A DNA stretch of 64,000 bases, from the NCBI GenBank assembly GCA_003971905.1, contig RSEE01000078.1, positions 1 to 64,000 on the forward strand, in the 5' to 3' direction. Below, in pieces: positions 1-64,000 of the stretch (position 1 is its first letter; every line of letters begins with the position of its first letter). The position numbers and the translations under genes were made by a program. The DNA is from Moniliella sp. 'wahieum'. Its lineage: Eukaryota. The notes under the pieces are model-generated. The model was not told the DNA's origin. It searched no databases and saw only the letters and a list, made by a program, of their open reading frames with translations.

Positions 1-2842
1 TTGGTGGTACACGATAATGTAAGTAGACTTTCTCCAACTCCAATGGACCATCTCCCTCTGGTGTCCACGGGACCCGTGAGGAGTGTTTCATAGTAGGGTG
101 GACTGTCATATACGCAGCAAAATGCGTGGGCGTCGTTGGCATTAACATAATACTGCGTGCAAAGCAGTGTGCACTTCTTTCCTTTTGTTCGGCGTGTCCC
201 CCACTGCTGCTCATAATGACCCCAGTAAATGAGATAATAATCTCCCGAAGTTGTAGAAACCATCGGCACCACCGTGGCCGGCGTCGACTCCATCACACAA
301 CGAAATGAGGCGCCCGGATGAGGAAAACGGACGTCCAGATCCCTGCAGCTCAACTTAGGGCACACTTGGCTCAAGACCAAAGACCAGATATTTGAAGAAG
401 AGAGGAAAATCAGTATAGGGACTCTGTAACAGTCGGGGCTAAACGAGGGAGACCAAGGTCCTGTCAGATGCGGGGGGAAAGGCAAGATCGTTCGTGGGAG
501 AAACAGAAGGCATCAGGCAGAGAACAGAAGGAAGAGGGAAGGAAGAGCGAGAGACACAGGATGCAGAATTGAAAATTGGAGCGAGCTTAGTCATTCGGTG
601 ACAGACTCAAGCTCATGCACGGATCTCCTCAGCCATACGAAAGGGACTTGACCTTGGTCGCCCAAATCGAAGGAAGCATGATCCATTTAGGCGAAACGTA
701 CTTATGGGTTGTTTAGGCGAGCCAGCCCACAGTGACCCGTAACTTCACGCTCCCCTCACAAGGCGTGTCCCCACGCCGAATGAGAGAACATTTTATCACC
801 CCTCCGAAGGAGAAGGGCTTCAAGAACAAGTTGAAGGAAGCGACCATCAGTCGAATGTGCACCTCAGGGTACGCTACCCCTACTGAGACGAAGGAGCACA
901 CCCGCTTGCGAGCTTGGGCCCAATACTTCTCGGGATGTTGGATTGGAAGGCGACCTCGGCCGGTGACTCATCACCCAAATCTTTGGCTGGACCTAATCGT
1001 TTCCGACTCAGGAGCAAAGGAGACGAGGTATTGTGGAACTGGCGCCGATAGTAGCGAATGTACAAAATTGTCCACCAACATAGTGGTCCACGTAGGTCGT
1101 ACTAAATTCGTATAAGCATATATATATATGGGCGAAGGATTCAAGGGTGAAGAGTGGAGAGGAAAGTCGGGGGGAGAAACAAGGGTTGGGGGCTGTGAGG
1201 ACCACCACCAGCGAGCCTCGCACAGGGCTGCTTATATACCGTGTGTCACATCAAAACAGAAAGGATCAACAGAAAGAAAGGAATCTACAGTAGTAATGGG
1301 CAATATGCAGTCATGCCAACAGTTCAATAGCACCAACGAGCAAGTTGATCATACGTCGCTAGCGTTATTGATGTCCAGCCTCGGGTAAATCGTGATGGGC
1401 ATGAAGCAGGGTTGTTCTTCTGGAGAGGGGGGGGGCAGAGAAGAGACCAACAGGTCTACAGAATGTAAAGGGGAAACGAATCAAGGGTGGAGAAGTGTGC
1501 TGGACCAAGCACGAAAGGCATGAAGCAAGAAACGAGGCAAGGGTCAAGGGCAAAGCGGACCCGAGACGAGAACGAGGTGAGAGACCGAGTCGAATCCATA
1601 TGTAAAGTTTGGAGTTTAGACAAGTGCGAAGAGACGGAGAAGAGACAATTGTTTTGTGGGTTGTGTAGATAGGCCGAGAAACTCGTGAGTCATGAGATAT
1701 AGCGACTGCTATATAGCGAAAGATAGAGAACTTGAACATTGATACGGAAGAAGCCGAGAAAAGCGATAGAGACGATTAGGGTGTGGAGGTGGCTGTGCAA
1801 GGCAACTTAGTCGTCACCCCGTGACACTATACTCTTTGCAGCATCTCCATTGCGGTCTCGGTAATAGCTGGGTGGATCAGGGGTGGATCAGGGCGTCTCT
1901 ACAGTCCGACAAGACGGAGGCCACGCTGTCGCGCCGCCCCACCCTACCCTTGTTGTGTCTCACATACTCTCTGCGCTTACTGCGCTGGATACAGGGCAAG
2001 CCATGTCCCTTCGTACGTTGTCTTCACCGACTGAGGACTCTAACGCGCTCTGCAAGTGAAAGGTGTGCCACGACAGCACATGGTCTACCGTCACGCGTCA
2101 CGAAGCACAAGCCGGGCCAGTTATTCTGAGAGTGCACTCATCGGCTCTCCAACACAATCGTCATCAAACAACTAGAGAGATTCTGAAGAAGTTTAGATTT
2201 GGCTACAAGGAACTACATTAAGGGGACACGTTGAGTAAAGATGCACCAATAACTACATCAAGGTTAGCAAACTGCGGTGTGAGGAGTGGCCTTGGTCTAT
2301 CCACCGTTGTTCAGCCCTGACCTTGCCCGTCATCGCCTCAGCCCCAGGGCAAGGTTCATGTTGGCTGTTATAGTTTGGCTGATCTCGCTCACATTTCCAA
2401 TTTCTTTGCCCGAGAGCGCCTCGCTCTTTCCCTGTTCTTCCGCTTGGCACCATATCCCTGCTCTTATTGTTTCTTCCTCACGAACGCGATCGCTACATTC
2501 ATTGACTATATTAGTCTCGACTCTGGTCTCCCTCGCCTTAGGTCCGACGACCATGACAACGGCCTGAGCCACAAATCACTACAATATTCAGCCTGCGATT
2601 GAGAACAAGTCTTTATCTCTATCGTCTGATGGTATGGAACCACAAGGGACTCTCTTCCCCTTTTGACTATATAGAGCACATGGGGTGTTGTCCTGTGGAG
2701 GCGATCGGAAATGGGTGAAGGACAGGTACGTTACCACACCGCGTCCTTCTTGTTCTGATGCACATCTCATCTACTAGTATAGCAGCCTATTCATGTGCAA
2801 TTTCCACGGTGGCCGCTGGCCTGGTGTGAAGCGTGCGGGTGA

Positions 2843-2994
2843 TGCATGATAGTCTGGGCTGGCGTGTTAAAGTACCAGGGGCCTGGGACCCACACATGTG
2901 ATACGCGTCTGATGATCTGATGCATGATGTGATGAAGTCCATCCACACCATGTATCATGCATGTGGTATGATATATGATGCATGATACATGATA
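2843..2994. repeat. Cluster of nnTNAnn heptamer arrays (CATGATG/TATGATA type)
   Basis: For example taTGAta-taTGAtg-caTGAta-caTGAta at 2967-2994; tgatgcatgat at about 2840 and 2918. Confidence 0.8.
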
Positions 2995-4385
2995 CACGAG
3001 GAAGTGCTATCGGATGACATTCTTAGTGCCTTCGCAGTCTTCACTTGCTTCTGTTGGAGGGGTAATGCTGGGGTTCCCTTGCACGGCACTCGGTGGATGG
3101 GTGACGCTCACTTACCGGGCGGAAGAGTTCCGCTCGCAGGGCGCGCGCGCCCTGCTCGCCTCATCTCCCTTCTCTCTCTCCTGTCTCCGTCCCTTCAATT
3201 CAGATGTGTTGCTTGAACTTTGCCTTCACGCCTTGTCTGAAGGCTGCATTGCAGCGGATCCATAGGATCGCGAGTGCTCCCAAGTCGCACTCTATAGCAG
3301 GTTCGTCTGCTTCGCTCTGTCAACATCTATCCCAGTGCGATGGGGCTTAGACAGAAGGGGGTTACCGAAAAGGGGCCAACCAACAGTCAGCATCCTCGAT
3401 TGGTGGGGATCCTTTCCACCTTCCGTTCTCGTCCCTCCTTCCCGCCTTTCCTGTCCAACTCCTGAACGTTTCCAGCCAAAATTGATTCAGTAATACAGGC
3501 AACCTCTCGTCTCCACTTGGCTGCATCATCTTCATCATCCAACCTCGTCCTCCAGCTTTCCATCTGCCCAGTCGCGCGAGCCTTCCATCAGCCGCGTCGG
3601 TTCTCCATACCACAGCATGTCGCGTGGGTTCCTTTGACAACCATGCCATCATGCCTCAGGCCTGGCAGCCTGGCAGTGTCTGTCCGCTCCACTGCATCTA
3701 CCGTCTCTCAGCCCCGGAGGCTTCAGACACGTTACTACCCTCCAGCCGGCGTATACGCAGCCTTGCCACGCGTGCAGCCGCCTCGGCTTCACGCCCAAAG
3801 GCTTCTCCTCCTCGCTCGGATAGCCCAAGCTCGAAACTACCGTGAGCCGTCTTTCACGTAAGGGACTGTCCCCACCAATGAGTGAGCCCCCTGGCAGGGC
3901 CCGCCTGCGACAGGGTCGTCGTAATTCACGTTACATGGATCGAGCCCGCCACCTCTGGACCATCGATATCCTTACTCCATCCTTCCACCAATCCCCTTTG
4001 TCCCCCCTCTCTTCTTGTCCTCCCCCCCCTCTTCTTGTCCTTCCTCCCCCACCTTATTTTTGTCGCAAAGACCCCAATTGCTTTCCACATCTCCTCCTGC
4101 TCCACCGCTCCGCGGTAGCCTTGTAGCCAGGTCGACGGCCGTGGGGGCACAAACGTGGGAGTGGATTGAAGGGGCACCGTGTGCCAGTGTGGTCGTTGGT
4201 GCCGCAATGGGGGCACCGGCGGTGAGTACGGGTAGGGGCATTTTAAGGGAGTGGAGGGACGCGTCGACGCGACTCTGCCATATGCCCCATAGTTGGCGCA
4301 GCCAGCCCCCAGCCGTCACGTGCAGGTCGGCGGGCAGTAGGGTTGTTGGCACTTTTCTTTGCACCCTCGCATATGGAACTAAAAG
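2995..4385 (-). repeat. Dispersed repeat, copy A (degenerate gene or transposon-derived)
   Basis: Near-identical to 14874-15975 from 'gaagtgctatcggatgacattcttag' through 'ggggcattttaagggagtggagggacgcgtcgacgcg...catatgg'. It carries a segment of about 3850-4120 that copy B lacks. A broken minus-strand frame begins MPLPVLTAGAPIA. No TIR, LTR or catalytic domain recognised. Confidence 0.85.
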
Positions 4386-4950
4386 ATGATGCATGATGCA
4401 TGATGCATGATGTTCGATGGTCGAGATTGTCGATGATGGAATCGATGAAGGGAACCCGTCACGCGTCACGCGTCACGCGTCACGGTAACGCGTGACACAC
4501 GGTGTGTGACTAGTGACTTCGGGATGACAGGTGACCGGTGACTTCGGGATCAGTGGTCAGTGGTCACTCCGGTCACTGGTCACCGGTCACCCTCATTGAA
4601 TCCTCAGTACCCTCGGTACCTGAGTACTGCCCCTTGGCCTGAGGCCTGAGGGCCTGCGTGCTGAGGCGCTGAGGCTGAGTACGAGTATTCACATTCACAT
4701 ATTCACATGTCGCATCCCGCTCCATCCGCGCCACGCCACGGCCACACGGGCGTAGTAGCGAACGCACCGACAGCTGCCGCGCTGACGCACCGACGGCTGA
4801 CGCGCTGGCATGTGACATGTGACATGTGACTCACAGCAGGTTTTGGCCACCGCCTGTATCTGCCCGGGTCAGGTCAGACTCGGATCTCAGAGTATACTCT
4901 CAGTACCTTCTCAGTCCTCTCCGTGCTCAGGCTGACCTCAGCGCTACTCG
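4385..4950. repeat. Dense field of nnTNAnn heptamer arrays
   Basis: gaTGAtg(caTGAtg)x3 at 4385-4412, (cgTCAcg)x4 at 4457-4484, plus ggTGAcc, ccTGAgg and tgTGAca arrays. Confidence 0.9.
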
Positions 4951-6327
4951 GTAGTGGTCCTACCGCCATCTCCCCTCTTTTGACCAACCGCTGCGGACTA
5001 GGGCATCCTCCTCTCCTCCCCTGGACTTGGCTGTGAGTGGACTGTGTGAGCAGTCACCAGATCAACAGAGTACAGACTCGCGACGCCAGGCGATGCCCCT
5101 TCTTGGCAAATAGGAGCCAAACGAAGGTGACAACTACATAGCGTTCGAGCAAATTTTGCGGCTTTTTTCACAGTCCCATTTGTTCACCGAGGGCCGCGGG
5201 GGGAAATGGACCGAAAGAGCAGTTGCACCGTGGCTGCTGTAAGTAGCACCGCCCTAGTTATAGAGGTTTGGTCTGTACTTAGTGTGGCCTGCGCCCCCTC
5301 CACATGGCGCCCCCACTCTGGTCCAATTGTAAGCCGCGCGCGTAGGAGACACCTCTGGCGCAGTCCTCTCTGTTCTTCGTTACCGCCCCCACCTCTTTGC
5401 TCAACTCGTTACTTCGTTCTCGCTTATCTCCTTTTGGTAGCTCTGACCGCGCTGTCTGCCTGCCGCAGTACGTCGCTACATGGCCGCGGTAAGATGAGGT
5501 ATGTGCAGCTGGGACCAACGTGAGTTGGAAAATACCCCTGTTGGATCGTTGGTTGTCTTGTTTCAGTAGGAAAAGAGGTGAGAACGGAGAGGCCGGAGAG
5601 GGGGAGACGGTAAGGCACTGATATAACCAAGGGAAGATGGCGGGGGTTGAGCCCGGAAGTGGATGGTAGGGATCATCTCGAAGTCTCGTGATATGGCATA
5701 GCAAGATAGCAGAAAGCATGTTATACAGGAGAACGATAGTGGTACCAGAAAACGTATGGTAAGATATATGAAAAAGGTCGATCAATGCCCGAAGAGAATA
5801 TGAACCGAGCCGTGCCGCACTAGCGGTAGCAGCGGGCGATTCGAAGCAAGTGCCAAATAGATTAAGATATGATGCTGACCATTGCATGGCGTCGGACCAA
5901 ATGTTCTCACGATAGTACGGACAAGGCATAACGAGATTGGGTTTGGTTGGCTAGTGCGTTTTGGGGGCCGATGCACGGGTGTACGAGCATAGCCAGGCGG
6001 GGAGAGCAATGATAACAAAATATTCGTAGTGGCAGAGGGGCGTAGTGCCAGTTCAGACTGAGCGGTCGGTGAAGGTAGGATCCAAGGGAGAGAGATGGAA
6101 ATGGTGTGTGTGGCGATTGCGATTCGCCACAGGAAGCCGAGACGAGCCAACTACCTCCATTACTGGATATGAAGTTGAAGTGCTGCCATCAGCCCGGACG
6201 GTAGGAAGAATACTCGCGTGGGTTGGGATGAAGAGAGCGCGGGCCAAAGGAAGAAGGCGTGTAAGCCTCAACGGGGCGGTCAAAGGACGCAGCCGATGAG
6301 GTTGACGGGGGCATTTCCCTCGCCGAT

Positions 6328-8605
6328 CTAGGCCAGGGTGGAGTGGCCCCTGCTCCTGCCCCTGCTCCTGCCCCTGCCCCTGCCCCTACCTTGTCGGGGA
6401 TGCTGATCGCGGACAAAGGCCGAGACCGACCGAGGGGATCGTACATCCCTCGGTCGCCGGCCCCGGACCGAGTTGTACCCCCCGTCGTACGGATCGGGGG
6501 GATTGGACGACGGAGGATGAGAGGTGGTACGAATACCTTCCCCATACCTCATACCCATCTCAGGCGGATACCTGGCTCCATGTCGAACTCTTCTCGAGCG
6601 GGGTGGGGAGCATCAGGAGACGGAGGGGCAGGATGGGTGTCAAATGGGTGCAGCACGGTGTGTCCGTGATAATACTCGCGGGGCATCGGAGGCGGTGGTG
6701 GGTCGCCATGCCCAGGCAGATTGCTTCGCGCGTAGTTCTGGGAGAGGGAACGAGAGGTGTATCTCTAAAGCGGAAAGATGAAGAATCCGCGCTTTTCCTT
6801 TGTTCCTCACCCCTGGAAGCGTGGGGAGGAATGTAGATACCCGTGAGACCATGAACCGGTGGCGGGTATCTGGAAGGCACTGGGCTCGAACCTGCCCTAA
6901 TACGGTTTCGTCCCACGTCGGCATCCGTCCATGAAGGTGGGTACTCTCCTGGGCCGGGCAGTGGCGGAGCAGGGCGTTCGCGTGACCACCCAGAGGTGGA
7001 AAGGGGGCCATGTTCTGCCGACGGACTGCCGACAATGGTGCTCTCGGGGCCCGGGGCACTGATCGGCCGCGTCGAATCAGGGCGCGCCTGGAGTGCCATA
7101 CGTAGCCGATCGTTCTCCCATAGTAGCTTGTCCCGCTCCTTCTTCACATCTGCAATGTGGTCGATGGCTATAAGAGACAGAAAAGAGAAAAACGCAGGTC
7201 AGTAATCTGGTGGTTAACTCGCGTACAAATGAGAGATCCACCACCACGTCGGCGGTGCACCACCCATTCTCGCCGGGGTTACCATGATTACCGCTCCCCC
7301 TGAAAGTGCCTGTGGCCAGAGGTGTGGCCAGAGGCTAAAGCACTGTAAAATGCCATGCCCCGAGCTGGGAACCGTGAGAAAGACGTAAGGGAATACGAGC
7401 AACAGCACGCATCAGGGTGCAGCCGAGCGCCAGCAAATGAGACAGTCTTGTCAACTATCCAATCTGGCTAGAAAGGCGAACAAATAGCGGCGGCACGGGA
7501 AGAGAGGGGGGGGGGACCGTGGTAACCTCAGTCGACTTTGGTGAAGCACCGCCTAGAATAAAAGTAATGTTGTGACTGTGGCGGATGGGTCTGACAAGGG
7601 AGAAGTATAGGCAGGGAAGGAAGAGAGGACTCACCTCGTGTTAAGATTTCCCACTTGCTGGTACGGGTACCATGGTCGTCTGGCAATTGGTTGCGCAGGT
7701 CCTCGAATAGCTCTTTCATTTCTTTCCGTCGTTTGCGTTCGGCTAGCTTGTGATTCATCCGCAGCTCGGGGAGCGGGAGGTGGCATACGAATCCACCATT
7801 TCCCCGCTTACCTCGGGGGATTGGTCGTCCGGCCTTACTCCTCTCGGCTGCTCTACCATCCCCACCGCACGACGGGAAGAATCCGATTCAGAGATGGGTC
7901 GGTCCGAAGGGGTAGGGAGGAGCAGATGCGTGGATGAACCGTGGGACGGCATGGAAGGCAGATGCTCTTCTTTCATACGAAGTGGGGGAGGGAAATCCCC
8001 TCCCACGCGCTCTTGCGCCGATGGCCGTGGAGGTGTGGCCCGCTGCTCCGTCAAAGGAAGGGATGAGGTCGCGGAAGGTCCGAAGCGGGCTGTGTCGGTA
8101 GGCTGGTGGCTGCCGCCGGATCGAGAATGGAAACCGAGGTGATCGTGGCGTGGGGGTGGTAAAGAGTTGTCACTGTTGGACGGCCGCCGATACCGGTCGC
8201 CTCGGCTGGTATTTTGTGGTGTGGGGACAGCACCAGGGCGATGGCCATAGCCAACCCGATAATCCGATGAAGGGTCATAGGAGGGGGAGACTGCTTCAGC
8301 GCCAGGGACTAAGGTGGATGTTGACGTTGTCGGTGGAGCGAAGCCATAAGCTGGGTTGTGTGTTGTGGAGAGGGGCCAACCTCGCGCTCAGCCCCAGCCC
8401 ACCTTGCGTCACGCCGCGTCCAAGTCGGAGCGGACGGAGGATGGAATGTGGGACGCATGGGAGGGAGGGAGAAAGATGGAAGATGACGAGGGCCGGGGTC
8501 GGGGGGCAACGCACCCGGGCCAAGCCTGGGACTGTGGCTAGAAGGAATGGGGGTTGACGTAGGTGCATGCGAGAAGCCTGCCGTACGCGGATCAAGGTTA
8601 GGCAT
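6328..8605 (-). CDS. bHLH transcription factor
   Basis: SRSP(E)LRMNHKLAERKRRKEMKELFEDLRNQLP...TSKWEILTR|AIDHIADVKKERDKL is restored by a GTGAGT...TTACTGAC...TAG intron at 7634-7168. Pro/Ser-rich N-terminus from the ATG at 8605. Several frameshifts; the 3' end is uncertain (6560, 6328 or 6189). Confidence 0.85.
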
Positions 8606-8959
8606 GCGTCGACGGGGGAGGGAGGAGGATATGCGGCGGGCGGAGAGTTGCCTGCGGGGCGCTTTTAGCAGGCATGGCGGGCCGCAGTGTGCGCAACCAC
8701 GGAACAGAAGTCGAGTGCGACTGCCCGTGGTGCTGAGGGGGAAAGGCTAGGGAGGAGAGGGACGGAAGAGGAGAGGGAGGGAGGAAGAGGGGGACGAAAG
8801 AGGAGGGGGAGGGAGGGGGAGGGGGACGGAGGTGGTGGTGGCGGCGGCGGCGATGGCGGTGGAGGTGGAGTGGCAGTGGGTGTGAGGATGTATCGCGCTG
8901 GATGCTGGGGTGGGGTAAGGTGCTGTGGGCGCTGGAAGACCAGCTGCTGGGCGCAGCGT

Positions 8960-11900
8960 GCTCAGTTGAACGTTGAACGTTGAACGGTCAGCGGTCAGCG
9001 CCAGCGCTCAGCCGCTCAGCGCGTCAACGCGTCAGGCTCCGCCGCTCAGGCTTCTGGCTTCTGGCCTCAAAGCTTCAGGCCCACCAGCCTCAGGCTCAGC
9101 CGTTCACTGGGTACGAAGCTTGAAGTATAGTATGCCAGTGGCAAGGTGACACATGTGACATGTGACCGGTGACCGATTGCAGTCACTAGTCACCGACCAG
9201 TCCGCACTGTCGATGGTTTATGATCGATGATATCACCCAGGGATCAAAGGAAGCTGAAAGTACGCGCTGAACGTTGGCTGAAGCGCTGAAGGTTGACGTT
9301 GAGGAGCTTGAAGCTTGAAGCTTGACGCTTGAGAGCTTGAGGGCTGGTGCTGCGCTTATGCGCTGATGCATGATGAACTTGACACAACTAGCTTTGAAAT
9401 GCGAAGTATCTAGTGAGTACCGAGTACCGAGTGAGTAGTACGATTGAGTAGTACTATTGAGTAGTACTAGCACGCTAGTGAGAATATTCCAACAGTAAAG
9501 CTGGTAACAAAAAGTAACCCAGTAACATGATGCATGAGTAACACATAACGCCTGAGGCCTGAGGTCTAAGATCTAAGCCCCAAGGGCCTAAAGAAAACCC
9601 AAGCCTGCAGACCAAGGAAAAACGGGTCATTAATTATTCAATTGTACTGACCGGTGACCGGCAACCGGTAACATGAACAGCCAACCGATATTCGGTAGCT
9701 GGTAACTGGCAACCAGTAACCGCGGATCGGGGATTAATTCGATTAATATTAGTCCTAAAGCTTAAAGCTTAAAGCCTAGCGAGCGCTTAAAGCTTACAAC
9801 TTAAAGTGAGGAAGATTGAATCGAGACACTTGTAGCATGCATGATGCATGACGCGTGACGGTAAACGTGAGACGCGTGACGCGTGACATGAGGCAGTGCC
9901 AAGCGCTGTTTAATGCGCTAATGCGCTAATGCGCGAAGCGCTAAGCGCTAATGCCCGAATGGTTGCGGCGTCTGTCTGATGTTGACGCCTGTTGGCGCTT
10001 GGAGCGACCCCTGGGAACGCGTGAGCCCATGCCCACGGACTAGATAGCGGGGGCCGGTAGATTGGCAGAACGACGAAGGTGGAGATCGGAGACCTGGAGG
10101 CCAGGCCAGGTGGGCTGCCGGTGTGTGTACCGAGTACGTATAGTGTCGCCGTTGGACATTGGACGTTGGATGTCGGGCTGTGGTGTAAACTCGGGTCCGG
10201 TGCCGGGGACGTGGCTGGCAGCCTCCGCAGCCTCCGCTGCTGATCAGGCGGGCAGGCCACGTGTCCATTGCATCATGTCATCAATCCTCGATCCTCGGCA
10301 TTCGACACTCCCCCAAAATTGGGCCGGGCTCAAGATGCCCCTTTGAGATCTGAGGATCTGAAGGCCAGACCAGACCAGACCAGACCAGCCAGGCCCCAGG
10401 GGCTGCCAAGAGCAGAGGCACAGCAGGAGTCATTTCCAGTTTGAAAAAATCCCCAAGCTGGATAGCGAGCGCCACACGCGGACAATTTTCAATCGGCTAT
10501 TTCACGCGTCACACGTCACGCGTCACGTCACACGTCATGCTCATTCATCGATCATCGTGAGCGCGTGAGCTTCATGTTCCAAGCGCCAAGCCAACTTCAG
10601 TTGTGTCCATGTTTGACATGATGCATGACACTATCACAGTGACACATTCTATGTGACTGGTGTCGCGTGATCTGGCACCCATAACATGCATGACATGGAC
10701 ACCGACGACGTCGTCCACGTTCAACTTCACCTGCTATCCGTTCGCTTCCGTTCTCTTTTCCCCATCGGCTGGCCCGATGCGGCCGCAGTCAGTCATCAGC
10801 GTATCAACGGCTCAAAACCTTGGATGTGCTTTGGGCCAGGGGTCCTGCGGCGCCCCCTGAGGCTGGCGCTTCCCACAAGTAGGTCCCGAGTACTTGTCAC
10901 CGGGTCACCTGGCCGGTCACCGGTCTCGGCGCCACTTCGGCACCCTTCCGAACGCAACATACCATACACTGAGCACTCCTATGTACTGACTTGTACACCG
11001 ATCGATGTTCCGAAGCGTCCGACAGGCCACCAGAGGGCAGAGCCGGGTAGGACATCGCATCATGCATCATGCATCATGAATTGAATGAATGAAGCTGAAA
11101 TCTCAGGTCTGAGATTGATAACTTCGATATAAAACTCGATAACTATGTGCATGTTGTCGATGAACTTAACCTGGGTGTGACGAGTGACTGGTCCCGTCCC
11201 GAAACGAGGGAGAGGGAATTATTAATTAGGCCTTAGGCCTTAGGGAACCCTGTTGTCCCTGCCGTGACGCGTGACGCGTGATCCCCGGGTCGGCAGACAT
11301 AGAATGGCTTATTGAATCGGAACTTAGCACAGCAGGGCACAGCTGGCACAGCTCCAATGTCGCTTGTTAATATGTTATGCATGTTAATCTTCAAGCTTCG
11401 TGACGCGCGTACGCGTGGCGCGTGGCCGAAGTGACAGGGATTAAATACCAACGCTTAGTCACTCGCTGGTCCCTGGCTGGTTTGCTGGCTCAGCGGATTG
11501 GTCGTTGAACGGGTTGAATTTGACACCTTCAGATGTTCACATGATCATCGGATCACCAGTCCGTCTCCGCCAGCGAGATGGCGTCACATGTCACATGTGA
11601 TTGCCCGCGTCACACGTCAGGCCTCAGGCGCGTCAGGCCGCGCATCAGGCCCACAGGCCTCTCAGCCCATCGTGGAATCGCAAGTCACAATGGCATGTAT
11701 TGTCAAGCTTCAAACTTCAATCTTCAAGCTTCAAGTGAAGCTTCAGTTCCGAAAAGTTCCGCAAGGTTCGGAAGCGAGCGGCCCGCGGAGGCGCGGAAGA
11801 GTTTCAGACAGACGCCTGTATGTATTAGCAATCGCTTCTCGTAATTCCACCTTCCGATTTCCAACCTTCAACGTGCGTGTCCCACGCGATCCCCCGAGCC

Positions 11901-14190
11901 CCCACCCCAGTTGCTGTTGGAAATTTACCGATAACCTATGAATGATTCATGCACGTAGGGACGTATAGAGTTCGGAGGTACGCTGCCACATGTGCGCCTG
12001 TTTTTGTTTGGCATCATGTGGATCATGCATCAAAGTGCAACAGGCCAGTCTGTTGGGGGACAGAGACCACAGCCCAGTGCACGCGTACCAGCGCGTGGCC
12101 GAAAGCGCTTGGAATATGGATCCCACGCCTCTTCTAACAACACATGGAACAAGGGAACATGCATTGGTACAGAGGACCAAGTTACTGATGTACTGTGACA
12201 CATGTGACATGTGGCATGTGATGTCCTGAACCTCGAAGCTTGACATGTTTGACAGCTCAGGCTGAGCGACGTTACTCGCTCATGCGTCACGCGTCACTAG
12301 TCACTAGTCACTGTGACCACGCCACGATATGACCATGTCACGTGATGAACGTGGCAGCTTCCCTGAGATCTGCGATGCGGCGCCCACGGAGGCATCGGAC
12401 TCCAGAAGATTGATTCTTCCTGAGGCCTGACGTTGAAGCAGGCTTCAATCTTCTGAGCGCTGAGCCTCAGTGCTGAAGAAGGGCTGACACTGTGCCGAAG
12501 CACTTAAATGCATAATGGGGTCTAGGCGTGGCACCTCGGGAAGCGGCACAAAAGGATCAGCCAGCCCCGGTGTTGCGCACACTGCGGGATCGGACGCGTG
12601 ATGCCGAATCGCACCCACTCAAGTATAACCCTTGCTAATGCCAATGCTTCAGTGGCCTTGGCCATCGAGGCCATCCAGGGTCGGTGGCCAAAGGGCTGTG
12701 CTGTTGCTTGTAACGAAGGCTACCAATTAGGCGCTTGGCCATTCCCACGCTGTTTGGGGTGCTGAGGCACTCACAGCATTCTCGCTGGACTAACTAACCC
12801 ACCTCTGTCACACGTATCACGCCTGTCGTACTATGATTTTGGTGAGACCCTCAGGAAGGAGAAGCGCAATCATAAAGGGTCATCGGCCGGTCATCGACTC
12901 ATCATGCATCAGGCCGGAGCCTCAGGACTCCAGGTCTCATCGATCATCATGCATCACTAGTCACTAGTCACTGCCGTGGGCCTTTCTCGGACGATCGCAG
13001 AGCATCGAGCATCGGAACCTCAGGCCAAGGTTATATTACCGGTTACCACGCCTGATACCACATGCCCCGCATATGCCGTTCCTCTTTGTTATGACGAGGG
13101 CTGTCGGCGAAGGCTCGGTGCGTATATTTACGCCACCTGGACGCCACCCATCAGCGTCATCACGGTCTGTTCTGCGTCGCATATCACATGTGACACACAT
13201 GTGAAATGGGTCACTAGTCACTGGTCGCTGTCATAGTCACGAGCTTCAAGCTGCAGGCTTCGCTGCCCCCCACATCTGTAGCCCCCCTCCTCCCCCCGAC
13301 CAGCCATCAGCCGCAAATCCCACACTCATCGGCGACTAATGACGTTAGTGACAGAGGCACCTGCACACTTCACATTTCACCGCAACACCGCGACCCCTCG
13401 GCCGAAAGCCAATTGTTAAACGTTAGTCATCGAAACGGGCATGCTGCATCGCAAGTGGAGCTGCTAGAGAAACTGTTACTGTTACGCACACGTGAACGCG
13501 CCACATGGGCACGCTACATGTGTTCCACACGATCGCCGGAGCGTCGGAGAATGAGTTCTTCATGAGGTTCCGAGGCAGACGGTCGGGTAGAATGGATCAT
13601 AATCCGGTAACCGGGGGTAACGGTAACCGTCGTTGACCGGTAACGTGGTTCTAACCTACCTGCTTCTGGTAGGAAGTACTCTGAGGTATCTGGAGGCCTT
13701 GAGCGCCTGCGCCCGCTATGATACACCAAGTGATGCTAGTGATGCTAGTGATGCATGTAACATGTAACGCCTGAAAGGCTCAAGGCCTGGTGCACCTGAT
13801 GAGGCGCTGTGCGCAGATATTCGAACCCGTCAGATCTCAGACTAGATTGAACACACAAGGGGCTGTTATTTATGCAACTGGCACCGGCTGATTGTAAATA
13901 GGTGTCGGGGAGTTGGTGCGCCAGGGTCGCCAGTTGGACATCGGGCTGGACCTGGACGGACATATGTTGCAGCCTGGCACAGCAGGGCACAGCTCGCATA
14001 CCAGCACGGTTAAGTAACCGGTGTTTAATAGTGAAACGCACGGTTACCAATATGGCTGATGTGTGCTTCTGGATCTTGTCTGTACTCAAAACATAGTACT
14101 CAGCACAGACCTAGAATTTAGAAAGGGCTGATGAAGACTCAGACTGAGAGTACTCAGACTGGGTTTACTAGTTACTGAGGATCAGTGCGT
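8960..14190. repeat. Long field of nnTNAnn heptamer arrays upstream of the bHLH gene
   Basis: Arrays at 8965-8999, 9145-9174, 9754-9774, 9840-9860, 9917-9931, 11224-11244, 12285-12312, 12452-12465, 12945-12972, 13729-13769 and many more. No credible CDS. Confidence 0.9.
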
Positions 14191-14873
14191 TCAGTCACAG
14201 GGACCTGCATGCCCCTCATCCATACCCCCCGTGCGGGCCGGGGGGGATGGCAAAAAAGTGGATTGGGCCTTAGGCCATAGGCCTTATTCTGAAGAGCGAG
14301 AGCTCACAAGCAATACATATGGCTCGTGATTTCCTCCCACGATCCATTCTGGGTTTTTCACCTTGCTCGTCGATCCATACGATACAGGGAACTTCTCCTG
14401 CTCTGAGTTTCCTCTTCTGATATCCTCATCTCTTCGCCTCCCATGACAGCGTCTCAGGTCTCAGCTCTCCAGCTTAGCGCTTATCCCAGCAGCTCAGGTT
14501 TCGGATTTCCCGCATCCAATCCGTAACGCTTTCTGCACCAGCTTTCAGGGTCAGCTCCAAAACCAGTTCCTTTTCCATTCCAACTGGGGAAGCGTTGTCC
14601 CACCCGGCTGCCTTTTTAAGTTATTTTGCTGGTTGTTCATCACGTGCAACGATTGAAATAACAGAGGAATAAGAGTTTGTAACTGACACCGTGGAGGCCA
14701 AACCATCGTTTAAAAGCACTCGTAGATCAACATGTACTCGAAGTCAGTGAGGAAACACGCCCCACAAGTGATTCAAACGTCATTTTCTCGTAGACATCCT
14801 TTTGAGCTGCCCGAGCCCGCATGTATATAGGACCATACGATGAAAATTTGGTCTGTGGAAGAACATATATAAA

Positions 14874-15975
14874 TACGAGAAGTGCTATCGGATGACATTC
14901 TTAGTGCTTTCGCAGTCTTCGCTTGCTTCTGTTGGAGGGTAGTGCTGGGGTTCCCTTGCGCGGCCCTCGGTGGATCGGTGACGCTCACTTAACCGGGCGG
15001 AAGAGTTCCGCTCGCAGGGCGCGCGCCCCCTGCTCGCTTGATCTCCCTTCTCTCTCTCCTGTCTCCTTCCCTTCAGACGTTACCTGAAGACTTATGGCCC
15101 ACCACTTTGCCTTCACGCCTTGTCTGAAGGCTGCTTTGCAGCTGAACCATTCTAGCAGCTTCGTCTCTGCTTCGCTCTGTCAACATCTATATGCCAGTGC
15201 GGTGGGGCTTAGACAGGAGGGGGTTACCAAAACAGGGTCAGCCAACAGTCAGCATCCTGGATCAGTGGGGATCCTTTATCCCACCTTCCATTCTCGTCCC
15301 TTCTCACCTTTCTTGTCCAACTCCTGACGGTTTCCGGCCAACTGATTGAGTAATGCAGGCAATCTCTCGTCTCCACTTAGCTGCCCCATCTTCATCATCC
15401 AACCTCGTCCTCCAGCTTTCCATCCGCCCAGTCACGCGAGCCTTCCTTCAGCGGCATCGATTCGCCCTACCACAGCGTATCGCGTGGGTTCCTTTCACAG
15501 CTACGTCCACAGCTGCCCCCGCCCAGCTTCAGCCCTGGCAGTCTTTGTCCTCCACAGCATCTACCCGTTCCTAAGCTCCGGAGGCTTCAGACACGTTACT
15601 ACCCCCAATCCGGCGCATACACAGCCTTTCCGAGCGTGCGGCAGCCTCGGCTTCACCCCCAAAGGCTTCTCCTCGGCTCGGATCCATCAAATAGCCCAAA
15701 CCCGAAACTACCGCAGTCGGCCATGGCGACGGCAGTGGCGGCACGACTCTCGGCGTGGATTGAAGGAACACTGTGCGCGAGTGTGGTCGTTGTGTGGCAA
15801 TGGGGGCACCGCCAGTGAGCACGGGTAGGGAGGGGCATTTTAAGGGAGTGGAGGGACGCGTCGACGCGACCCTGTCATATGCCCGATAGTTGGCGCAGCC
15901 CCCCCCCCGTCACGTGCAGGTCGGGGAGCAGTAGGGTTACACACTTTTTGGTGGGTCCTGCCATATGGTAAAAGA
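14874..15975 (-). repeat. Dispersed repeat, copy B
   Basis: Collinear direct copy of 2995-4385 without the 3850-4120 segment. Several of the differences are CpG transitions. Confidence 0.85.
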
Positions 15976-16029
15976 ATGGACGATGGATCGCAATGGTTGA
16001 TCAACAAGGCCCTACCGATGGCTTGAAGC

Positions 16030-16850
16030 CTAGAACTTCAACTGAAGCTTGAAGCTTGCACCTTGAAGAGGCTCTCTGTCAGGCGCGCTCTCCCTTTTTG
16101 GAAAAAGGACAAGTTAAAAGCTACCTCTGTTTTGTACCCTTGCATCACGTTCCACAGTCCGCCCCAATAGCCTTTTGTCGGTTCCCACAAACCGCAACTC
16201 CAGTCGATATGATAGACGGACTCCAGCGGCCTTTTTGGGCTGATGCCACCTTGTCAACTTCCACTATATATAAACCGAAGACAACGGGGGCGTCGTGTGG
16301 CTTGCTCCGCACGGTGGTGTGGCGAAGAAGGGGCCAATAAGTGGTAACTGGTAACGGTGTAAGTGACAAGTGTGGCACCTCAATGGCAAGTAGCAAGGGC
16401 CCTTGTTTAAGGGCTTTTGAAGTGAAGCTAGTGAAGCTTGAAGCTTGAAGCTTGAAGCTTGGAGCGTCCTGTTCAACGTATACATAACTGTCTGCGGTCT
16501 TGCAGACCACAGTGCTGTCATACATGTCTCAGTGCTTATAACAGAGCCTAACCTATAATCTAACCCACAAACACACGCCGTTGGAAATAAAATAGACCCT
16601 TTACCAAGACCCGTTGAAGGCGCACTGCTCTTCAAAACGTCGCACGCGCCCGGCCGGGGTCACCGAGACGAGTCTCATGACGTTCCAGGCGATAATAGCA
16701 ATGAATTTAACGTTGAACGTTGAACGTTGAACGTACTTGAACGTTCAGTTGAACGTTGATCGACTAGTTTGACTGGCGATTTCGGGAAAGACCTCTAGGA
16801 AGGCAGGCGACATGAGGAAGAGAAATGATCGATGATCGATGATATATGGA
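16030..16850. repeat. nnTNAnn heptamer arrays
   Basis: agTGAag-ct-agTGAag-(ctTGAag)x3 from 16421, (gtTGAac)x3 at about 16712, aaTGAtc-gaTGAtc-gaTGAta at about 16824. Confidence 0.85.
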
Positions 16851-19800
16851 CTCGGAGCCAGAGCTGGATCTGGGCACAGAGCAGCATCGATATGAGACAC
16901 AGCCTGTTCCCTGGGTCGGTGAGTCTAAGGGTAGTGCTCGAGAGGTAGATTAGTTATGGGCGGAGACTCTGATCTATAGGCGGGCAGAAATACGTTGACG
17001 GAGCATAATATGGAATGCGGGAGGGAGGCATATGGCCCATGGCCCTACACTATCTCAAGCACGCACACAGCCGCCTTCTTTTTGGAAATCAGATCGATCT
17101 CTTTTTCTGTTGTCAAATATGCCACCACACGAAGAAGATCTACCCACCTATGAGAAGATGAAGGGTGGATCTGAGAAATGAGGGTACTACGGGGTGGCGT
17201 TTCGTTGTTCAACGTTCGTGTAAGACCGGAGGAACCCAAGGGGTTGGGTGACCGGTGATGAACCTCTGGAAATTTAGAAAGCAATACAATGGCGGTGGTG
17301 GTGGTTAGGTCTAAGCCTTATGCCACACCTAATGGAGACAGGGGTTCAAACAAAGCCTGAGTATACACGAGGAGACTTCGTAGGTCAAATAAGGGGCAAA
17401 GGGTGATAAGGCGCCTTGGCCTCTGTACGGGACCGCGGTTCGCAACAGTTCGCCTGCTCAGCATTAGCTCTTGCTCAGACCTCATATTGAACGGAAGCCT
17501 GTTGAATCTGGTGCTGTGCTTTCACCGGAGTCTTTGGAACGGGGCCCCACCGTCGTGAGGCCCAGCTCTTCAAAAGGGGGCGGTTTTTGTAGAATCCGTT
17601 CGGTGGAAAGGTTGTGAGTGTTGGTATGGGTCAGGGCAAGCCTCCTCTTCGGGGACACGAACGATTAAACGTACACTCTCTCGTCCCACCACTCTTGGCA
17701 CAGACCGAAAAAACCACCAGGCCTCAAGCAGAGCACTCCCTAGTATATACATGCGTTCATGCAATTCATGTGTCTTTTGCAGAGCTTTAAAGCTTTATTA
17801 GACAAAGGTTTGCGCCTAAACGTTTCCCTCATTCACATATACTACAGAACACCTTCTTTCGAAAACGTTGACGGCCGGGCTACTCACTTCCACGGACCAC
17901 TCATGCCTCAGACTGAAGTCTCTTCCCTCTTTATCTGGCTCATCAAGTTCTGTTACTGTACCAACAGCACTCAACCTCTACACCACACTAATGTCACCGA
18001 ATGACTAAGCTCGCTCCAATCATTTCCAATTCCAATTCTGCATCCTGTGTCTCCCGCTCTTCCCTTCGCTCTTTTGCTTCTGTTATCTGCCTGATGCCTT
18101 CTGTTTTTTCCTCCCACGAACGATCAGTTGCCTTTCCCTCCGCCTCTGACAGGACCTTGTCTCCCTCATTAAGTCCCGACTGTTACATGGGGCGTTTCAT
18201 GTAGATAGTGCCGAAGCCAAAACCAACTCCATTTTTGGGAGGTACTATCATATCACGAGATGCATGTGTTGGAGATGAGCGGATGAGGGCTGTTGAGCTG
18301 TTGACGGTTATCAACACTACATAGTCGTGATTTTCATGGATGGAATACTATGGAACATCTGTCTCCTCAGATCCGCAGCCCTAGCCCCTCGCGCCAAGAG
18401 TATAGTTGCACCCCACATCGTACCAGCCGCAAAGATGATCTCCTTATAACGCAGTCCACATAGCTCCGCCACTAATACTGTTCCGACTATCGTCCCTCGC
18501 CCTACTATCTTCTCGGAATGTCTCTTTCCCGCTCAATGAGTTTTTGTTCCAGGCATCTCTGTGTAGGCGAATAACAATGACGCCCCGAGCCGCTGATGGC
18601 CACACAAGAAGCACAATAGGGCACAACTGTGATCAATGTTTACCTCTGAGCCGTTAACCAGACTCCCGTCGTCCGTGGCGATAGGTTCGACTAGCCAGGT
18701 TCGATACAATCACTTGCTGTGTCTTGATTTACTATCCTCTGTTACTCACCCATTATCTTTCAGAGTTTTGGGCAGATTGCTATCTCTCTCTCTCTTAGAC
18801 ACACGGCGTTACACCCAACTGTGACTATTGCTTATTGACCGTTCTATACCCTTACACCAGCTCAACAGAAACAATGATTTCGCCTCGTTTTGCGGGGGCA
18901 TTACCAGGTCTTGCCGCTGCTAACGTTCACCCTCGACGCTCTTGTCTTGCGTCGGCCGAGTAGACAAAAATCAATTTCTCCAAGCTCTCTGTTGACATTA
19001 TCCTCGCATGCGTCGTCGGCTTTTGATTTGACAGGATGCTTTGAACACCCTATCAGTCAACTTCTCCTGCTTATTGTGAAGATAATGAGTGACTATGTCA
19101 GCAGCTCTCTTGTTTTGGTTACGGATATGAACCCACAGACACGACACGTGTGGGTGTGGGAGCAGCTTCACGGTATGGACAGGAATGGGTTGAAGTCGAA
19201 TTTGAGATGGATACGTGGCCCCGTGAGGGCATTACCACTGCGGGGTTATGACTTATTATTAGTATACCACACACCGCCGGGCACAAGATGTGGTTTATAA
19301 CGCATGACCACATGTGGGCGAGAATATTAGGTCAACTATGCTTTTCCCCTTCACATGGTGCTGCTCCAAGGGCTGCAGTGTTCGAAAGATCATTTGATCG
19401 CAGATATCTGAATGGACACCATTCTTCCCCATTAGTAATGTTCCTCCGTGATGGGAGAACTGTTGACGTGAGATTAAAGGGTAAATCGATGTGTTTGGAT
19501 CTAGACGGTTGCACCAAGCGTTAAAAGCCAATGATCGACCCAACTCTGGCTCTAATCCATCACCTTCTCCTCATCATTCTGCCCGTCCGGCTCCCTAGGC
19601 CACAACATTAGTAGTAGAGGGCAGTAGTGTTCCACAGGGTACGGATACTCCACCGTAATTACATTTCTTTGGTGAGATTTGAGCCGAGTTGAAGTGGGAA
19701 TTCGGTTCATTTTCAGAAAACCCCAACAGATGTGAATCCACTGCAGATAGGCAAGGGAGACGAGGGGAGATAAGAGGAGACTGTCACGGGCTGCGACGGA

Positions 19801-20145
19801 CTCGAGATGGTCCAACCCAAGCTAAGGCCCCCTCTCCGCACATGCCCAGTAGAGCGTGCACCGCAGGCCAACCAAGTGCGATGATGGTTGGCTAAATTAA
19901 GTACCGCGTGGCCCGAAGGGTCATGCGCCGTGCGACAATAGTCGCCCCCCCCCAAGGTCCAAGTCGGCAGGCCTAAATAAGGCCACCGAGCTTCCAGTGC
20001 CGTGGCGGCATCTGCCGTCCCGTCCCCGTTTCCGTTTCCTTTCTCGTCGTCGCGCGGGTGGCGACCAACCCGCTTTGACATGTCTTCCTTTCTACACCCC
20101 CTCTTGTATCCGTTTCCCTTTTGATCCTGCCTGTACCCCTGGTGG

Positions 20146-20643
20146 ATGGGGATCTTTACCCCCACCTTCCATTCTCGTCAATTCTCGTCCCCATTCTCGT
20201 CATCCTTTCGTCCTTTCCCGCCTATCCTGTCCGACTCCTGCCCGTTTTCCAGCCAATTGATCCAGTACAGGCAGCTCCTCTTGTTAGCGTCCGACATCTC
20301 CTCCGACCTCGTCCTCCAGCCCTTCGTCAGTCCAGTCGCGCGAGCCCTCCTCTGGCCGCATCGATTTCCAGTCTCAGTTGAGGCAGTGTTTGTCCGCCGC
20401 TGTCTCCTCCTCCCGTCCCTAAGTCCCGGAGGCTTTAGACATGTTACTACGGCCCAAGCCGGTGCAGACGCAGCCTTGTCACACGTGCAGCCGCCCCACC
20501 AAAGGCCTCTCCTCGTCCCAGCTCCGCTCGGATACACCAACCAGCCCAATCCCGAAACTACCATGAGTCGACCTACCGTCGCCTAAGGGATTGTGCCCCA
20601 AAAACCCCCAGGCGGGCCCCCTGGCGGCGCCCGCCCGTGACAG
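20146..20643 (-). repeat. Dispersed repeat, copy C (partial, more diverged)
   Basis: Shares 'ccaccttccattctcgtc', 'acctcgtcctccagc', 'ccagtcgcgcgagcc', 'ccggaggct.tagaca.gttacta', 'cgaaactacc' and 'cccctggc.g.gcccgcc.g.gacag' with copies A and/or B. Confidence 0.75.
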
Positions 20644-20939
20644 AGACAAGGGGAGAAAAGGTGAGAGGATGGTGGGGTCGGCTGGGGTCAGCTGGGGTCG
20701 GCCATCTGCCGCCGCCCGTAACAGTGGGCTTGCTACATGAGAGAGCGTCTTCGCATCCATTGTATCCTGGCGAGGGTTGCTTCGGATACCAACTCGGCGT
20801 TGTGGTTTGCTGCTTCTTGAGGGCTGCGTGCATGAGTTTGAATATGGTACCCACTCAGTAACTCCGCCCCGCCCCATTTAACATTGATCATTTACCCCAC
20901 ACCAAACACACTGGCGCCATGGGCTGGGTGTGCGCGTAT

Positions 20940-21370
20940 ATGAGCGCATGGTGCATGATGCATGATGCATGATGCATGATGATGGTGCATGACCAGCGTG
21001 GGCCTTTCTCCCCACACACCCCACCCTTGGCCGCCCCAACAGACAACCGGGTGTGGCCGACGCCATTCCAAGACGCGGACGGCGGGCAAGGCGAGCAGCC
21101 TGCGTGTGCTGGCTGGTCTGTGGCCAGGATGGCGCATCACCCACCACTGGTCACCGGCACCAGGCGACCATCGGTGGGGTGAGCTGCATCAGCCGTGTGG
21201 GCCCACAAAAAACCTCTGTGTTGGTCTGTGCACTGCAGCGGGGGGCCAGCGCGCTGGTGAGCCTCCTCAGGCGCTCAGGCCTCACCTCGGCCTCAACGCC
21301 GAGCCTTATTCGCGCCGCGTCTTGCTGCCATCCCTGCGTTGGCGGGGGGTAACCGGTAACCGGTAACCCC
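20940..21370. repeat. nnTNAnn heptamer arrays in the NMO upstream region
   Basis: (caTGAtg)x4 at 20954-20981 and (ggTAAcc)x3 at 21348-21368. Confidence 0.9.
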
Positions 21371-21546
21371 GGCGCCCACTGGCTCTCACTGTAGTCAAGT
21401 AGCTGTTCAACCCCCACCGGCCTCCGGCTGCTCCGTCCCGACTCCACTGCGTCGGCCGGGTGAAAGTCGACCAACGCCAAGCTAAAAGACAGAGTGTATA
21501 CAGCACCACAACGGTTTTCTCTTCCATCAACCCTGCCCCCACCACC

Positions 21547-22677
21547 ATGGCATCTCCTCAACGCATCCGCACTCCCCTCACCGACCTGTTCGGCATCAAG
21601 CACCCATCCTTCTGGCCGTACGTCTCACCTGGTTACTGGTTCCCCCGCGTGCGCGCCACCCGTTAACCTTTCATCTGCTCATAGGGCATGAACGTCGCCT
21701 CAGGCCCCGACTTGGCGGCCGCCGTCACCAATGCCGGGGGGCTCGGCGTGATTGGCGGGCTGGGGTACACACCCAAGATGCTGCGCGAGCAGATTGGGTA
21801 CATCAAGGAAGGTCTTGTGGACAAGAAGGCGCCGTTTGGAGTGGACCTGCTCCTGCCCCAAGTGGGCGGTGATGCTCGTAAGACCAATTACGACTACACT
21901 GATGGCCGCCTCATGGAGTTGGCCGATGTGATTGTGGAAGAAGGCGCGAAGCTGTTTGTGTCGGCAGTCGGGGTGCCTCCACAAGAACTAGTAGAGCGTC
22001 TGCACAAGGCCGGCGTCGTGGTGGCCAATGTGATTGGCCACCCTAAGCATGCCGTCAAGGCTGCCAGGCTGGCGTGGACATTATCATTGTCCAGGGCGGC
22101 GGAGGGCGGTGGCCACACGGGCGATGTGCCGAGCGTGTGTCCGTGCTGTCCACGTTTGTGGACCTGGTTACCCAGAAGGGTGGAAGTCTCCGTTGACGGC
22201 AAGCCGGTGATTGTGGGTTGCAGCAGGTGGGGTGTGGAACGGACGGTCGCTTGCCGCCTCGCTGGCGTATGCCGCCGGGTTTGGGTTGGCACCCGTTTTG
22301 TTGCTTCGGAGGAAAGCGGGGCGCCACGCGGACACAAGCTTGCGGTTCTCTCAGCTACTCACGAAAGCGACGTCCGAACGATTATTATGACCGGACGTCC
22401 GCTCCGCTTAAACGAACCAAGTACATTGATGACTGGGAATCCCGGCCAGAGAGATCAAGCGGTTGACTAGTCAGGGGATCATTCCTGTTCTCGAAGACCT
22501 CAAAGACGATCCTGACGGATCCAAGGAAGAGGCAGTCCGCGAACGTTACTTGATGGGCAAAGTGGCAGCCTGCATCGATGACATTTTACCCGCCAAGGTG
22601 ATTATCGACCAGTTTGTCGAAGGGCAGAGCGCGCGATCCTGGCTAGCAAGGCGGCGCTTGTTTCGTCCAAACTATGA
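21547..22677 (+). CDS. Nitronate monooxygenase / 2-nitropropane dioxygenase family flavoprotein
   Basis: MASPQRIRTPLTDLFGIKHP, intron 21618-21684, then GMNVASGPDLAAAVTNAGGLGVIGG...EGGGHTG...VWVGTRFVASEE...YLMGKVAA. Frameshifted; the corrected C-terminus is ...VSSKL*. Confidence 0.92.
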
Positions 22678-22844
22678 TGGTTTCAACACATCCAGTCCAC
22701 CTTTCTCTTCCCGTTTCTGTGGTACTTGTAAACATTGAAGGAATCGAAGCGCTTTGATTTGGTTCAGTGAGGTTTGGATGACAAGCAACGGCTCTCTCCT
22801 ATAGCCGAGTGCAAAGGTGGTGGGGGTGATCGATAATGAGCCAG

Positions 22845-23290
22845 TCAGTCGTGTACAGTCAGTCCCAGAGGGTACAATGCAAGACAGGAAACGTGAACAA
22901 GCGCGAAATAGCGGAGTAGTGGAGAGAGAATGAAGCAAGATGGGGCGTGCCTCGAAATGTTGTGGTGCGAGGAGTGTGGCAGCCTCTCTTGGCTATGAGG
23001 AGATGCCACCTGCCCCCCCCCAAGGCAGAATAAGCTAATGCCCATGCCGGCTCGTGCCCCATCAGCATACTATTGCGCGTTGCCGAGGGAGTTTGACCAC
23101 CAAGCCATCCAGAGCCTTGGTAACGTTCACCTGATATCCGAGCTGTGACGTGTCCGTCAGACCAAACGCCGAATCCAGCATACCATTCTCATTGTCCCCC
23201 CCCGGTTCCTCCAGTTGGTCAAACACTTCCGGTTCGAGGATCACATGGCACGTACGCTAGCCATGGCCAGCAACTTACTGGTGCTCATTA
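22845..23290 (-). pseudogene. Possible degenerate small gene with weak Cks1-like motifs
   Basis: HVILEPE...MGIS..LGGG.WH...PH order loosely follows Cks (YRHVILP...LGI.QS.GW.HY...PH). It needs stops and frameshifts and is weak. Confidence 0.2.
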
Positions 23291-23469
23291 ATCATTGGCC
23301 AAGTGAGGTAGCGTGGAACTGTACGGATGGCGGCGAGAGGGTAGTGGGAATGAGGGAGAAGAGAGAAGAAGAAGAGCAGCAAAAGGAAACCTTTTGCAGA
23401 GCGAGACGAAGCAGATGAATGATCGAGGTGACCGATGATCGATGATCATGCACCGACCGATCACCGATC

Positions 23470-25924
23470 ATGGTTCCAATACTCATCGATCGTCTTGCCC
23501 AAGGCCCGAGTTCTCCACCTCCATCGACCAGCTCCCCCCTCTTCCATCCAGCCCATGCCTGCTGCCGTGGCGGATGCGGGTGCGACGAGGAGCATTCCCA
23601 CCACTCGCTCGCTGTGCTGGACACGGGTGGCGCCAATTTGCGCGTGTGGCTCTTTGACGGCCCGGCCACGCCCGCTGCGCTCAAAGCGGCGGCGAGCGGG
23701 ACGTTGGACGCGCTCCAAACGAGCGGAGCCAATGTGCTGGTGCTGCCCAATGTGGTTGTGCGCCCCCGTGTCGGCGGTGCAGCTGGAGGAGGCACTGCGT
23801 CCGCGTCTTCTCCCGTACCTATCTCGCTGGCCCTGAGATTGGGGAGCAGGTAGGTGTCTATGCCCGCCTTCAACTCCGTTCGCCCGTCGAGCGTGGCTTT
23901 GTCACCGATGGGCCGCCCAAACGCTCTCCTGGTCTACCTCGCTTCGCATGCACATGCGCTCCAGCAGCAGCAAGAGCTTCTTTCTGCACCATCGAGCAGC
24001 TTGAGCAAGCGGACGCGAAGAACGGGCAATCCAGCCCGGAACCTGACCCTGTAGCTCCGGACGGCAAGTCTGATCACCCCTGCTCCCACCCGGCGCAAAT
24101 CGTCGGCGCGCACATCCACTACCCAGGCAGACGTGGGACAGCCATGGTCCGGGCAGGGCCAGAACCATTGCTGTGGGGCCGGACAGTTCTGGTCACGGAG
24201 CCTTACTTCAACATGCCCGAGTTGGCCGCTGCGATGGACACGCTTCTGTTTGAAGAGTACGGCGCCGCGGCCGTCTTGCGTGCTTCTCCTGCCGAGCTGG
24301 CCGCGTGGTGTCTTCGTGTCCCTCCTGCCACAGCCATCACGGATGTGGCCGGGGAAAAGTCCAGGGTCGACAGCAGCCATACTCTCTCTCCCTCTCCGGC
24401 CGAGGACGCACCTCTACCTGCGCCTGGGCCGACGCCGCCCATACGCGCCGCGCCTGCAAAACGGAAACGTGGGCTGGGAACTGACAAGGCCGCGGGCGCG
24501 ATTGCGACGATGCGTTTCCTGAGGCAGCCTTGGTACTTGACTGCGGCCACAGCTATTGCCATGCCGTACCGCTAGTCCGGGGACGTGTTGTCTGGGGGGC
24601 GGTCAAACGGTAGTTGGACATTTCGACGTGGCGGCGCTCATAGCTGACGTGTGTGTTCGTCCAGCCTTGATTTCGGCGGGAAGCATGTGACCAATCTGTT
24701 GAAAACATCGCTTAGCTTTGGCAATGGGACTGTCTGAGGATGCATGGTTGGTGGGCAAAGTCAAAGAGCGCACTACCTTTGTTGCCGCCTCGGCTGGGCC
24801 CAGTCAACGCCAAGAAGCGCGGAAAGCCGCCCAGTCCATCTTGAAGCGGGATCCGAGCGAACGGGATCGTTGCCTGCCTCATCGATGGTCTTTTGCGACC
24901 CTAACCGAACTGTCGAAACTCGCTGCGATCACGCCTTGCGCGGACCCTATCGCGCTTGAGTACTTCCTCCCGGACTACTCGATCCCGTCTTCTGCTCCTT
25001 CCCCTACGATGATCAAGGACGCGACCGTAACGGAACCCAGCCCGCCTCACCCTTCTCCATGTGTCCTCCAGCACGCTTCCAACGCCTCTTACCCTAGAGA
25101 AGATCGACCGGCCACCTTCTGACCGGTATGGCACGATTGCTCCCTCGGATGCGGCCATGCGGGAATTGCTGCCCTTATCGAGCAAACAATGGTCCAGTGA
25201 ACAAAGGGACCGGTTCCTCTGTCCTCCCCAGCCGTTACCGATTCGCAACAAACGTTCTGCCGTACCTGGAGCCGAAGCACAGGAGGAGGAGGCACAGACC
25301 CTTCGCCTCACCACCGATCGCTTTGTCCACACAGAAAACTTTTTCGCCCCGAGCGGGTACCAGGTCTGCCATCCATTTCCTGAGCAACTGGGCCTAGCGC
25401 ACCTGGCAGTGGCCGCTGCGTCCGAGGCGGAGCAATGGTTTTGCACCGCGAACTCAAGCAACACAAGCGGGGTCGTGGCGGGCGGGAGAAAGGGGTGGGG
25501 GTGGGGCTGTTGTTGGCCAACGTGTTGTTGTGGGAGGGGCGGCGTGCATTCCTGGTCTAACGGAACGATTGGAGGAGGAACTACGACCGTTGGCACCCGA
25601 AGCGACGCCGTCCGGGTTCGTGTTCCCCTCAACCCCATCTCGGCCGCTGCCGAGGGGGCGCGCGTTTCTGCTGGCCTCGCTGGCTACTCTGTATCCGTCG
25701 ACGGCGGCGGCGTCGCGCCGTGCTTCCGCTTCCCATGCCAAAGACCAAGAGTGGCAGGCCCAAGCGTTGGCGGACCTGCCGGGCCGATTTACAACCAGGC
25801 AAACCTACCTCGATCGGGCGCGCGGGACATGAGAAATGCTATGGCGACGGCCACGGCTACGGCAGGCCCAGGCGCACACGGCAACGGCAGAGACGACATA
25901 GACAAGATAAAATGCTTAAAATAG
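23470..25924 (+). CDS. ARP6: Actin-related protein 6 (SWR1 complex)
   Basis: LAVLDTGG, VLVTEPYFNMP...LLFEEYG, VLDCGHSYCHAVP, VKR|LDFGGKHVTNLLK (intron 24610-24664), LEYFLPDYS, LTTDRF, GGAACIPGLTERLEEELRPLAP. Low-complexity insertions and frameshifts. Confidence 0.85.
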
Positions 25925-28900
25925 AGCAGCAAGCGTGTCCGCTTGCTCGGCACAGGACATGGCCAGATCTTGAACCACGGGATCCGAATCGGAGGTGGCA
26001 GCAAAGCGGGCGAGCTGCTTGATACGCTGGACCAAGGCCGGGTCCAGCAGTGTGCGTTCCTGGTGGTCTTGCGGGCCGAGATGATGAGGCAAGAGGGAAG
26101 GGGACGCCTGCTTGCTGGGCAGACGGAGAGCAGGGAGCCCCCTCAGAGAGGCGCAGAGACAGATGCTCGGGTTCCCGAGGGCCGAGAGCTGGGTTTCGGC
26201 GGCAACGAGAAGCAAGCTGAGCAGCAGGTACCCGGCGCGTCGAAGCTGGGGCAAGGAGCGGTCGACACTCAGCGGATCATCTTCCAAGTTCATCTCCTCG
26301 TCCGACTCGGCGCCCATCTCGTCCACGTTGGTCCGGCCTGTGACGGGGCTTGGGACGGGCCGGCGGCGTGACTAAAGGCCTCCTTCCCCCCTTCGACGGT
26401 GAGCAAGTCGATGGCCAAGCGGGCCAGCTCGTCACCAGTGCCACTGAGTGCCACAGCCAAGGGCGTCGCTTCGACAAGGGTGCCGAGAGTGAGATGGTCG
26501 ATACACACAGTGTTGTAGGTACCTGTGTATTCCGCACAAACGCTAGTAATGGGTTGACGACAATCGAAACTAGCGCGAAACGAAGTCAGTAGAAAGTAGA
26601 AAGGTATGAGGGAGGTGGAAAGGATAACGTACGTTTGGGCGCATTGCCTGCCCCAGACGTTGAATCACTTGACCAATCGCTTCTCCCACACGCAGACGAC
26701 GGTCAACTTGAACAACGGTGGTGGGCACCGTATCCAGCTTTCGGATGGAAGGCTGACGGGCGTGGAGCAGATGCGGGCGTCGGTTGGGCTTACCGTACGG
26801 TGCCCATTTCTGGCATAGGTTGGTGTGGGGGGGGAACAGTGCTAGGGGGCGAACCCTGGACGTACATGCCGACCAGGCGACGGAAGACTTCGCCACCATC
26901 GGGGCGAAGAGCCAATTGGGCCAACCCCTTGATGGCGTTCATATACACATAGCTGTCTTCCTCATCCAGGGCGAACAAAAACATCTAGGACGCGAGCGAG
27001 TTGCGCCGCCGACAAACTGGCCTTGGGGGAAGAAACTTCGACAATCAAAGGTCGGCGTTCTCCCACACCCACCTCATCCAACGCAACCAGTTGGGTGAGC
27101 AGGACGAGGCCATGGCCTCGGACCGGAATACTGGCATCCTGCACAAGCGTCATGCTTCCTTGTACTGCTGGGCCGTCTGCTGTTCGGGCGTGGGGTGGTG
27201 GTGGTGTCGGTGGAGGGAGAGGACGCCGTCGCCTGCGCTACGCGCACGGAGAATGAGACGCAGCGTAGGTAAGACCCTGCTCAACGGTTCCAACTCCTCG
27301 CTGGGGCCGAGCGTGGGGACGCCTTGGTGAGACGGGCTGTGAGACGTGCCGGTAACGATCGCCTCCAGCTTGTTCATCACTACTCCCAAAAGTGGTGTGT
27401 TTTCGAGGGAGAGGGAAGTGTTGTTGTACAACAGTTCGACCAACAGGCTGGCCGCAGCCGGGCGCATGCCCGTAGCCAAGATGGCCTGGGCTTTGGCCTG
27501 AGACTCATCTTTTCGACCGGGCGGAGCGCAGGTTCGGCTGCTTGCTCTGTCTCGTCCCGCTCTTCGGAACCTTCAAGAGCATAGTCGATAAAAAGCAACA
27601 CAGGCAGTGCATGCTCCGTGTAGAGCGATGGATGCACGAGGAAGTACGGTGGTAATGCCCTGGAGCAGTACGGCCGAGTGGGCGAGACGTTGACTGGTGT
27701 CCGCCAGGCGAGAGCGCTGGACTCGCAACAGTTCCATCAAAAGCAACTTGAGCAAGTCGTCCAATAACGTGCTCTTGTTCTGGTTTTGCACAGGCGGGTC
27801 GGCCGCTCGATCGTTTGAGCGTGGCCCAAACAGGTCTACCACCACTTCTACCATAGGTAGGAAGGTTTGGATGGGGTCCGAATCGGAAGAGGTTGGGGAC
27901 TGGTAACCAGTTTGGTGTCTGTCGAAAGACGCGCCAGCAAGGACGCTAGCGCCTCCGTTTCGTCCCGCTTTTCATCCAACACGACCCGGCGGACGGTCAA
28001 GTGCCCGAGGTCCCAATGCCAAGACCAAACGGCAGTCGAAGGCGTGGGGAGCTTGACCGAAGCAGGGGAGAGTGCGCCGCCCGGCTGGGGACCGAGTACA
28101 TTCAAAATTTCCTCGTGGTGATCACATTTCGCGTACTGCACCATCTTTCCAGAGCGGCTTGGACCGACTGCATCAGAGCAACGGGGTCGATCGTCAGCGG
28201 GTCAGATGAAGTGATCTCCTGCACCTTGGGTCCAGATGAGCCGGACCCCTTTCTCTGGGAGGAAGCCAGCAAGAAGAAGTAAAGGATGAATGTACTGGCC
28301 CAGCCCAGCACCGTGTGGAGAAACGTGGGATCGGGTGGGCCAATGCAAACGAGGGCGAGAAGAGTTTGGAGGGAGAGGACCACAGCCGACGGTGACGCCA
28401 GCTCATCCGTGTCCTCGTCCTCTCCTTTGGTGGGGAGGGGAGAAAGGGAAACGCAAGCCGATGGGAGAGGAAGGTATACACCTCGGGATGGAGAGAGGCA
28501 AGGTGCTGAAGGGCAGTAGCCGCAGTGGAGGCATGGACCTGTTCGATGCCCCGCACTGCGCGTGGCACGGCAGCCAACAATGGCGCGCCCGCATCCGCAA
28601 TGACTTCCAACAGTTGAGGTACCACCGCCGCAGCCATGGAGGTAGAGGAAAGTGGGAGGTGGGGTAGCCAGCAAGCTCACCACTCTTTGCACTTTGGCAG
28701 GAGCCGGGGCGGGATCCACCTCGTGCTCCAACACCGAGTCGGACACCTCCTCGGCACGCTGGGAAAGGTGGCCGTGTGGCGGCGGGGGCGGGTTGCCAGC
28801 AGCGCGTGCACTGCAACGGGGCGGAGAAGCAGGATGTTGAGCATGGCCCGCACGCCTCCGGGACGCAAGAGCTGGGCCGATAGAACCGGCTCGCTTGCGA

Positions 28901-30059
28901 CGAGAGGCCCGGAGGCAGCGGCACGGGCGCCGCCTGGTTGGCGTCCTCCAGCACACCACTCACGCCCTGGACAGGTTGCCCGCCATGCACCCTCGCCGTC
29001 ACGCCCGACAGGGCAGCGTAGCACTGAGCACGTTCAATCGCCGCAGTGCCGTCTTGAGCAGCGCATTAGCCACCTGCGGAGGCGCCGCGCCCGAGCGGGC
29101 AATTGGTTCCCTCCCACAGCCAGAGTCGTAGGCTACCGGAAAGCGAGGCGGAAGAGCGGAGCGGCAGACGCACGCAGAACCAAGTTCGCCACCCGCTCCT
29201 CCTCGTCGCTCCATCTCTCGGGGCAGCGGCGGGTGGCGGCGGCTTGCCAGTCTGGGCGGCCGCGATCACGCGCTGCACGTCCACCTCAACCACGTGAGCA
29301 TAAGAGCGTACCGCACCAGACACGAGACGCACGTCCTGCAGACGCGCAAACGGGTCGGCAGCACTGCCAATCTCGTACAGCGACGCACGGCCCCCGCGGG
29401 CAGCCTGGGAGTGCCCTCGTGCGGCGGCCGAGGCGCGGTCGTACAGACTGGCCACCAGGTCAAGCGCCCACTGGCTGACGATCAAAACGAGCGTGTCGAG
29501 CGTCTTGTGGTCGGCAGAGCCCAAGAGGGGGCATCCGATACCGGCACGTCCTGCTCCTTCCACCCTTGGGCGAGGCTGGCGCCGCAGCCTGTCGATTCGC
29601 AACAGCCGTCTCGAACGACGTGCCAATCCGGCCCAGCGCATCGAGCGCAGCAAGGCCCGTGCACACCTGGGTCAGTACGAGGGAGAAGGAAAGCTCGGCC
29701 TGGTCGTCGGCTGTCTCCTGTGCCGGCGTCCGGGGGCCCGCCGCCTGCACGACGGGGACCGGCGGGTGCAAGCGCGCGTCAAACTGCGTTGGATCCGCCG
29801 CAACGGCGTGTGCATACGCCTCCACCCGCGCCTCCAGACGTCTGCGCGCGGCTGGAACAGAAGGTCAGTCGGGATGTGGAAAGGCAGGAGGCGGGATGCG
29901 CACTGAGCGTAGCGCGCCAGAGGGGTGCCAGGCGGGTCGACGGGGGAGGCGGCTGAGGTGAGCAGGCTCAGCGGCGGCGAGGGGAGGCGATGTGGGTCGG
30001 CCATCGCGTTCTCCCGTAAGGAAACGGGCGGCGGCCAGCGCGTCCACCAGCGCAGCCAT
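25916..30059 (-). CDS. RTP1: RNA polymerase II nuclear-transport/assembly factor Rtp1 (Tango6 family)
   Basis: YKEAMTLVQDASIPVRGHGLVLLTQLV, ALDEEDSYVYMNAIKGLAQLA, DRRLRVGEAIGQVIQRLG, LRRAGYLLL and DSDPVV match the RTP1 C-terminal motifs. Start MAALVDAL at 30059; many frameshifts; probable intron near 26520-26635. Confidence 0.82.
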
Positions 30060-30616
30060 GGCGGAGATGGTGGTGGTCGCCACCCACACCCACACCGACG
30101 TCCGCCCCGACCTGTGCACCACGACGGGCCTGCCAAATGGCGACCGAGAAGAGCAAGGGCGTGGGCCGCCACACAGCTAAAACTTTCACGCCCAAGTCGC
30201 GCCCGCCCACATAAATTTTTTGCGGGAGAAAGTATTCTCTGTGGACGGCGTTCCAGCGGCCGCCGCGGCAAGGCGACGCAGTGAAGACGCACGTTCTGGC
30301 GGACACGAGGGCGCACATCGCCTACACACACACTACAAACCCTCGACAGACAGGCCGAGGCCAAGGAGACGCCCTGGTGGCAAGCGTACAAGAACGTATA
30401 TGATAGTATTAGCGGGGCAGTGTCGTCCCTTGGCTGGCCACGAAAAACGGTCCATAAGCGCAAGCGGGGGGAGGGAGGTCTGATGAAAAGGGGGGAAGTA
30501 AACGAAAAAAGGAGAAGAGACGATCAGAAACGAGCGAGCGCCGAAGCACGGCACGAACCGGGCGGGGGAGAGCCAGATGGGGGGAAGCCAGGCGATGGCC
30601 GAAGCTTGATCGCGCG

Positions 30617-33101
30617 TCAGGCCGACAGGTCCGACAGGCCTACCCGCCCTGGCGGACGACCCAACGAGGCTGTCCGCCCCTTGTCCGCGCCGTGCGGCAC
30701 GCCGAGCTCGCGAGTCAACTTGCCGCAGATGCGAGTGCGGGAGCGCAGAGCGTCGTCCGGGTCCCACAGGAGCGCGACGGAGCGCATCAGGTCCCGGTGC
30801 GCCCGCTCCACCAGCGACAGCCAGTAGTCCACCGTGCTCTCCACTGCCAGATCGGGCGGAAGGTTTCGCAAGCCTCCCGGACCGTGCCGCCCGTGCTTCC
30901 GTCTTTTCCGATGCGGCGGGGGGGCCCGAACGCAAGACGGTAAGAAAGTGTTCGCGCTGCGCATGCCGGTCCCGCGCGAGGTGAAGCAGGGAGAGTGCCA
31001 GTTCGTCCCTAGCCGAAGGGGCAGAGGAGCCCGTCGGTACGGGGGCTCGGGGATCGTGGGGAGCAACGGGGAAAGAGCCCCCATGGGAGCCTCCGGGTAC
31101 CGGCTCAACCGACTGGTTCGACAGGCGCTGTGAGGGGGTAGATAAGGGTGCGAAATAGGGCCGCCATACGAGCCACCTCTTTCAGGGGGCGGCGGTCAGA
31201 AGAAATGTCTGTCGGATAGGAAGGACGGGAAGGATGGGCGGGGGGATAGCCAGCAGGCACAGGCAACGGCAGAGGATAGCCTGCCGGGAGCGGCGGGGGG
31301 GGCAAGCGAACGGGTCCAGTCGACGAGTGATGAATGTCGGGCTGCGAAGCGGAGACATGGCTCCCATGAGGGACGGGAGGATAGGGAGCGCCAAAGGAAT
31401 CGAAGGGGGAGGCGAAGTCTGCCCACTGCCCTGTCGTAAAGGGGGGCCGGTGGAAGAGGCGAGGTAAGCAGCGCTCGAACGCTTGCGCTCCCTTGACACA
31501 AGCTCGTCGTCCGATCCTTCCGGCAGCAACTCGTCCCGGAGCGAACGGCGACTGCGCTTTCGTGGCCGATCAGCCGGCCCACTCCATCTTCCGACCCCCC
31601 TGGCCAGGCGGGTCGTTGTGCTCAGCGGTGCGCAAGGTATACTGATCGCCGCCGACGGCACGCATCTCTTCGTAGAACACAAACGCAGCTTGGTGCACCA
31701 TATCTGCGCGTTCTCGATTGGAGCTGTCCTCCCGCAGACGACGCCAATCGTCTTCGGAACCTTCGAGGCGGCCGCCACCGGCGCGATTGTAGCGCAATGT
31801 AGTTCCGGGCCATCGTTCCGGGTCCAAGGCCCAAGTGAAGGCGCGAGTCAGTCGGACAAGATAATCCCAGCGGTGCTTGACCATCGCACCACTTAGTTGC
31901 CGTTCGCGGTCGCCATCCATCATCTCGGGGCGATTGAGCACCTCGGCCAGACGTTCCCAAAATTCAGCCTAGATAGACCAGGACGGGTCAGTAATTTGTG
32001 GCTCACTCGAAAGAGTAGACAAGCCAGCAGTGGGTCGGAAAACAGGAAGCCGAGGCAGAGGACATACAGGCAAAGAGGATGGGTAGCGAGCAAACTCGCC
32101 AGCACGCAAGGCTTTGTATTGTTCAATCAAATGGAGCGTTCGGCGCTGGGACATGCCTTTCCTTCGGGGCTCTTTGGGCGCAGAATCGGCTGGGGGCAGA
32201 CGAGAGGTGGCGGGTATGATGCCCGAGGCAGACAAAGGGGGGGCCACTGTGCTTTCTCTCCTTCTTCCGCCGGACAAAGGAGCCAGGGAAGTGGATGTCA
32301 GGTCAGCGCGCTCGCGTTGGAATGGCGAGAGGGGAAGCCGCCGGCCCCGAGTGGTACCGAGGAGGAGGGGTGTGCGGCTGGGCTCCTCTTCTGCGGTTTC
32401 GACCTCCTCCCCAATGGTACGTTGTAAGCGTGTCGATGTACGGAGGGCGGCATGGAGCGGTGGGGCGCGGTCGTCGTCGTTGGACGGGCCGGCAAGAGTA
32501 AAAGGCGGGCGCTTGGGTGTGTTGGTCTCAAGGGGAAGGGGGGGCTTGGGAGGCGATGAAGTGGAAGCCACGGGAGGGGGGCTGGGAGAAGGATCCAGAT
32601 CCTCAGGCACGTCACCAAGGGCTGTTGAGCGCGTAGACGACGTGGACACGAGGGAGCCTAGGCCGGAGCGTGCACCTATCGGGCCAGTGGTACTTCCCGC
32701 GCCGGTCGCGCCTGGTGCGGGAAGAGAAGTGGCCACAGACGAGCGGCGCACGCTCCCGCCGGCGGCGGCGGCGGCGACTGATGGGCGACGCAGGGCGGCT
32801 GGAGGGCTGGTGGGGCGGGCAAGGAGCAAGGCCTGGTGGGCCTTGGGATGCGGCGGCGGAGGGGGCAGGGGCTGGGAGGGGGACGGCGGGAGCTGGAGGA
32901 CAGATGGGGTGGGCTGGCGCGGCGGCGCGTCGGGGGGATGGCCGACGGGGCTGGGGCCGAGGGGGATGGGGATGGGTGCTGGTCGGGCAGGGTGCTGGTC
33001 CAGCTGCCGGGGGGGATGGCGGCGGCGGCGTGGCGGGGGGGAGGCAGCGGGGGAGGCGGATGGCGCCGGGCGGCGGAGGCTCGGGAGGCGCTGACGGCCA
33101 T
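30617..33101 (-). CDS. Pro/Ser-rich protein with a Myb/SANT-like (trihelix/MADF-type) domain
   Basis: An intron GTATGT(32067)...TTACTGAC...TAG(31969) joins MSQRRTLHLIEQYKALRAGEFARYPSSLP|AEFWERLAEVLNRPE...LSGAMVKHRWDYLVRLTRAF. This has the LI...W..LA..LN...K.RW..L spacing of Myb/SANT-like domains. Ends approximate. Confidence 0.65.
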
Positions 33102-33529
33102 GGAGGGGGGCGGTGGCGGTGGCGGGGGCTGGCCGCGGTGGCGAGCAGCCAGGCGGGCGCGGCGGGGGGCAGGCGGGTGTGGTGGAGCTCGGGGGGCGTT
33201 CTGTGCGGTGCGGCGCGGTGCTGCCGGGCGGCCGCCGAACAAACCAACGCAAAAAGCCACACCGCACCCAGCCGCGCCCGCCACTGCCCCCGCGCCGCTG
33301 TCTCACGCCGCTGCTGGGTGAATTCAGTCGGCATCAGTGCTGCGCTGAGCATCACCCATCCGCTGCAGCCGCGCAGCAGCCGCACGGGGGCACTGTCACG
33401 CCCTGCGGGCACTGCGGGGCGTCGTCTGCGCCTGCCGTTTCAGTCGTTTTTCCATCTGCATCCTATGAGTCCTCAGTCTGAGTCCGCAGTGCCTCAGCGC
33501 AGCCCCCGCACCGCCTTCCCGCTCCCACG

Positions 33530-36500
33530 CTCGGCGTGAGCTCAGCTCTCAGTGACCCCTGACGCGCACGCTCACGCCTCAGCACCTCAGCCTGACGCCC
33601 AGACTCCCCCCGGTAAGCTCACCGACCGAGCGGCTCAGCGCCAGCGGGACGGGCCAGGCGCTGGCCTGTGCTGACAGGCGCCGGCTGCCTCCCGTCCAGT
33701 ACAGGGCGAACTTGAATTTTTGAGCTGAGCACGCAGAGTCCTGCCCTACTAGCACTACCCGTGGCGGCCGACGACCCAGATCGTCTTGACAGAACTAACT
33801 TATCAAGCTCGAGCTTGAACAGGGCCTGAAGGCGGAGTACAATTGGGTCCTGGGCCTGCCAGAGCGCTAAAGACTGTGAAGGGTGTTGTTCAGTGTTCAG
33901 TGTTCAGTGTTCAGCCACGCTTCACATGGAGGGCCTCAGTCAGCGCGTGGTGCCGCCTGCATACTAATAGTGGCACCGATGTCTCAAACACCCGGTTTTC
34001 TTAGGTGCATTCCATCCGATATTCCTTCCTAGAGGGCAGGAATATCCTCTAACGTTGAACGTTGAACGCCCAACGACGCGTCACGCGCAGGGGGGTTGGA
34101 ATCTCAGAAAGTTTCTCACAGGCCTCGGCCTCATCGATCATCGAGCACCCGCACTGGTGCACAGTACGCGTACAGACAGGTGCTGCGGCTGTACGCAAGC
34201 GGCTTTGAGACGCAAGAGGTTCATTAATCGATTAATCATGTTACGTTCAACGTCACGTTCTGTTGAATGGAAGCTCAGCCTACGCGTTCAGCGAGCGCCG
34301 CTCAGGCTCGGCGTTCAGTCTCAGATCCCAGTCTTACCAGTTACTAGTTATCGGTTACCGGTTACCGGTTACCGTTACGCGTTACGCGTTACCGGCCTCA
34401 CCAAGTGACTAGTCACAGTGACTGGTGGCGCGTGACGCGACGGAGGGGCCCGAGCATGTGTCATCGTAATGTGATCCATGTGACACGGGACGGTCAATGC
34501 CCTGCCGCCCAGCGCCCATGTAACACGTAAATCAATATAAATAGCCTCCCAGTTCGATTTCAGTCGTCCTCTCAGATCTCAGTGCTGGCCTGTATTGGGT
34601 TCAGCCGCTCAGGCGCTTATTAGGCCTACTCAGTACTCAGTTGAGTACTCAGTGAGTACTCGATAGTCCTCTTCAGTGTTCCGAACGCAAAAAGGGCCAT
34701 GCTGTACGGCGTGTGGACCACATGCTGCAGGGACCTGATGTGACCGGATCCCGATGCCAAGCGAGACAGCAATCAAGAACTGGGTCAATAGACGATAGGG
34801 ATTGATTGCTGGTGAGCGATAGTAGAGAATAGCGGAGAGGAGGAGGAGGAGGGTAGAAGAGAGAAGACTAAGAGCTACGACTGCCGGGACCTCTAGAAGG
34901 AGGCCAGTCGGCCAGCCACACTTCCGCCCGAGCGGAACTAGCGGAGCTAGCCGCTGGATGGAAGTGGCTGGGAGCGCCAGAGTCCGGCTATGCTTTTGGC
35001 ACACGGCACTAGTGTCCCAACAGACCCCGTCTAACATCGCCCATTCTGCATCAGTCCAAATACAAACCGTCGATCCAGCTATTGCAACACGACATCGAGC
35101 TACGCACTAGTCACTACTGTCATCGAGTCAGCTAGTCCTAGTCACTAGTCACAATCATCTCGCAATAGGGCTGAGGACAACATCCATAACTCGGTACTTA
35201 CAAGTTATTAGGTCCCCAAATCAGTAACCCGTACACCGAGATCTGAACCCAGACATGCGTACTACGCCTCTAGTTATGATATTCCGACAATCAACAATTG
35301 AAGCCACATCAACCGGCGGCCATCCAGCATGCCAGGCCAGTACCAGGCGCTGCCCAACCATACCCAGGGCATGTGGCAGGTGACATGTGACATGTGAAGC
35401 ATGTGAAGCTTGAACAAGCCGTCGGAGAGACAGGTATCCGGTAGGAGCGCGCACACCTGAGATGATCCAGATGACTTTTTATTATAATAGAGTGTGTATA
35501 CCCGCAGGCGCTCGCGCTCAAGCTTCAAGCTTCAAGCTTCAAGCTCAAGCTTCAGTGTTCTCAAGCTCTTCAAGAGCTTCAAGCCTCTCTCCGCACGTTA
35601 ATATTTAATGTTAAACGTTATCGATCTGTTATGTCATTACGCGTTACGCAAGACACATCTCGCGTGTGGCATATAATAGTGTGCTTGGACGGTGAAATTG
35701 GTTGAAAGGGCAATCGACGACCCCGCGCTCATGCGACGCTCAGCGCTGATGCTCAACTGAGCGCGAGCATGCCATCCATGGCAATGTGACACAGAGAAAG
35801 CCAAGGCGGAGATGAGATCGATGAGACCGAAAAACAACGTAGTGGGCATTGAAGTTCTTTTTTTCTGGCAGCAACAAGAGTTGGTTTGGTACTGAGTACT
35901 GATTAATGATTAATGATTAATGATTCGGAGTACTCAGACACATACTGAACGTACTGAGTAGTACTGACGCGAACGTTAACCGGTACGTTAACGTCGTTAA
36001 CCGCGTATCGCTGACGTATCATATATCATCGATGATCTCGATCATTAATCATTCCCTCATTGACATTCCGTACCATAGCGTAACGGCGACCGGTAAGCGA
36101 CGGTAACCGGTAACCCCCCCCCGTATATAGTAGGTCACTAGGTCACTATACAAATTGGTAGAATATGACTTAGGAAGCACTCGCGATCCTATATGGATCA
36201 GCTGCAAAGCAGCCTTTAGATCTTCAAACAAGGCGTGAAGGCAAAGGCTGACTTAGCGCTAACGTCTGCAAGCGTCAAGCTTCAAGGTATGAGATTTGAC
36301 ATGGCGTTTTTGCCCGTGGAATAAACAAACCAGAATGTTTCGCCTCTCCACAAACAATCGCGTGCTGAGAAAGAAAGAAGATCGACGGTGGCCGGTGGTG
36401 TAGGATGTGTGACATGTGATTGATCTCATCGATCATCATCGATCTCTCCTCATGCTATTGAGACCATCGGCCCTGACCGGGGTGGGTGACCGGTGACCGG

Positions 36501-36965
36501 TGACCGGTGACCCCTCCATTCCACACCGGGCTCAGCTGCCGCCCTCTCTCCTGTTGCTGCGGTGATGGGTTGGATGACTCGTTGACGCTCCTTTTGTTTG
36601 TTGGGTAGAGAAGCGGCTTGCTGGGCTTAGAGGGCACTTGCTGTTCACACTCTCATTCTCCCAGATCTCACTGTTGACCGTTGAACGTTGACCGGTGACC
36701 CTGAATCAGGCCTCCTTCAATATAAATCAGCCATAAATAGCTCTAGGCCACATCGGCCTTGTAACAGGTAATAACCTTACCGGTATTGACCCGAGATGAA
36801 ATCTGAGATCTGAGATGGGAGATCTCAATCGTTCCCCGGACCCAATCCACTTCTCGGGGTACCCGCAGTAGTACGCAGTGGCGCGTGCCGTATCCCTGGA
36901 TCCATTATGCATCTGCAGATCCACACATGCCCATCCCCATCCCCATCGCAGGTCACTAGTCACTG
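33530..36965. repeat. Dense field of nnTNAnn heptamer arrays
   Basis: Arrays at 33888-33915, 34332-34393, 35379-35415, 35516-35543, 35596-35609, 35891-35925, 36133-36147, 36485-36512, 36673-36700 and 36802-36815. Confidence 0.92.
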
Positions 36966-37267
36966 CGCGCTTCTAAACCAAAAAGGGAGAAAGCCTGACA
37001 CCTACCATTTGCTTCCCCCCACGCTGCCAGTCGAACTGCGGTCGCGGTGGATGCGCCGTGGAGGCGGCGTGCGAGACAGGCCGCGCTACACTACGAAGGG
37101 TGCGGTCCCGTCCGCCCCTGGATCGCGAGACAAAAAGAGCGAAGTGGACATTGGTCCAACGGGGAACAAAGGGCGGTATGACGGGAACGAGGGCGAAAAA
37201 GACAAGGATCAAAGGACCATGAACTGATGGAGGCGGAAAAAAGAGAGCAACAGTCACAGCGAGATAA

Positions 37268-37351
37268 GATGGGAGGGGATGGGAGGGGAGGGGGGAGATG
37301 GGATGGGAGGGGAGGAGATGGGATGGGAGGGGAGGAGATGGGATGGGATGG
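37268..37351 (+). repeat. GGGAT/GGGAG purine-rich repeat with G-quadruplex potential
   Basis: More than 8 GGG tracts with short loops; the 20-bp unit gggaggggaggagatgggat occurs twice. Confidence 0.8.
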
Positions 37352-37402
37352 CAGAGCAAAATCCCACCGTCAAGGGGCGGAGTCAGCGTGTGGCCTAGTA
37401 AG

Positions 37403-40400
37403 TTAATAATGGTTAAATGAAGGCAGAGTGGGGGGGGCAGGGGCTAGTCGAGCGGGAGGGCCAAATTTGGTGGTGAACCAAGTGCCCAGGTCTTGCCAGA
37501 ACCCCTCGGCGCGGACATGTACTTGCGGCTGGGCTCGACGGGCGCCGGTCTGCCGCCGAGGGAAGCAGGTCGTGCGCGGGACAGAGGGCGGGGGACGGGC
37601 GGGAGGGCGGTCGAGCAGTGCCAGCTCCGGTTCCCGGGCCGGGTATGCTTGAGTGCGCCACCGCTCGCCGGTCCAGGTGCGCGGAAGACGGGACGCGTTG
37701 ATGGAGGAGCAAGAGTTTGGTCAGGACCACCTGGCTCTCGATGGCGTACTTGGTGTACACCTCGGTGCCTGGCACCAGGGGGCGTGGCAACAAAGTTTGG
37801 CCTCGCTTCAAGGGCGGATCCAACCGGGCGAGCGGGACGTGGCGCTTATTAGCTTCCTCTGCCACGCGGACATCCAACTCGTCCGCACTGTTCGGCACGT
37901 ACGGTGCCCAGGCCCAGTCCCCGCGCGCACTGTACCCTCCCGAAACCGCATACGCTTCCCCCAGCCCCCACCCTTTGCTCGATGGCGCGCGCGCCGAGCG
38001 ACCAGTCATCGACGGTGTCGCCGTCGCTTTGCCCCGCCCCAGTGCGCTTGCCGACTGCCGGTGGCCGAGCCGAGTGCGGACCACGTGCGACCGCCGCGCG
38101 GCGCAGGGCGCGGCTCAATTACCGACGCGGCGCGCCACCGAGGCCCGAGCGGGGTGGGCGACGGCGTGGGGCGCGGTCGGGGCCGGGCTTGGGGATGGTG
38201 GTGCGGACAGAGGAGGCGGGGGACGGCGTGGGACTCGCAGCAGGAGACTTGGTGCCTCGGCGGGACGCGGGAACACCAAGTCTGTGTGCGCTGCATCTTG
38301 GTGGCCTTGGGCTTGAAGGTCAGCATGCGACCGTCGGATCATCCTTCCTGGCTTGCCTTCTTCTCTTGTCGACTCGGCTGCAACAATGATCAAGTCCGGA
38401 AGCGAAACCGAGGCGTTGGGGGGAGTACGAATGCCGGCCTGAACGGCTCGGGCAGCTTGGGACAAGGTAGAGCGGGAAGAGGGGTGGGCATGGAGGTCGA
38501 TGGATGGGCCAGAGGGGAGGCGTTGGTACGGCCGCTGAGGGGGATTTGGTCGCAGAAGCAGTGCGGGGGAGGCTGCTAAGGGCCTTAGCGCGCGATTGTG
38601 GGGCAGAAGGGGTGGTGTGGGCCACTACAGAGTGCAAGGGCGTGGAACTTTCACCAGGGTGGAATGGGTCGGCCGAGCGACGGGCATGAGGAACGACGAT
38701 TTGGGCGGGGTAAGCGAGACATGACTCCACTTGGTTGTAAACCAAAGTGAGGTAGATGGAATCGGTCGGCCAACCGGGCGGGTGTGGGAGACGCAGCAAT
38801 CAGGTCGGTTGGAGACGGGGGGAATGGTACCTTCTGGACAAGCCACTGGCTGTTGCTGGCGTCGTCCCACCCGTCGAGGCAGGCGATACGGACGAGGACA
38901 GTGTTCGTATGGACGCGGAAGCAGCAGCTGAAGCAGCGGTGGGAGGAGGGGGAGGCGAACGGGGTAGAACCACGGTGCCCGTTGTGGTTGCAGTCCCCGT
39001 ATTAGAGGGAGAGAGCGAGAGCCCGCGCAAACCACGCCCTGGAGAAGGGGAGTATTTCCCCTTGAACTGGCACGAGACCCACCGCGCGAGGTTCGTCGCG
39101 AGACGAGAGACGGTGTGCGAGATGGAGGGCGAGAGGTAGGATGGGTAGTAAGGGGAAGGAATGCCGACGGTCGAAGGAGGTTGCGGAGTGTGTGGTTCAT
39201 CTCTAGGTGATCTACAGCCGAAGGCGGACGGAGGGGGTCAGCAATACTGGCAGGTAACTGCAATGATTTATCCCCTTCGTCCACAGGAGCAAGGCTAAGG
39301 GCAGCGATCCGGCGTTGAACCTTTGTTGCGTCCCGCGCGAAAGCGGCAAAACCCGCGGTCAGAGCGTCATGACGTTTGTCTAGTTCCTTGGCGGTGGACA
39401 CGAGGTGACCATGAAATACGTTCGGCCAAGGCAGCCAGGGCAGTCCGGGCTCGGGAAAGAGCAAGAAAGTAATAGTCTTTTCGATTCGTTAACGCCCGCA
39501 CTGCCGAACTCAGCTCGTCAGCCGTTTGGGACAGCAGAGACGGCTCGACCTCGTGCGAGCTGGCAGAGATCTCTTTTACTCTTTCCTCGGCTTGATCCAG
39601 ACCATCCCGTGCGGTCCGCAGGGCCATCTCGAGCGCAGCACATAGGTCTGACGCATGGTTGACCGTGGAAAAGGCGCTGGCCTGGTTATCGGACTTGGCC
39701 TCGTCCTGGGCCATCCGCACCTGGGTTTGCATCCGGGCCCACATAGCCCCAAGTTGTGGTGCTGTGTTTTCAGCGAAGCGATAGCACAAGCATCGCGCCC
39801 ATGGCCCGAGCGCAGACCCCCCGGTAAGTGGGAGCGAATCGGATCGTTCTCGTCCATGGGTTGGCTGAGGGGGCGGACACGGTCAAACTGCAGTCCCAAG
39901 GGGTTGGATCCCGTCGTTTTGTCCATGTCCATTGCGGGGAACTGCGGGGAACACTCTGCCGCCCATGGCTCCGTCACTCGCCCCAAGCGGGTGGGGGCAA
40001 CAAGGACTCGGATCAACTCATCGTCAAAGCTCCCATTGGTCTCGGTTGTGGCGGTGGTGATGGTTGAAGCCATACTGGTCGTTCTTGTGTGAACATTGGC
40101 ACTGTTTCCGAATGGAACCAAATCGACGTGCGGCAAGGTTCCTTGAGCAAAAGCGCGTTCCACCTCAGGCAGTATGGTAGCTGCTTGATTGGCACATTGC
40201 TCGGCCTCCGCCATGGTTTGATCCAACCGAGCGGATACGGTGGCTAGCGCATTCTCTTGGTCTATTCCTGCACCACCTGCCACCACATCTGGGGAATGAC
40301 GCACTTCTTGGAACCGAAAGAGAGCGGCTTGGACGGCCTCGATTGCTTGGCTCCATGCCGCGGCGGTACGGATGGCCATGGCGATGGATACCTCGGTCTG

Positions 40401-41507
40401 GTCAAGTGAGAGGGGGATCTTGCTGGGACCTACACTGCGGCTGGGAAAGGGCATGGCGTCAGCGGCAAGCGGCTGGGGTCCCGGATATTGGACAAAGGAA
40501 GCACCCGAGCAAGGGTGTGTCGCAGGCCGTCGGATACGGAGACTGGCGGGACCGAGAGGAGGAAGCCATCGGAGGCAGGGCTATCAGGCGGTACGGGTAC
40601 GGACGATGAGCGAGATCCAGGCCAAGGGGTGGTGGGGGTGGGGCCTGGCGTGGTGGGAGTGAGAGAGGTGCGGCTGGTGGGGGCCGGCAAGGGAGCGGGA
40701 GCGGGTGCAAAGAAGCGCATACTTTTGGGTGGTTCAGGCGTGGGCGGCGATGGCGCGGGGAGGGGGGCGGGGTAAAGGCGGTGGCAAGGATGATGACCGC
40801 GCGGCGCAAGAGATGGGCGGCCGGGACGAGGACGAGGACGATGGCAGGCATGGGGAAGATGAGTTGGGGAGGGGCACAAATGGTGCCAGAGGGTGGGCGC
40901 CGAGGGCATTGGCGAGGGGGAAAGCGGGGCAGTGGAGACAGGGCGGGGCAAGCGGTGGCCGAAGGGGCACGGGCGCGTGCAGTCTCAGCGAAGCCGAGCG
41001 TGCAGGCGAGCCGGCGGACGACATGTCGGCGGTGGAGCGTGTCTGGGCAATGGCTCGCGCACGGGCCCGCCCCTGGCTACGGCCGAAGCGCGGTCGAGCG
41101 AAGCGACAGGGGGCGCGGCACATGCACCGGCCTGTCCACCCCATCCGCCGCACCCACCGCACCCATGGCATCTGCCGCGCAGCTGTGGGATCCAGGTGCT
41201 GGGAAGATGTGCGGACGTCCGCGGTGGTTGTCGCGGGCTTGGTGATTGCCCCCAGCAGCATCACCAACACCGTCACCGGCACCATCACCAGCACCGTCAC
41301 CATCAGGACCATCAGGGCTGGGGGAACGGGCCGGGCTGTCTGGACCAGGGCCGGGTGCTTGGAGGGCAGCCGAGGAGGAGGGGCCATCCGGTGGGCACTC
41401 CATGTGTGGCGGGGGGCAGGCACCGGGGCTGTGGGTGGTGGGGGTGGCGGGGGGCTAGGCGGTGCCTGTCCGTCCTCAACCTCGACGGTCTGTGGACGAA
41501 CGGCCAT
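37403..41507 (-). CDS. Large Pro-rich/coiled-coil protein with a C-terminal GAS2 (GAR) microtubule-binding-like domain
   Basis: YVPNSADELDVRVAEEAN...YTKYAI...TKLL...VHVRAEGFWQDL resembles GAS2 (..LD..V...Y......VMVRVGGGW..L). Helical middle region at 39100-40400. Start MAVRPQTVEV at 41507; frameshifts and probable introns. Confidence 0.65.
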
Positions 41508-42085
41508 GCAACACCACACCCTGCCGTGTGGCGCAAGCGCAAGTTGAAAGTGGCAAAAAGCCAGCTACATGTGCCATCCAACGCCATCGACGTCATCGAT
41601 CAGACTGGGATCCTGGCCACCCACATCTTGGCGGCCGATGTGACCTGGCTGTGACAGCGGTTGCTTCTGCCTCGCCTCTTGCCACATCTGCTTCCCCACC
41701 TCCTCCGCCCACCAGCACGCCAATGCGCATGGCGCATCGTGGCGAGCGCCCTCCGCTCTGCCATACAGTGGGGCAAACGCCAGATGGGTGTGCGAGGTGC
41801 AACACATGCATGCGTGGTTACTACTAGCTACACTTACTGGTTATTAGGGTGGGGCCACCTTTTGCTCATTAACAAAGCAAATCCTCCCCACAATTTTAGA
41901 CGCAGGGGCCATCTGTCCTTTTTCACTTCGACTGGTCCTATGTATATACCACCCCACCCTAGACCCCTCGCCACCCGTCCCAGCATCAGCTTTGTTGCTG
42001 CCCACCGCTACTCAGCAGCAGCACTTGGCACCTGCACTGCCACCACCACCACCTCTGCCTCTGCCTCTACCCCCCCTCCCTCTCC

Positions 42086-44316
42086 ATGCTATTCTTCGAC
42101 TCCAAAAACACGGTCGACCCCAGCCTCATCGCCCAATCCGATGCCCAGGCCCAAATCGGGTGAGTTGATAGAGCTGTGCTCTCCCCTGCCCCAGAAGCTG
42201 ACCGTACACAACTAACCTCGCCGTGCCCCCCTCCCACTCCCACTCACACTTCTACACACAGGCGAACCCAAGACCACCATTCAGCGTCCCCCTCCCCGAT
42301 TCGGAGGAGCCTGGCTACAGTGCCACGTATGTCAATGCTGTCTGCCCCAAGTTGGAGGTGGAGGAGACCATGTACGAGCTGAGCGAGGCCGCCCTGACCA
42401 AGTTTGCCGATCGCCCTTGCCTCGGCTGGCGTCCGTGGGACTGGGAAAAGGGCGAGTTTGAAGCGCGCTACCACTGGCTGACGTACCGCGAAGTGGCCGA
42501 GATGCGTACCGCGCTTGGCAGTGGGCTGGTGCAACTGTTGGAAGATGGGACGTTGGATGCGAGTCGCACGCTCTGCACGGCCTATTGGGCCGCCAACCGC
42601 GCCGAGTTCCAACAGCTGCAACAGGCCTGCAGCGCTTACTCGTTTCGCATCGTCGCCCTCTACGACTCGGTCGACATGGACGCTGGCATTTACATTCTCA
42701 ACCATGCCGATGCGCAGGTCCTAGTCACCACGCACAAGCATGCGCGCCTGGTGATTGACCACAAGGACCAGCTGCCGCACCTCAAGTTACTGGTGATTAT
42801 CGATGCTCAAACCTCGCACCACGCCGTTGCCCACCCCACCCCCCCACCCGGCCAGGACGCAGAGACGATGCGCCACGTATGGGAGACCAAGGTGGTCCCG
42901 GTGATGCGGATTGATGAGTTGATGGAGATGGGTCGGATGGAGCCCAAGGCGCACCGACCGCCCAAGCCGGATGATGTGGCGCAATTGGTCTACACGAGTG
43001 GCACGACGGGCAACCCCAAAGCAGTGATGATCACCCAGCGCACCAAAGCGTTTGCCGTCCGGTCGGTGCCGACGTTGATTCGGCTGACTTTTCATGTATG
43101 CTAGGCTACCTCCCGGTCGCGCACTCGTTTGCGTGCATGTTGGAAGATGCGGGCCTGGGTACGATTGGCGGTCGAGTCGGGTATCTGTGTGGCGACACGC
43201 GTCGGATCCTAGAGGATCTGCAACTGCTGCAACCGGACGTGTTTCCTACCGTTCCACGTGTGCTCAATCGCATTGCCGCCAAGATCCAGTCGACGATGGA
43301 GGAAGAGAGCCTTAAAGGCCGGCTGCTCCAACGCGCCGTAACAAGCAAATTGGCCGCTCTTGATGCCACCGGATCCGTTCACTCGTTGATGTGGGACACA
43401 CTCGTCTTTAATCGCATTCGCGCCCTGATGGGCGGTAAAGTGAAGCTGGTGATTAGTGGTTCGGCGCCCTGCTCGCCGCCCATCCTCCGGCTCTTGCGCG
43501 TTGCGCTCGCTTGCCCGTTGTGGAAGGGTATGGCATGACGGAAAACTATGCGATTGGCACAGTGTCGGTGTATACGGACAAGTCGACGGGGACGGTGGGA
43601 CCGCCGCATGCGGGGTGCAGCTGCGACTGAAAGACATGCCCGAGTTGGGCTATCGCGTGTCCGACCCCAACCCCCGAGGCGAACTGATGATTCGAGGTCA
43701 GTGCGTGTTTCAAGGCTACCTCAACGCACCAGAGCAAACGGCCGAGGTGCTCGATGCCAACGGATGGCTTTCTTCTGGGGACATTGCCGAGGTAGACTCG
43801 CGCGGCCGGTTTGCCATTATCGATCGCGCCAAGGCGCTCACCAAGCTCAGCCAGGGAGAATACGTGTCGCCCGAGAAGCTGGAAACGGCGTATACGTTTG
43901 AGCTGCCGATTTTTTCTCACTTGATCGTATACGGTAACAGTTTCCAACACTTTCTCGTTGCTGTTGGCTCGGTCGAACGAGCGGCATTTGTCGACTTTGT
44001 TCGTTCGGTCCGCAAGCCAGTGGAGGAGACGTGCGCGATGAAGCCGCAACCGGCACGGATGGTCCGGAGCAAGAAGATTTGACGTGCCAGCGGCCTGCTC
44101 GGACCCCGAAGTGATCAAGGCGGTATCAAGGCGCTCGGCACGCGGGGACGCAAGGCCGGCCTGAAGGGTTGAGATGATCAAGAACCTGCGGCTCTACCCA
44201 ACCCCCTTTTCGGACGAGATCATCACACCTTCAAGGTCAAACGCAACGGGTTTGCTCGCATGTACAAATCCGACTTGGACCAGATGTATGCCGAAGGACC
44301 GGTGGCGACCAAGTAG
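42086..44316 (+). CDS. Long-chain fatty acyl-CoA synthetase
   Basis: YTSGTTGNPKAVM, GYLPVAHSF, FPTVPRVLNRI, ISGSAP, RGELMIRG, WLSSGDIAE, IIDRAKALTKLSQGEYVSPEKLE. Intron at about 42160-42261. Confidence 0.93.
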
Positions 44317-45029
44317 TAGTGGTGGGCCTTGCCCGTTCCCTCCTCCCCTCGGCGTTGATGTACCTCCATTCCCCTCCCGCGACCAGCTCGCCCGTTCATC
44401 CTCGTCTTGTCTTTGGCCGCCTCCTTCCCCTCCAGCAAGTCGCGATGCGTGTGTCGGTGGGAGTGTTCTGTTTGGTACCAATTCTCTGCTTGCTTGCTTG
44501 GAACCATTGCTGCTGTGCAACCTGCGCTGGCTGCGCCCTTCCCCTGTGTTTGTCCAACCCAAACAACACCCACGTCCCCAATGTTGATACGCGATTTGGT
44601 TGATACAACTGAATTGCCCTCCTGTCCTGCTTGTAGGTGAAGAGCCCCGCCCCCAGTCGGCTATCACATGACAGCCCCGGGCGGAATGGGGCGGCGGAAC
44701 GGACGCGCACACTAGCGCTCTGCGCTCCCAGCCGCTCGCGCCCGATGCACGCGCGATAGGGTTGGGCCGGAGCAGAGCTGTGGTGCTAGGGTTGCAGACG
44801 TGGCCCCCGGCACTGCCCACGCGGGGGCTGCGCTGCAGGCCGCCCGGCAGGCCGCACGCGGGCAGTGTGCGCGATGCCCGCCTGGCGCAGCGCTGTCGCT
44901 TTGAACGATCCCCGTTCCCTCGTCGCCGGGGCGCGCATCGCGGGCAACACGGCGCCCCCTGCCCCTCCTCCTCCACCGCCACCTCCTCTTCCTCCTCGCC
45001 CCCCCCCCTCCTCCCCTTATCCCGCAGAC

Positions 45030-46105
<1,076 letters not shown>

Positions 46106-47484
46106 CCCTTTCCTTACTTGTTCTGTGCCCCCTTTCTTCCGTATGCTTGCCTTTTTTCTGCCCTCGTAGGTGGGGGTTGGCTGGCAAGCCGCTGGGCTGC
46201 GGCTTGTGGGCTGGCTGGGGCCCCCCTGGCCCAGCCTTTAGTATGTATCGTGAAAACGAGAAGGCAATGCACACGATGCAGTATCCAAACAGGTCAGATG
46301 CGTAGAGCTACGTTCACCTTTCTTCAGTTGCATCTAGCGTGAGCAAGGAGAGCAGCAGGGTCCTTGTCCCGACGTAGGTCTTGAGTCTGCACTGTCGGAT
46401 GCAGTCGTTGCGTGGACCACACCGAGTCGTAACTTGGTATCCAAGTTCATCTAGTAGGTAAACGCGTGATGGATGTGCGTGATTGCCTGCAGTGGCATGC
46501 GAACTCTTGTCCAACTCGGTTCGTCTCCGTTGTTCCCTGGTGTACGACTGTTGGACCATTTTTCCTAAGCGCCGAGAGGTTCGAGTCTCCCCTATGGGTT
46601 GCGACAGGCCAGGCTGCCTGAAGCACGACCATTAGTGTGCTTCCCAGAGAGTGTGCTGTGTCCACGGCGCGGATGGGGCAGGGATGCTCCGAGCATATAT
46701 ATCGTGAGATGCCTCGTCGGTGCCTCGCTTCCAAGCACTGTGCCATTATATGCTGAAACCATGATGAGGACTGTATGCCCGCTGGTACGCTGGCCAACTC
46801 GAGCCTCTCACGTTTGAGAACTGACTCTGGAGGGACCAGGGTACCTGGACATCATCGATGTACACATGGAGAGCAACAGCAATCCAAAACTGTTATGAAC
46901 GACTGCAACACAAACAGCTACTATAGTTTGGCTGTGATAGCAGTAGGGGTGGCCACCTGTGTGGCAACCAATTGGTCGATGGCTTGTATACATAGCATCA
47001 AGTTGCCGTTGACGATCAGACGAATTTGTCCATGCAACTTGATGGCTGTGTGCCGACGTTTCTCACTGGTTGGTTGGTAGACCTGCCGGGGCATATCGTC
47101 GCCTTGCCCAAATCGCACTTCGTCGCCACATATGCACTTCAGCCGACTGAACAACGGTGATGCAGATGGATGAGCCAGCTTGCTTCACAGGCATCTGTGA
47201 CTTTTTGTCCCCAGAATCCCTGGAGAGGATCTCTCAAGGGTACAGCGTCTGCTTTCGGTTGTATGAATGGGAGCGACACACAAATAGGCCCTATATACTA
47301 ACTGCTCACTCGTGGCGTTTGCTTGACCACCGCCTCTCTTTGCTTGTGCGTCTGCCGCTGTCCCCCACGATGTAGAAAAGTGAGAGCTCCCACCCCCACC
47401 CTTTCGGCCGTTCTTCTTTCGGAACCATATATCAGTCGCCAGCTCCACCAGGAGCCGAGAGAGGATGGGCGGTGGGTGGTGCAT

Positions 47485-47511
47485 GATGACATGTGACGTG
47501 ACCGCGTGACC
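47485..47511. repeat. nnTNAnn arrays in the SSK2 upstream region
   Basis: gaTGAca-tgTGAcg and cgTGAcc-g-cgTGAcc. Confidence 0.7.
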
Positions 47512-47841
47512 AGCGCGGCAGAAAGCCATTGGCGCAGAGCTATGGCGTGTGATGCTGGCGATGGGTGAGAGGTGGATGGTACGTTAAAGTAGGGGCAAGT
47601 GGAGCTACAGAGAGCAGATGGGAGGGAGGCGCTGCGATCGTCACTTGCCTCGCTCGCTCGGGTTTTGTGGCCCCTGAATATCAAACTCACTCCCGACGCC
47701 GGGGGGACCAACGCATCCCCCCTCCAGCACTCGTGGTTCCCATAAGCCCTCGCCTGGGGCGCCCCTGTGCCCCCCGCCTTTTTGAGAGCCCCACACCTCC
47801 ATCCACGCGCCTGCGCGCCTCCTCGCCTCCTCTCCAACCGC

Positions 47842-50800
47842 ATGGACGCTGGCCCTCGCCCGGCCCAGCACGCCCGGCACGCCCCTCGCCATGTCCGCCA
47901 CCCCCCGAACGCGCGTCGGAGGACGGAGCGGCGATCGGCTCAGCTTGGCCGCCGCACCTACGCATCCCACATGCGCCGCATCACAGCGCTGCCGTGCTCA
48001 ACACCAGCCGGCTCCAGAACCCGCAGCCGGCTTGGGCGCAGCCGCCGCCGCTGCTGCAACCGCCTCCGTCCCCGCCCGCCACCCGCCCCCTCCCCCACCC
48101 TCCTCTGGCGCCGTCCTCCCGGCGGGAGGGAGTGCCGCGCCTGCCAGTCGCCCGCACCGCCGCCCTGGCCTTACCCTGGGCCGCGCCCTCTGCGCCCCAG
48201 CCCATCGAGGATGGTCTTGCTCGGCTCGAATGGCACACCATGCTCGAGGTGGCCTTGCGCTCCGAGGTTGTTCGCTCCGAGACCCAACGCATCATCTCCG
48301 TCGACACGCATGAGCAAAGCCGGGCGGAGATGCTGTACGAGCGATGGATCGAGCTGCGGGCCGTCTACTTGGGCCGCCCGCTTCGCACGCGCTCCTTCTC
48401 GTTGCGCAAGGAACGCCAAGCGCTGCAGCAGCGTCTCCCCCATCTCGTGCACGGCGCGGTGGACTTGGTCCTGGCATTTCAGTTGGACGCAGAGTCGCCG
48501 TCGGAAGCCGACGCATCCCACACAAAGGAGCATGCATTCACCAAGGTGGGCCAGCTGCTGGAGCAAGTTGATCTGCTCGAACAGCAGTTCGCTTCCCTTC
48601 GTTCCATGGTTGATATGGCGCCGGAATGGAACCAACAGGCCGTGCAAGGCAAGCTTGCGCAGCTCTATACGTGGTACAACTGTACCCCTGCTTCGCTGTC
48701 AGTTCCACACTCTCCGTTCCTGGACGGGATCCTCCCAGCTCGCCATCTTTGGCCACATCGGCTCCCAGGACCCTTCGATTGATACCAGCGCATCCAGCCC
48801 CGATATGGCGGGCACTGAACTCCCCCAAGGTCTCGCCCCTGCCGAGCGTGTGGCTGTATCTACCATCTATGGCGATGCTACCTTGGGTGCAACGCCGGCG
48901 ACCCAGAACACAACGAACAAGGGGAGGAACTTGCATTCAGACGGCCTCCTTTGCCTGAGCCCGGGGAGAAAGGTGTGTTGGTAGAGCGGGTGATGAAGGA
49001 CAATGCGTTTCGGAAAACACTTGAGGAGCGTTTCCTGCGGTACCTTTGGGCTCTGCTCATCAAAGCACGGGATGCAATCAAGGAACATCCTGCTTTTGTC
49101 CGCTGGGGCTTGCCCTCGTTTCAGAGCGAACTGGTCCAGCTGAGCAATTTTCCCATCGCTTTGCTCGAGGGTGCACTACGTATGCACCTTGTCTATGCTC
49201 CCAATGTGCGTTCCCATCCGCCCACGCTGGCCGTCGCAGATACGCTCTTGCGCACCCTTCGCCCCACCTTGGCTCTTGCCTGCCGGGTCAAAGATGCTTA
49301 TATGGCATTCATTGCGCCCGATCCGGGGACAGGATGGAGTTTGCTGGGCACTGAGCCGCTCAAGCGGCAAGACACCACGTTTGACCGTATCCTTCGTCAG
49401 GCCCTCGAGCTGTTCTTTGACTTGCTGGATGCCAAACTGAAAGCCTCGGTCTTTTTCCAAGAAACGGAGATTTTGGAGCCCGAATGGACATTCCTCACGG
49501 CCGCAGCCAGTTCCATCTATCAAGGGGATATCCTGGTCGCCAACCGCATCACACGCATCGTCACCCATGTACGCACCGTCTCCCCCTCTCCTGATACGAA
49601 CATAGCACGTTCGCCCTAACTCCTTTTTGTTCCCCTTTTTGCCTCCTACCAAAGCTGTTTGCCCGGATCGGATACTATTTTCAATGTGAGATGAACGTGC
49701 CTCTGCTGCCGTCCGAAACAAGCGTGCTACGCCATCGCACTCCCCCACCTCTTGGTCCTCGGCCTTCTCCCAAACCCACGACGTCTGGCACCTTGACCAA
49801 AGGCAAGAAGTTGATGGATCTGAGTGAAACCAAAGTGTGGATGCGGGCCGTGTTGGACAATGTGCGAAACCGAACGCGTCGCTTACTTGCCTTTTCAAGT
49901 GACGTTCGTGGACGCCTGGACAATGCAGCTGAATATGATCTGTCGGTGCTTGTATCTGAGCGTGGCATGGATGAGCCCGACCGTGAAAGGGTGATGAGAG
50001 AACAAGGAACAGAACCGCTGGCGTCGATGGACCGCCCGAGTTTCTCGATGCACTGGAACAAGCTGGCTTCTTGTTTGTTCAGTCGTCCCTTTTGGAACGG
50101 GGGGTGTATGTGTTAGCCCATCCTGCTCTGTACAACCAGGCCGGTTTGGTGCTAGACCTCCTGACCAAATGTCTTCGCTCGTCGGGCCAAACCGAAGGGG
50201 TGGAGGGCCAGGAGCCAACACCGTCCCGCGTCCACTGTCCCTTGTACTCCAGTTTTGATACGTGCGTCAACGTGTGGGGTGAGGATGCGTTGCAGGAGAT
50301 GGACGAGTATCGCCGGGTCCGGCTCAATGGCGGGGGACCGTCCCCCAGCGGGATGGAAGGAAGGGGTGTCGGTTTAGCCTCGCCCGAGGTATTGATGCGG
50401 CAGACAGAGGGGCAAGCGGTCCGCACCAGACTTTCGCCTCGAACGCAAAACAGTGGTTCCGACTCGACCAGCCGGCCTTGTCGCTACTTGCTCCTTCTTT
50501 CTCTCCCCAATGGATTTTCTTGGCACGGAAACACAATGCGCCTCGAAACCCCTCTGGTTCATGTCAAGATGGCCAAGCGTCGCTTGCGATTGGTGGCGGA
50601 TGGAAGCCGTCGAGAACTGCAGCGATGCAAGGACGACTTGTATCGTGTATTTGCTCTCCGCCAGGATCGGTTATCCCAAAGAGAAAATGCAAGGCCCACC
50701 TCCGCTACCAACAACGGGACAGGCGGGCCCTGCAACGCGGGAAACATGCCCAGTCCGAATGACTCGTCCCTCCGTTCTGCTTTTCCCCTTCCCACTGTTA

Positions 50801-52874
50801 CCAAGTACATGGCCCACCTCCACCCGGTCCAGAGAGAGGTGGCCAAGATCAACCAGAGCATCTACAAGTTAGCTCTGACAATCATGCGGGAGGTATCCAA
50901 GCAACGACGCCGACTCCATTTCCAGACATACAATCATCCCTCTGGTGAGACGCGAGGGCCTGACGACAAAGGCGGGGATATGGACGAAGTGATTCAGCAG
51001 TGCTACCAGTTAGCGTCGGACCATACGCTCCGTTCTCTTCCTTTTATCGTATCGACCAAAGTAAGGGCCGAATGACGGTGGCCATCAGTCACCTGACTAT
51101 CGACTGGATATGTTTCATCACCGACGACTGTGTTCCGACGGATCGCAAGACCTTCAAGTGGGCTGTCACTTCCCTGGAGCATGCGTTCATCTCAACCATG
51201 GGGGATAACATACTCAAGCTCGAGGGAGAAGAGTACGCACTGCTTCAACAGAAGGTTTCACTCTGCATGTGCCTGCTCATCTCCCACTTTGACATTCTCG
51301 GTGCCCGCTCTTCTGCTCGCCCCCCTCTGAGTAGGGAAGCCCAATCCAGGTTAGGGTCGGACCCGCTGGAACTGAGCAGGGCCGAGGTGTCTGTCGACGT
51401 TGGTTCTCCTTCCCAACCCAACGTCTCATCGCAAACCAAAGTGCCACAACTATGCTACTCAACTCGGACGCCAGAGAGAAGCGTTCAGTGGCACAGATGA
51501 ACCATCTCGCCCAACTCGAGGCCCAAAGGGAAGAGTACTTGGCCCCCCACAGGTTAATGGGGAGGGTGCTGGATGACTCCCTGATCGAAGACCTGGGCCT
51601 TCAATCGCTTGCCTCGGCCCACAATGTCTCGATGCACTGGGAGCCTAGTTCGATCTTGGGGGAAGGCGCGTTTGGGACGGTGTTCAGCGCGCTCAACATG
51701 GAGACTGGCAGTATGATGGCGGTCAAGGAGATCCTGTTTCGTGGCATGGTGGGCCATCCCAACTTTGTTCAGCACATTCGGGACGAGTTGGCAGCGATGC
51801 AACAAATGGATCATCCCAACGTCGTCCGCTTCTATGATTTTGAGGTCCACCGCGACAAGGTCTACATTTTCATGGAGTTGTGCGAAGGTGGCAGCCTTGA
51901 CAACGTGCTTGAATTTGGCCGCATTGAAGATGAGCGCCTTCTGCAGGTGTATGCGTTGCAGATGCTCAACGGCCTTACTTACCTACATGCAAATGGAATC
52001 GTTCACCACGATATCAAGCCGGACAGTTCGTATATCCTCTCCCTCCTTTCACCCTTGTTTGATGATATGAGCCTCATGTTATTTCTGACCTAGCGAGGTC
52101 TGTCAACAGATATTCTCTTTTGTGACAAAGATATGGACGTGCTCAAGTTTATTGATTTCGGATCGGCCCGATTCTTGCCTGGCTTTCCTGGCAAGGGGTG
52201 CTGCAGTCTGTACCAAACCCGTCTCAGCCCAATCAAGCACTTGCCTCCTCCACCCATTCCTCCTCCTCATCTTATTCCCAAGCCGAGCCGGATCACGAGA
52301 GAATTCCGAGAGCCCAGCTTCAACGGCACGCCCATGTACATGTCGCCCGAGTCGTTCAACATGGACCTACGACGTAAGATGGAGGCGGGGCACGCGAGTG
52401 CGATTGATATTTGGTCGATGGGATGTGTGCTACTAGAGTGTGTGACGGGCGAGCGCCATGGAACCTGGACACGAACCAAGCCATCGTCTACCGTGTTGGT
52501 CGGGCCCAGGATCGTCCTGTACTGCCCACGCCAAACCAGCTCAGCCCCGAGGGCATCGACTTTCTGTCGCAATGCCTTACCATCGACCCCTGTCTCCGGC
52601 CTACCGCTGGGCGCTTCGGAGCCACCCTTGGATGGCCAAATTTGTGCGCGAGTATGAATCCGAAGCGCTGCAGGCTGAACAAAGCCAGGTCGACATGGAG
52701 ACTGTAGAGGCGGAAGTCGAGGCGGAAGCCGATATTATGGATTCGCCTTACCTTGCCCATGGATGGGGACCTGCCTCGCCCTGGGGCGTTCCTACCCACT
52801 TCAATCCCGTCCCTTCCCCCACCGTGCCCGACTTTTCTCGATTTGCCCAGGATCCCAGCGGTGCCTTGGGCTGA
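47842..52874 (+). CDS. SSK2: MAP kinase kinase kinase of the Ssk2/Ssk22 (HOG pathway) family
   Basis: N-terminal RLEWHTMLEVALRSEVVRSETQRI; DWICFITDDCVPTDRKTFKWAV; CLLISHFDILGARS; kinase motifs LGEGAFGTV, MAVKEI, VHHDIKPD|NIL, DFG, GTPMYMSPE and DIWSMGCV. Introns at 49569-49654 and 52026-52109. Confidence 0.93.
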
Positions 52875-53756
52875 CCTGCTCCCCTGCTCCCCTCGATTCG
52901 GCTCATTTACTACGGTGGTCCATTACGATTTCATACCTCGCTTCAGATACCTACGTCCCTCATTTCCTACCTATCCTACCTATCCACCCCCCCTCTCTTT
53001 CTTTTTATGCTCCCCGTTCTCACATGTTATCTGCTTTACGGCACCCGCGTCTCACAACCCATGCACACGTGGGTATACCATTTTCTTTTGCACGTTTTCC
53101 CTTCGTCTTCGTCCGTTAATACCGGTTACCCCATACTATCTATGCCCATTTACCCCTTGCATGCCCGTCGACTGCTCTCGTCCTACCTTTCTATGCTTGG
53201 GCCCCTCTCCGTGGGAGGCGGTAGGGGGAAATGATTAGTTGCGTGAAGTAGCTGACCGTCTCGATTGTGCTTCTTGGCCATAGTTAGGAGACCATTTCCA
53301 GCCAATCAACGTAACACCTACTAAAATTGGCCTCCAAGATGGGCAGTCCCTACCAGTGAGTACTCCGTCGCCCACCCTGTCCCTCTAAAGCAACGGCAAT
53401 GTCCACAGCCTCACAACCCCCTATCGCTCTTGCTTGAATGCTATTTGTCTGTGTGGCTTCCACGTACTCTCAACCTAAACCAAGTGCGGGGGGAGAAGCA
53501 TGGCATGTCAAGGACACATGAATAAGGGCAAGGTCCCTGTGGGTAACACAACGGACCTGCTCCAACACCATAGGGGAGATCGAACACTAGAGGCGAGGGA
53601 GCGCGACCAGTGACGACCCAATGCGACTTCTTGCCGTGGGGGCAGAAAGATTTTTTGGGGAGGGAGGATGAGCAGAGCAGAGGGGTGCCGGCGCCTACAG
53701 AAGCAGCCAAGGCCCCCTCCATTCATATGCTCAACACCCAATAACCCAAGGGCAAC

Positions 53757-54269
53757 TTAGTTGGTGATGATGCCCTCGAAGCGCTGGCGGAACCAGGCAG
53801 CGGTCTCCTCCTTCTTGACGCGGTGAGTGTAGCCAACGCGCGCCGTCTTCTGCTTGCGGCGCGCGACGCGCACACCAGGACGGGTAATGACGCAGAAAAA
53901 GTCCAAGCCGAAAATACCAATCGAGGGGTCGTACTTGATGCCCAAGTCAATGTGCTCGTTGATGCCAAAGCCAAAGTTGCCCGTCTCGGAGAAGTTGCGG
54001 CGGGAAAGCTCGTACTCCTTGACCTTGAGACCGCGCTCGAGAATCTCCTCGGCCTTAGGGCCGCGGACCGTCACGTGGGCGGCAATCTTCTCGTTACGAC
54101 GGATACCAAAGCCACGCAGCGTGTAGCGCGCCTTGGACGTCACAGGCGTCTGGCCCGTCAGCTGCTCAAGCACCTTGCAGGCACGCGTCGGGTCACCCGA
54201 TGCACCAACCGAGCAGTTGATGACGAGCTTGTCGATCTTAAGGTCCTTCATGGGGTTGGTGGTGGACAT
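53757..54269 (-). CDS. RPL11: 60S ribosomal protein L11 (uL5)
   Basis: [14 protein letters not shown]...[19 protein letters not shown]...RRNEKIA...[27 protein letters not shown] at 54269; 5'UTR intron 54457-54283. Confidence 0.97.
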
Positions 54270-54676
54270 TTTGGAGAGCTTGCTGCCAAGAATAACAAGG
54301 AGGTTAGCGCACCATCCACGCAAAGCGGAGAGTTGGGCCAGGTGCCCACGTCCACCGGCCTCACCCCACCGCATGCCCATCGCCAAAGCAAAGAATGACG
54401 GTGCGAGCGAAAGCATGGGCATGGGCCGGGAGAGGCCTGCGCGGGAAGGAGACTCACGCGAAGACACGAGGGTGGCGGTCGTGGTCGTTGGGCCGGCAGA
54501 TTGCCAGGCGAAGTGCCCACGCAAAGGATGGGCTCCAAGCATCGCCACTGTAGGGTTGGGTCTGCTGCGGCGCATTATTCACACTGACCGTGTGCGTAGT
54601 AGGGTTGCTCCAGCGCGGCTCTCCTCCGCCCTCTTCTTGTTCCAGCAAAAGCACACAGGGCTAGGTTCAAACGTTC

Positions 54677-54734
54677 AGTGAACGTTGAACAATTTCAAAT
54701 GGCACAGACCATGCATCATGCATCACGCATCACC
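54677..54734. repeat. nnTNAnn arrays inside the RPL11 / EXPERA divergent promoter
   Basis: agTGAac-gtTGAac at 54677-54690 and caTCAtg-caTCAcg-caTCAcc at 54714-54734. Confidence 0.8.
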
Positions 54735-54853
54735 CATGGACGACGCAGTTGCAAGTTTTATTATTGCTCCCCCCCTCGATGCTGATCTGCTGCGCGTCGT
54801 CGCTACCCGCGGGCAGTGGCGCATCGCCTCCTCATCACATCCCCCCGTCCATC

Positions 54854-55478
54854 ATGGCGGTGCCCACGTTGCGGAGCTGGATCGCGCTCTGGTTCTGCGT
54901 GTCGACGGTGATTGTCGCGTGGGACACGGGGTACATCCTGCTGCGCCCGCGCTCCATGCCGGGCGGCGACCTGCACTGGCTCTGGTCGCCGTACAGCAAC
55001 TACGTCGACGTGGATTACACCTACGGTTTCCCCGCGCTGCTCGAACACGACGGGTTCCCCCAGGCCCAGAGTACTGTGTCCCTTCCCTTTCGCGGCTGTG
55101 CTGCCGACGGTGTGTTGACCTGAATTCTTCGCGTGGTGTGCCACAGGTTGGATGAACGTGGCGGAGAGCGTGCTGAACTGGACCTACGTGTACTACGCGT
55201 GGCTCTCCTCCTCGTCCCAGCGCGTGCCCCGGGCCCAAGTGACGGGCTTGGTCGCGGCTTCGCTCACGTGCGCCAAGACGGTGCTGTATTTGCTGAACGA
55301 TGCATTTTGTGGACCCAAAGGGTGGTGCAAAACAGGACAGAACGATTGGCTGACCTGGCTCACGCTCTGGTTCTTGCCCAACACGCCTTGGATTGTCGTG
55401 CCGGGCTTGATCGCCGTGCTACTCGCGGGCGATCTGCTTGCCGAATTGGCGCTGGTTGAAACTAAGACCAAAACCTGA
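54854..55478 (+). CDS. Small multi-pass membrane protein, EXPERA/emopamil-binding-like
   Basis: WF.VS.VIVAWD.GY.LLRPRSM.GG.LHW.W.PY..Y..VD..YG, intron 55071-55146, then NVAE...KTVLY...N..WIVVP; four hydrophobic segments. Confidence 0.75.
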
Positions 55479-55536
55479 TTCGCTCTCTCGCCTGCTAATT
55501 CGACACGGCAAAACGATGGACAAATGGACAGAAATA

Positions 55537-56895
55537 TCATGCTATGCAATGCCGTTTACATGTGAGCCTCATGAGCAGGAGGATGCGAAGGAAAAGGGGA
55601 ATGGGCGTGGGCGTGGGCATGGGCATGGGAGTGGGAGTGGGAGTGGGCATGCGTCGCACTGCAATCAAGAGTCGCAGCGCAGCACGAGCCATCATCCGAC
55701 TGCACAGGCTCGTTGGGGCCGACACAACGCCAGCCAGGAAGGCCGCATGGATGGCGGCGCCATAGGCACCCAGATACTCGGCCTCCGCGGGGACATGAAG
55801 AGGGCAGTTGGGGAACGTGTGCACCAAAAGTTGGTGGACGTGTGGCATGGCACTCGCCCCGCCTAGCAGCACGAGTTCCGTGACTTGGTTGGACTGGGTG
55901 TGGGTGTGGGCAAGGACGTGGTGGACAGGCTTTAGAAGCTGGTGCAACAGTTCTTCGCATGCGGCTTGCATCTCGGTCCGGGTGAGGGTGTAGGTGAAAT
56001 CCATTCCGTGCGCAAGGGAAGGTAGATGGATGGTGGCCGTTTGGTGGGAGTGAGCTGGCACCTGGCCTGGTGGCAAGCCAGACGCAAGCGGCGCTCAGCA
56101 TGCAGATCGGGAGACTGCGGTGCTCCGCTCTGCTGGCAAAAAGCACGCCAACATAAGTCGGTCAACCGTTTGTCCCAATCAAGCCCGCCTAGCATCGTGC
56201 CCGCCGACGCCTGCACCTGAGCACCGTCGGCGGTGCAAGCCAGCAAAGTCACGTCCAGCCATCCGCCTCCCAGGTCGAGGACAAGCGCCGTGCCCGAGCC
56301 ATGGGACCGGCGTCCCATCCCATAGGCAAGCGCGGCCGCCTTGCCATCCTCGATCAACTCCACCTGCGTCAGGCCAGCCAACTGGCATGCGTGTAGTGTC
56401 GCGTCGCGTTGGGCACGAGAGAAGGAGGTGGGAACGGTGACGACAACGTGAGTGGTGCGTCCGCCTAGGTAGCCCTCGGCCGCCTGACGCGTGTGGGTCA
56501 AGAGGATGCTAACAATCTGTTCAGGGGTATAAAATTGGGTCTCGTCACTGTACTGCACCTGGAGCTTGATCTGACTCTGACTTTGCACCAGGGGCATTGG
56601 CCATACGGCGGGCAGCTGGGAGAGCAGGGCAAGAGCGTGGGAGTGAGAGCCGAGGAGACGTTTGGCGTCGCGCGCTGTCTGGCGGACGTTGCGATCCGTG
56701 TCGACGTGGGCGGCGCGCCCGACCAGACGCTCGCCCGAATCAAGAAAAGCGACGCTAGCCGGGGTGGTGAGTTGGCCCCACTCGTTGGGGATGGCCTCGA
56801 CGCGGTCCTCGTGCCAGACGGCAGCACGCACGGCACACGCCAAGGTCGATGCCGATGGCCGTGTTGGCCTGATCCTGGGCGCAGTGGATGCACAT
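55537..56895 (-). CDS. Divergent Hsp70-like protein, nucleotide-binding domain only (possibly a pseudogene)
   Basis: [70 protein letters not shown]. No substrate-binding domain or EEVD follows. Confidence 0.8.
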
Positions 56896-57464
56896 GGCAG
56901 TCGGTGGCAGAGGCCTCTGGGGGGACTTGCGCCGTCCCGCGTCCCCCCGGCGTGGGAAACGAGAGGGTCGCCTGTCGCTTGTCGATCGATTGCCCGACCG
57001 CGCGGCGGTGCAATGGCGGGGAGGATGTGGTGATCGGTGGTTGATGACGGCAGTGTCGATTACATTAGGGATTGCCCGCAGGAGAAGGATCATCGATCAC
57101 GTGACCTGTGGGGCGGCCTGGCTGCGACTCCAGTGGATGGCTGGAGGAGGCCGACGTGGGTACACGACTAGACGATGCCGGCCAGAAAAGCAAGCGAAGC
57201 GGGAGGGGAGGATGCCATCGGGGATCTCTGGTGCTCACGATGCTCCCAGCGCACATGTCCCAGCTGCCATGGCATCCGCCGACACCACACCGACGGCAGT
57301 GGCCACGCGTGTCGCAGTTTGGCTGACGGAACCAGTGAGCGAGCGCCAGCGGGAGCGGTGACTGGCGGACGGCGCCCCCGGGGCGGCCAGCTCGCTCGCT
57401 CCAGACGTTTGAGCGAAGGCAGCCGAACGTCCAACCTGGGTGCGTTGGAATATCTGCCTCAGCA

Positions 57465-57498
57465 CATCAGCAACATCAGCAACATCAGCAACATCAGC
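57465..57498 (+). repeat. 9-bp tandem repeat (caTCAgc-aa)x4
   Basis: Seen directly; lies between the two Hsp70 genes. Confidence 0.85.
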
Positions 57499-57770
57499 AC
57501 AACGGCACTCAGTTGAGTGAGTACCCATCCGCTGGCTCTCTCAGCCTCGCGCTGTATCTTCTTCTCTGTCAGCCGCTACGATTTCAGCCTAAAAAATTTG
57601 GCCCGAGAGAGCGCTGTCGGCGTCGACTGAGGACAGCTGGCCGCCGCCACGCGGTGCGTGTCCCTCCCTATTCCAGCAGCAACCAGGGGCCACCACGGAT
57701 GTGTGCATTCGCTCTCTTCCAGTCATCGATCGATCAATCCTATGAATATGACCCGTCAGCCAGCGATCGA

Positions 57771-57777
57771 TATAAAA
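57771..57777 (+). promoter_or_regulatory. TATA box of Hsp70
   Basis: TATAAAA 140 bp upstream of the ATG, followed by a CT-rich leader. Confidence 0.6.
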
Positions 57778-57910
57778 AAGAAAGCGTGGGTTGCCATTCG
57801 CCATCCCTGTCCTCCTCCCCTTCTTCCCTCCGACCCTTCCCCAACTCTTGCATCCTACATCCTACCTCCCTTTACTTTTCCCCGCCTTTTCCTTCTCTTC
57901 CCAACGCACC

Positions 57911-59825
57911 ATGACCAAAGCGATCGGGATCGACCTGGGCACAACCTACTCCTGTGTTGCCGTCTGGCAAAACGACCGGGTTGAGGTGATTGCCAACGAC
58001 CAGGGCAACCGTACCACCCCGTCATACGTTGCCTTTACCGATTCGGAGCGGCTGATTGGGGATGCAGCCAAGAACCAGACGGCGATGAACCCGCACAACA
58101 CGGTGTTTGACGCCAAGCGGCTGATTGGGCGCAAATTTTCCGATCCCGAGGTGCAGTCCGACCGGAAGCATTGGCCGTTCAAGGTGATCGAGGTGGCCAG
58201 TAAGCCGGTGCTCCAAGTCGAGTACAAGGGCGAAACCAAAACGTTTACCCCGGAGGAAATTTCGTCCATGGTGTTGCTCAAGATGCGCGAGACGGCCGAG
58301 TCGTATTTGGGCGGGACGGTCAAGGATGGCGTGGTGACCGTGCCAGCGTATTTCAACGACTCGCAGCGACAGGCCACCAAGGATGCCGGTGTGATTGCCG
58401 GGTTGAACGTGATGCGGATTATCAATGAGCCGACGGCGGCGGCGATTGCGTATGGACTGGACAAGAAGGCCGAGGGGAGCGCAACGTGCTCATCTTTGAT
58501 TTGGGTGGGGGCACGTTTGATGTCGCTGTTGACGATTGAGGAGGGCATTTTTGAAGTCAAGGCCACTGCCGGCGACACCCACTTGGGTGGAGAAGACTTT
58601 GACAATCGCCTGGTCAACCACTTTGTCCAAGAGTTTAAGCGCAAAAACAAAAAGGACATTACTTCCAATGCGCGTGCGCTGCGTCGGCTGCGTACGGCGT
58701 GCGAACGCGCCAAGCGCACCCTCTCCTCGGCGGCGCAGACCACCCTCGAGATCGATTCGCTGTACGAAGGCATCGACTTTTACACCTCCATTACGCGTGC
58801 GCGGTTTGAGGAGCTGTGTGTGCGACCTGTTTGGCCACACCATCGATCCCGTCGAGAAGGTGCTGCGCGACGCCAAGTGTGACAAGGGCCAGGTCAACGA
58901 GATTGTGCTGGTCGGGGGCTCGACACGCATCCCGCGCGTGCAAAAGTTGTTGTCGGACTTTTTCTATGGACGCGAGCTCAACAAGTCGATCAACCCAGAT
59001 GAGGCAGTGGCGTATGGCGCGGCAGTCCAGGCGGCCATCTTGTCGGGCGACACGTCGGAGAAGACGCAGGACCTGCTGTTGCTGGATGTTGCGCCTCTAT
59101 CCATGGGCATCGAGACGGCCGGCGGGGTGTTTACGCCGCTGATCAAGCGCAACACGACCGTTCCCACCAAGAAATCCGAAACGTTCTCGACGTATGCCGA
59201 CAACCAGCCGGGGGTGTTGATCCAGGTGTACGAAGGGGAGCGGGCGCGGACCAAAGACAACAACTTGCTGGGTAAGTTTGAGTTGTCTGGCATTCCGCCT
59301 GCGCCGCGCGGCGTGCCGCAGATTGAGGTGACGTTTGATGTGGATGCCAACTCGATCCTCAACGTCTCGGCCGCCGACAAGTCGTCGGGCAAATTGCAAA
59401 AGATCACCATTACCAATGACAAAGGCCGCCTGTCGAAAGAGGACATTGAGCGTATGGTCTCGGATGCCGAGAAGTACAAGGCCGAAGACGAGGCGGCGGC
59501 CGCTCGGATCAGCGCAAAGAACGGGCTGGAGTCGTATGCGTACAACCTACGCAACTCGCTCAACGAGCAGGGTGTATCCGACAAGCTCGACGCTGCCGAC
59601 AAGGAGAAGCTGGACAAGGCCATCAAGGAGACGATTGAGTGGCTGGACAATTCCCAAGAGGCGGCCAAGGACGAGTACGAAGACAAACAGAAGGAGCTCG
59701 AAGCGCTGGCCAACCCCATCATGCAGAAGCTGTATGGCGCCGGGGGGGCTCCGGGAGGCGAGGCACCCGGTGCCACTCCTGGTGGCGGTGGCAACGACGG
59801 CCCGTCAGTAGAGGAGGTGGACTAA
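57911..59825 (+). CDS. HSP70: Cytosolic Hsp70 (SSA type)
   Basis: [41 protein letters not shown], the substrate-binding domain and C-terminal GPSVEEVD*. Intronless; frameshifts near 58480-58520 and 58820. Confidence 0.98.
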
Positions 59826-61507
59826 CCCTTTCAAGGAGCCCCACTTCCACACAACCAATTGGATGACCTTTTTCTCTTCGGCACTGCAGCGTTACTGTCA
59901 TGGGGCGGCCCCGAGACTATAATGAGCCCGACCGAAGAATTATTTAGAAGTGATCCATGGAAACCGTTGGACAACTAGGACTCAAGAGTTCACATACGGT
60001 ACGTCCGGCTTTAGATGCTGGTCGAGCGCTGAGAGGCTGAACGCGCTGAGCCGTTGAGCCCGAGCAGGGATAGAGCCAACTTGAAGGGCGAGACCCTCTA
60101 GTTTCGGTGGCAGTAAGACCGCAGCTCTCAGACCTTCCGAGCTACATCAGGAGTAGAGCGTACGAAGGTCGTCAGGCCCTCTGAAGGGTGCAGGTACTCT
60201 GAGGTAACCGGTACCATGGGTTAACTAGTTATTACCGCACGACGTGCTGTATAGGCGGAATCCATCATTGGAGTGCTAATGAAGAAACAAAAGCGCTCTT
60301 GTGAGGGTAACCGCGTTTGCAGTATAATGGTCGACGTAACTAGTCGTGAATTCCACGGCGTATCTTCAAGGTGAAGGAGTCAAGGATGAGGGCGGAGTTC
60401 CGTGTTGAGAACAATAAGGGTGGAAAAAGGGAAAAAGACTTACAGTATGTTAGTGTTGAGCCAACAGGTGGCTCGTGCTTTGGCCAATGTCCCTTCAGTT
60501 CCTCCTCAGGCCTAGGAGTTCCGTTGTTTTCTCTCCTGTTTTTCCCTTGTTCCGCAGCTTAGCCCCTGGTGGCGACTCGCTGCTTGATGTTCCTCGGTAG
60601 GCGTTGCTGGTTGGCTTAGACCACCACCACCACTAGTGCGATTGCATCTCCCTCGAGGACCACCTGGACTCCAGGTCTCATCAGTTAGTAGTAGCCTAAA
60701 GGACCAAGCGTGGCCTGTTCTGGCAAGGCCGCGCGTCCGGTGGGCCGCAGCAGGTGAATAAGGGTTCTGCCAAGATTGGGCGTAGCATCAGTACCGAAGC
60801 TTGTCGTAGAACTGCGAATAAGTTAGGTCCCGCTTGGCCCTATATGCGGAACGTATTCGCGGCATGTACAAGTCGCCTATTATACGGTGGCGCTCGTTCA
60901 CTAGTCTCGCGCAGCTGCTGCGTGTACGTCTCCCATTACCACAGAGGTATACCGTCACAAGCACAGAGAGAGGGAAGGCGGTCGGGGGCATCCATTGTAT
61001 ACACATTCACAGCACAATGGGATACAACAGTGTTGGGAGGCGGGGGGGGGAGGAAGAAGGATCCACCTTGGCACCCAAGAAACCACAAATCTGCCCATTA
61101 TATAATAGGAAGCGAATACCGCATAAGGAGAATGAGAATTGCCATATGGAGAGAAGCAAAGCACCGACTCTGTTTGTATTGGACAAGGGGGCATGGGAAA
61201 GGGGTGGGGAGAAAAGAGAGATGGTAAGATGCATGTGCAGGGGGGGGAGGGGGGGGGATACGGTAAAAGATAAGGAGACTCCCCAAAAAGAGATTGATTG
61301 ACCGCTATATACTGGATATATGCGCGCGGCCAGCAACGAAGAGGAAGGGGGAGCATACGTCCCGATCAGCCCACAAGTCTTGTCTCTCTGTGTCCCCTTG
61401 GGTCCCATGCAGACGTATGCTTTGAGGATGGGCAGAGGAAAGCAAGGTACAACAGTGCCATAGGAAGAAACGATGAGGTATCCGTGCTTCTGTGCCGCGA
61501 GAAAAGC

Positions 61508-63538
61508 CTACGGCAGCAAGTCCTTCGGTCGGGGCCGGTATGGGGGCGGGAGGTGTACAAACGCGGCCGAGTATAGGACAGTGCGGTGCGTGGCGGCGGC
61601 ACGCATCGGGTATGGGTTTTGCGGCGGGAATGTGGCGCGGGTAGCCCCACGCTCACCGATCGTTGGCGCTCTTTGGTTCGGACATGAGCGGCGGAGCGCC
61701 GTGGCGATCAGGCGCGGGGGGCAGGCACGTAGAGGGTTGGATGTGCGGGCGGCGTGGGTGCGTTGGTGCTGCTTGAGGTTGTCTTGGCGACTGAATGTGC
61801 GGTGGCAGCCACGCACAGGGCACGGGAATGCTTTGGCAAACGGAGTCAGCATTATGGTGGAGGGAAGCACAGCCAATTAAAGTGTCAGCCGACGCTCTGG
61901 AAGAGAGGAGGGAGGGGGAAGGGGGAGCACATACGTTTTTCCTTCATGTGCACGCAGCGCACGTGGCGCTTGACATGTTCGGAGCGGCGAAACTGTTTTT
62001 GGCTGTTGGCGCAGCCAGCTACGAGACAGACATAGTGGCCCGTTGGCCGGTGTCCCGTGTACGCGACATAAGCCGCACACGCTGCTGCAGACGTGCTGGC
62101 GCGGCTCTTTTTGCTCCGTCGTACAGCCAGCGGACGCAGTTCCCGTCCGTCGCACTCTGCTTTCTTGGGGAGTACCGGATCCCCCAGCACGCTGGCAATA
62201 GTATTGGTGGATGTAGAGAGGCTCGGCGTGCTAGGCGTGCCGATGAGAGGGGCGCGTGTTGGGTCGCGCTTGTCGTCCGAGGCAGGGAGCGAATCTTGGG
62301 CGGTCGAAGGGGCCGATGGATGGCCCTCTGCCGAGTCCGTACCTGAAAGCCACATGGTGGGGGGGAAAGTGGAGTGGATGGGATATGGATGGGAGGATGA
62401 GGACGTGTGTTGTGCAAGGCAAGAGTTTCCATTCCCTGCCTTGCTACTGTCATTCCGGTGCAAATCCGAGTCACCCTCCTCGGACCCCCTGATTCGGCGA
62501 CGTGCTGGAAGCCACCGACGAAGGCGCCAGGGGGGGGAAACTTTCGTTGGTAGCCATGCTGGAGAAGGGCCGTGGGGACAAGGTGGAGGTGCGACCGGAC
62601 CCCCAGAGGAGGCTATCGACACTGACGCCGGCGTTGGGTACGGCTGATCCCGGGGTGAGAACCAGGCCGGAAACGGATTGGTATGTTGAGCGGTTAAGTT
62701 AGCACCATAGAGGGCGGGAAAGCTGAAGAGGTGGCCGTGCCATCGTGCAAGTACGAACCGACCTGGTTGCAAGAGGAGGTCCAGAAAGGAGCAACCAGAG
62801 GGGAGGGTTCGAATGGGGGTTGTGGTGGGCACCATTCGGAACTTGACAAGGAGACGGACCGTTGTTTTAATAAGGCAGTTGGCCGGATGGATTTGGGCTG
62901 AGCATCCCATGACGTGGTTGCCATGCCCTCAAAGCCAAAGCTACTATGAGAAGGACGGGTGGTGGATGTGCCCCATGCCGGAGAGCGGAAGCGATGAAGA
63001 TGAATTGGGGCTGGACTGGGTCAAGAGGAGCGATTGGATCGAAGCACCGGGTCCAACAACGGGATGATATGTTGCTTGATGGGGATCGACCAGCACTTGC
63101 GACGGTCTGAAAAAAGAGTTGGACGGGTTCAACGAGCCGGGCAGGGACAATGAGCGGGACATGCAGGCCATGGGGTGTGCCAATTCGTGGGGAGAAAGAG
63201 GCAGGCTCCATATGGGAGCCCATCGGAGCAGGAGTGCAAGTGGCATCGGGCAAAGCCTCTGCTGGTGTTGGGGCTCGAGTCGACGGGGATGGAGTCCGTC
63301 TTGGAAGCAAATGGGGACGGAGCGGATGGTTGGGCTGGGGGCGCGTGGCTGATGGAGGAGGAGGGGGACGGAAGCGGGGTGGAGGCAGCAGTGGGGGTGC
63401 CCATCGCAGCGCCCTCCCCGGCTGCTTCTGAAGCGGCCTTCTGCGGTGGGGACAGGCAAGAGGCGAGGGGCGAGAGCCGGGGCGAGGCGCGGGGGAGCTG
63501 CTGCTGCGCTTGGGGCGAGTGAGCGGCATGAGTGCCAT
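61508..63538 (-). CDS. Two-finger C2H2 transcription factor, Msn2/Seb1-like
   Basis: CLVAGC...FRRSEHVKRHVRCVHMKEK|PFPCPVRGCHRTFSRQDNLKQHQRTH, joined by intron 61934-61831. Long low-complexity N-terminus; ends approximate. Confidence 0.85.
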
Positions 63539-64000
63539 GGATGGGGTGGTGGTGGGGGCGCGCAAGAAGCGGAGGATATCGGGAGCAGCGACCAACACGT
63601 TCTCGCCAGCACCCTCCTCGGTCGTGCCAGCAGAGGAGCGGCGGCGATATATACGGTGTGTTGCGGAGACTATAATGCGGCCACTCCGAAGGCAGCACAC
63701 TCCACTGCCGGGCGCGGGGGGCACGCACAGCAAGGGAGGGTTTGTACGCCGGCCCGGGCTGCTCCGGAGCGCACGGCGGCGCACGCCGTGGTGCCTGGGC
63801 GCCGAGCGCCGGCGGGGCAGCGCGTGGGCTGCGTGGGCGGTGTGGGCGGCATCGCCTCTGCTGGCCAGTGGGCTGCTGCTGCCCCCCCGCGCACAGCACA
63901 CAGCCGACGCTGTCCTGCGCCCTTCGTCCGCCGCGCCTCGTCGACACGCTTCGGACAGCCTGGTCGCCCAGCGGCCCTCCAGCCGCCCTCTGACAAGCCA

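Follow-up and report, generated by a model that had tools for sequence, protein, structure and literature searches.

The DNA analysed here is a 64-kb stretch, read on one strand, from Moniliella sp. 'wahieum' (the window), with all events read from one assembled sequence and with proteins closest to those of Ustilaginomycotina. Its intergenic DNA carries arrays of period 7 in which a TNA core is joined to the next by a 4-nt spacer. Period 7 is prominent in the window, with 68 exact tandem runs of at least two copies vs 11 at period 8 and 10 at period 9, and the unit is TNA plus a 4-nt palindrome in 48 of these 68 runs, a class that makes up about 2.7% of heptamers by chance. A palindromic spacer is present in 148 of the 286 TNA-N4-TNA pairs in the window, vs a mean of 7 (sd 3, maximum 16) per ~100-118 such pairs in order-1 and order-3 Markov simulations. 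Among same-core pairs the counts are 63/81 for TGA, 44/68 for TCA, 13/25 for TTA and 8/20 for TAA, such that TGA or TCA cores account for 107 of the 128 same-core palindromic links. Non-TNA trinucleotide cores have palindromic-spacer shares of 7%-20% each, and the effect is confined to TNA cores. The heptamer-array pattern is genuine and well above chance. A preliminary description of this DNA had reported such arrays, with 15 of the 16 possible 4-nt palindromes as spacers and AATT missing; our recount agrees, and all 15 palindrome coordinates it cited are correct within 3 nt.

The arrays are concentrated in a few places. Intergenic islands totalling 12,850 bp (~2.8-5.0, 8.9-14.5, 16.0-17.3, 20.9-21.4, 23.25-23.5 and 34-37 kb) hold 136 of the 148 palindromic links, or 10.6/kb vs 0.23/kb elsewhere, and 232 of the 870 TNA cores within them take part. 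The islands occupy intergenic/promoter DNA, with none in coding DNA of the same contig, and adjacent non-coding DNA at 0-2, 14-16 and 17-20 kb has almost no links. The islands and their most informative chains are as follows, where +8 and +9 denote two copies of a TNA-centred 7-mer at a distance of 8 or 9 nt.

2840..2996, no strand: putative footprint island 1; chains of TGA-TGCA and TGA-TATA/TACA heptamers, whose end coincides with the start of non-coding repeat A
4386..4830, no strand: putative footprint island 2; (TGATGCA)x3.9, (TCACGCG)x4, TGA/TCA-CCGG, TGA-GGCC, (TGACATG)x3
4562-4577: +9 form GGTCACT-CC-GGTCACT, within island 2
4660 and 4693: +8 forms, within island 2
8965..14483, no strand: putative footprint island 3, larger than any other; its chains number in the dozens and their palindromic spacers are highly varied
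9156..9172, + strand: mixed chain TG-TGA-CATG-TGA-CCGG-TGA-CC; left spacer is b'a'ab of the TG flank, right spacer is xyy'x' of the CC flank
9917..9931, + strand: putative +8 footprint GCTAATG + C + GCTAATG with one P nucleotide, within a period-8 TAATGCGC array
11219..11242, + strand: mixed chain AA-TTA-TTAA-TTA-GGCC-TTA-GGCC-TTA-GG
12287..12310, + strand: mixed chain CG-TCA-CGCG-TCA-CTAG-TCA-CTAG-TCA-CT
13729..13753, + strand: putative serial +9 footprints AGTGATG-CT-AGTGATG-CT-AGTGATG; CT is the reverse complement of the leading AG
16043..17258, no strand: putative footprint island 4; (TGAAGCT)x4.9, (TGAACGT)x3.7, (TGATCGA)x2.7
16421: +9 form AGTGAAG-CT-AGTGAAG, within island 4
20946..21368, no strand: putative footprint island 5, upstream of a nitronate monooxygenase gene; (TGATGCA)x4.3, TCA-GGCC, (TAACCGG)x3
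23285..23470, no strand: putative footprint island 6, downstream of the nitronate monooxygenase gene; TCA-TTAA, TGA-TCGA
34051..36962, no strand: putative footprint island 7; 42 links with spacers ACGT, TCGA, CTAG, CCGG, CGCG, GATC, GTAC, CATG, AGCT, ATAT, GCGC, TTAA, TATA
35393, 35568, 35811 and 35986: +9 forms of island 7
35393..35408, + strand: putative +9 footprint TGTGAAG-CA-TGTGAAG; CA is the reverse complement of TG
35893..35923, + strand: longest chain, with 5 cores, AC-TGA-GTAC-TGA-TTAA-TGA-TTAA-TGA-TTAA-TGA-TT
54679..54733, no strand: small outlying cluster in the promoter region upstream of a ribosomal protein uL5/L11 gene; TGA-ACGT-TGA, TCA-TGCA-TCA, CATCAC-G-CATCACC

Within island 3, identity at lag 7 is 0.43 vs 0.24 at other lags (9001-10000). 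What the chains share is a rule linking spacer to flank. The preliminary description had proposed that a site abTNAxy becomes abTNAxy-y'x'TNAxy or abTNAb'a'-abTNAxy, and 82 of the 108 chains obey this, in that one or both outer dinucleotides match the adjoining spacer half (chance ~12%); both flanks match in 26 chains, the right only in 30, the left only in 26, and neither in 26. Left and right joint outcomes are balanced, as expected for a symmetric dimeric enzyme. The window has 82 instances of TNAxy-y'x'-TNAxy and 80 of the mirror form, compared with 0.08 and 0.2 in order-3 Markov simulations. Most two-core arrays take one of these two forms and are not 7-bp tandem duplications, because 44 of the 63 two-core same-core chains have fewer than 4 extra periodic bases, leaving a periodic run below the 14 nt needed. 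The modal two-core chain has exactly 2 extra bases (22 chains: 11 right-only, 10 left-only, 1 mixed). When two spacer types occur in one chain, the spacers on each side derive from the flank on that same side in 8 of 9 cases, and in these 8 the presumed ancestral site, which is non-palindromic, is left in the middle; for the chain at 9156..9172 it would be TG-TGA-CC.

The +8 and +9 forms are absent from the preliminary description's list of forms. Of the 11 cases in which an exact TNA-centred 7-mer recurs at distance 8, 10 have a P-type middle base, one complementary to the adjacent flank; of the 15 cases at distance 9, 10 have a P-type middle dinucleotide (chance ~1/8), and all 5 misses are coding-like 9-nt repeats at 3524, 41301 and 57465-57483. 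Simulations yield 0.1 (+8) and 0.02 (+9) P-type objects vs the 10 and 10 observed. When the count is limited to isolated repeats, P-type joints mark 5/6 (distance 8) and 6/7 (distance 9) of the TNA-centred 7-mers and 3/9 and 1/11 of the other 7-mers; P-type joints are specific to the TNA-centred register. As we read these sequences, 7-mer + 1-2 nt + 7-mer is a 7-bp target-site duplication with P nucleotides, the expected signature of excision by a flank-hairpinning transposase. The two complete 7-mer copies would thus imply a 7-bp staggered opening with fill-in, as in integration.

The joint rule, the 7-bp register, the P-nucleotide joints and the limitation to TNA-centred sites and intergenic islands are established from the sequence, and from them we infer hairpins, a transposon, its repeated re-insertion and its enzyme family. 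The arrays are probably excision footprints that have accumulated from a cut-and-paste DNA transposon or a small family of such elements. Insertion would duplicate a 7-bp target centred on T-N-A (abTNAxy), and excision would leave covalently closed hairpins on both flanks, which host nucleases would open mostly 2 nt off the apex. Artemis prefers such a 2-nt offset, which gives a 4-nt 3' overhang. The opened flanks would then carry self-complementary 4-nt overhangs, xyy'x' at the left flank and b'a'ab at the right one. End joining with one overhang kept would produce abTNA-xyy'x'-TNAxy or abTNA-b'a'ab-TNAxy, either of which adds 7 nt net; joints that retain the two duplications in full, together with one or two P nucleotides, would give the +8 and +9 forms. 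Every +7 event would also make a perfect odd palindrome, y'x'TNAxy, at which the overhangs are identical and cohesive, so that repeat visits would lengthen clean arrays. This scheme, already sketched in the preliminary description (7-bp TNA-centred duplication, hairpin excision, 2-nt off-apex opening, net +7), gains support from the +8 and +9 joints. Its further detail, that the overhangs pair up through the conserved T/A, is conjectural.

The identity of the enzyme is a more tentative matter. A hAT-type enzyme with a 7-bp duplication is the agent we favour, though as no more than a possibility, with Kyakuja/KDZ, MULE or an undescribed family sharing the remaining probability. We also entertain, as an unlikely extension, that in this under-sampled basidiomycete lineage a hairpin-forming transposase with a TNA-centred 7-bp target, from an undescribed or a domesticated family, repeatedly revisits promoter-proximal islands and prefers its own footprint palindromes, such that heptamer microsatellites arise and grow through scars instead of slippage, and footprints constitute a measurable fraction of intergenic DNA. 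The preliminary description had suggested a search for TIR elements flanked by 7-bp nnTNAnn duplications and for DDE transposases, and the 64-kb window yields no TIR element, transposase or occupied site: none of its 253 ORFs of at least 110 aa matches any transposase family, and terminal inverted repeats are enclosed by none of the 597 pairs that identical TNA-centred 7-mers form at separations of 20-3000 bp. Further findings count against a footprint origin. The density of 136 links in 12.85 kb is very high, and would require that the same few kb were hit over a long period with neighbouring non-coding DNA left nearly free. Experimental hAT footprints are also less stereotyped than these joints, with 28 types among 128 events in C. 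albicans (PMC5873905).

These same observations (no element, TIR or transposase in the window, events that are extremely dense and regionally confined, and highly stereotyped joints) would suit transposon-independent break repair, whereby a host nuclease or palindrome-provoked breaks at TNA-centred sites leave hairpin-capped or folded-back ends that give the same inverted-plus-direct 7-nt additions. We consider this improbable, because the +8 and +9 forms retain two complete 7-mers and a simple hairpin break would leave only P nucleotides or deletions. Moreover, the loop-free P tracts seem to favour hairpin opening over fold-back priming, and to our knowledge no host nuclease has such TNA-centred specificity. 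Could the arrays instead be ordinary microsatellites, pre-existing palindromic heptamers grown by replication slippage or unequal exchange, perhaps aided by hairpin formation? Some arrays do reach 5 cores, a duplication of the full 7 bp could account for 19 of the 63 two-core chains, and the array at 9415-9432 repeats a CGA-cored unit, which implies either some growth by slippage or that the T is not obligatory. Isolated (TGAACGT)n and (TGAAGCT)n arrays also occur in unrelated metagenome contigs, where a scan for two units gave only isolated single-unit arrays. Nonetheless, 44 of the 63 two-core chains are too short and obey a 5-direct-plus-2-inverted rule, the mixed chains have one core common to two different units, P nucleotides mark the +8 and +9 joints, and the pattern is limited to TNA cores yet uses 15 different palindromes. 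Slippage as the origin of the arrays is very unlikely and already largely refuted; it may have a part in array growth, but cannot create the flank rule.

The position of the arrays in intergenic/promoter DNA might also suggest selected cis-regulatory elements, with the TGA/TCA cores, which resemble bZIP half-sites, serving as half-sites of a DNA-binding protein at 7-bp spacing. However, selection for binding does not predict that a spacer equals the flank plus its reverse complement, nor does it predict 15 different spacers, P-type +8 and +9 joints, or direct rather than inverted half-sites, and we give this idea very little weight. Least credible of all is an assembly or sequencing artefact: although the arrays are known here from assembled sequence alone, coding regions of the same contig are clean, and an error process that would place flank-dependent palindromes solely at TNA sites in intergenic islands is not known to us.

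Taken together, the joints suggest that scars of excision, not copying slips, built these 7-base repeats. If excision footprints are indeed what we are seeing, the window is a natural archive of well over 100 excision events, legible base by base, from which a target rule (nnTNAnn), a 7-bp duplication and a 2-nt hairpin-opening offset could be obtained without experiment, for the transposon and host end joining alike. It would also reveal a slippage-independent route to microsatellite birth and extension, and footprints alone would account for 7% or more of certain intergenic islands (136 x 7 bp in 12.85 kb). A rule this strict can be looked for in any genome, and could therefore serve as a tracer of past hairpin-forming transposon activity where the elements themselves are gone.

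How do these arrays compare with known systems? The maize PIF target has a T-(A/T)-A trinucleotide centre inside a longer odd palindrome, and PIF/Harbinger excision is mostly precise. With its 3-bp duplication (PMC12730594) and such excision, PIF/Harbinger is incompatible with 7-mer + P + 7-mer joints, and whereas its 3-bp target is TWA, our arrays show a 7-bp duplication and mainly TGA/TCA cores. Transib likewise fails as a candidate, since it makes a 5-bp duplication and whole 7-mers are duplicated in our +8 and +9 forms, even though Transib/RAG V(D)J coding joints resemble ours in their flank hairpins and in P nucleotides from off-apex opening (PMC5499845).

The target-site duplication of hAT elements is 8 bp, with variants of 5, 6 and 7 bp described. 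The 7-bp duplication deduced from our joints thus fits only the hAT7 variant of this superfamily (PMC12730594). That the system is unrecognised, as had been proposed, is unproven: hAT7 of Pucciniales and Kyakuja (KDZ) of Agaricomycotina are described as making 7-bp duplications in Basidiomycota (Kojima 2025, PMC12730594), and flank hairpins are standard, being formed by hAT, Transib, MULE and RAG (PMC5499845). Our likening to hAT7, which that account describes from rust fungi, whereas the proteins of the window are nearest to Ustilaginomycotina, is by duplication length and not by the TNA centre, since the text of that account states no target consensus for hAT7. The likening to Kyakuja, which has CA..TG termini without TIRs (PMC12730594) and of which the window shows no copy, is by duplication length alone. 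Of the other hAT hallmarks, a DDE transposase with a BED finger and a hAT dimerisation domain has no counterpart among the 253 ORFs of the window, the sequence signature of P-nucleotide footprints, which would come from hairpins, is present (10/11, 10/15 and 82 + 80 2-nt joints), and short terminal inverted repeats beside a duplication are lacking in the 64-kb window, though the rest of the genome may hold one. Symmetric T...A targets are reported for the hAT elements Hermes (nTnnnnAn) and TcBuster (nnnTAnnn) (PMC10512250), and nnTNAnn is also symmetric, with T and A at other positions.

The closest experimental parallel comes from Ac/Ds excision in plants, S. cerevisiae and C. albicans, where, as here, both target copies are retained and joints carry short deletions plus P nucleotides from element-adjacent bases, explained by near-apex hairpin opening; in yeasts, the P nucleotides are centred on the complement of the element-adjacent base and a few footprint types predominate (PMC5873905). 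Unlike Ac/Ds, the duplication here is 7 bp and not 8, T and A occupy target positions 3 and 5, and a single joint type, with 2 P nt in place of 2 nt, prevails. Bacterial heptanucleotide repeats (cyanobacterial STRR, Xanthomonas GGGAATC, Beggiatoaceae TAACTGA) similarly form intergenic period-7 arrays at many loci per genome, but they are prokaryotic and use one or a few fixed non-palindromic units without a flank-dependent rule. In the literature searched we found no description of footprints piled into arrays that fill intergenic islands.

At period 7 there are 68 exact tandem runs with two or more copies, compared with 11 at period 8 and 10 at period 9, and in 48 of the 68 period-7 runs the unit is a T-N-A core followed by a 4-nt palindrome; the remaining 20 (8 with a TNA core and a non-palindromic spacer, 12 lacking TNA) stand at about background level. 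The spacer is palindromic in 148 of 286 TNA-N4-TNA pairs, compared with 7 ± 3 in order-1 and order-3 Markov simulations, and only the cores TGA (63/81), TCA (44/68), TTA (13/25) and TAA (8/20) show this excess. Such palindromic links are clustered: 12.85 kb of intergenic islands hold 136 of the 148, and of the 870 TNA cores in the islands 232 belong to a link; coding DNA and a number of further non-coding stretches are all but free of them. Joined links form 108 chains, 30 of which have two or more links. Fifteen of the 16 possible 4-nt palindromes occur as spacers, AATT being missing, and at every point that can be checked the preliminary description of these arrays was right. One array, at 9415-9432, reads TGA-GTAC-CGA-GTAC-CGA-GT, with a palindromic spacer and CGA rather than TNA as its second and third cores, so that a mutated unit has been copied, a hint of some slippage or of tolerance of C for T at a relaxed first base. 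Low-complexity arrays of purine-rich GGGAGG/GGAGGA-type and C/T-rich sequence adjoin islands at 8749-8880, 37267-37351 and 4001-4064, and have no relation to the TNA rule.

The spacers follow their flanks. In 82 of 108 chains the outer dinucleotide equals the adjoining spacer half on at least one side. A 7-bp tandem duplication must yield at least 14 periodic bases, that is 4 beyond two cores and a spacer, and of the 63 two-core chains 2 have no extra period-7 base, 8 have one, 22 have two, 12 have three and 19 have at least four; where there are exactly two, they lie on the right only (11 chains), on the left only (10) or one per side (1). From this distribution the typical object is TNAxy-y'x'-TNAxy or abTNA-b'a'-abTNA (primes denoting complements), five bases being copied directly and two as inverse complement. 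The first form is seen 82 times and the second 80 times, where order-3 simulations yield 0.08 and 0.2; of one-base replacement joints (xyy'b, xa'ab) only one was found. Nine chains contain two kinds of spacer, and in eight the spacers on each side derive from the flank on that side, about a central core whose own flanks are non-complementary. The generative rule proposed beforehand, in which a site abTNAxy gains seven bases patterned on one flank or the other, predicts exactly this. Links with palindromic spacers and inverted cores, TNA-xyy'x'-TN'A, number 13 in all and form perfect 10-nt palindromes that would fit P tracts (palindromic bases from hairpin opening) of 4-5 nt; their flanks obey the rule only in part, and the four below are among them:
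11736-11745, inverted-core link
13184-13193, inverted-core link
34642-34651, inverted-core link
36026-36035, inverted-core link

The length of the duplication is fixed by the longer joints. Direct repeats of TNAxy number 92 at distance 7, 21 at distance 8 and 26 at distance 9, with 4-13 at other distances outside the 14-nt multiple. Where a whole TNA-centred 7-mer recurs at distance 8, 10 of 11 cases have a middle base complementary to the end base beside it. At distance 9 the two copies are separated, in 10 of 15 cases, by a dinucleotide that is the reverse complement of its two neighbouring bases (roughly 1 in 8 by chance); the five exceptions (3524, 41301 and 57465-57483) are coding-like repeats with a 9-nt period, and all ten island cases follow the P rule. 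Simulations give 0.1 and 0.02 P-type +8 and +9 objects, compared with 10 and 10 observed. Isolated TNA-centred 7-mer repeats are P-type in 5 of 6 (distance 8) and 6 of 7 (distance 9); for repeats in other registers the figures are 3 of 9 and 1 of 11. Examples are:
13729, +9 series AGTGATG-CT-AGTGATG-CT-AGTGATG
35393, +9 joint TGTGAAG-CA-TGTGAAG
9917, +8 joint GCTAATG-C-GCTAATG

The +8 and +9 joints are complete 7-bp duplications split by P nucleotides, and they therefore fix both length and register, excluding 3-bp and 5-bp duplication readings. A 5-bp duplication (TNAxy) with 2 P nucleotides is at odds with joints that duplicate all seven bases, and also needs a cut asymmetric about the TNA centre; with a 3-bp TNA duplication and four inserted bases, P tracts from the TNA end should read TN'A. 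At 9911-9954 a period-8 array, (TAATGCGC)n, turns into a period-7 array, (TAAGCGC)n; the former is consistent with +8 footprints in series, each a 7-mer plus one P nucleotide.

The islands hold a 7-bp TNA-centred duplication with flank symmetry, confined to intergenic DNA, in which 1 or 2 P nucleotides are added, or 2 P nucleotides replace two bases of the other copy. We infer that an element inserted through 7-bp staggered cuts and that, at excision, its transposase would close each flank into a hairpin, which a host nuclease would then cut 2 nt off the apex; an opening offset of 2 nt is the known preference of Artemis. Flank hairpins are made by hAT, Transib, MULE and RAG enzymes in the available text of PMC5499845, and Pso2, a fungal relative of Artemis, has been implicated in Ds footprints in that of PMC5873905. 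Each end would be left with a self-complementary 4-nt overhang, and keeping one while losing the other would give the two +7 outcomes; opening of one hairpin at or near the apex, with both full copies kept, would give +8 and +9. A +7 event would leave one of the two sites a perfect odd palindrome, whose two overhangs would be identical and cohesive, so that further +7 events should be clean, and clean repeats, possibly plus some slippage, would explain arrays of up to five cores. Because the share of island cores already in links is so high, repeat hits on a chain need only a moderate preference.

Slippage that merely expanded pre-existing palindromic heptamers fails as an explanation, since it is contradicted both by the period-7 run lengths and by the P-type joints, and mixed chains are impossible by duplication of whole units. 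Neither arrays of selected binding sites nor an artefact of sequencing or assembly predicts the flank rule. That a repair process made the joints without any transposon is improbable in our judgment: such a process must account for both hairpins and a staggered duplication of 7 bp, and the small weight we allow it comes mainly from the fact that no element is seen in the window.

Of the window's 253 ORFs that reach 110 aa or more, none matches a transposase in Pfam, none of 597 candidate 7-mer pairs there is an occupied site that has terminal inverted repeats (TIRs), and TIR searches with 3-, 5-, 7- and 8-bp duplications returned only arrays matching each other. A scan of metagenome contigs for TGA-A[C/G][C/G]T in three copies gave at least 122 loci; among the matches listed, the arrays are isolated and of a single unit, loci with several unit types are long or AT-rich with at most about 1 link/kb, against 10.6/kb in the islands, and there is no relative and no element. 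The transposon reading is weakened by the lack of a transposase and an occupied site in the window, by the extreme density and regional confinement of the links, by joints more uniform than experimental footprints and by the 9415-9432 array, which propagates a CGA-cored unit. The overall assessment rests on one 64-kb window, from which we infer the agent itself.

Heptamer arrays start at or near the ends of a roughly 1.1-1.4 kb dispersed direct repeat, where homology between copies A and B stops:
2996-4401, repeat A
14875-15988, repeat B
20208-20643, repeat C

A and B share 80-81% identity, and C matches each of them at 69-74%; substitutions show no codon-position bias, which makes the repeat probably non-coding. 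It lacks both TIRs and footprints, and the aligned A and B contain no +7 indels at TNA sites. Two inverted dispersed pairs also occur, 425-603 / 17992-18187 (85% identical), enclosing 17.4 kb including footprint islands 1-4, and 3218-3294 / 36159-36246 (80% identical).

The window carries eukaryotic genes, and tRNA and Rfam scans gave no matches:
7.5-7.9 kb, minus strand, HLH factor
21.7-22.5 kb, plus strand, nitronate monooxygenase
42.2-43.5 kb, plus strand, acyl-CoA-synthetase-like AMP-binding enzyme
45.4-46.1 kb, calcineurin-like phosphoesterase
51.3-52.6 kb, protein kinase
53.8-54.6 kb, minus strand, ribosomal protein uL5/L11
55540-57059, minus strand, HSP70, first of a divergent pair
57776-59822, plus strand, HSP70, second of the pair
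61.5 kb, C2H2 zinc finger

The best named relatives of the window proteins are Basidiomycota, mostly Ustilaginomycotina (uL5: Thecaphora, Violaceomyces and Ceraceosorus, 82-84%; monooxygenase: Tilletiaria, Acaromyces and Exobasidium, about 60%). The closest proteins overall are nameless and 68-76% identical, which points to poor sampling of the lineage. ORFs antisense to the second HSP70 gene match PF10712 (NAD-GH), a known antisense-of-HSP70 artefact family. In a GC-rich block at 24000-33900 (60-69% GC) both strands carry long overlapping ORFs; the block has repeats of the glycine/GGC type, neither Pfam matches nor footprints, and probably represents one low-complexity gene or several.

Both P-nucleotide footprints and transposons duplicating 7 bp in Basidiomycota have been described before. 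The searchable literature, which leaves subscription journals and Repbase Reports outside, holds no earlier description of a TNA-centred target, of a near-deterministic 2-nt joint, or of footprints piled into rule-governed heptamer arrays occupying intergenic islands. The suggestion that the signature is unlike the usual families holds for canonical hAT, Harbinger and Transib, but a new system is not thereby established, as hAT7 families with 7-bp duplications were reported from Pucciniales in December 2025 and Kyakuja elements of Agaricomycotina make 7-bp duplications too (available text of PMC12730594); the text and searched supplement give no target consensus. The hAT targets in the accessible part of PMC10512250 are symmetric T...A pairs (Hermes nTnnnnAn, TcBuster nnnTAnnn), and nnTNAnn is similar in style, with T and A at other positions. 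In the part of PMC5873905 available, Ac/Ds in fungi leaves deletions and P nucleotides of a few predominant types, the latter centred on the complement of the element-adjacent base; the pattern of the window's joints is of the kind that Ac/Ds leaves in fungi.

Follow-up and report, generated by a model that had tools for sequence, protein, structure and literature searches.

The DNA analysed is a single 64-kb window of Moniliella sp. 'wahieum' (GCA_003971905.1 RSEE01000078.1:1-64000), and every statistic on scars and repeats given below rests on this one stretch. Pfam matches among its open reading frames (ORFs) are to host genes; identity to the closest named proteins is no more than 60-84%, the lineage being that of a poorly sampled basidiomycete. 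In the intergenic DNA of this smut-like fungus lie more than 100 tiny, highly uniform scars, all within about 25 kb of non-coding DNA. Each is a TNA trinucleotide plus a four-letter palindrome copied from the adjoining bases, and the scars stack into seven-letter repeats. They form the following clusters (expected T[CG]A counts derive from base composition):

2091..4829, unstranded: scar cluster with 18 links in the 2-6 kb bins
8965..14483, unstranded: densest cluster, with 57 links in the 8-16 kb bins; T[CG]A 293 against 163 expected
16043..17258, unstranded: cluster of 13 links, all of TGA polarity
20952..23445, unstranded: clusters flanking a nitronate monooxygenase ORF (21685-22467) on both sides
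34051..36962, unstranded: cluster of 42 links; T[CG]A 165 against 96 expected

The density of T[CG]A is 1.6-1.8 times that expected, in the clusters only, and the extra sites would, if the scars are excision footprints, suggest that about 16% of the 8.9-14.6 kb region is inflation. Scar density reaches 1.0 clusters/kb in the window, compared with 0.086 in 593 kb of metagenome DNA preselected for holding such an array; a metagenome scan for (TGAWGCW)x3TGA returned 121 stretches, 80 with flanks, none of which had a window-like density. A paralogous 1.3-kb repeat (3000-4390 and 14880-15990, about 90% identity) carries no scar in either copy: the process is therefore strongly regional. Alignment of the paralogues (2900-4900 with 14780-16500) revealed indels, none of TNA type, and no before/after pair.

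The arrays map as follows:

8965-8986: GTTGAAC palindromic array, 3.1 copies, directly before the ggTCAgc array
8985..9000, unstranded: ggTCAgc period-7 array, 2.3 copies, a non-palindromic pure duplication
9911..9934, unstranded: TAATGCGC period-8 array, three copies, TAA + t + palindrome GCGC
13729..13754, unstranded: AGTGATGCT period-9 array, 2.9 copies, TGA + tg + palindrome CTAG, in which ct reverse-complements the first two bases of the same unit
16421..16461, unstranded: AGTGAAGCT period-9 pair (two copies, 16421-16438), continued directly by a TGAAGCT period-7 array of the same core (4.3 copies, 16432-16461)
33887..33914, unstranded: gtTCAgt period-7 array, 4.0 copies, a non-palindromic pure 7-bp duplication
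35380..35409, unstranded: GTGACAT period-7 array (2.6 copies, 35380-35397), adjoining a CATGTGAAG period-9 pair (2.1 copies, 35391-35409)
36131..36148, unstranded: period-8 array, TCA + palindrome CTAG + g
47497..47511, unstranded: cgTGAcc-g-cgTGAcc, period 8, TGA + c + palindrome CGCG

All eight repeat strings quoted in an earlier note on this DNA were found where that note had placed them. Its two examples of directly joined heptamers (33888 and 8986) are real, but belong to a class of only three non-palindromic arrays (2981, 8986, 33888). The event at 47497..47511 is isolated and lies outside the dense clusters.

Unit length, core and flanking bases

Period 7 dominates the exact tandem arrays, with 68 observed against 3.45 expected (mean of 20 Markov-1 simulations); the corresponding figures are 103 against 53.5 for period 5, 65 against 13.8 for period 6, 11 against 0.9 for period 8 and 10 against 0.25 for period 9. 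A TNA followed after four bases by the same TNA occurs 194 times (32 expected) and TNA-N4-TNA with a palindromic N4 128 times (2.2 expected); each of the other 15 xNy classes in this type of count reaches at most 14. TNATNA, the form in which both overhangs are lost, occurs 60 times against 32 expected. An assumption-free search of both strands for U4+rc(U[2-4])+U4 gave 188 matches: the paired position is A in 180 of these, and T stands directly before the unit in 116 of the 131 isolated cases.

The commonest product is TNAxy-y'x'-TNAxy, that is, a 4-bp palindrome templated by one flank. Single sites with the same N in both TNAs copy at least one flank dinucleotide in 52 of 63 cases (chance 0.13, P=3e-35); where the two TNAs differ, a flank is copied in 4 of 11 and 1 of 6 cases only. 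Among 26 multi-unit chains, 18 hold one palindrome, eight hold two blocks and none holds three, and in seven of the eight two-block chains each block matches the flank on its own side (P=1e-16). The 18 homogeneous chains (3-5 units) are compatible with repeated events and with slippage alike. Three chains illustrate the arrangement:

9156..9172, unstranded: two-block chain tg-TGA CATG TGA CCGG TGA-cc, left palindrome from the left flank, right palindrome from the right flank
12287..12310, unstranded: two-block chain cg-TCA CGCG TCA CTAG TCA CTAG TCA-ct
35893..35923, unstranded: longest chain, ac-TGA GTAC TGA TTAA TGA TTAA TGA TTAA TGA-tt

These chains bear upon the possibility that the repeats are replication errors, with template switching at quasi-palindromes making the first copy and slippage expanding it. 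Homogeneous arrays of three to five units could be expanded by slippage from two copies, and real DNA generally holds an excess of short tandem duplications: at the metagenome loci a flank is matched by 12 of 33 non-seed sites (a hand count, and an imperfect control for the flank rule). What replication error does not predict is the strict T-N-A requirement, the fixed 2-nt distance between palindrome centre and TNA, the recurrence of the same N once exactly two to three bases have been copied, or the flank-ordered two-block chains; moreover, periods 5, 6, 8 and 9 are much less enriched than 7. A slippage microsatellite should consist of exact copies with no new bases at birth; here, runs of period-7 matches have a modal length of 5 (27 runs, against nine of length 7), the modal form being a 5-nt repeat plus two new complementary bases. 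We consider replication error improbable.

The variety of the palindromes speaks to a further proposal, that selection maintains the arrays for a function, as binding sites, terminators or all-frame stop barriers. TGA or TAA at period 7 does put stops in all three frames, the clusters adjoin genes, and the middle base of the scars forms strand-polarity domains (35 runs against 46 expected, P=0.011). However, the palindrome copies whatever dinucleotide flanks the site, 15 of the 16 possible 4-bp kinds are used, the chains are about equally divided between polarities overall (47 versus 44), and Rfam gave 0 matches. Selection for function is thus a very improbable source of the arrays.

Joints between whole heptamers were enumerated in the 64-kb window only, an event being a TNA-centred heptamer followed by k nucleotides and the identical heptamer. 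There are 37 direct joints (k=0), 31 of them with a self-complementary heptamer. The insert is complementary in 10 of 11 events at k=1 (binomial P=0.0017) and in 9 of 12 at k=2 (P=3.6e-5); k=3 yielded no events and k=4 three, none of them complementary. Control heptamers without a central TNA show complementary inserts in 6 of 16 cases at k=1 and 2 of 21 at k=2 (Fisher P=0.007 and 0.0002, respectively, against TNA-centred heptamers): the signal is specific to the TNA-centred class.

The rule that describes the joints is a 7-bp duplication of pqTNAxy whose ends carry xyy'x' or q'p'pq, with one palindrome intact and 0-2 nt of the other end. It fits 126 of 194 +7 pairs, by far the commonest size class, 12 of 75 +8 pairs and 10 of 65 +9 pairs (18, 0.8 and 0.37, respectively, with permuted flanks), and no +10 or +11 pair. 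About 30 of the 68 misfits at +7 are expected by chance, and the remainder may be decayed scars. Both copies of the target duplication are kept: TNA is always doubled, and the whole of pqTNAxy is doubled in the +8 (11 events) and +9 (12 events) classes. One complete 4-bp palindrome (always two added nucleotides) plus 0, 1 or 2 nt describes 116 of the 126 fitting +7 pairs, 11 of the 12 at +8 and all 10 at +9. Given that nearly all events are compatible with this form, the variation is more likely to come from how far the second end is trimmed than from where a hairpin is opened.

Much of what the earlier note had proposed finds support here. A unit length of seven is preferred, ahead of 5, 6, 8 and 9; inserts are complementary to the flank far beyond chance; and simple slippage is indeed insufficient, for it cannot make the palindromes. 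The note had also placed the break 2 bp outside TNA on both sides, and the +9 class, which holds copies of both xy and pq, bears this out. Its graded series – two whole heptamers separated by 0, 1 or 2 palindromic nucleotides – gives way to a different picture, since the dominant +7 form copies one flank only. Of its suggestion that hairpins were variably opened and then joined, the hairpin-type palindromes stand, but the variation more likely lies in second-end trimming. At +8 these two readings are not separable, two events fitting trimming only and one the graded series only.

Other formulations of the duplication were considered. As sole readings of the +8 class, 6+2 and 7+1 are not separable. 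A 5-bp duplication of TNAxy with P nucleotides is unable to give the +9 class, and a hAT-style nick 2 nt inside the flank predicts y'x' in place of xy, of which none was seen. The footprints of a Tc1/mariner- or PIF/Harbinger-like element would comprise a 3-bp TNA duplication and 2 nt of each inverted terminus (TNA-xy-y'x'-TNA). The arithmetic is attractive, 3 + 4 giving 7 with a palindromic filler, and IS5/Harbinger-type elements prefer TNA or TWA targets. Yet such a filler should be set by the ends of the element, and here it matches the local flank in the great majority of single sites; there are 15 different palindromes rather than one constant filler per family, and the +9 class holds both flank dinucleotides. 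Flank-matched, varied fillers rule out a 3-bp duplication with element-end filler, and footprints of this kind are almost certainly not what the window contains.

Candidate agents of the scars

The order of events can be read from the sequence: a single pq-TNA-xy site comes first, and afterwards TNA stands twice, with xy+y'x' or q'p'+pq between the copies and then none, one or two bases from the end of the other copy. The scars were, in our judgement, probably left by the excision of a cut-and-paste element that forms hairpins and duplicates a 7-bp target (hAT7- or Kyakuja-like), and we likewise favour viewing the repeats as repair scars, neither slippage products nor functional motifs. Such an element would integrate via a 7-bp staggered cut centred on TNA, with T[C/G]A preferred, and so duplicate pqTNAxy. 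Excision would turn the flanking ends into sealed hairpins, a step known from hAT, Mutator, Transib and RAG reactions; a host nuclease would then open each hairpin 2 nt from its tip, so that the duplexes end exactly at TNA and carry self-complementary 3' overhangs of 4 nt. End joining would keep one overhang whole, the other losing all, or all but 1-2 nt. Each scar would become a second target, now symmetric, and repeated visits, perhaps with slippage, could grow heptamer arrays and inflate intergenic DNA. The literature describes the components: hAT, Transib, MULE and RAG leave flanking DNA in hairpins, which are then opened by nucleases of the host (PMC5499845); in Candida, Ac/Ds footprints carry palindromes of P nucleotides, and two products predominate among 128 (PMC5873905); and 7-bp duplications are made by basidiomycete hAT7 and Kyakuja (PMC12730594).

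The agent itself was not seen: we infer it from its footprints. The best candidates, on our analysis, would be the basidiomycete elements with 7-bp target duplications, hAT7 and Kyakuja. No transposase or reverse-transcriptase Pfam match was obtained among the 211 stop-to-stop ORFs of at least 120 aa in the whole window, and neither kind of match among 70 shorter ORFs (75-119 aa) from 1-20.8 kb and 33.4-37.3 kb. An occupied-site search for an inverted-repeat element bracketed by a 7-bp nnTNAnn duplication gave 0 candidates in the window; because it requires inverted ends (at least 8 bp perfect, or at least 11 bp with one mismatch, within 6-8 kb), a Kyakuja-like element without them would escape it.

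Several observations run against excision footprints as the explanation: no element or transposase was seen in the window, the scars are strongly regional, 68 of the 194 +7 pairs do not fit the rule, the classical hAT target differs in length and consensus, a strand-blind element does not predict strand-polarity domains, and scar repair is far more uniform than at plant transposon excisions. In excerpts of PMC4423477 only 8 of 94 such excisions are perfect, and deletions and fillers are common. The absence of an element, the unusually uniform outcome and the strongly regional scars with their polarity domains would all suit a host-encoded, non-mobile nuclease – a domesticated transposase, for example – making 7-nt staggered breaks at TNA in certain intergenic regions, the ends being filled in, capped or snapped back and rejoined with no need for an element to enter or leave. 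But duplication of pqTNAxy followed by hairpin-type palindromes amounts to integration and excision in one known pathway, and to our knowledge no nuclease both duplicates pqTNAxy and forms hairpin-type palindromes; in addition, 64 kb is too short to expect a resident low-copy element. We hold a host nuclease to be unlikely. A host-retained RAG-like cut-and-hairpin system, which would repeatedly break TNA in selected intergenic regions and write V(D)J-style joints into the germ line, we give a small chance; heptamer repeats would then be manufactured, and promoters and spacers lengthened in a directed way.

If the scars are excision footprints, the window would amount to a densely filled natural archive of a single DNA-break pathway, with over 100 events within about 25 kb and a break position that can be read directly, 2 bp outside TNA. 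Hairpins in this fungus would be opened 2 nt from the tip, with one overhang kept and almost no nibbling. The window would show the birth and growth of odd-period (7) microsatellites from unique sequence, offer a route for the inflation of intergenic DNA, and predict that a little-sampled basidiomycete lineage harbours an element or nuclease so far undescribed, its 7-bp target centred on TNA. Each scar could be reduced to its ancestral heptamer; used in this way, the pattern might provide both a clock and a marker for transposon activity in the past.

Comparison with known systems

A literature search returned no description of TNA-centred heptamer scars, nor of footprints so numerous and stacked into arrays. 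Footprints of hAT elements (Ac/Ds, Tam3, Hermes) nonetheless resemble the scars in that the target-site duplication is kept in both. The canonical hAT duplication is 8 bp and the classical target consensus nTnnnnAn, whereas the unit here is 7 bp and the target TNA-centred, nnTNAnn; the palindrome arm here is always 2 nt, unlike that of hAT footprints, and neither element nor transposase was seen in the window. Excerpts of two sources (PMC5873905, PMC5499845) add further likenesses, namely short P-nucleotide palindromes centred on the flank end, attributed to a hairpin opened off its tip, and products that are host-specific and sometimes strongly biased. The hAT7 elements of rust fungi make a 7-bp duplication, as proposed here, and in the excerpted account are reported from Pucciniales, not from smut-like fungi (PMC12730594).

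V(D)J coding joints, the work of RAG and Artemis, are similar in having hairpin ends opened near the tip, self-complementary overhangs and P nucleotides. Artemis opens hairpins at +2. V(D)J joining differs in its N-nucleotide additions and nibbling, the scars having no N additions and almost no nibbling, and in its recombination signal sequences, of which a logo of +/-6 nt around the scars shows none. Transib duplicates 5 bp, where the unit here is 7 bp.

Kyakuja (KDZ) of Agaricomycotina, a cut-and-paste element, makes 7-bp target duplications, the size proposed here; its ends are CA..TG without inverted repeats, and the excerpts of the source describe neither excision chemistry, footprints nor target preference (PMC12730594). 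Finally, the bacterial heptamer repeats (cyanobacterial and Beggiatoa repeats of TAACTGA type) share with the scars a period of 7, units containing stop codons and an intergenic location (PMC4679880). Those repeats occur in prokaryotes, with one fixed unit per genome or family and without flank-templated palindromes; in the fungal scars, by contrast, the host is a eukaryote and the unit at each site is derived from that site's own flanks.

TNA-centred scars and their flanks

The earlier note had proposed a duplicated unit of 7 bp, and all eight of the repeats that it quoted were recovered in place. The preference for this length is strong: exact tandem arrays of period 7 number 68 against 3.45 in Markov-1 simulations, with 11 against 0.9 at period 8, 10 against 0.25 at period 9, 65 against 13.8 at period 6 and 103 against 53.5 at period 5. 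Forty-nine of the 68 rotate to a single base plus a 6-bp palindrome, 48 of them reading A-xy-y'x'-T – that is, TNA and then a 4-bp palindrome (pq and xy denote the dinucleotides left and right of TNA, q'p' and y'x' their reverse complements). Across the window TNA-N4-same-TNA was seen 194 times against 32 expected, and with palindromic N4 128 times against 2.2; palindromic cases reach at most 14 in each of the fifteen other xNy trinucleotide classes. Such scars, in which a doubled TNA surrounds a palindrome, contain 15 of the 16 possible 4-bp palindromes. A search free of base assumptions (U4, the reverse complement of its last three bases, U4 again; both strands) returned 188 cases: the paired base is A in 180, and T precedes in 116 of the 131 isolated cases. 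TNA is thus truly required. The 128 intact palindromes compare with 37 that are half-decayed (2.1 and 12.4 in shuffles), which indicates that the scars are mostly young. All statistics on scars are drawn from these 64 kb alone.

The predominant structure is TNAxy-y'x'-TNAxy or its opposite-strand mirror, rather than a pair of whole heptamers. Among 99 distinct period-7 TNA-palindrome-TNA runs the match-run length is 5 in 27, 6 in 15 and 7 in 9. At isolated sites with the same middle base (n=63) both flanks match in 11, the left only in 19, the right only in 22 and neither in 11; a match therefore occurs in 52 of 63, compared to 13% by chance (P=3e-35). Where the two TNAs differ, flanks match at 4 of 11 and 1 of 6 sites. 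The palindrome is composed of new bases templated by the flank and is no fragment of a transposon end; filler nucleotides from element ends are ruled out by the flank matches. Nor does selection for function explain why flanks are copied.

Stacked scars, or chains, show the same pattern. The 26 multi-unit chains comprise 18 with one palindrome, eight with two blocks and none with three; in seven of the eight the left block complement-copies the flank to its left and the right block the one to its right (P=1e-16), as in tg-TGA CATG TGA CCGG TGA-cc at 9156. Every chain can thus be collapsed to one ancestral heptamer, pq-TNA-xy. The empty sites so inferred are T[C/G]A in 84%, with a weak G at -2 / C at +2 (40%). 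Template switching combined with slippage cannot explain the TNA rule and fails equally on the flank-ordered two-block chains, although slippage may have helped arrays to grow.

Junction classes and the duplicated unit

We enumerated every TNA-centred heptamer recurring after k extra bases, counting each array once. Direct recurrence (k=0) accounts for 37 events, the heptamer being self-complementary in 31. Inserts are complementary to the adjoining end beyond chance, as the earlier note had proposed, in 10 of 11 events at k=1 (binomial P=0.0017) and 9 of 12 at k=2 (P=3.6e-5); the window holds no TNA-heptamer event at k=3 and three at k=4, none complementary. Heptamers lacking the central TNA show about chance frequencies (6 of 16 at k=1, 2 of 21 at k=2), and differ from TNA-centred heptamers with Fisher P=0.007 and 0.0002, respectively. 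The observation therefore stands, and is specific to unit 7 and to TNA.

A single rule covers the +7, +8 and +9 period classes (spacers of 4, 5 and 6 nt between TNAs). The left duplex, ...pqTNA, carries xyy'x', the right, TNAxy..., carries q'p'pq, and a and b palindrome bases are kept. The rule predicts the spacer from the flanks only; the null model permutes flanks among sites. At spacer 4 it fits 126 of 194 pairs, where the null has a mean of 18 and a maximum of 28. At spacers 5, 6 and 3 it accounts for 12 of 75, 10 of 65 and 10 of 51 pairs, against null values of 0.8, 0.4 and 3.1, and at spacers 7 and 8 for none. Retention of one whole palindrome is compatible with 116 of the 126 explained +7 pairs, 11 of 12 at +8 and all 10 at +9. 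Because the +9 class holds both xy and pq, the duplicated unit is truly 7 bp, as first supposed.

Two other parts of that first reading need qualification. The two direct heptamer joins that it cited are real but belong to a rare class: eight links fit only a pair of intact heptamers without palindrome, and once four that merely re-read a TTAA-type array in other frames are set aside, three arrays remain (2981, 8986 and 33888), two of them those cited. In its graded series of zero to two nucleotides the palindromic part stays at 2 nt throughout; what varies between the classes is more probably how far the other end survives. For +8, our 1+4 reading and the note's heptamer+1 are mostly identical strings (exclusive fits in two versus one events).

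Setting and distribution

The window is eukaryotic nuclear DNA (GC 58%) with split ORFs, in which Pfam and ORF scans identified:

57776-59822, plus strand: HSP70
55540-57059, minus strand: second HSP70, frame-split
42202-43535: AMP-binding enzyme, frame-split
Elsewhere: protein kinase; cytosolic ribosomal protein L11/uL5; metallophosphatase; nitronate monooxygenase; HLH factor; C2H2 zinc finger

The plus-strand HSP70 shifts frame within a (TG)4 run at about 58812-58818, where an intron cannot fit, with Pfam profile positions 1-302 and 299-598 lying in ORFs that overlap; the gene either contains an assembly indel or is a pseudogene. The L11 ORF is 78-84% identical to Ustilaginomycotina-named proteins (Thecaphora, Violaceomyces, Ceraceosorus, Tilletia, Malassezia); the monooxygenase ORF reaches no more than 68% to anything, and 60-61% to its best named matches (Tilletiaria, Acaromyces, Exobasidium). 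These identities point to a smut-like basidiomycete with no close sequenced relative in the collections.

Scars are clustered, and the central base of the doubled TNAs falls into polarity domains (35 runs against 46.4 expected, runs test P=0.011):

2.1-4.8, 9.0-14.5, 16.0-17.3, 21.0-23.4 and 34.1-37.0 kb: scar clusters
8967-10344: TGA/TAA domain, 15 of 16 chains
10502-14474: TCA/TTA domain, 19 of 24
16043-17249: TGA domain, 6 of 6

The domains may follow local G/C skew. Among the regions tested, T[CG]A stands at 1.6-1.8x its base-composition expectation in denser clusters (2.0-5.0, 8.9-14.6 and 33.8-37.0 kb), at 1.3-1.6x in smaller ones (16.0-17.9, 20.9-21.7 and 22.5-23.5 kb) and close to expectation (0.9-1.1x) in the rest. 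Scar clusters number 1.0 per kb in the window; metagenome contigs, each selected because it contains such an array, have 0.086 per kb over 593 kb. A metagenome stretch, L091:168-300 (624 nt in all), has TCA with varying 4-mer spacers (TCGA, TCTA, CTAG, TCAA, TTAA); too short to test, it may be a weaker example from another organism.

Other repeats share the window. One, direct and about 1.3 kb long (3000-4390 and 14880-15990, about 90% identity; partial third copy at 20299-20366) has zero scars in both copies and several indels, none of TNA type; TNA arrays begin directly where homology of the first copy stops. A 179-nt unit with TGT...ACA ends occurs as inverted copies at 425-603 and 17992-18187 (matching blocks 84-100%), and resembles either a pair of solo LTRs or the termini of a large element with 17 kb in between. 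Low-complexity purine-rich GGAGG / GATGG arrays (8749-8880 and 37267-37351; periods 16/32 and 5/20) bear no relation to TNA scars.

Origin of the scars and known systems

What the window displays is a TNA-centred 7-bp duplication, two extra bases that complement one copy's end, and clean joining; from these we infer integration followed by hairpin-type excision, which we consider the probable origin. Integration would proceed with a 7-bp stagger, and excision would leave the flanks hairpinned. Opening of the hairpins 2 nt off the tip – Artemis-family nucleases have a +2 hairpin-opening preference – would produce duplex ends exactly at TNA, each with a self-complementary 4-nt 3' overhang, and end joining would retain one overhang and strip the other. 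Loss of both should yield TNATNA, which is enriched (60 against 32). The target consensus of classical hAT elements (nTnnnnAn) differs from nnTNAnn.

That a host-encoded nuclease makes the scars is unlikely, but it stays a rival because several results weigh against a transposon. Pfam scans detected no transposase in any window ORF of at least 120 aa, nor in ORFs of 75-119 aa at 1-20.8 kb and 33.4-37.3 kb; no occupied site was found in the window by a test blind to elements without inverted ends. The scar-free 1.3-kb copies and the polarity domains favour this rival too, as does uniformity of repair, which far exceeds that of rice excisions, where 8 of 94 were perfect, deletions or fillers being typical (PMC4423477).

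Literature searches, among them literal ones for six array strings, found no description of heptamer scars centred on TNA, nor of footprints that stack into arrays; the nearest idea found is a preprint's argument that transposon remnants fill the spacers of rDNA (10.1101/2023.02.20.529178). Basidiomycete elements with 7-bp duplications include hAT7 of rust fungi and Kyakuja of Laccaria (PMC12730594, with consensus sequences in the supplement). Excision via hairpins on the flank has been described for hAT, Transib and Mutator-like elements and for RAG (PMC5499845), and Ac/Ds in Candida albicans leaves palindromic P-nucleotide footprints with short arms, two products predominating among 128 excisions (PMC5873905). 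The chemistry of the scars is familiar; their target, uniformity and density, and the repeats that result, we rate as new.

Follow-up and report, generated by a model that had tools for sequence, protein, structure and literature searches.

Excision footprints of the hAT type, with palindromic nucleotides at the vacated site, are known from Ac/Ds, Tam3 and Ascot-1 of Ascobolus. V(D)J coding joints contain P nucleotides, which derive from RAG hairpins opened off-tip by Artemis. Tandem heptamers make up the heptamer microsatellites and the cyanobacterial STRR heptamer repeats, where each family has a single unit sequence and grows by slippage. The footprints left by Ascot-1 in Ascobolus were reportedly the subject of Colot et al. 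in 1998. In the available text of one report, hAT, Transib, RAG1 and MULE are stated to leave hairpins on the flanks, which are opened by host enzymes such as Artemis, and the end joining that follows leaves footprints (PMC5499845). Elements with 7-bp duplications in Basidiomycota include, in the accessible portion of another, hAT7 of Pucciniales and Kyakuja of Laccaria bicolor, the latter a KDZ element with termini 5'-CA..TG-3' and no inverted repeats (PMC12730594). Finally, 10-bp repeats in Ustilago maydis have been proposed, in the parts of the report at hand, to be footprints of past transposon activity (PMC4081816).

The locus analysed here is a 64-kb stretch of DNA, referred to below as the window, in which tandem arrays of 7-nt units carry mirrored junctions; a full-text literature search found no description of comparable mirrored 7-base arrays. 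As in hAT-type footprints, both duplication copies stay, the junction bases are the reverse complement of the adjacent flank and host end joining is probably involved. The arrays differ from such footprints in being 7 bp in unit length and TNA-centred, in the length-exact swap at the junction, in forming stacks of up to 5-6 units and in the lack of an element. Like the P nucleotides of V(D)J joints, they contain short palindromic additions that would result from asymmetric hairpin opening, with offsets of 1-3 nt dominating, but they lie in the germline DNA of a fungus-like genome, have no signal sequences and place the additions between two direct-repeat copies. With STRR and other heptamer repeats they share tandem 7-nt units, whereas here the units differ between sites and meet at mirrored junctions. 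hAT7 and Kyakuja, as far as the available description of them goes, have the same 7-bp duplication, and their basidiomycete hosts fit the best protein matches of the window, yet no such element or transposase is present in it. The Ustilago maydis repeats, again as far as the text at hand describes them, are likewise short, scattered between genes and read as transposon scars, in a basidiomycete genome with few elements. In contrast to the arrays described here, they represent one 10-bp motif in single scattered copies, and that text describes no flank-derived mirrored 7-bp step and no arrays.

Mirrored junctions between heptamers

The elementary event at this locus can be written as the conversion of a heptamer abTNAcd into either abTNAb'a'-abTNAcd (left-mirrored, L) or abTNAcd-d'c'TNAcd (right-mirrored, R). 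The step is fixed at 7 nt. Exact tandem duplications of period 7 number 68 in the window, against a mean of 4.3 (maximum 12) in 50 block-wise dinucleotide shuffles and against 11 at period 8. A palindromic rotation exists in 49 of the 68, and 48 of these 49 have a T.A core. Chains of TNA with at least 3 links occur 51 times at period 7 and 2-12 times at the other periods among 4-12.

The bases at the junctions are tied to the flanks. A scan for palindrome-plus-hybrid junctions that was free of the TNA requirement returned 49 L and 47 R, or 96 in all, as compared with 10.9 in 100 shuffles (maximum 21), and the core was T.A in 88. Among 151 two-link chains there were 16 L, 23 R, 5 symmetric, 1 plain and 1 X junction (palindrome directly adjoining palindrome), where by hand arithmetic (1/256 per chain) about 0.6 would be expected for L and for R each, so that 39 mirrored chains stand against about 1.2 expected. 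When spacers are considered, 148 junctions consist of TNA, a 4-nt palindrome and TNA, where about 8 are expected. These spacers use 15 of the 16 possible palindromic tetramers, and thus reflect a geometry, not a sequence family; the pattern points to a geometry set by an enzyme. In the 128 junctions with an unchanged centre, the centre base is G or C in 107. The 7-nt step, the TNA centring, the flank-tied mirrored junctions, the P-type inserts of 1-2 nt between intact heptamers and the surplus of double-hit sites, the last two described below, are properties of the DNA as it stands.

The junctions are distributed unevenly. Five non-genic blocks totalling 20 kb contain 138 of the 148, while the Pfam-annotated genic parts have few, and none in most of their 2-kb bins. 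The arrays are found mostly in non-coding DNA, a large part of which lies upstream of genes, for example the bHLH gene at about 7.5-7.9 kb. No Rfam match was obtained anywhere in the 64-kb window. The best protein matches of the window fit a basidiomycete host range. The nitronate monooxygenase frame matched 10 loci in metagenome contigs at 42-55% identity, but these contigs are 1.1-2.8 kb long and are useless for intergenic comparison.

Repeated events on single heptamers

The original prediction rested on six compound arrays, all of which were re-read in the window with exactly the letters given there. At 36673-36700, GTTGACC GTTGAAC GTTGACC GGTGACC has a plain (CC.GT), a left-mirrored (AC.GT) and a right-mirrored (CC.GG) junction in succession. 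At 35891-35925, ACTGAGT ACTGATT is followed by three copies of AATGATT; the hybrid, presumed ancestral unit is acTGAtt, with one left-mirrored and three right-mirrored copies (type LRRR). The other four have a left-mirrored unit, a hybrid unit and a right-mirrored unit in that order (L-H-R): TGTGACA TGTGACC GGTGACC at 9154-9174, CATGATG CATGACG CGTGACG at 9840-9860, CGTCACG CGTCACT and two copies of AGTCACT at 12285-12312, and CATCATG CATCACT and again two copies of AGTCACT at 12945-12972. A seventh array of the same build, absent from the earlier list, lies at 11217-11244 (AATTATT AATTAGG and two copies of CCTTAGG).

Thus seven L-H-R arrays were found and none in the order R-H-L. About 0.0002 such triples would be expected in 64 kb (hand arithmetic), since the 7-nt hybrid fixes the whole triple. 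The left-mirrored units lie to the left of the right-mirrored ones in 7 of 7 arrays, an order that is largely forced by geometry. To form an L-H-R array, one ancestral heptamer must have been mirrored on at least two separate occasions. From the 887 non-palindromic TNA heptamers within the 20 kb carrying the junctions, 1.19 double-hit sites are expected under independent left and right events, and the letters contain seven (Poisson p ~2e-4), which bears out the proposal that sites are re-targeted repeatedly. The link between inner spacers and outer flanks, on which that proposal also depended, is present as well: the outer flanks account for 164 of 262 spacer halves, where 34.6 are obtained with the flanks shuffled (maximum 72 in 2000), and 17 of 49 arrays conform fully to flank derivation, against 2.1 (maximum 8) with shuffled flanks.

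The further idea of an array as an event counter gives a rough minimum at best and not an exact count, since identical palindromic units can also be gained or lost by slippage or recombination. The remaining 32 of the 49 chains do not conform fully. Some of the non-conforming 3-link chains are chance alignments, 5-12 of which are seen at other periods. In addition, a palindromic unit stands between two hybrids in seven arrays, an arrangement not generated by the simple model, and four X junctions were found.

Excision footprints as a proposed source of the arrays

We hold, with moderate confidence, that the arrays were left as excision footprints by a cut-and-paste DNA transposon with 7-bp TNA-centred target duplications and flank hairpins, which hit the same sites repeatedly and is itself absent from the window. 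In this scheme, the element would insert with a 7-bp target-site duplication centred on T-N-A (unit abTNAcd), and both heptamer copies would remain on its departure. Both flanking ends would be closed covalently into hairpins, like those formed in hAT, Mutator-like, Transib and RAG reactions, and host enzymes would open these hairpins about 3 nt off the tip. Because of that offset, one copy would lose its 3 nt at the junction and receive in their place the reverse complement of those in the other copy, and opening at equal offsets would preserve the length. The outcome would be abTNAb'a'-abTNAcd or abTNAcd-d'c'TNAcd, longer by exactly 7 nt and with one unit now a perfect palindrome. Since such a product keeps and doubles the target, the site could be hit again. 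Palindromic units would then breed true, with the hybrid ancestral unit staying central, left-mirrored copies to its left and right-mirrored copies to its right.

Two properties of known footprints are present here, namely a direct duplication of fixed length (period 7) and junction bases that are the reverse complement of the flank, the latter also in the P-type inserts between intact heptamers; the changes of the centre base, 13 of 20 of them to the complement, fit this scheme too. A third, an element with its transposase occupying some of the sites, was not seen within the 64 kb. No 7-bp repeat pairs bracketing inverted termini were found in the 64 kb, where the only matches were array-to-array artefacts, and Pfam gave no transposase domain in the 270 open frames of at least 75 aa (24 + 150 + 96) of the 64-kb window. 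There is also no foldback structure behind the arrays in the window. A candidate foldback element at 8965-16732, which scored 37 against a shuffle maximum of 30, was rejected because its match is confined to the arrays.

Several observations count against the footprint reading. The density of scars, 138 junctions in 20 kb, is extraordinary for footprints. Of the 88 T.A events, 18 have a hybrid whose unmirrored arm lacks the complementary base. Moreover, the arm without T is essentially never the mirrored one; the non-T.A cases number eight, about the level of chance. This T-linked asymmetry of the arms is not predicted by a symmetric model. The seven arrays with hybrids on both sides, the four X junctions and the 32 of 49 non-conforming chains also belong here, as do the lack of an element in the 64 kb and the position of T and A, which adjoin the middle of the unit and do not lie towards its ends as in the hAT consensus.

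As for the type of element, the hAT target consensus is nTnnnnAn, in which T and A lie close to opposite ends of the 8-bp duplication. The 7-bp length at this locus fits hAT7, yet in 88 of the 96 events T and A stand on either side of the centre base (nnTNAnn). The length also fits Kyakuja (KDZ), no copy of which was recognised in the window; CATG makes up only 13 of the 148 spacers, so that the spacers are not element ends. An origin of the spacers from element termini in general is contradicted by the 15 different tetramers and the flank link. A PIF/Harbinger-like insertion, with a 3-bp TNA/TWA duplication, predicts other products, and the data have a step of 7, duplicated intact 7-mers, a centre base that is mostly G or C, and no period-3 or period-5 signal. 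A central break in which both halves unfold was likewise rejected, since it predicts X junctions, of which four were found against 96 palindrome-plus-hybrid junctions.

If the arrays are footprints, they form an unusually legible record of transposition, in scars alone and without the element present. The target nnTNAnn, the duplication length of 7, the opening offset (mostly 3 nt, sometimes at least 4) and the re-use of sites could all be read from them. A measurable share of the intergenic DNA would consist of excision scars (about 7 nt per junction, with 148 junctions in 20 kb), from which new palindromic sequence and short tandem repeats would arise. They would also provide a testable reason why a fungal genome that looks transposon-poor can still be transposon-shaped, an idea that the available text on Ustilago maydis raises on much weaker sequence evidence (PMC4081816).

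Alternative sources of the arrays

Of the other readings, an endogenous nuclease acting with no transposon fares best, but we consider it unlikely. Such an enzyme, a domesticated transposase perhaps, would repeatedly break intergenic TNA-centred sites, leaving 7-nt staggered or hairpin-capped ends. The junction geometry would be identical to that under the footprint reading, and the very dense, clustered scars, with the same sites hit again, and the lack of an element, inverted termini or a transposase domain in the 64 kb would all agree with it. With each repair, the target would be restored by a newly added mirrored 7-nt unit, and the scars would self-amplify. This mutational process would write new intergenic sequence, amounting to about 1 kb or more of the 20 kb (148 x 7 nt). 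Against it, two intact 7-bp copies together with P-type nucleotides are what an insertion followed by an excision would yield, and one 64-kb window tells little about elements elsewhere in the genome. To our knowledge, no nuclease with such a cut geometry acts without a mobile element.

Slippage combined with short template switches on the opposite strand (quasi-palindrome correction) would require no breaks, and could build palindromic heptamer microsatellites and then perfect them. Template switching is said to make imperfect inverted repeats perfect (Ripley; Lovett; Loytynoja and Goldman), and pure arrays of identical palindromic units, which number 18, 9 and 3 for runs of 2, 3 and 4 units, could grow by slippage. 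We nevertheless regard this source as distinctly unlikely. Slippage cannot begin from a single-copy heptamer, and the first events, as read in two-unit cases, are already mirrored (39, against 1 plain). Nor is there one unit that grows from an existing repeat, since three types of unit stand together, always in one order, in seven arrays. Slippage merely copies an existing junction and so cannot yield mixed junction types, as the original prediction had argued. Template switches driven by local homology should differ in length, but the geometry is the same (3 nt inverted, 4 nt re-copied, net +7) over 15 tetramer palindromes, and palindromic spacers of 2, 6 and 8 nt (25, 2 and 1 cases, against 148 of 4 nt) are not enriched. 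Furthermore, a single TNA offers only a 1-bp stem.

A transposon with a shorter duplication, either 5 bp (TNAcd, Transib-like) or 4 bp, would also give a net gain of 7 nt if 2-3 P nucleotides were always taken from one flank. Duplications of 5 bp are characteristic of Transib and RAG, a 5-nt direct repeat with a 2-nt P-type gap is another way to describe the L and R products, and the gap is P-type in 34 of 99 such repeats, against 12.5% by chance. This reading is quite improbable, however, as the target would have to be asymmetric and the hairpins opened on one side only. Neither period 5 nor period 4 shows an excess of TNA chains, so the products lacking P nucleotides are missing. The length of the duplicated unit is best seen where heptamers are intact. 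Plain 7-bp duplications occur at 9760 and 36673, and where intact, non-palindromic heptamers stand 2 nt apart, 10 of 15 inserts are the reverse complement of the neighbouring 2 nt (1.9 would be expected); between intact 7-bp direct repeats 1 nt apart, it is P-type in 10 of 11. By their letters, these 1-2 nt inserts match classical P-nucleotide additions between two copies of a target duplication, and they show that the duplicated unit is 7 bp. Changes of the centre base are to the complement in 13 of 20 cases, which is impossible by the shorter route and is as expected if hairpins were occasionally opened at least 4 nt from the tip.

Selection for a cis-regulatory or structural role, for instance as dimeric-factor binding sites kept as palindromic repeats, is very improbable indeed as the source of the arrays: they do consist of dyad-symmetric units in non-coding DNA that in large part precedes genes, but only the T.A beside the centre is common to them, arms of 15 of the 16 forms are unreadable by any single binding protein, and the link between inner spacer and outer flank records a history, not a motif.

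Further arrays

Around 36 kb, where two of the compound arrays lie, simpler and more complex cases are found side by side. A complex array at 36017..36053 reads taTCAta, taTCAtc, gaTGAtc, tc, gaTCAtt, aaTCAtt, and one of its mirrored units has the centre base flipped to the complement (TCA to TGA). It is followed by a pure palindromic pair, ggTAAcc x2, at 36101..36115, and by a period-8 variant at 36131..36148 (TAGGTCAC x2.2), in which the heptamer GGTCACT is repeated with one extra base that is complementary to its neighbour. Single events can be read at 36273..36286 (cgTCAag, ctTCAag; right-mirrored) and at 36408..36437, where a left-mirrored pair (tgTGAca, tgTGAtt) adjoins a right-mirrored one (tcTCAtc, gaTCAtc). 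The pure palindromic array ggTGAcc x4.0 at 36485..36512 is exactly 28 nt long, which fixes the phase of its unit as TNA-centred. At 36795..36825, gaTGAaa, tcTGAga and tcTGAga are accompanied by degenerate copies.

Elsewhere in the window, a caTGAtg array of 3.9 copies at 4386..4412 abuts one copy of a 1.3-kb dispersed repeat, and no array is present at the corresponding position of the paralogous copy near 15976. This difference between paralogues is suggestive only, and may hint at an empty as opposed to a scarred site.

Mirrored junctions and the elementary event

All six of the arrays on which the original prediction drew (9154-9174, 9840-9860, 12285-12312, 12945-12972, 35891-35925 and 36673-36700) have exactly the sequence it reported, and a seventh array of the same build was found at 11217-11244. 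The 64-kb window has 68 exact tandem duplications of period 7, and the counts for periods 6, 8 and 9 are 65, 11 and 10; for period 7, 50 block-wise dinucleotide shuffles gave a mean of 4.3 and a maximum of 12. Some rotation of the unit is a perfect odd palindrome in 49 of the 68 period-7 duplications, and T and A flank the centre (xyTNAy'x') in 48 of these 49. TNA chains of at least three links number 51 at spacing 7, compared with 2 to 12 at spacings from 4 to 12.

Arrays were parsed as TNA cores with 4-nt spacers between them, the unit being the heptamer abTNAcd. Two of the 51 chains were removed because they were phase-shifted readings of an AATGATT array, and in the remaining 49 chains 83 of 131 spacers are 4-nt palindromes, where chance would give 1 in 16. 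The cleanest evidence on the elementary event is found in the two-link chains (n = 151), 16 of which are left-mirrored (ab TNA b'a'.ab TNA cd) and 23 right-mirrored (ab TNA cd.d'c' TNA cd); simple arithmetic gives a chance expectation of ~0.6 for each. Five others are symmetric, one is a plain duplication, one has two palindromes directly side by side, 21 have a palindromic spacer without relation to the flanks and 9 match in one half only. The 75 that match nothing come near the background of ~110 chains that chance produces at other spacings.

A TNA-free scan for perfect 7-nt palindromes adjoining a unit with one arm and the centre in common found 49 left-mirrored and 47 right-mirrored junctions, against 10.9 in 100 shuffles (maximum 21), and 88 of these 96 have a T.A core. 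TNA, a palindromic tetramer and TNA occur in succession 148 times, with every tetramer palindrome represented but AATT, while palindromic spacers of 2, 6 and 8 nt occur 25, 2 and 1 times. Given this spacer-length specificity and the near-complete range of tetramers, it is a geometry that recurs, not a sequence.

Possible origin of the arrays

The simplest account of the mirrored 7-nt scars, to which we give slightly better than even chances, is insertion and subsequent excision of a transposon. Insertion would make a 7-bp duplication centred on TNA, and excision would leave both copies behind, with the ends going through hairpins opened off-tip. If, as we infer, both hairpins were opened at an equal offset k and one strand was ligated first, the junction length would be unchanged and k bases of one copy would be swapped for the reverse complement of the other copy's k bases. 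The strand sealed first would set left or right (49 versus 47 observed). At k = 3 the palindrome would be perfect and its centre unchanged, at 4 or more the centre would flip, and at 0 the plain junction, which is rare, would result; opening of a single hairpin would give 7+1 and 7+2 forms. PMC5499845 describes flank hairpins, their Artemis-like opening by the host and the footprints of end joining for hAT, Transib, RAG1 and a Mutator-like element, and PMC12730594 describes 7-bp duplications for hAT7 and Kyakuja in Basidiomycota. The nearest published idea comes from Ustilago maydis, whose 10-bp repeats have been proposed to be footprints of transposons (PMC4081816). Full-text literature searches turned up no account of mirrored 7-bp scars that are stacked and derived from their flanks, and we file the arrays as a variant within hairpin-type excision footprints.

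Several points count against this account. No candidate transposable element was found in the 64-kb window, and a Pfam search of 270 open frames of at least 75 aa gave no transposase domain. To our knowledge, the scar density here far exceeds any known for footprints. T and A lie near the ends of the target duplication in the hAT consensus, whereas in these scars they are next to the centre. A nuclease making mirrored scars without a transposon would account for both the missing element and the scar density, but it has no known precedent and seems to us unlikely.

Compound arrays and repeated targeting

On the question of whether left-mirrored units always lie left of right-mirrored ones, seven arrays run from left-mirrored through hybrid (the non-palindromic, presumed ancestral unit) to right-mirrored units, and in no array is this reversed. 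As had been argued, such mixed junctions do not come from slippage, which can only copy a junction already there; in each of the seven arrays, one heptamer must therefore have been mirrored on two or more separate occasions. Slippage combined with template switching, as the builder of the arrays, could not start from a single copy, nor would the fixed 3+4 geometry be expected from it, which makes it quite unlikely.

The predicted tie between inner spacers and outer flanks is likewise present: the flanks account for 164 of 262 spacer halves, against 34.6 with flanks shuffled among arrays (maximum 72 in 2000 shuffles). Complete conformity to the outer flanks is found in 17 of the 49 chains (2.1 in flank shuffles, maximum 8); its absence in 32 counts against the footprint reading. 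For repeated targeting, five junction-bearing blocks (20 kb in all) were used, picked after the fact, a choice that raises the expected number of double hits and thus makes the test conservative. Among their 887 non-palindromic TNA heptamers, 31 have a left-mirrored copy, 34 have a right-mirrored one, and 7 have the two together, where 1.19 would be expected (p ~2e-4), so that sites are re-hit, as proposed, at about six times the rate of independent hits.

Seven arrays (9875, 9940, 16048, 16437, 16831, 35386 and 54714) have hybrid units that differ on the two sides of a palindromic unit, where ~0.3 would be expected for ~80 events. These are left unexplained by the simple footprint model and count against it; they may result from deletion between neighbouring arrays sharing a unit, and arrays sharing one unit do occur near each other in the window.

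Unit length and extent of mirroring

Non-palindromic TNA heptamers are also found as two intact copies with 1 or 2 nt between. Of the 15 inserts of 2 nt, 10 are the reverse complement of the pair of bases beside them (1.9 expected), and the other five lie in genic DNA (4) or within a dispersed repeat (1); the 1-nt inserts are complementary to their neighbour in 10 of 11. By a stricter count of maximal runs, 7 of 18 at gap 2 and 8 of 15 at gap 1 are of this type. The inserts look like P nucleotides between two target-site duplication copies, which argues for a duplicated length of 7 bp, not 5 or 4. A 5-bp or 4-bp target duplication with one-sided P addition would give left and right products identical to those seen, but would produce neither intact 7-mers with P inserts, nor plain 7-bp duplications, nor centre flips, and is improbable. 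The arms are so varied that they contradict a role of the arrays as binding sites kept by selection, a reading that is scarcely credible.

Neighbouring units have unlike centre bases in 20 cases, and in 13 of them the change is to the complement, as would fit mirroring that now and then takes in four or more bases. The hybrid has no complementary base on the unmirrored arm in 18 of the 88 T.A events, for example ctTCAag followed by ctTCGtg; mirroring therefore covers 3 nt, and the T is part of the copied arm. In half-sites the T-bearing arm is the only one mirrored, which counts against the footprint reading.

Variants of the heptamer theme with period 8 or 9 occur at 9911-9954 (TAATGCGC, x5.8), 13729-13754 (AGTGATGCT, x2.9), 36131-36148 (TAGGTCAC, x2.2) and 35391-35409 (CATGTGAAG, x2.1); they are a heptamer with one or two P-type bases, then repeated as a longer unit. 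GTTAAC-centred repeats of period ~12 at 35973-36003 (acGTTAACcggt) are an even-palindrome relative of the TNA pattern, perhaps the scar of another step length.

Genomic context

Of the 148 junctions, 138 lie at 2-6, 8-14, 16-18, 20-24 and 34-38 kb, and most 2-kb bins in GC-rich genic parts have none. With 7 nt counted for each junction, the mirroring process contributed no less than ~1 kb of the 20 kb in the five blocks; 9240-9340 and similar stretches are nearly unbroken runs of degenerate units. Purine-rich G/A tandem repeats at 8749-8832 and 37267-37351 (16-nt and 20-nt units, 4-5 copies) bear no relation to the TNA arrays.

The dispersed repeat, ~1.3 kb long and with no Pfam domain, is found at 2996-4380 and 14875-15975 (81% identity), with fragments at 20203-20495, 36167-36220 (reverse strand) and 17992-18187 (matching 425-603); identity over all copies and fragments is 81-86%. 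Heptamer arrays are nearly absent inside it, yet adjoin its ends. A caTGAtg x3.9 array stands at the end of one copy; at the corresponding place in the other there is just one imperfect stretch of heptamer length. This pair, the only allele-like comparison, is consistent with the footprint reading without being decisive.

GC content across the window is 50 to 68%, with no bacterial-type long reading frames and no Rfam matches in the 64 kb. The Pfam search gave exons of ordinary eukaryotic genes: a bHLH domain (7531-7887), nitronate monooxygenase (21685-22467), an AMP-binding enzyme (42202-43535), a metallophosphoesterase (45389-46102), a protein kinase (51335-52654), ribosomal protein uL5 (53760-54578) and a divergent, head-to-head Hsp70 pair (55540-57059, minus strand; 57776-59822, plus strand). 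Among named proteins, the best matches to the monooxygenase come from fungi, mainly Basidiomycota (Tilletiaria, Acaromyces, Exobasidium and many Agaricomycetes), at ~60% identity, and the DNA is accordingly taken to be fungal and probably basidiomycete. The stretch 24000-33500 has 60-68% GC, long overlapping open frames on both strands without a Pfam match, and no junctions of the TNA-palindromic tetramer-TNA type. Frames antisense to the second Hsp70 gene match PF10712 (NAD-GH; E down to 5e-36), a family known to arise as an artefact from frames antisense to Hsp70.
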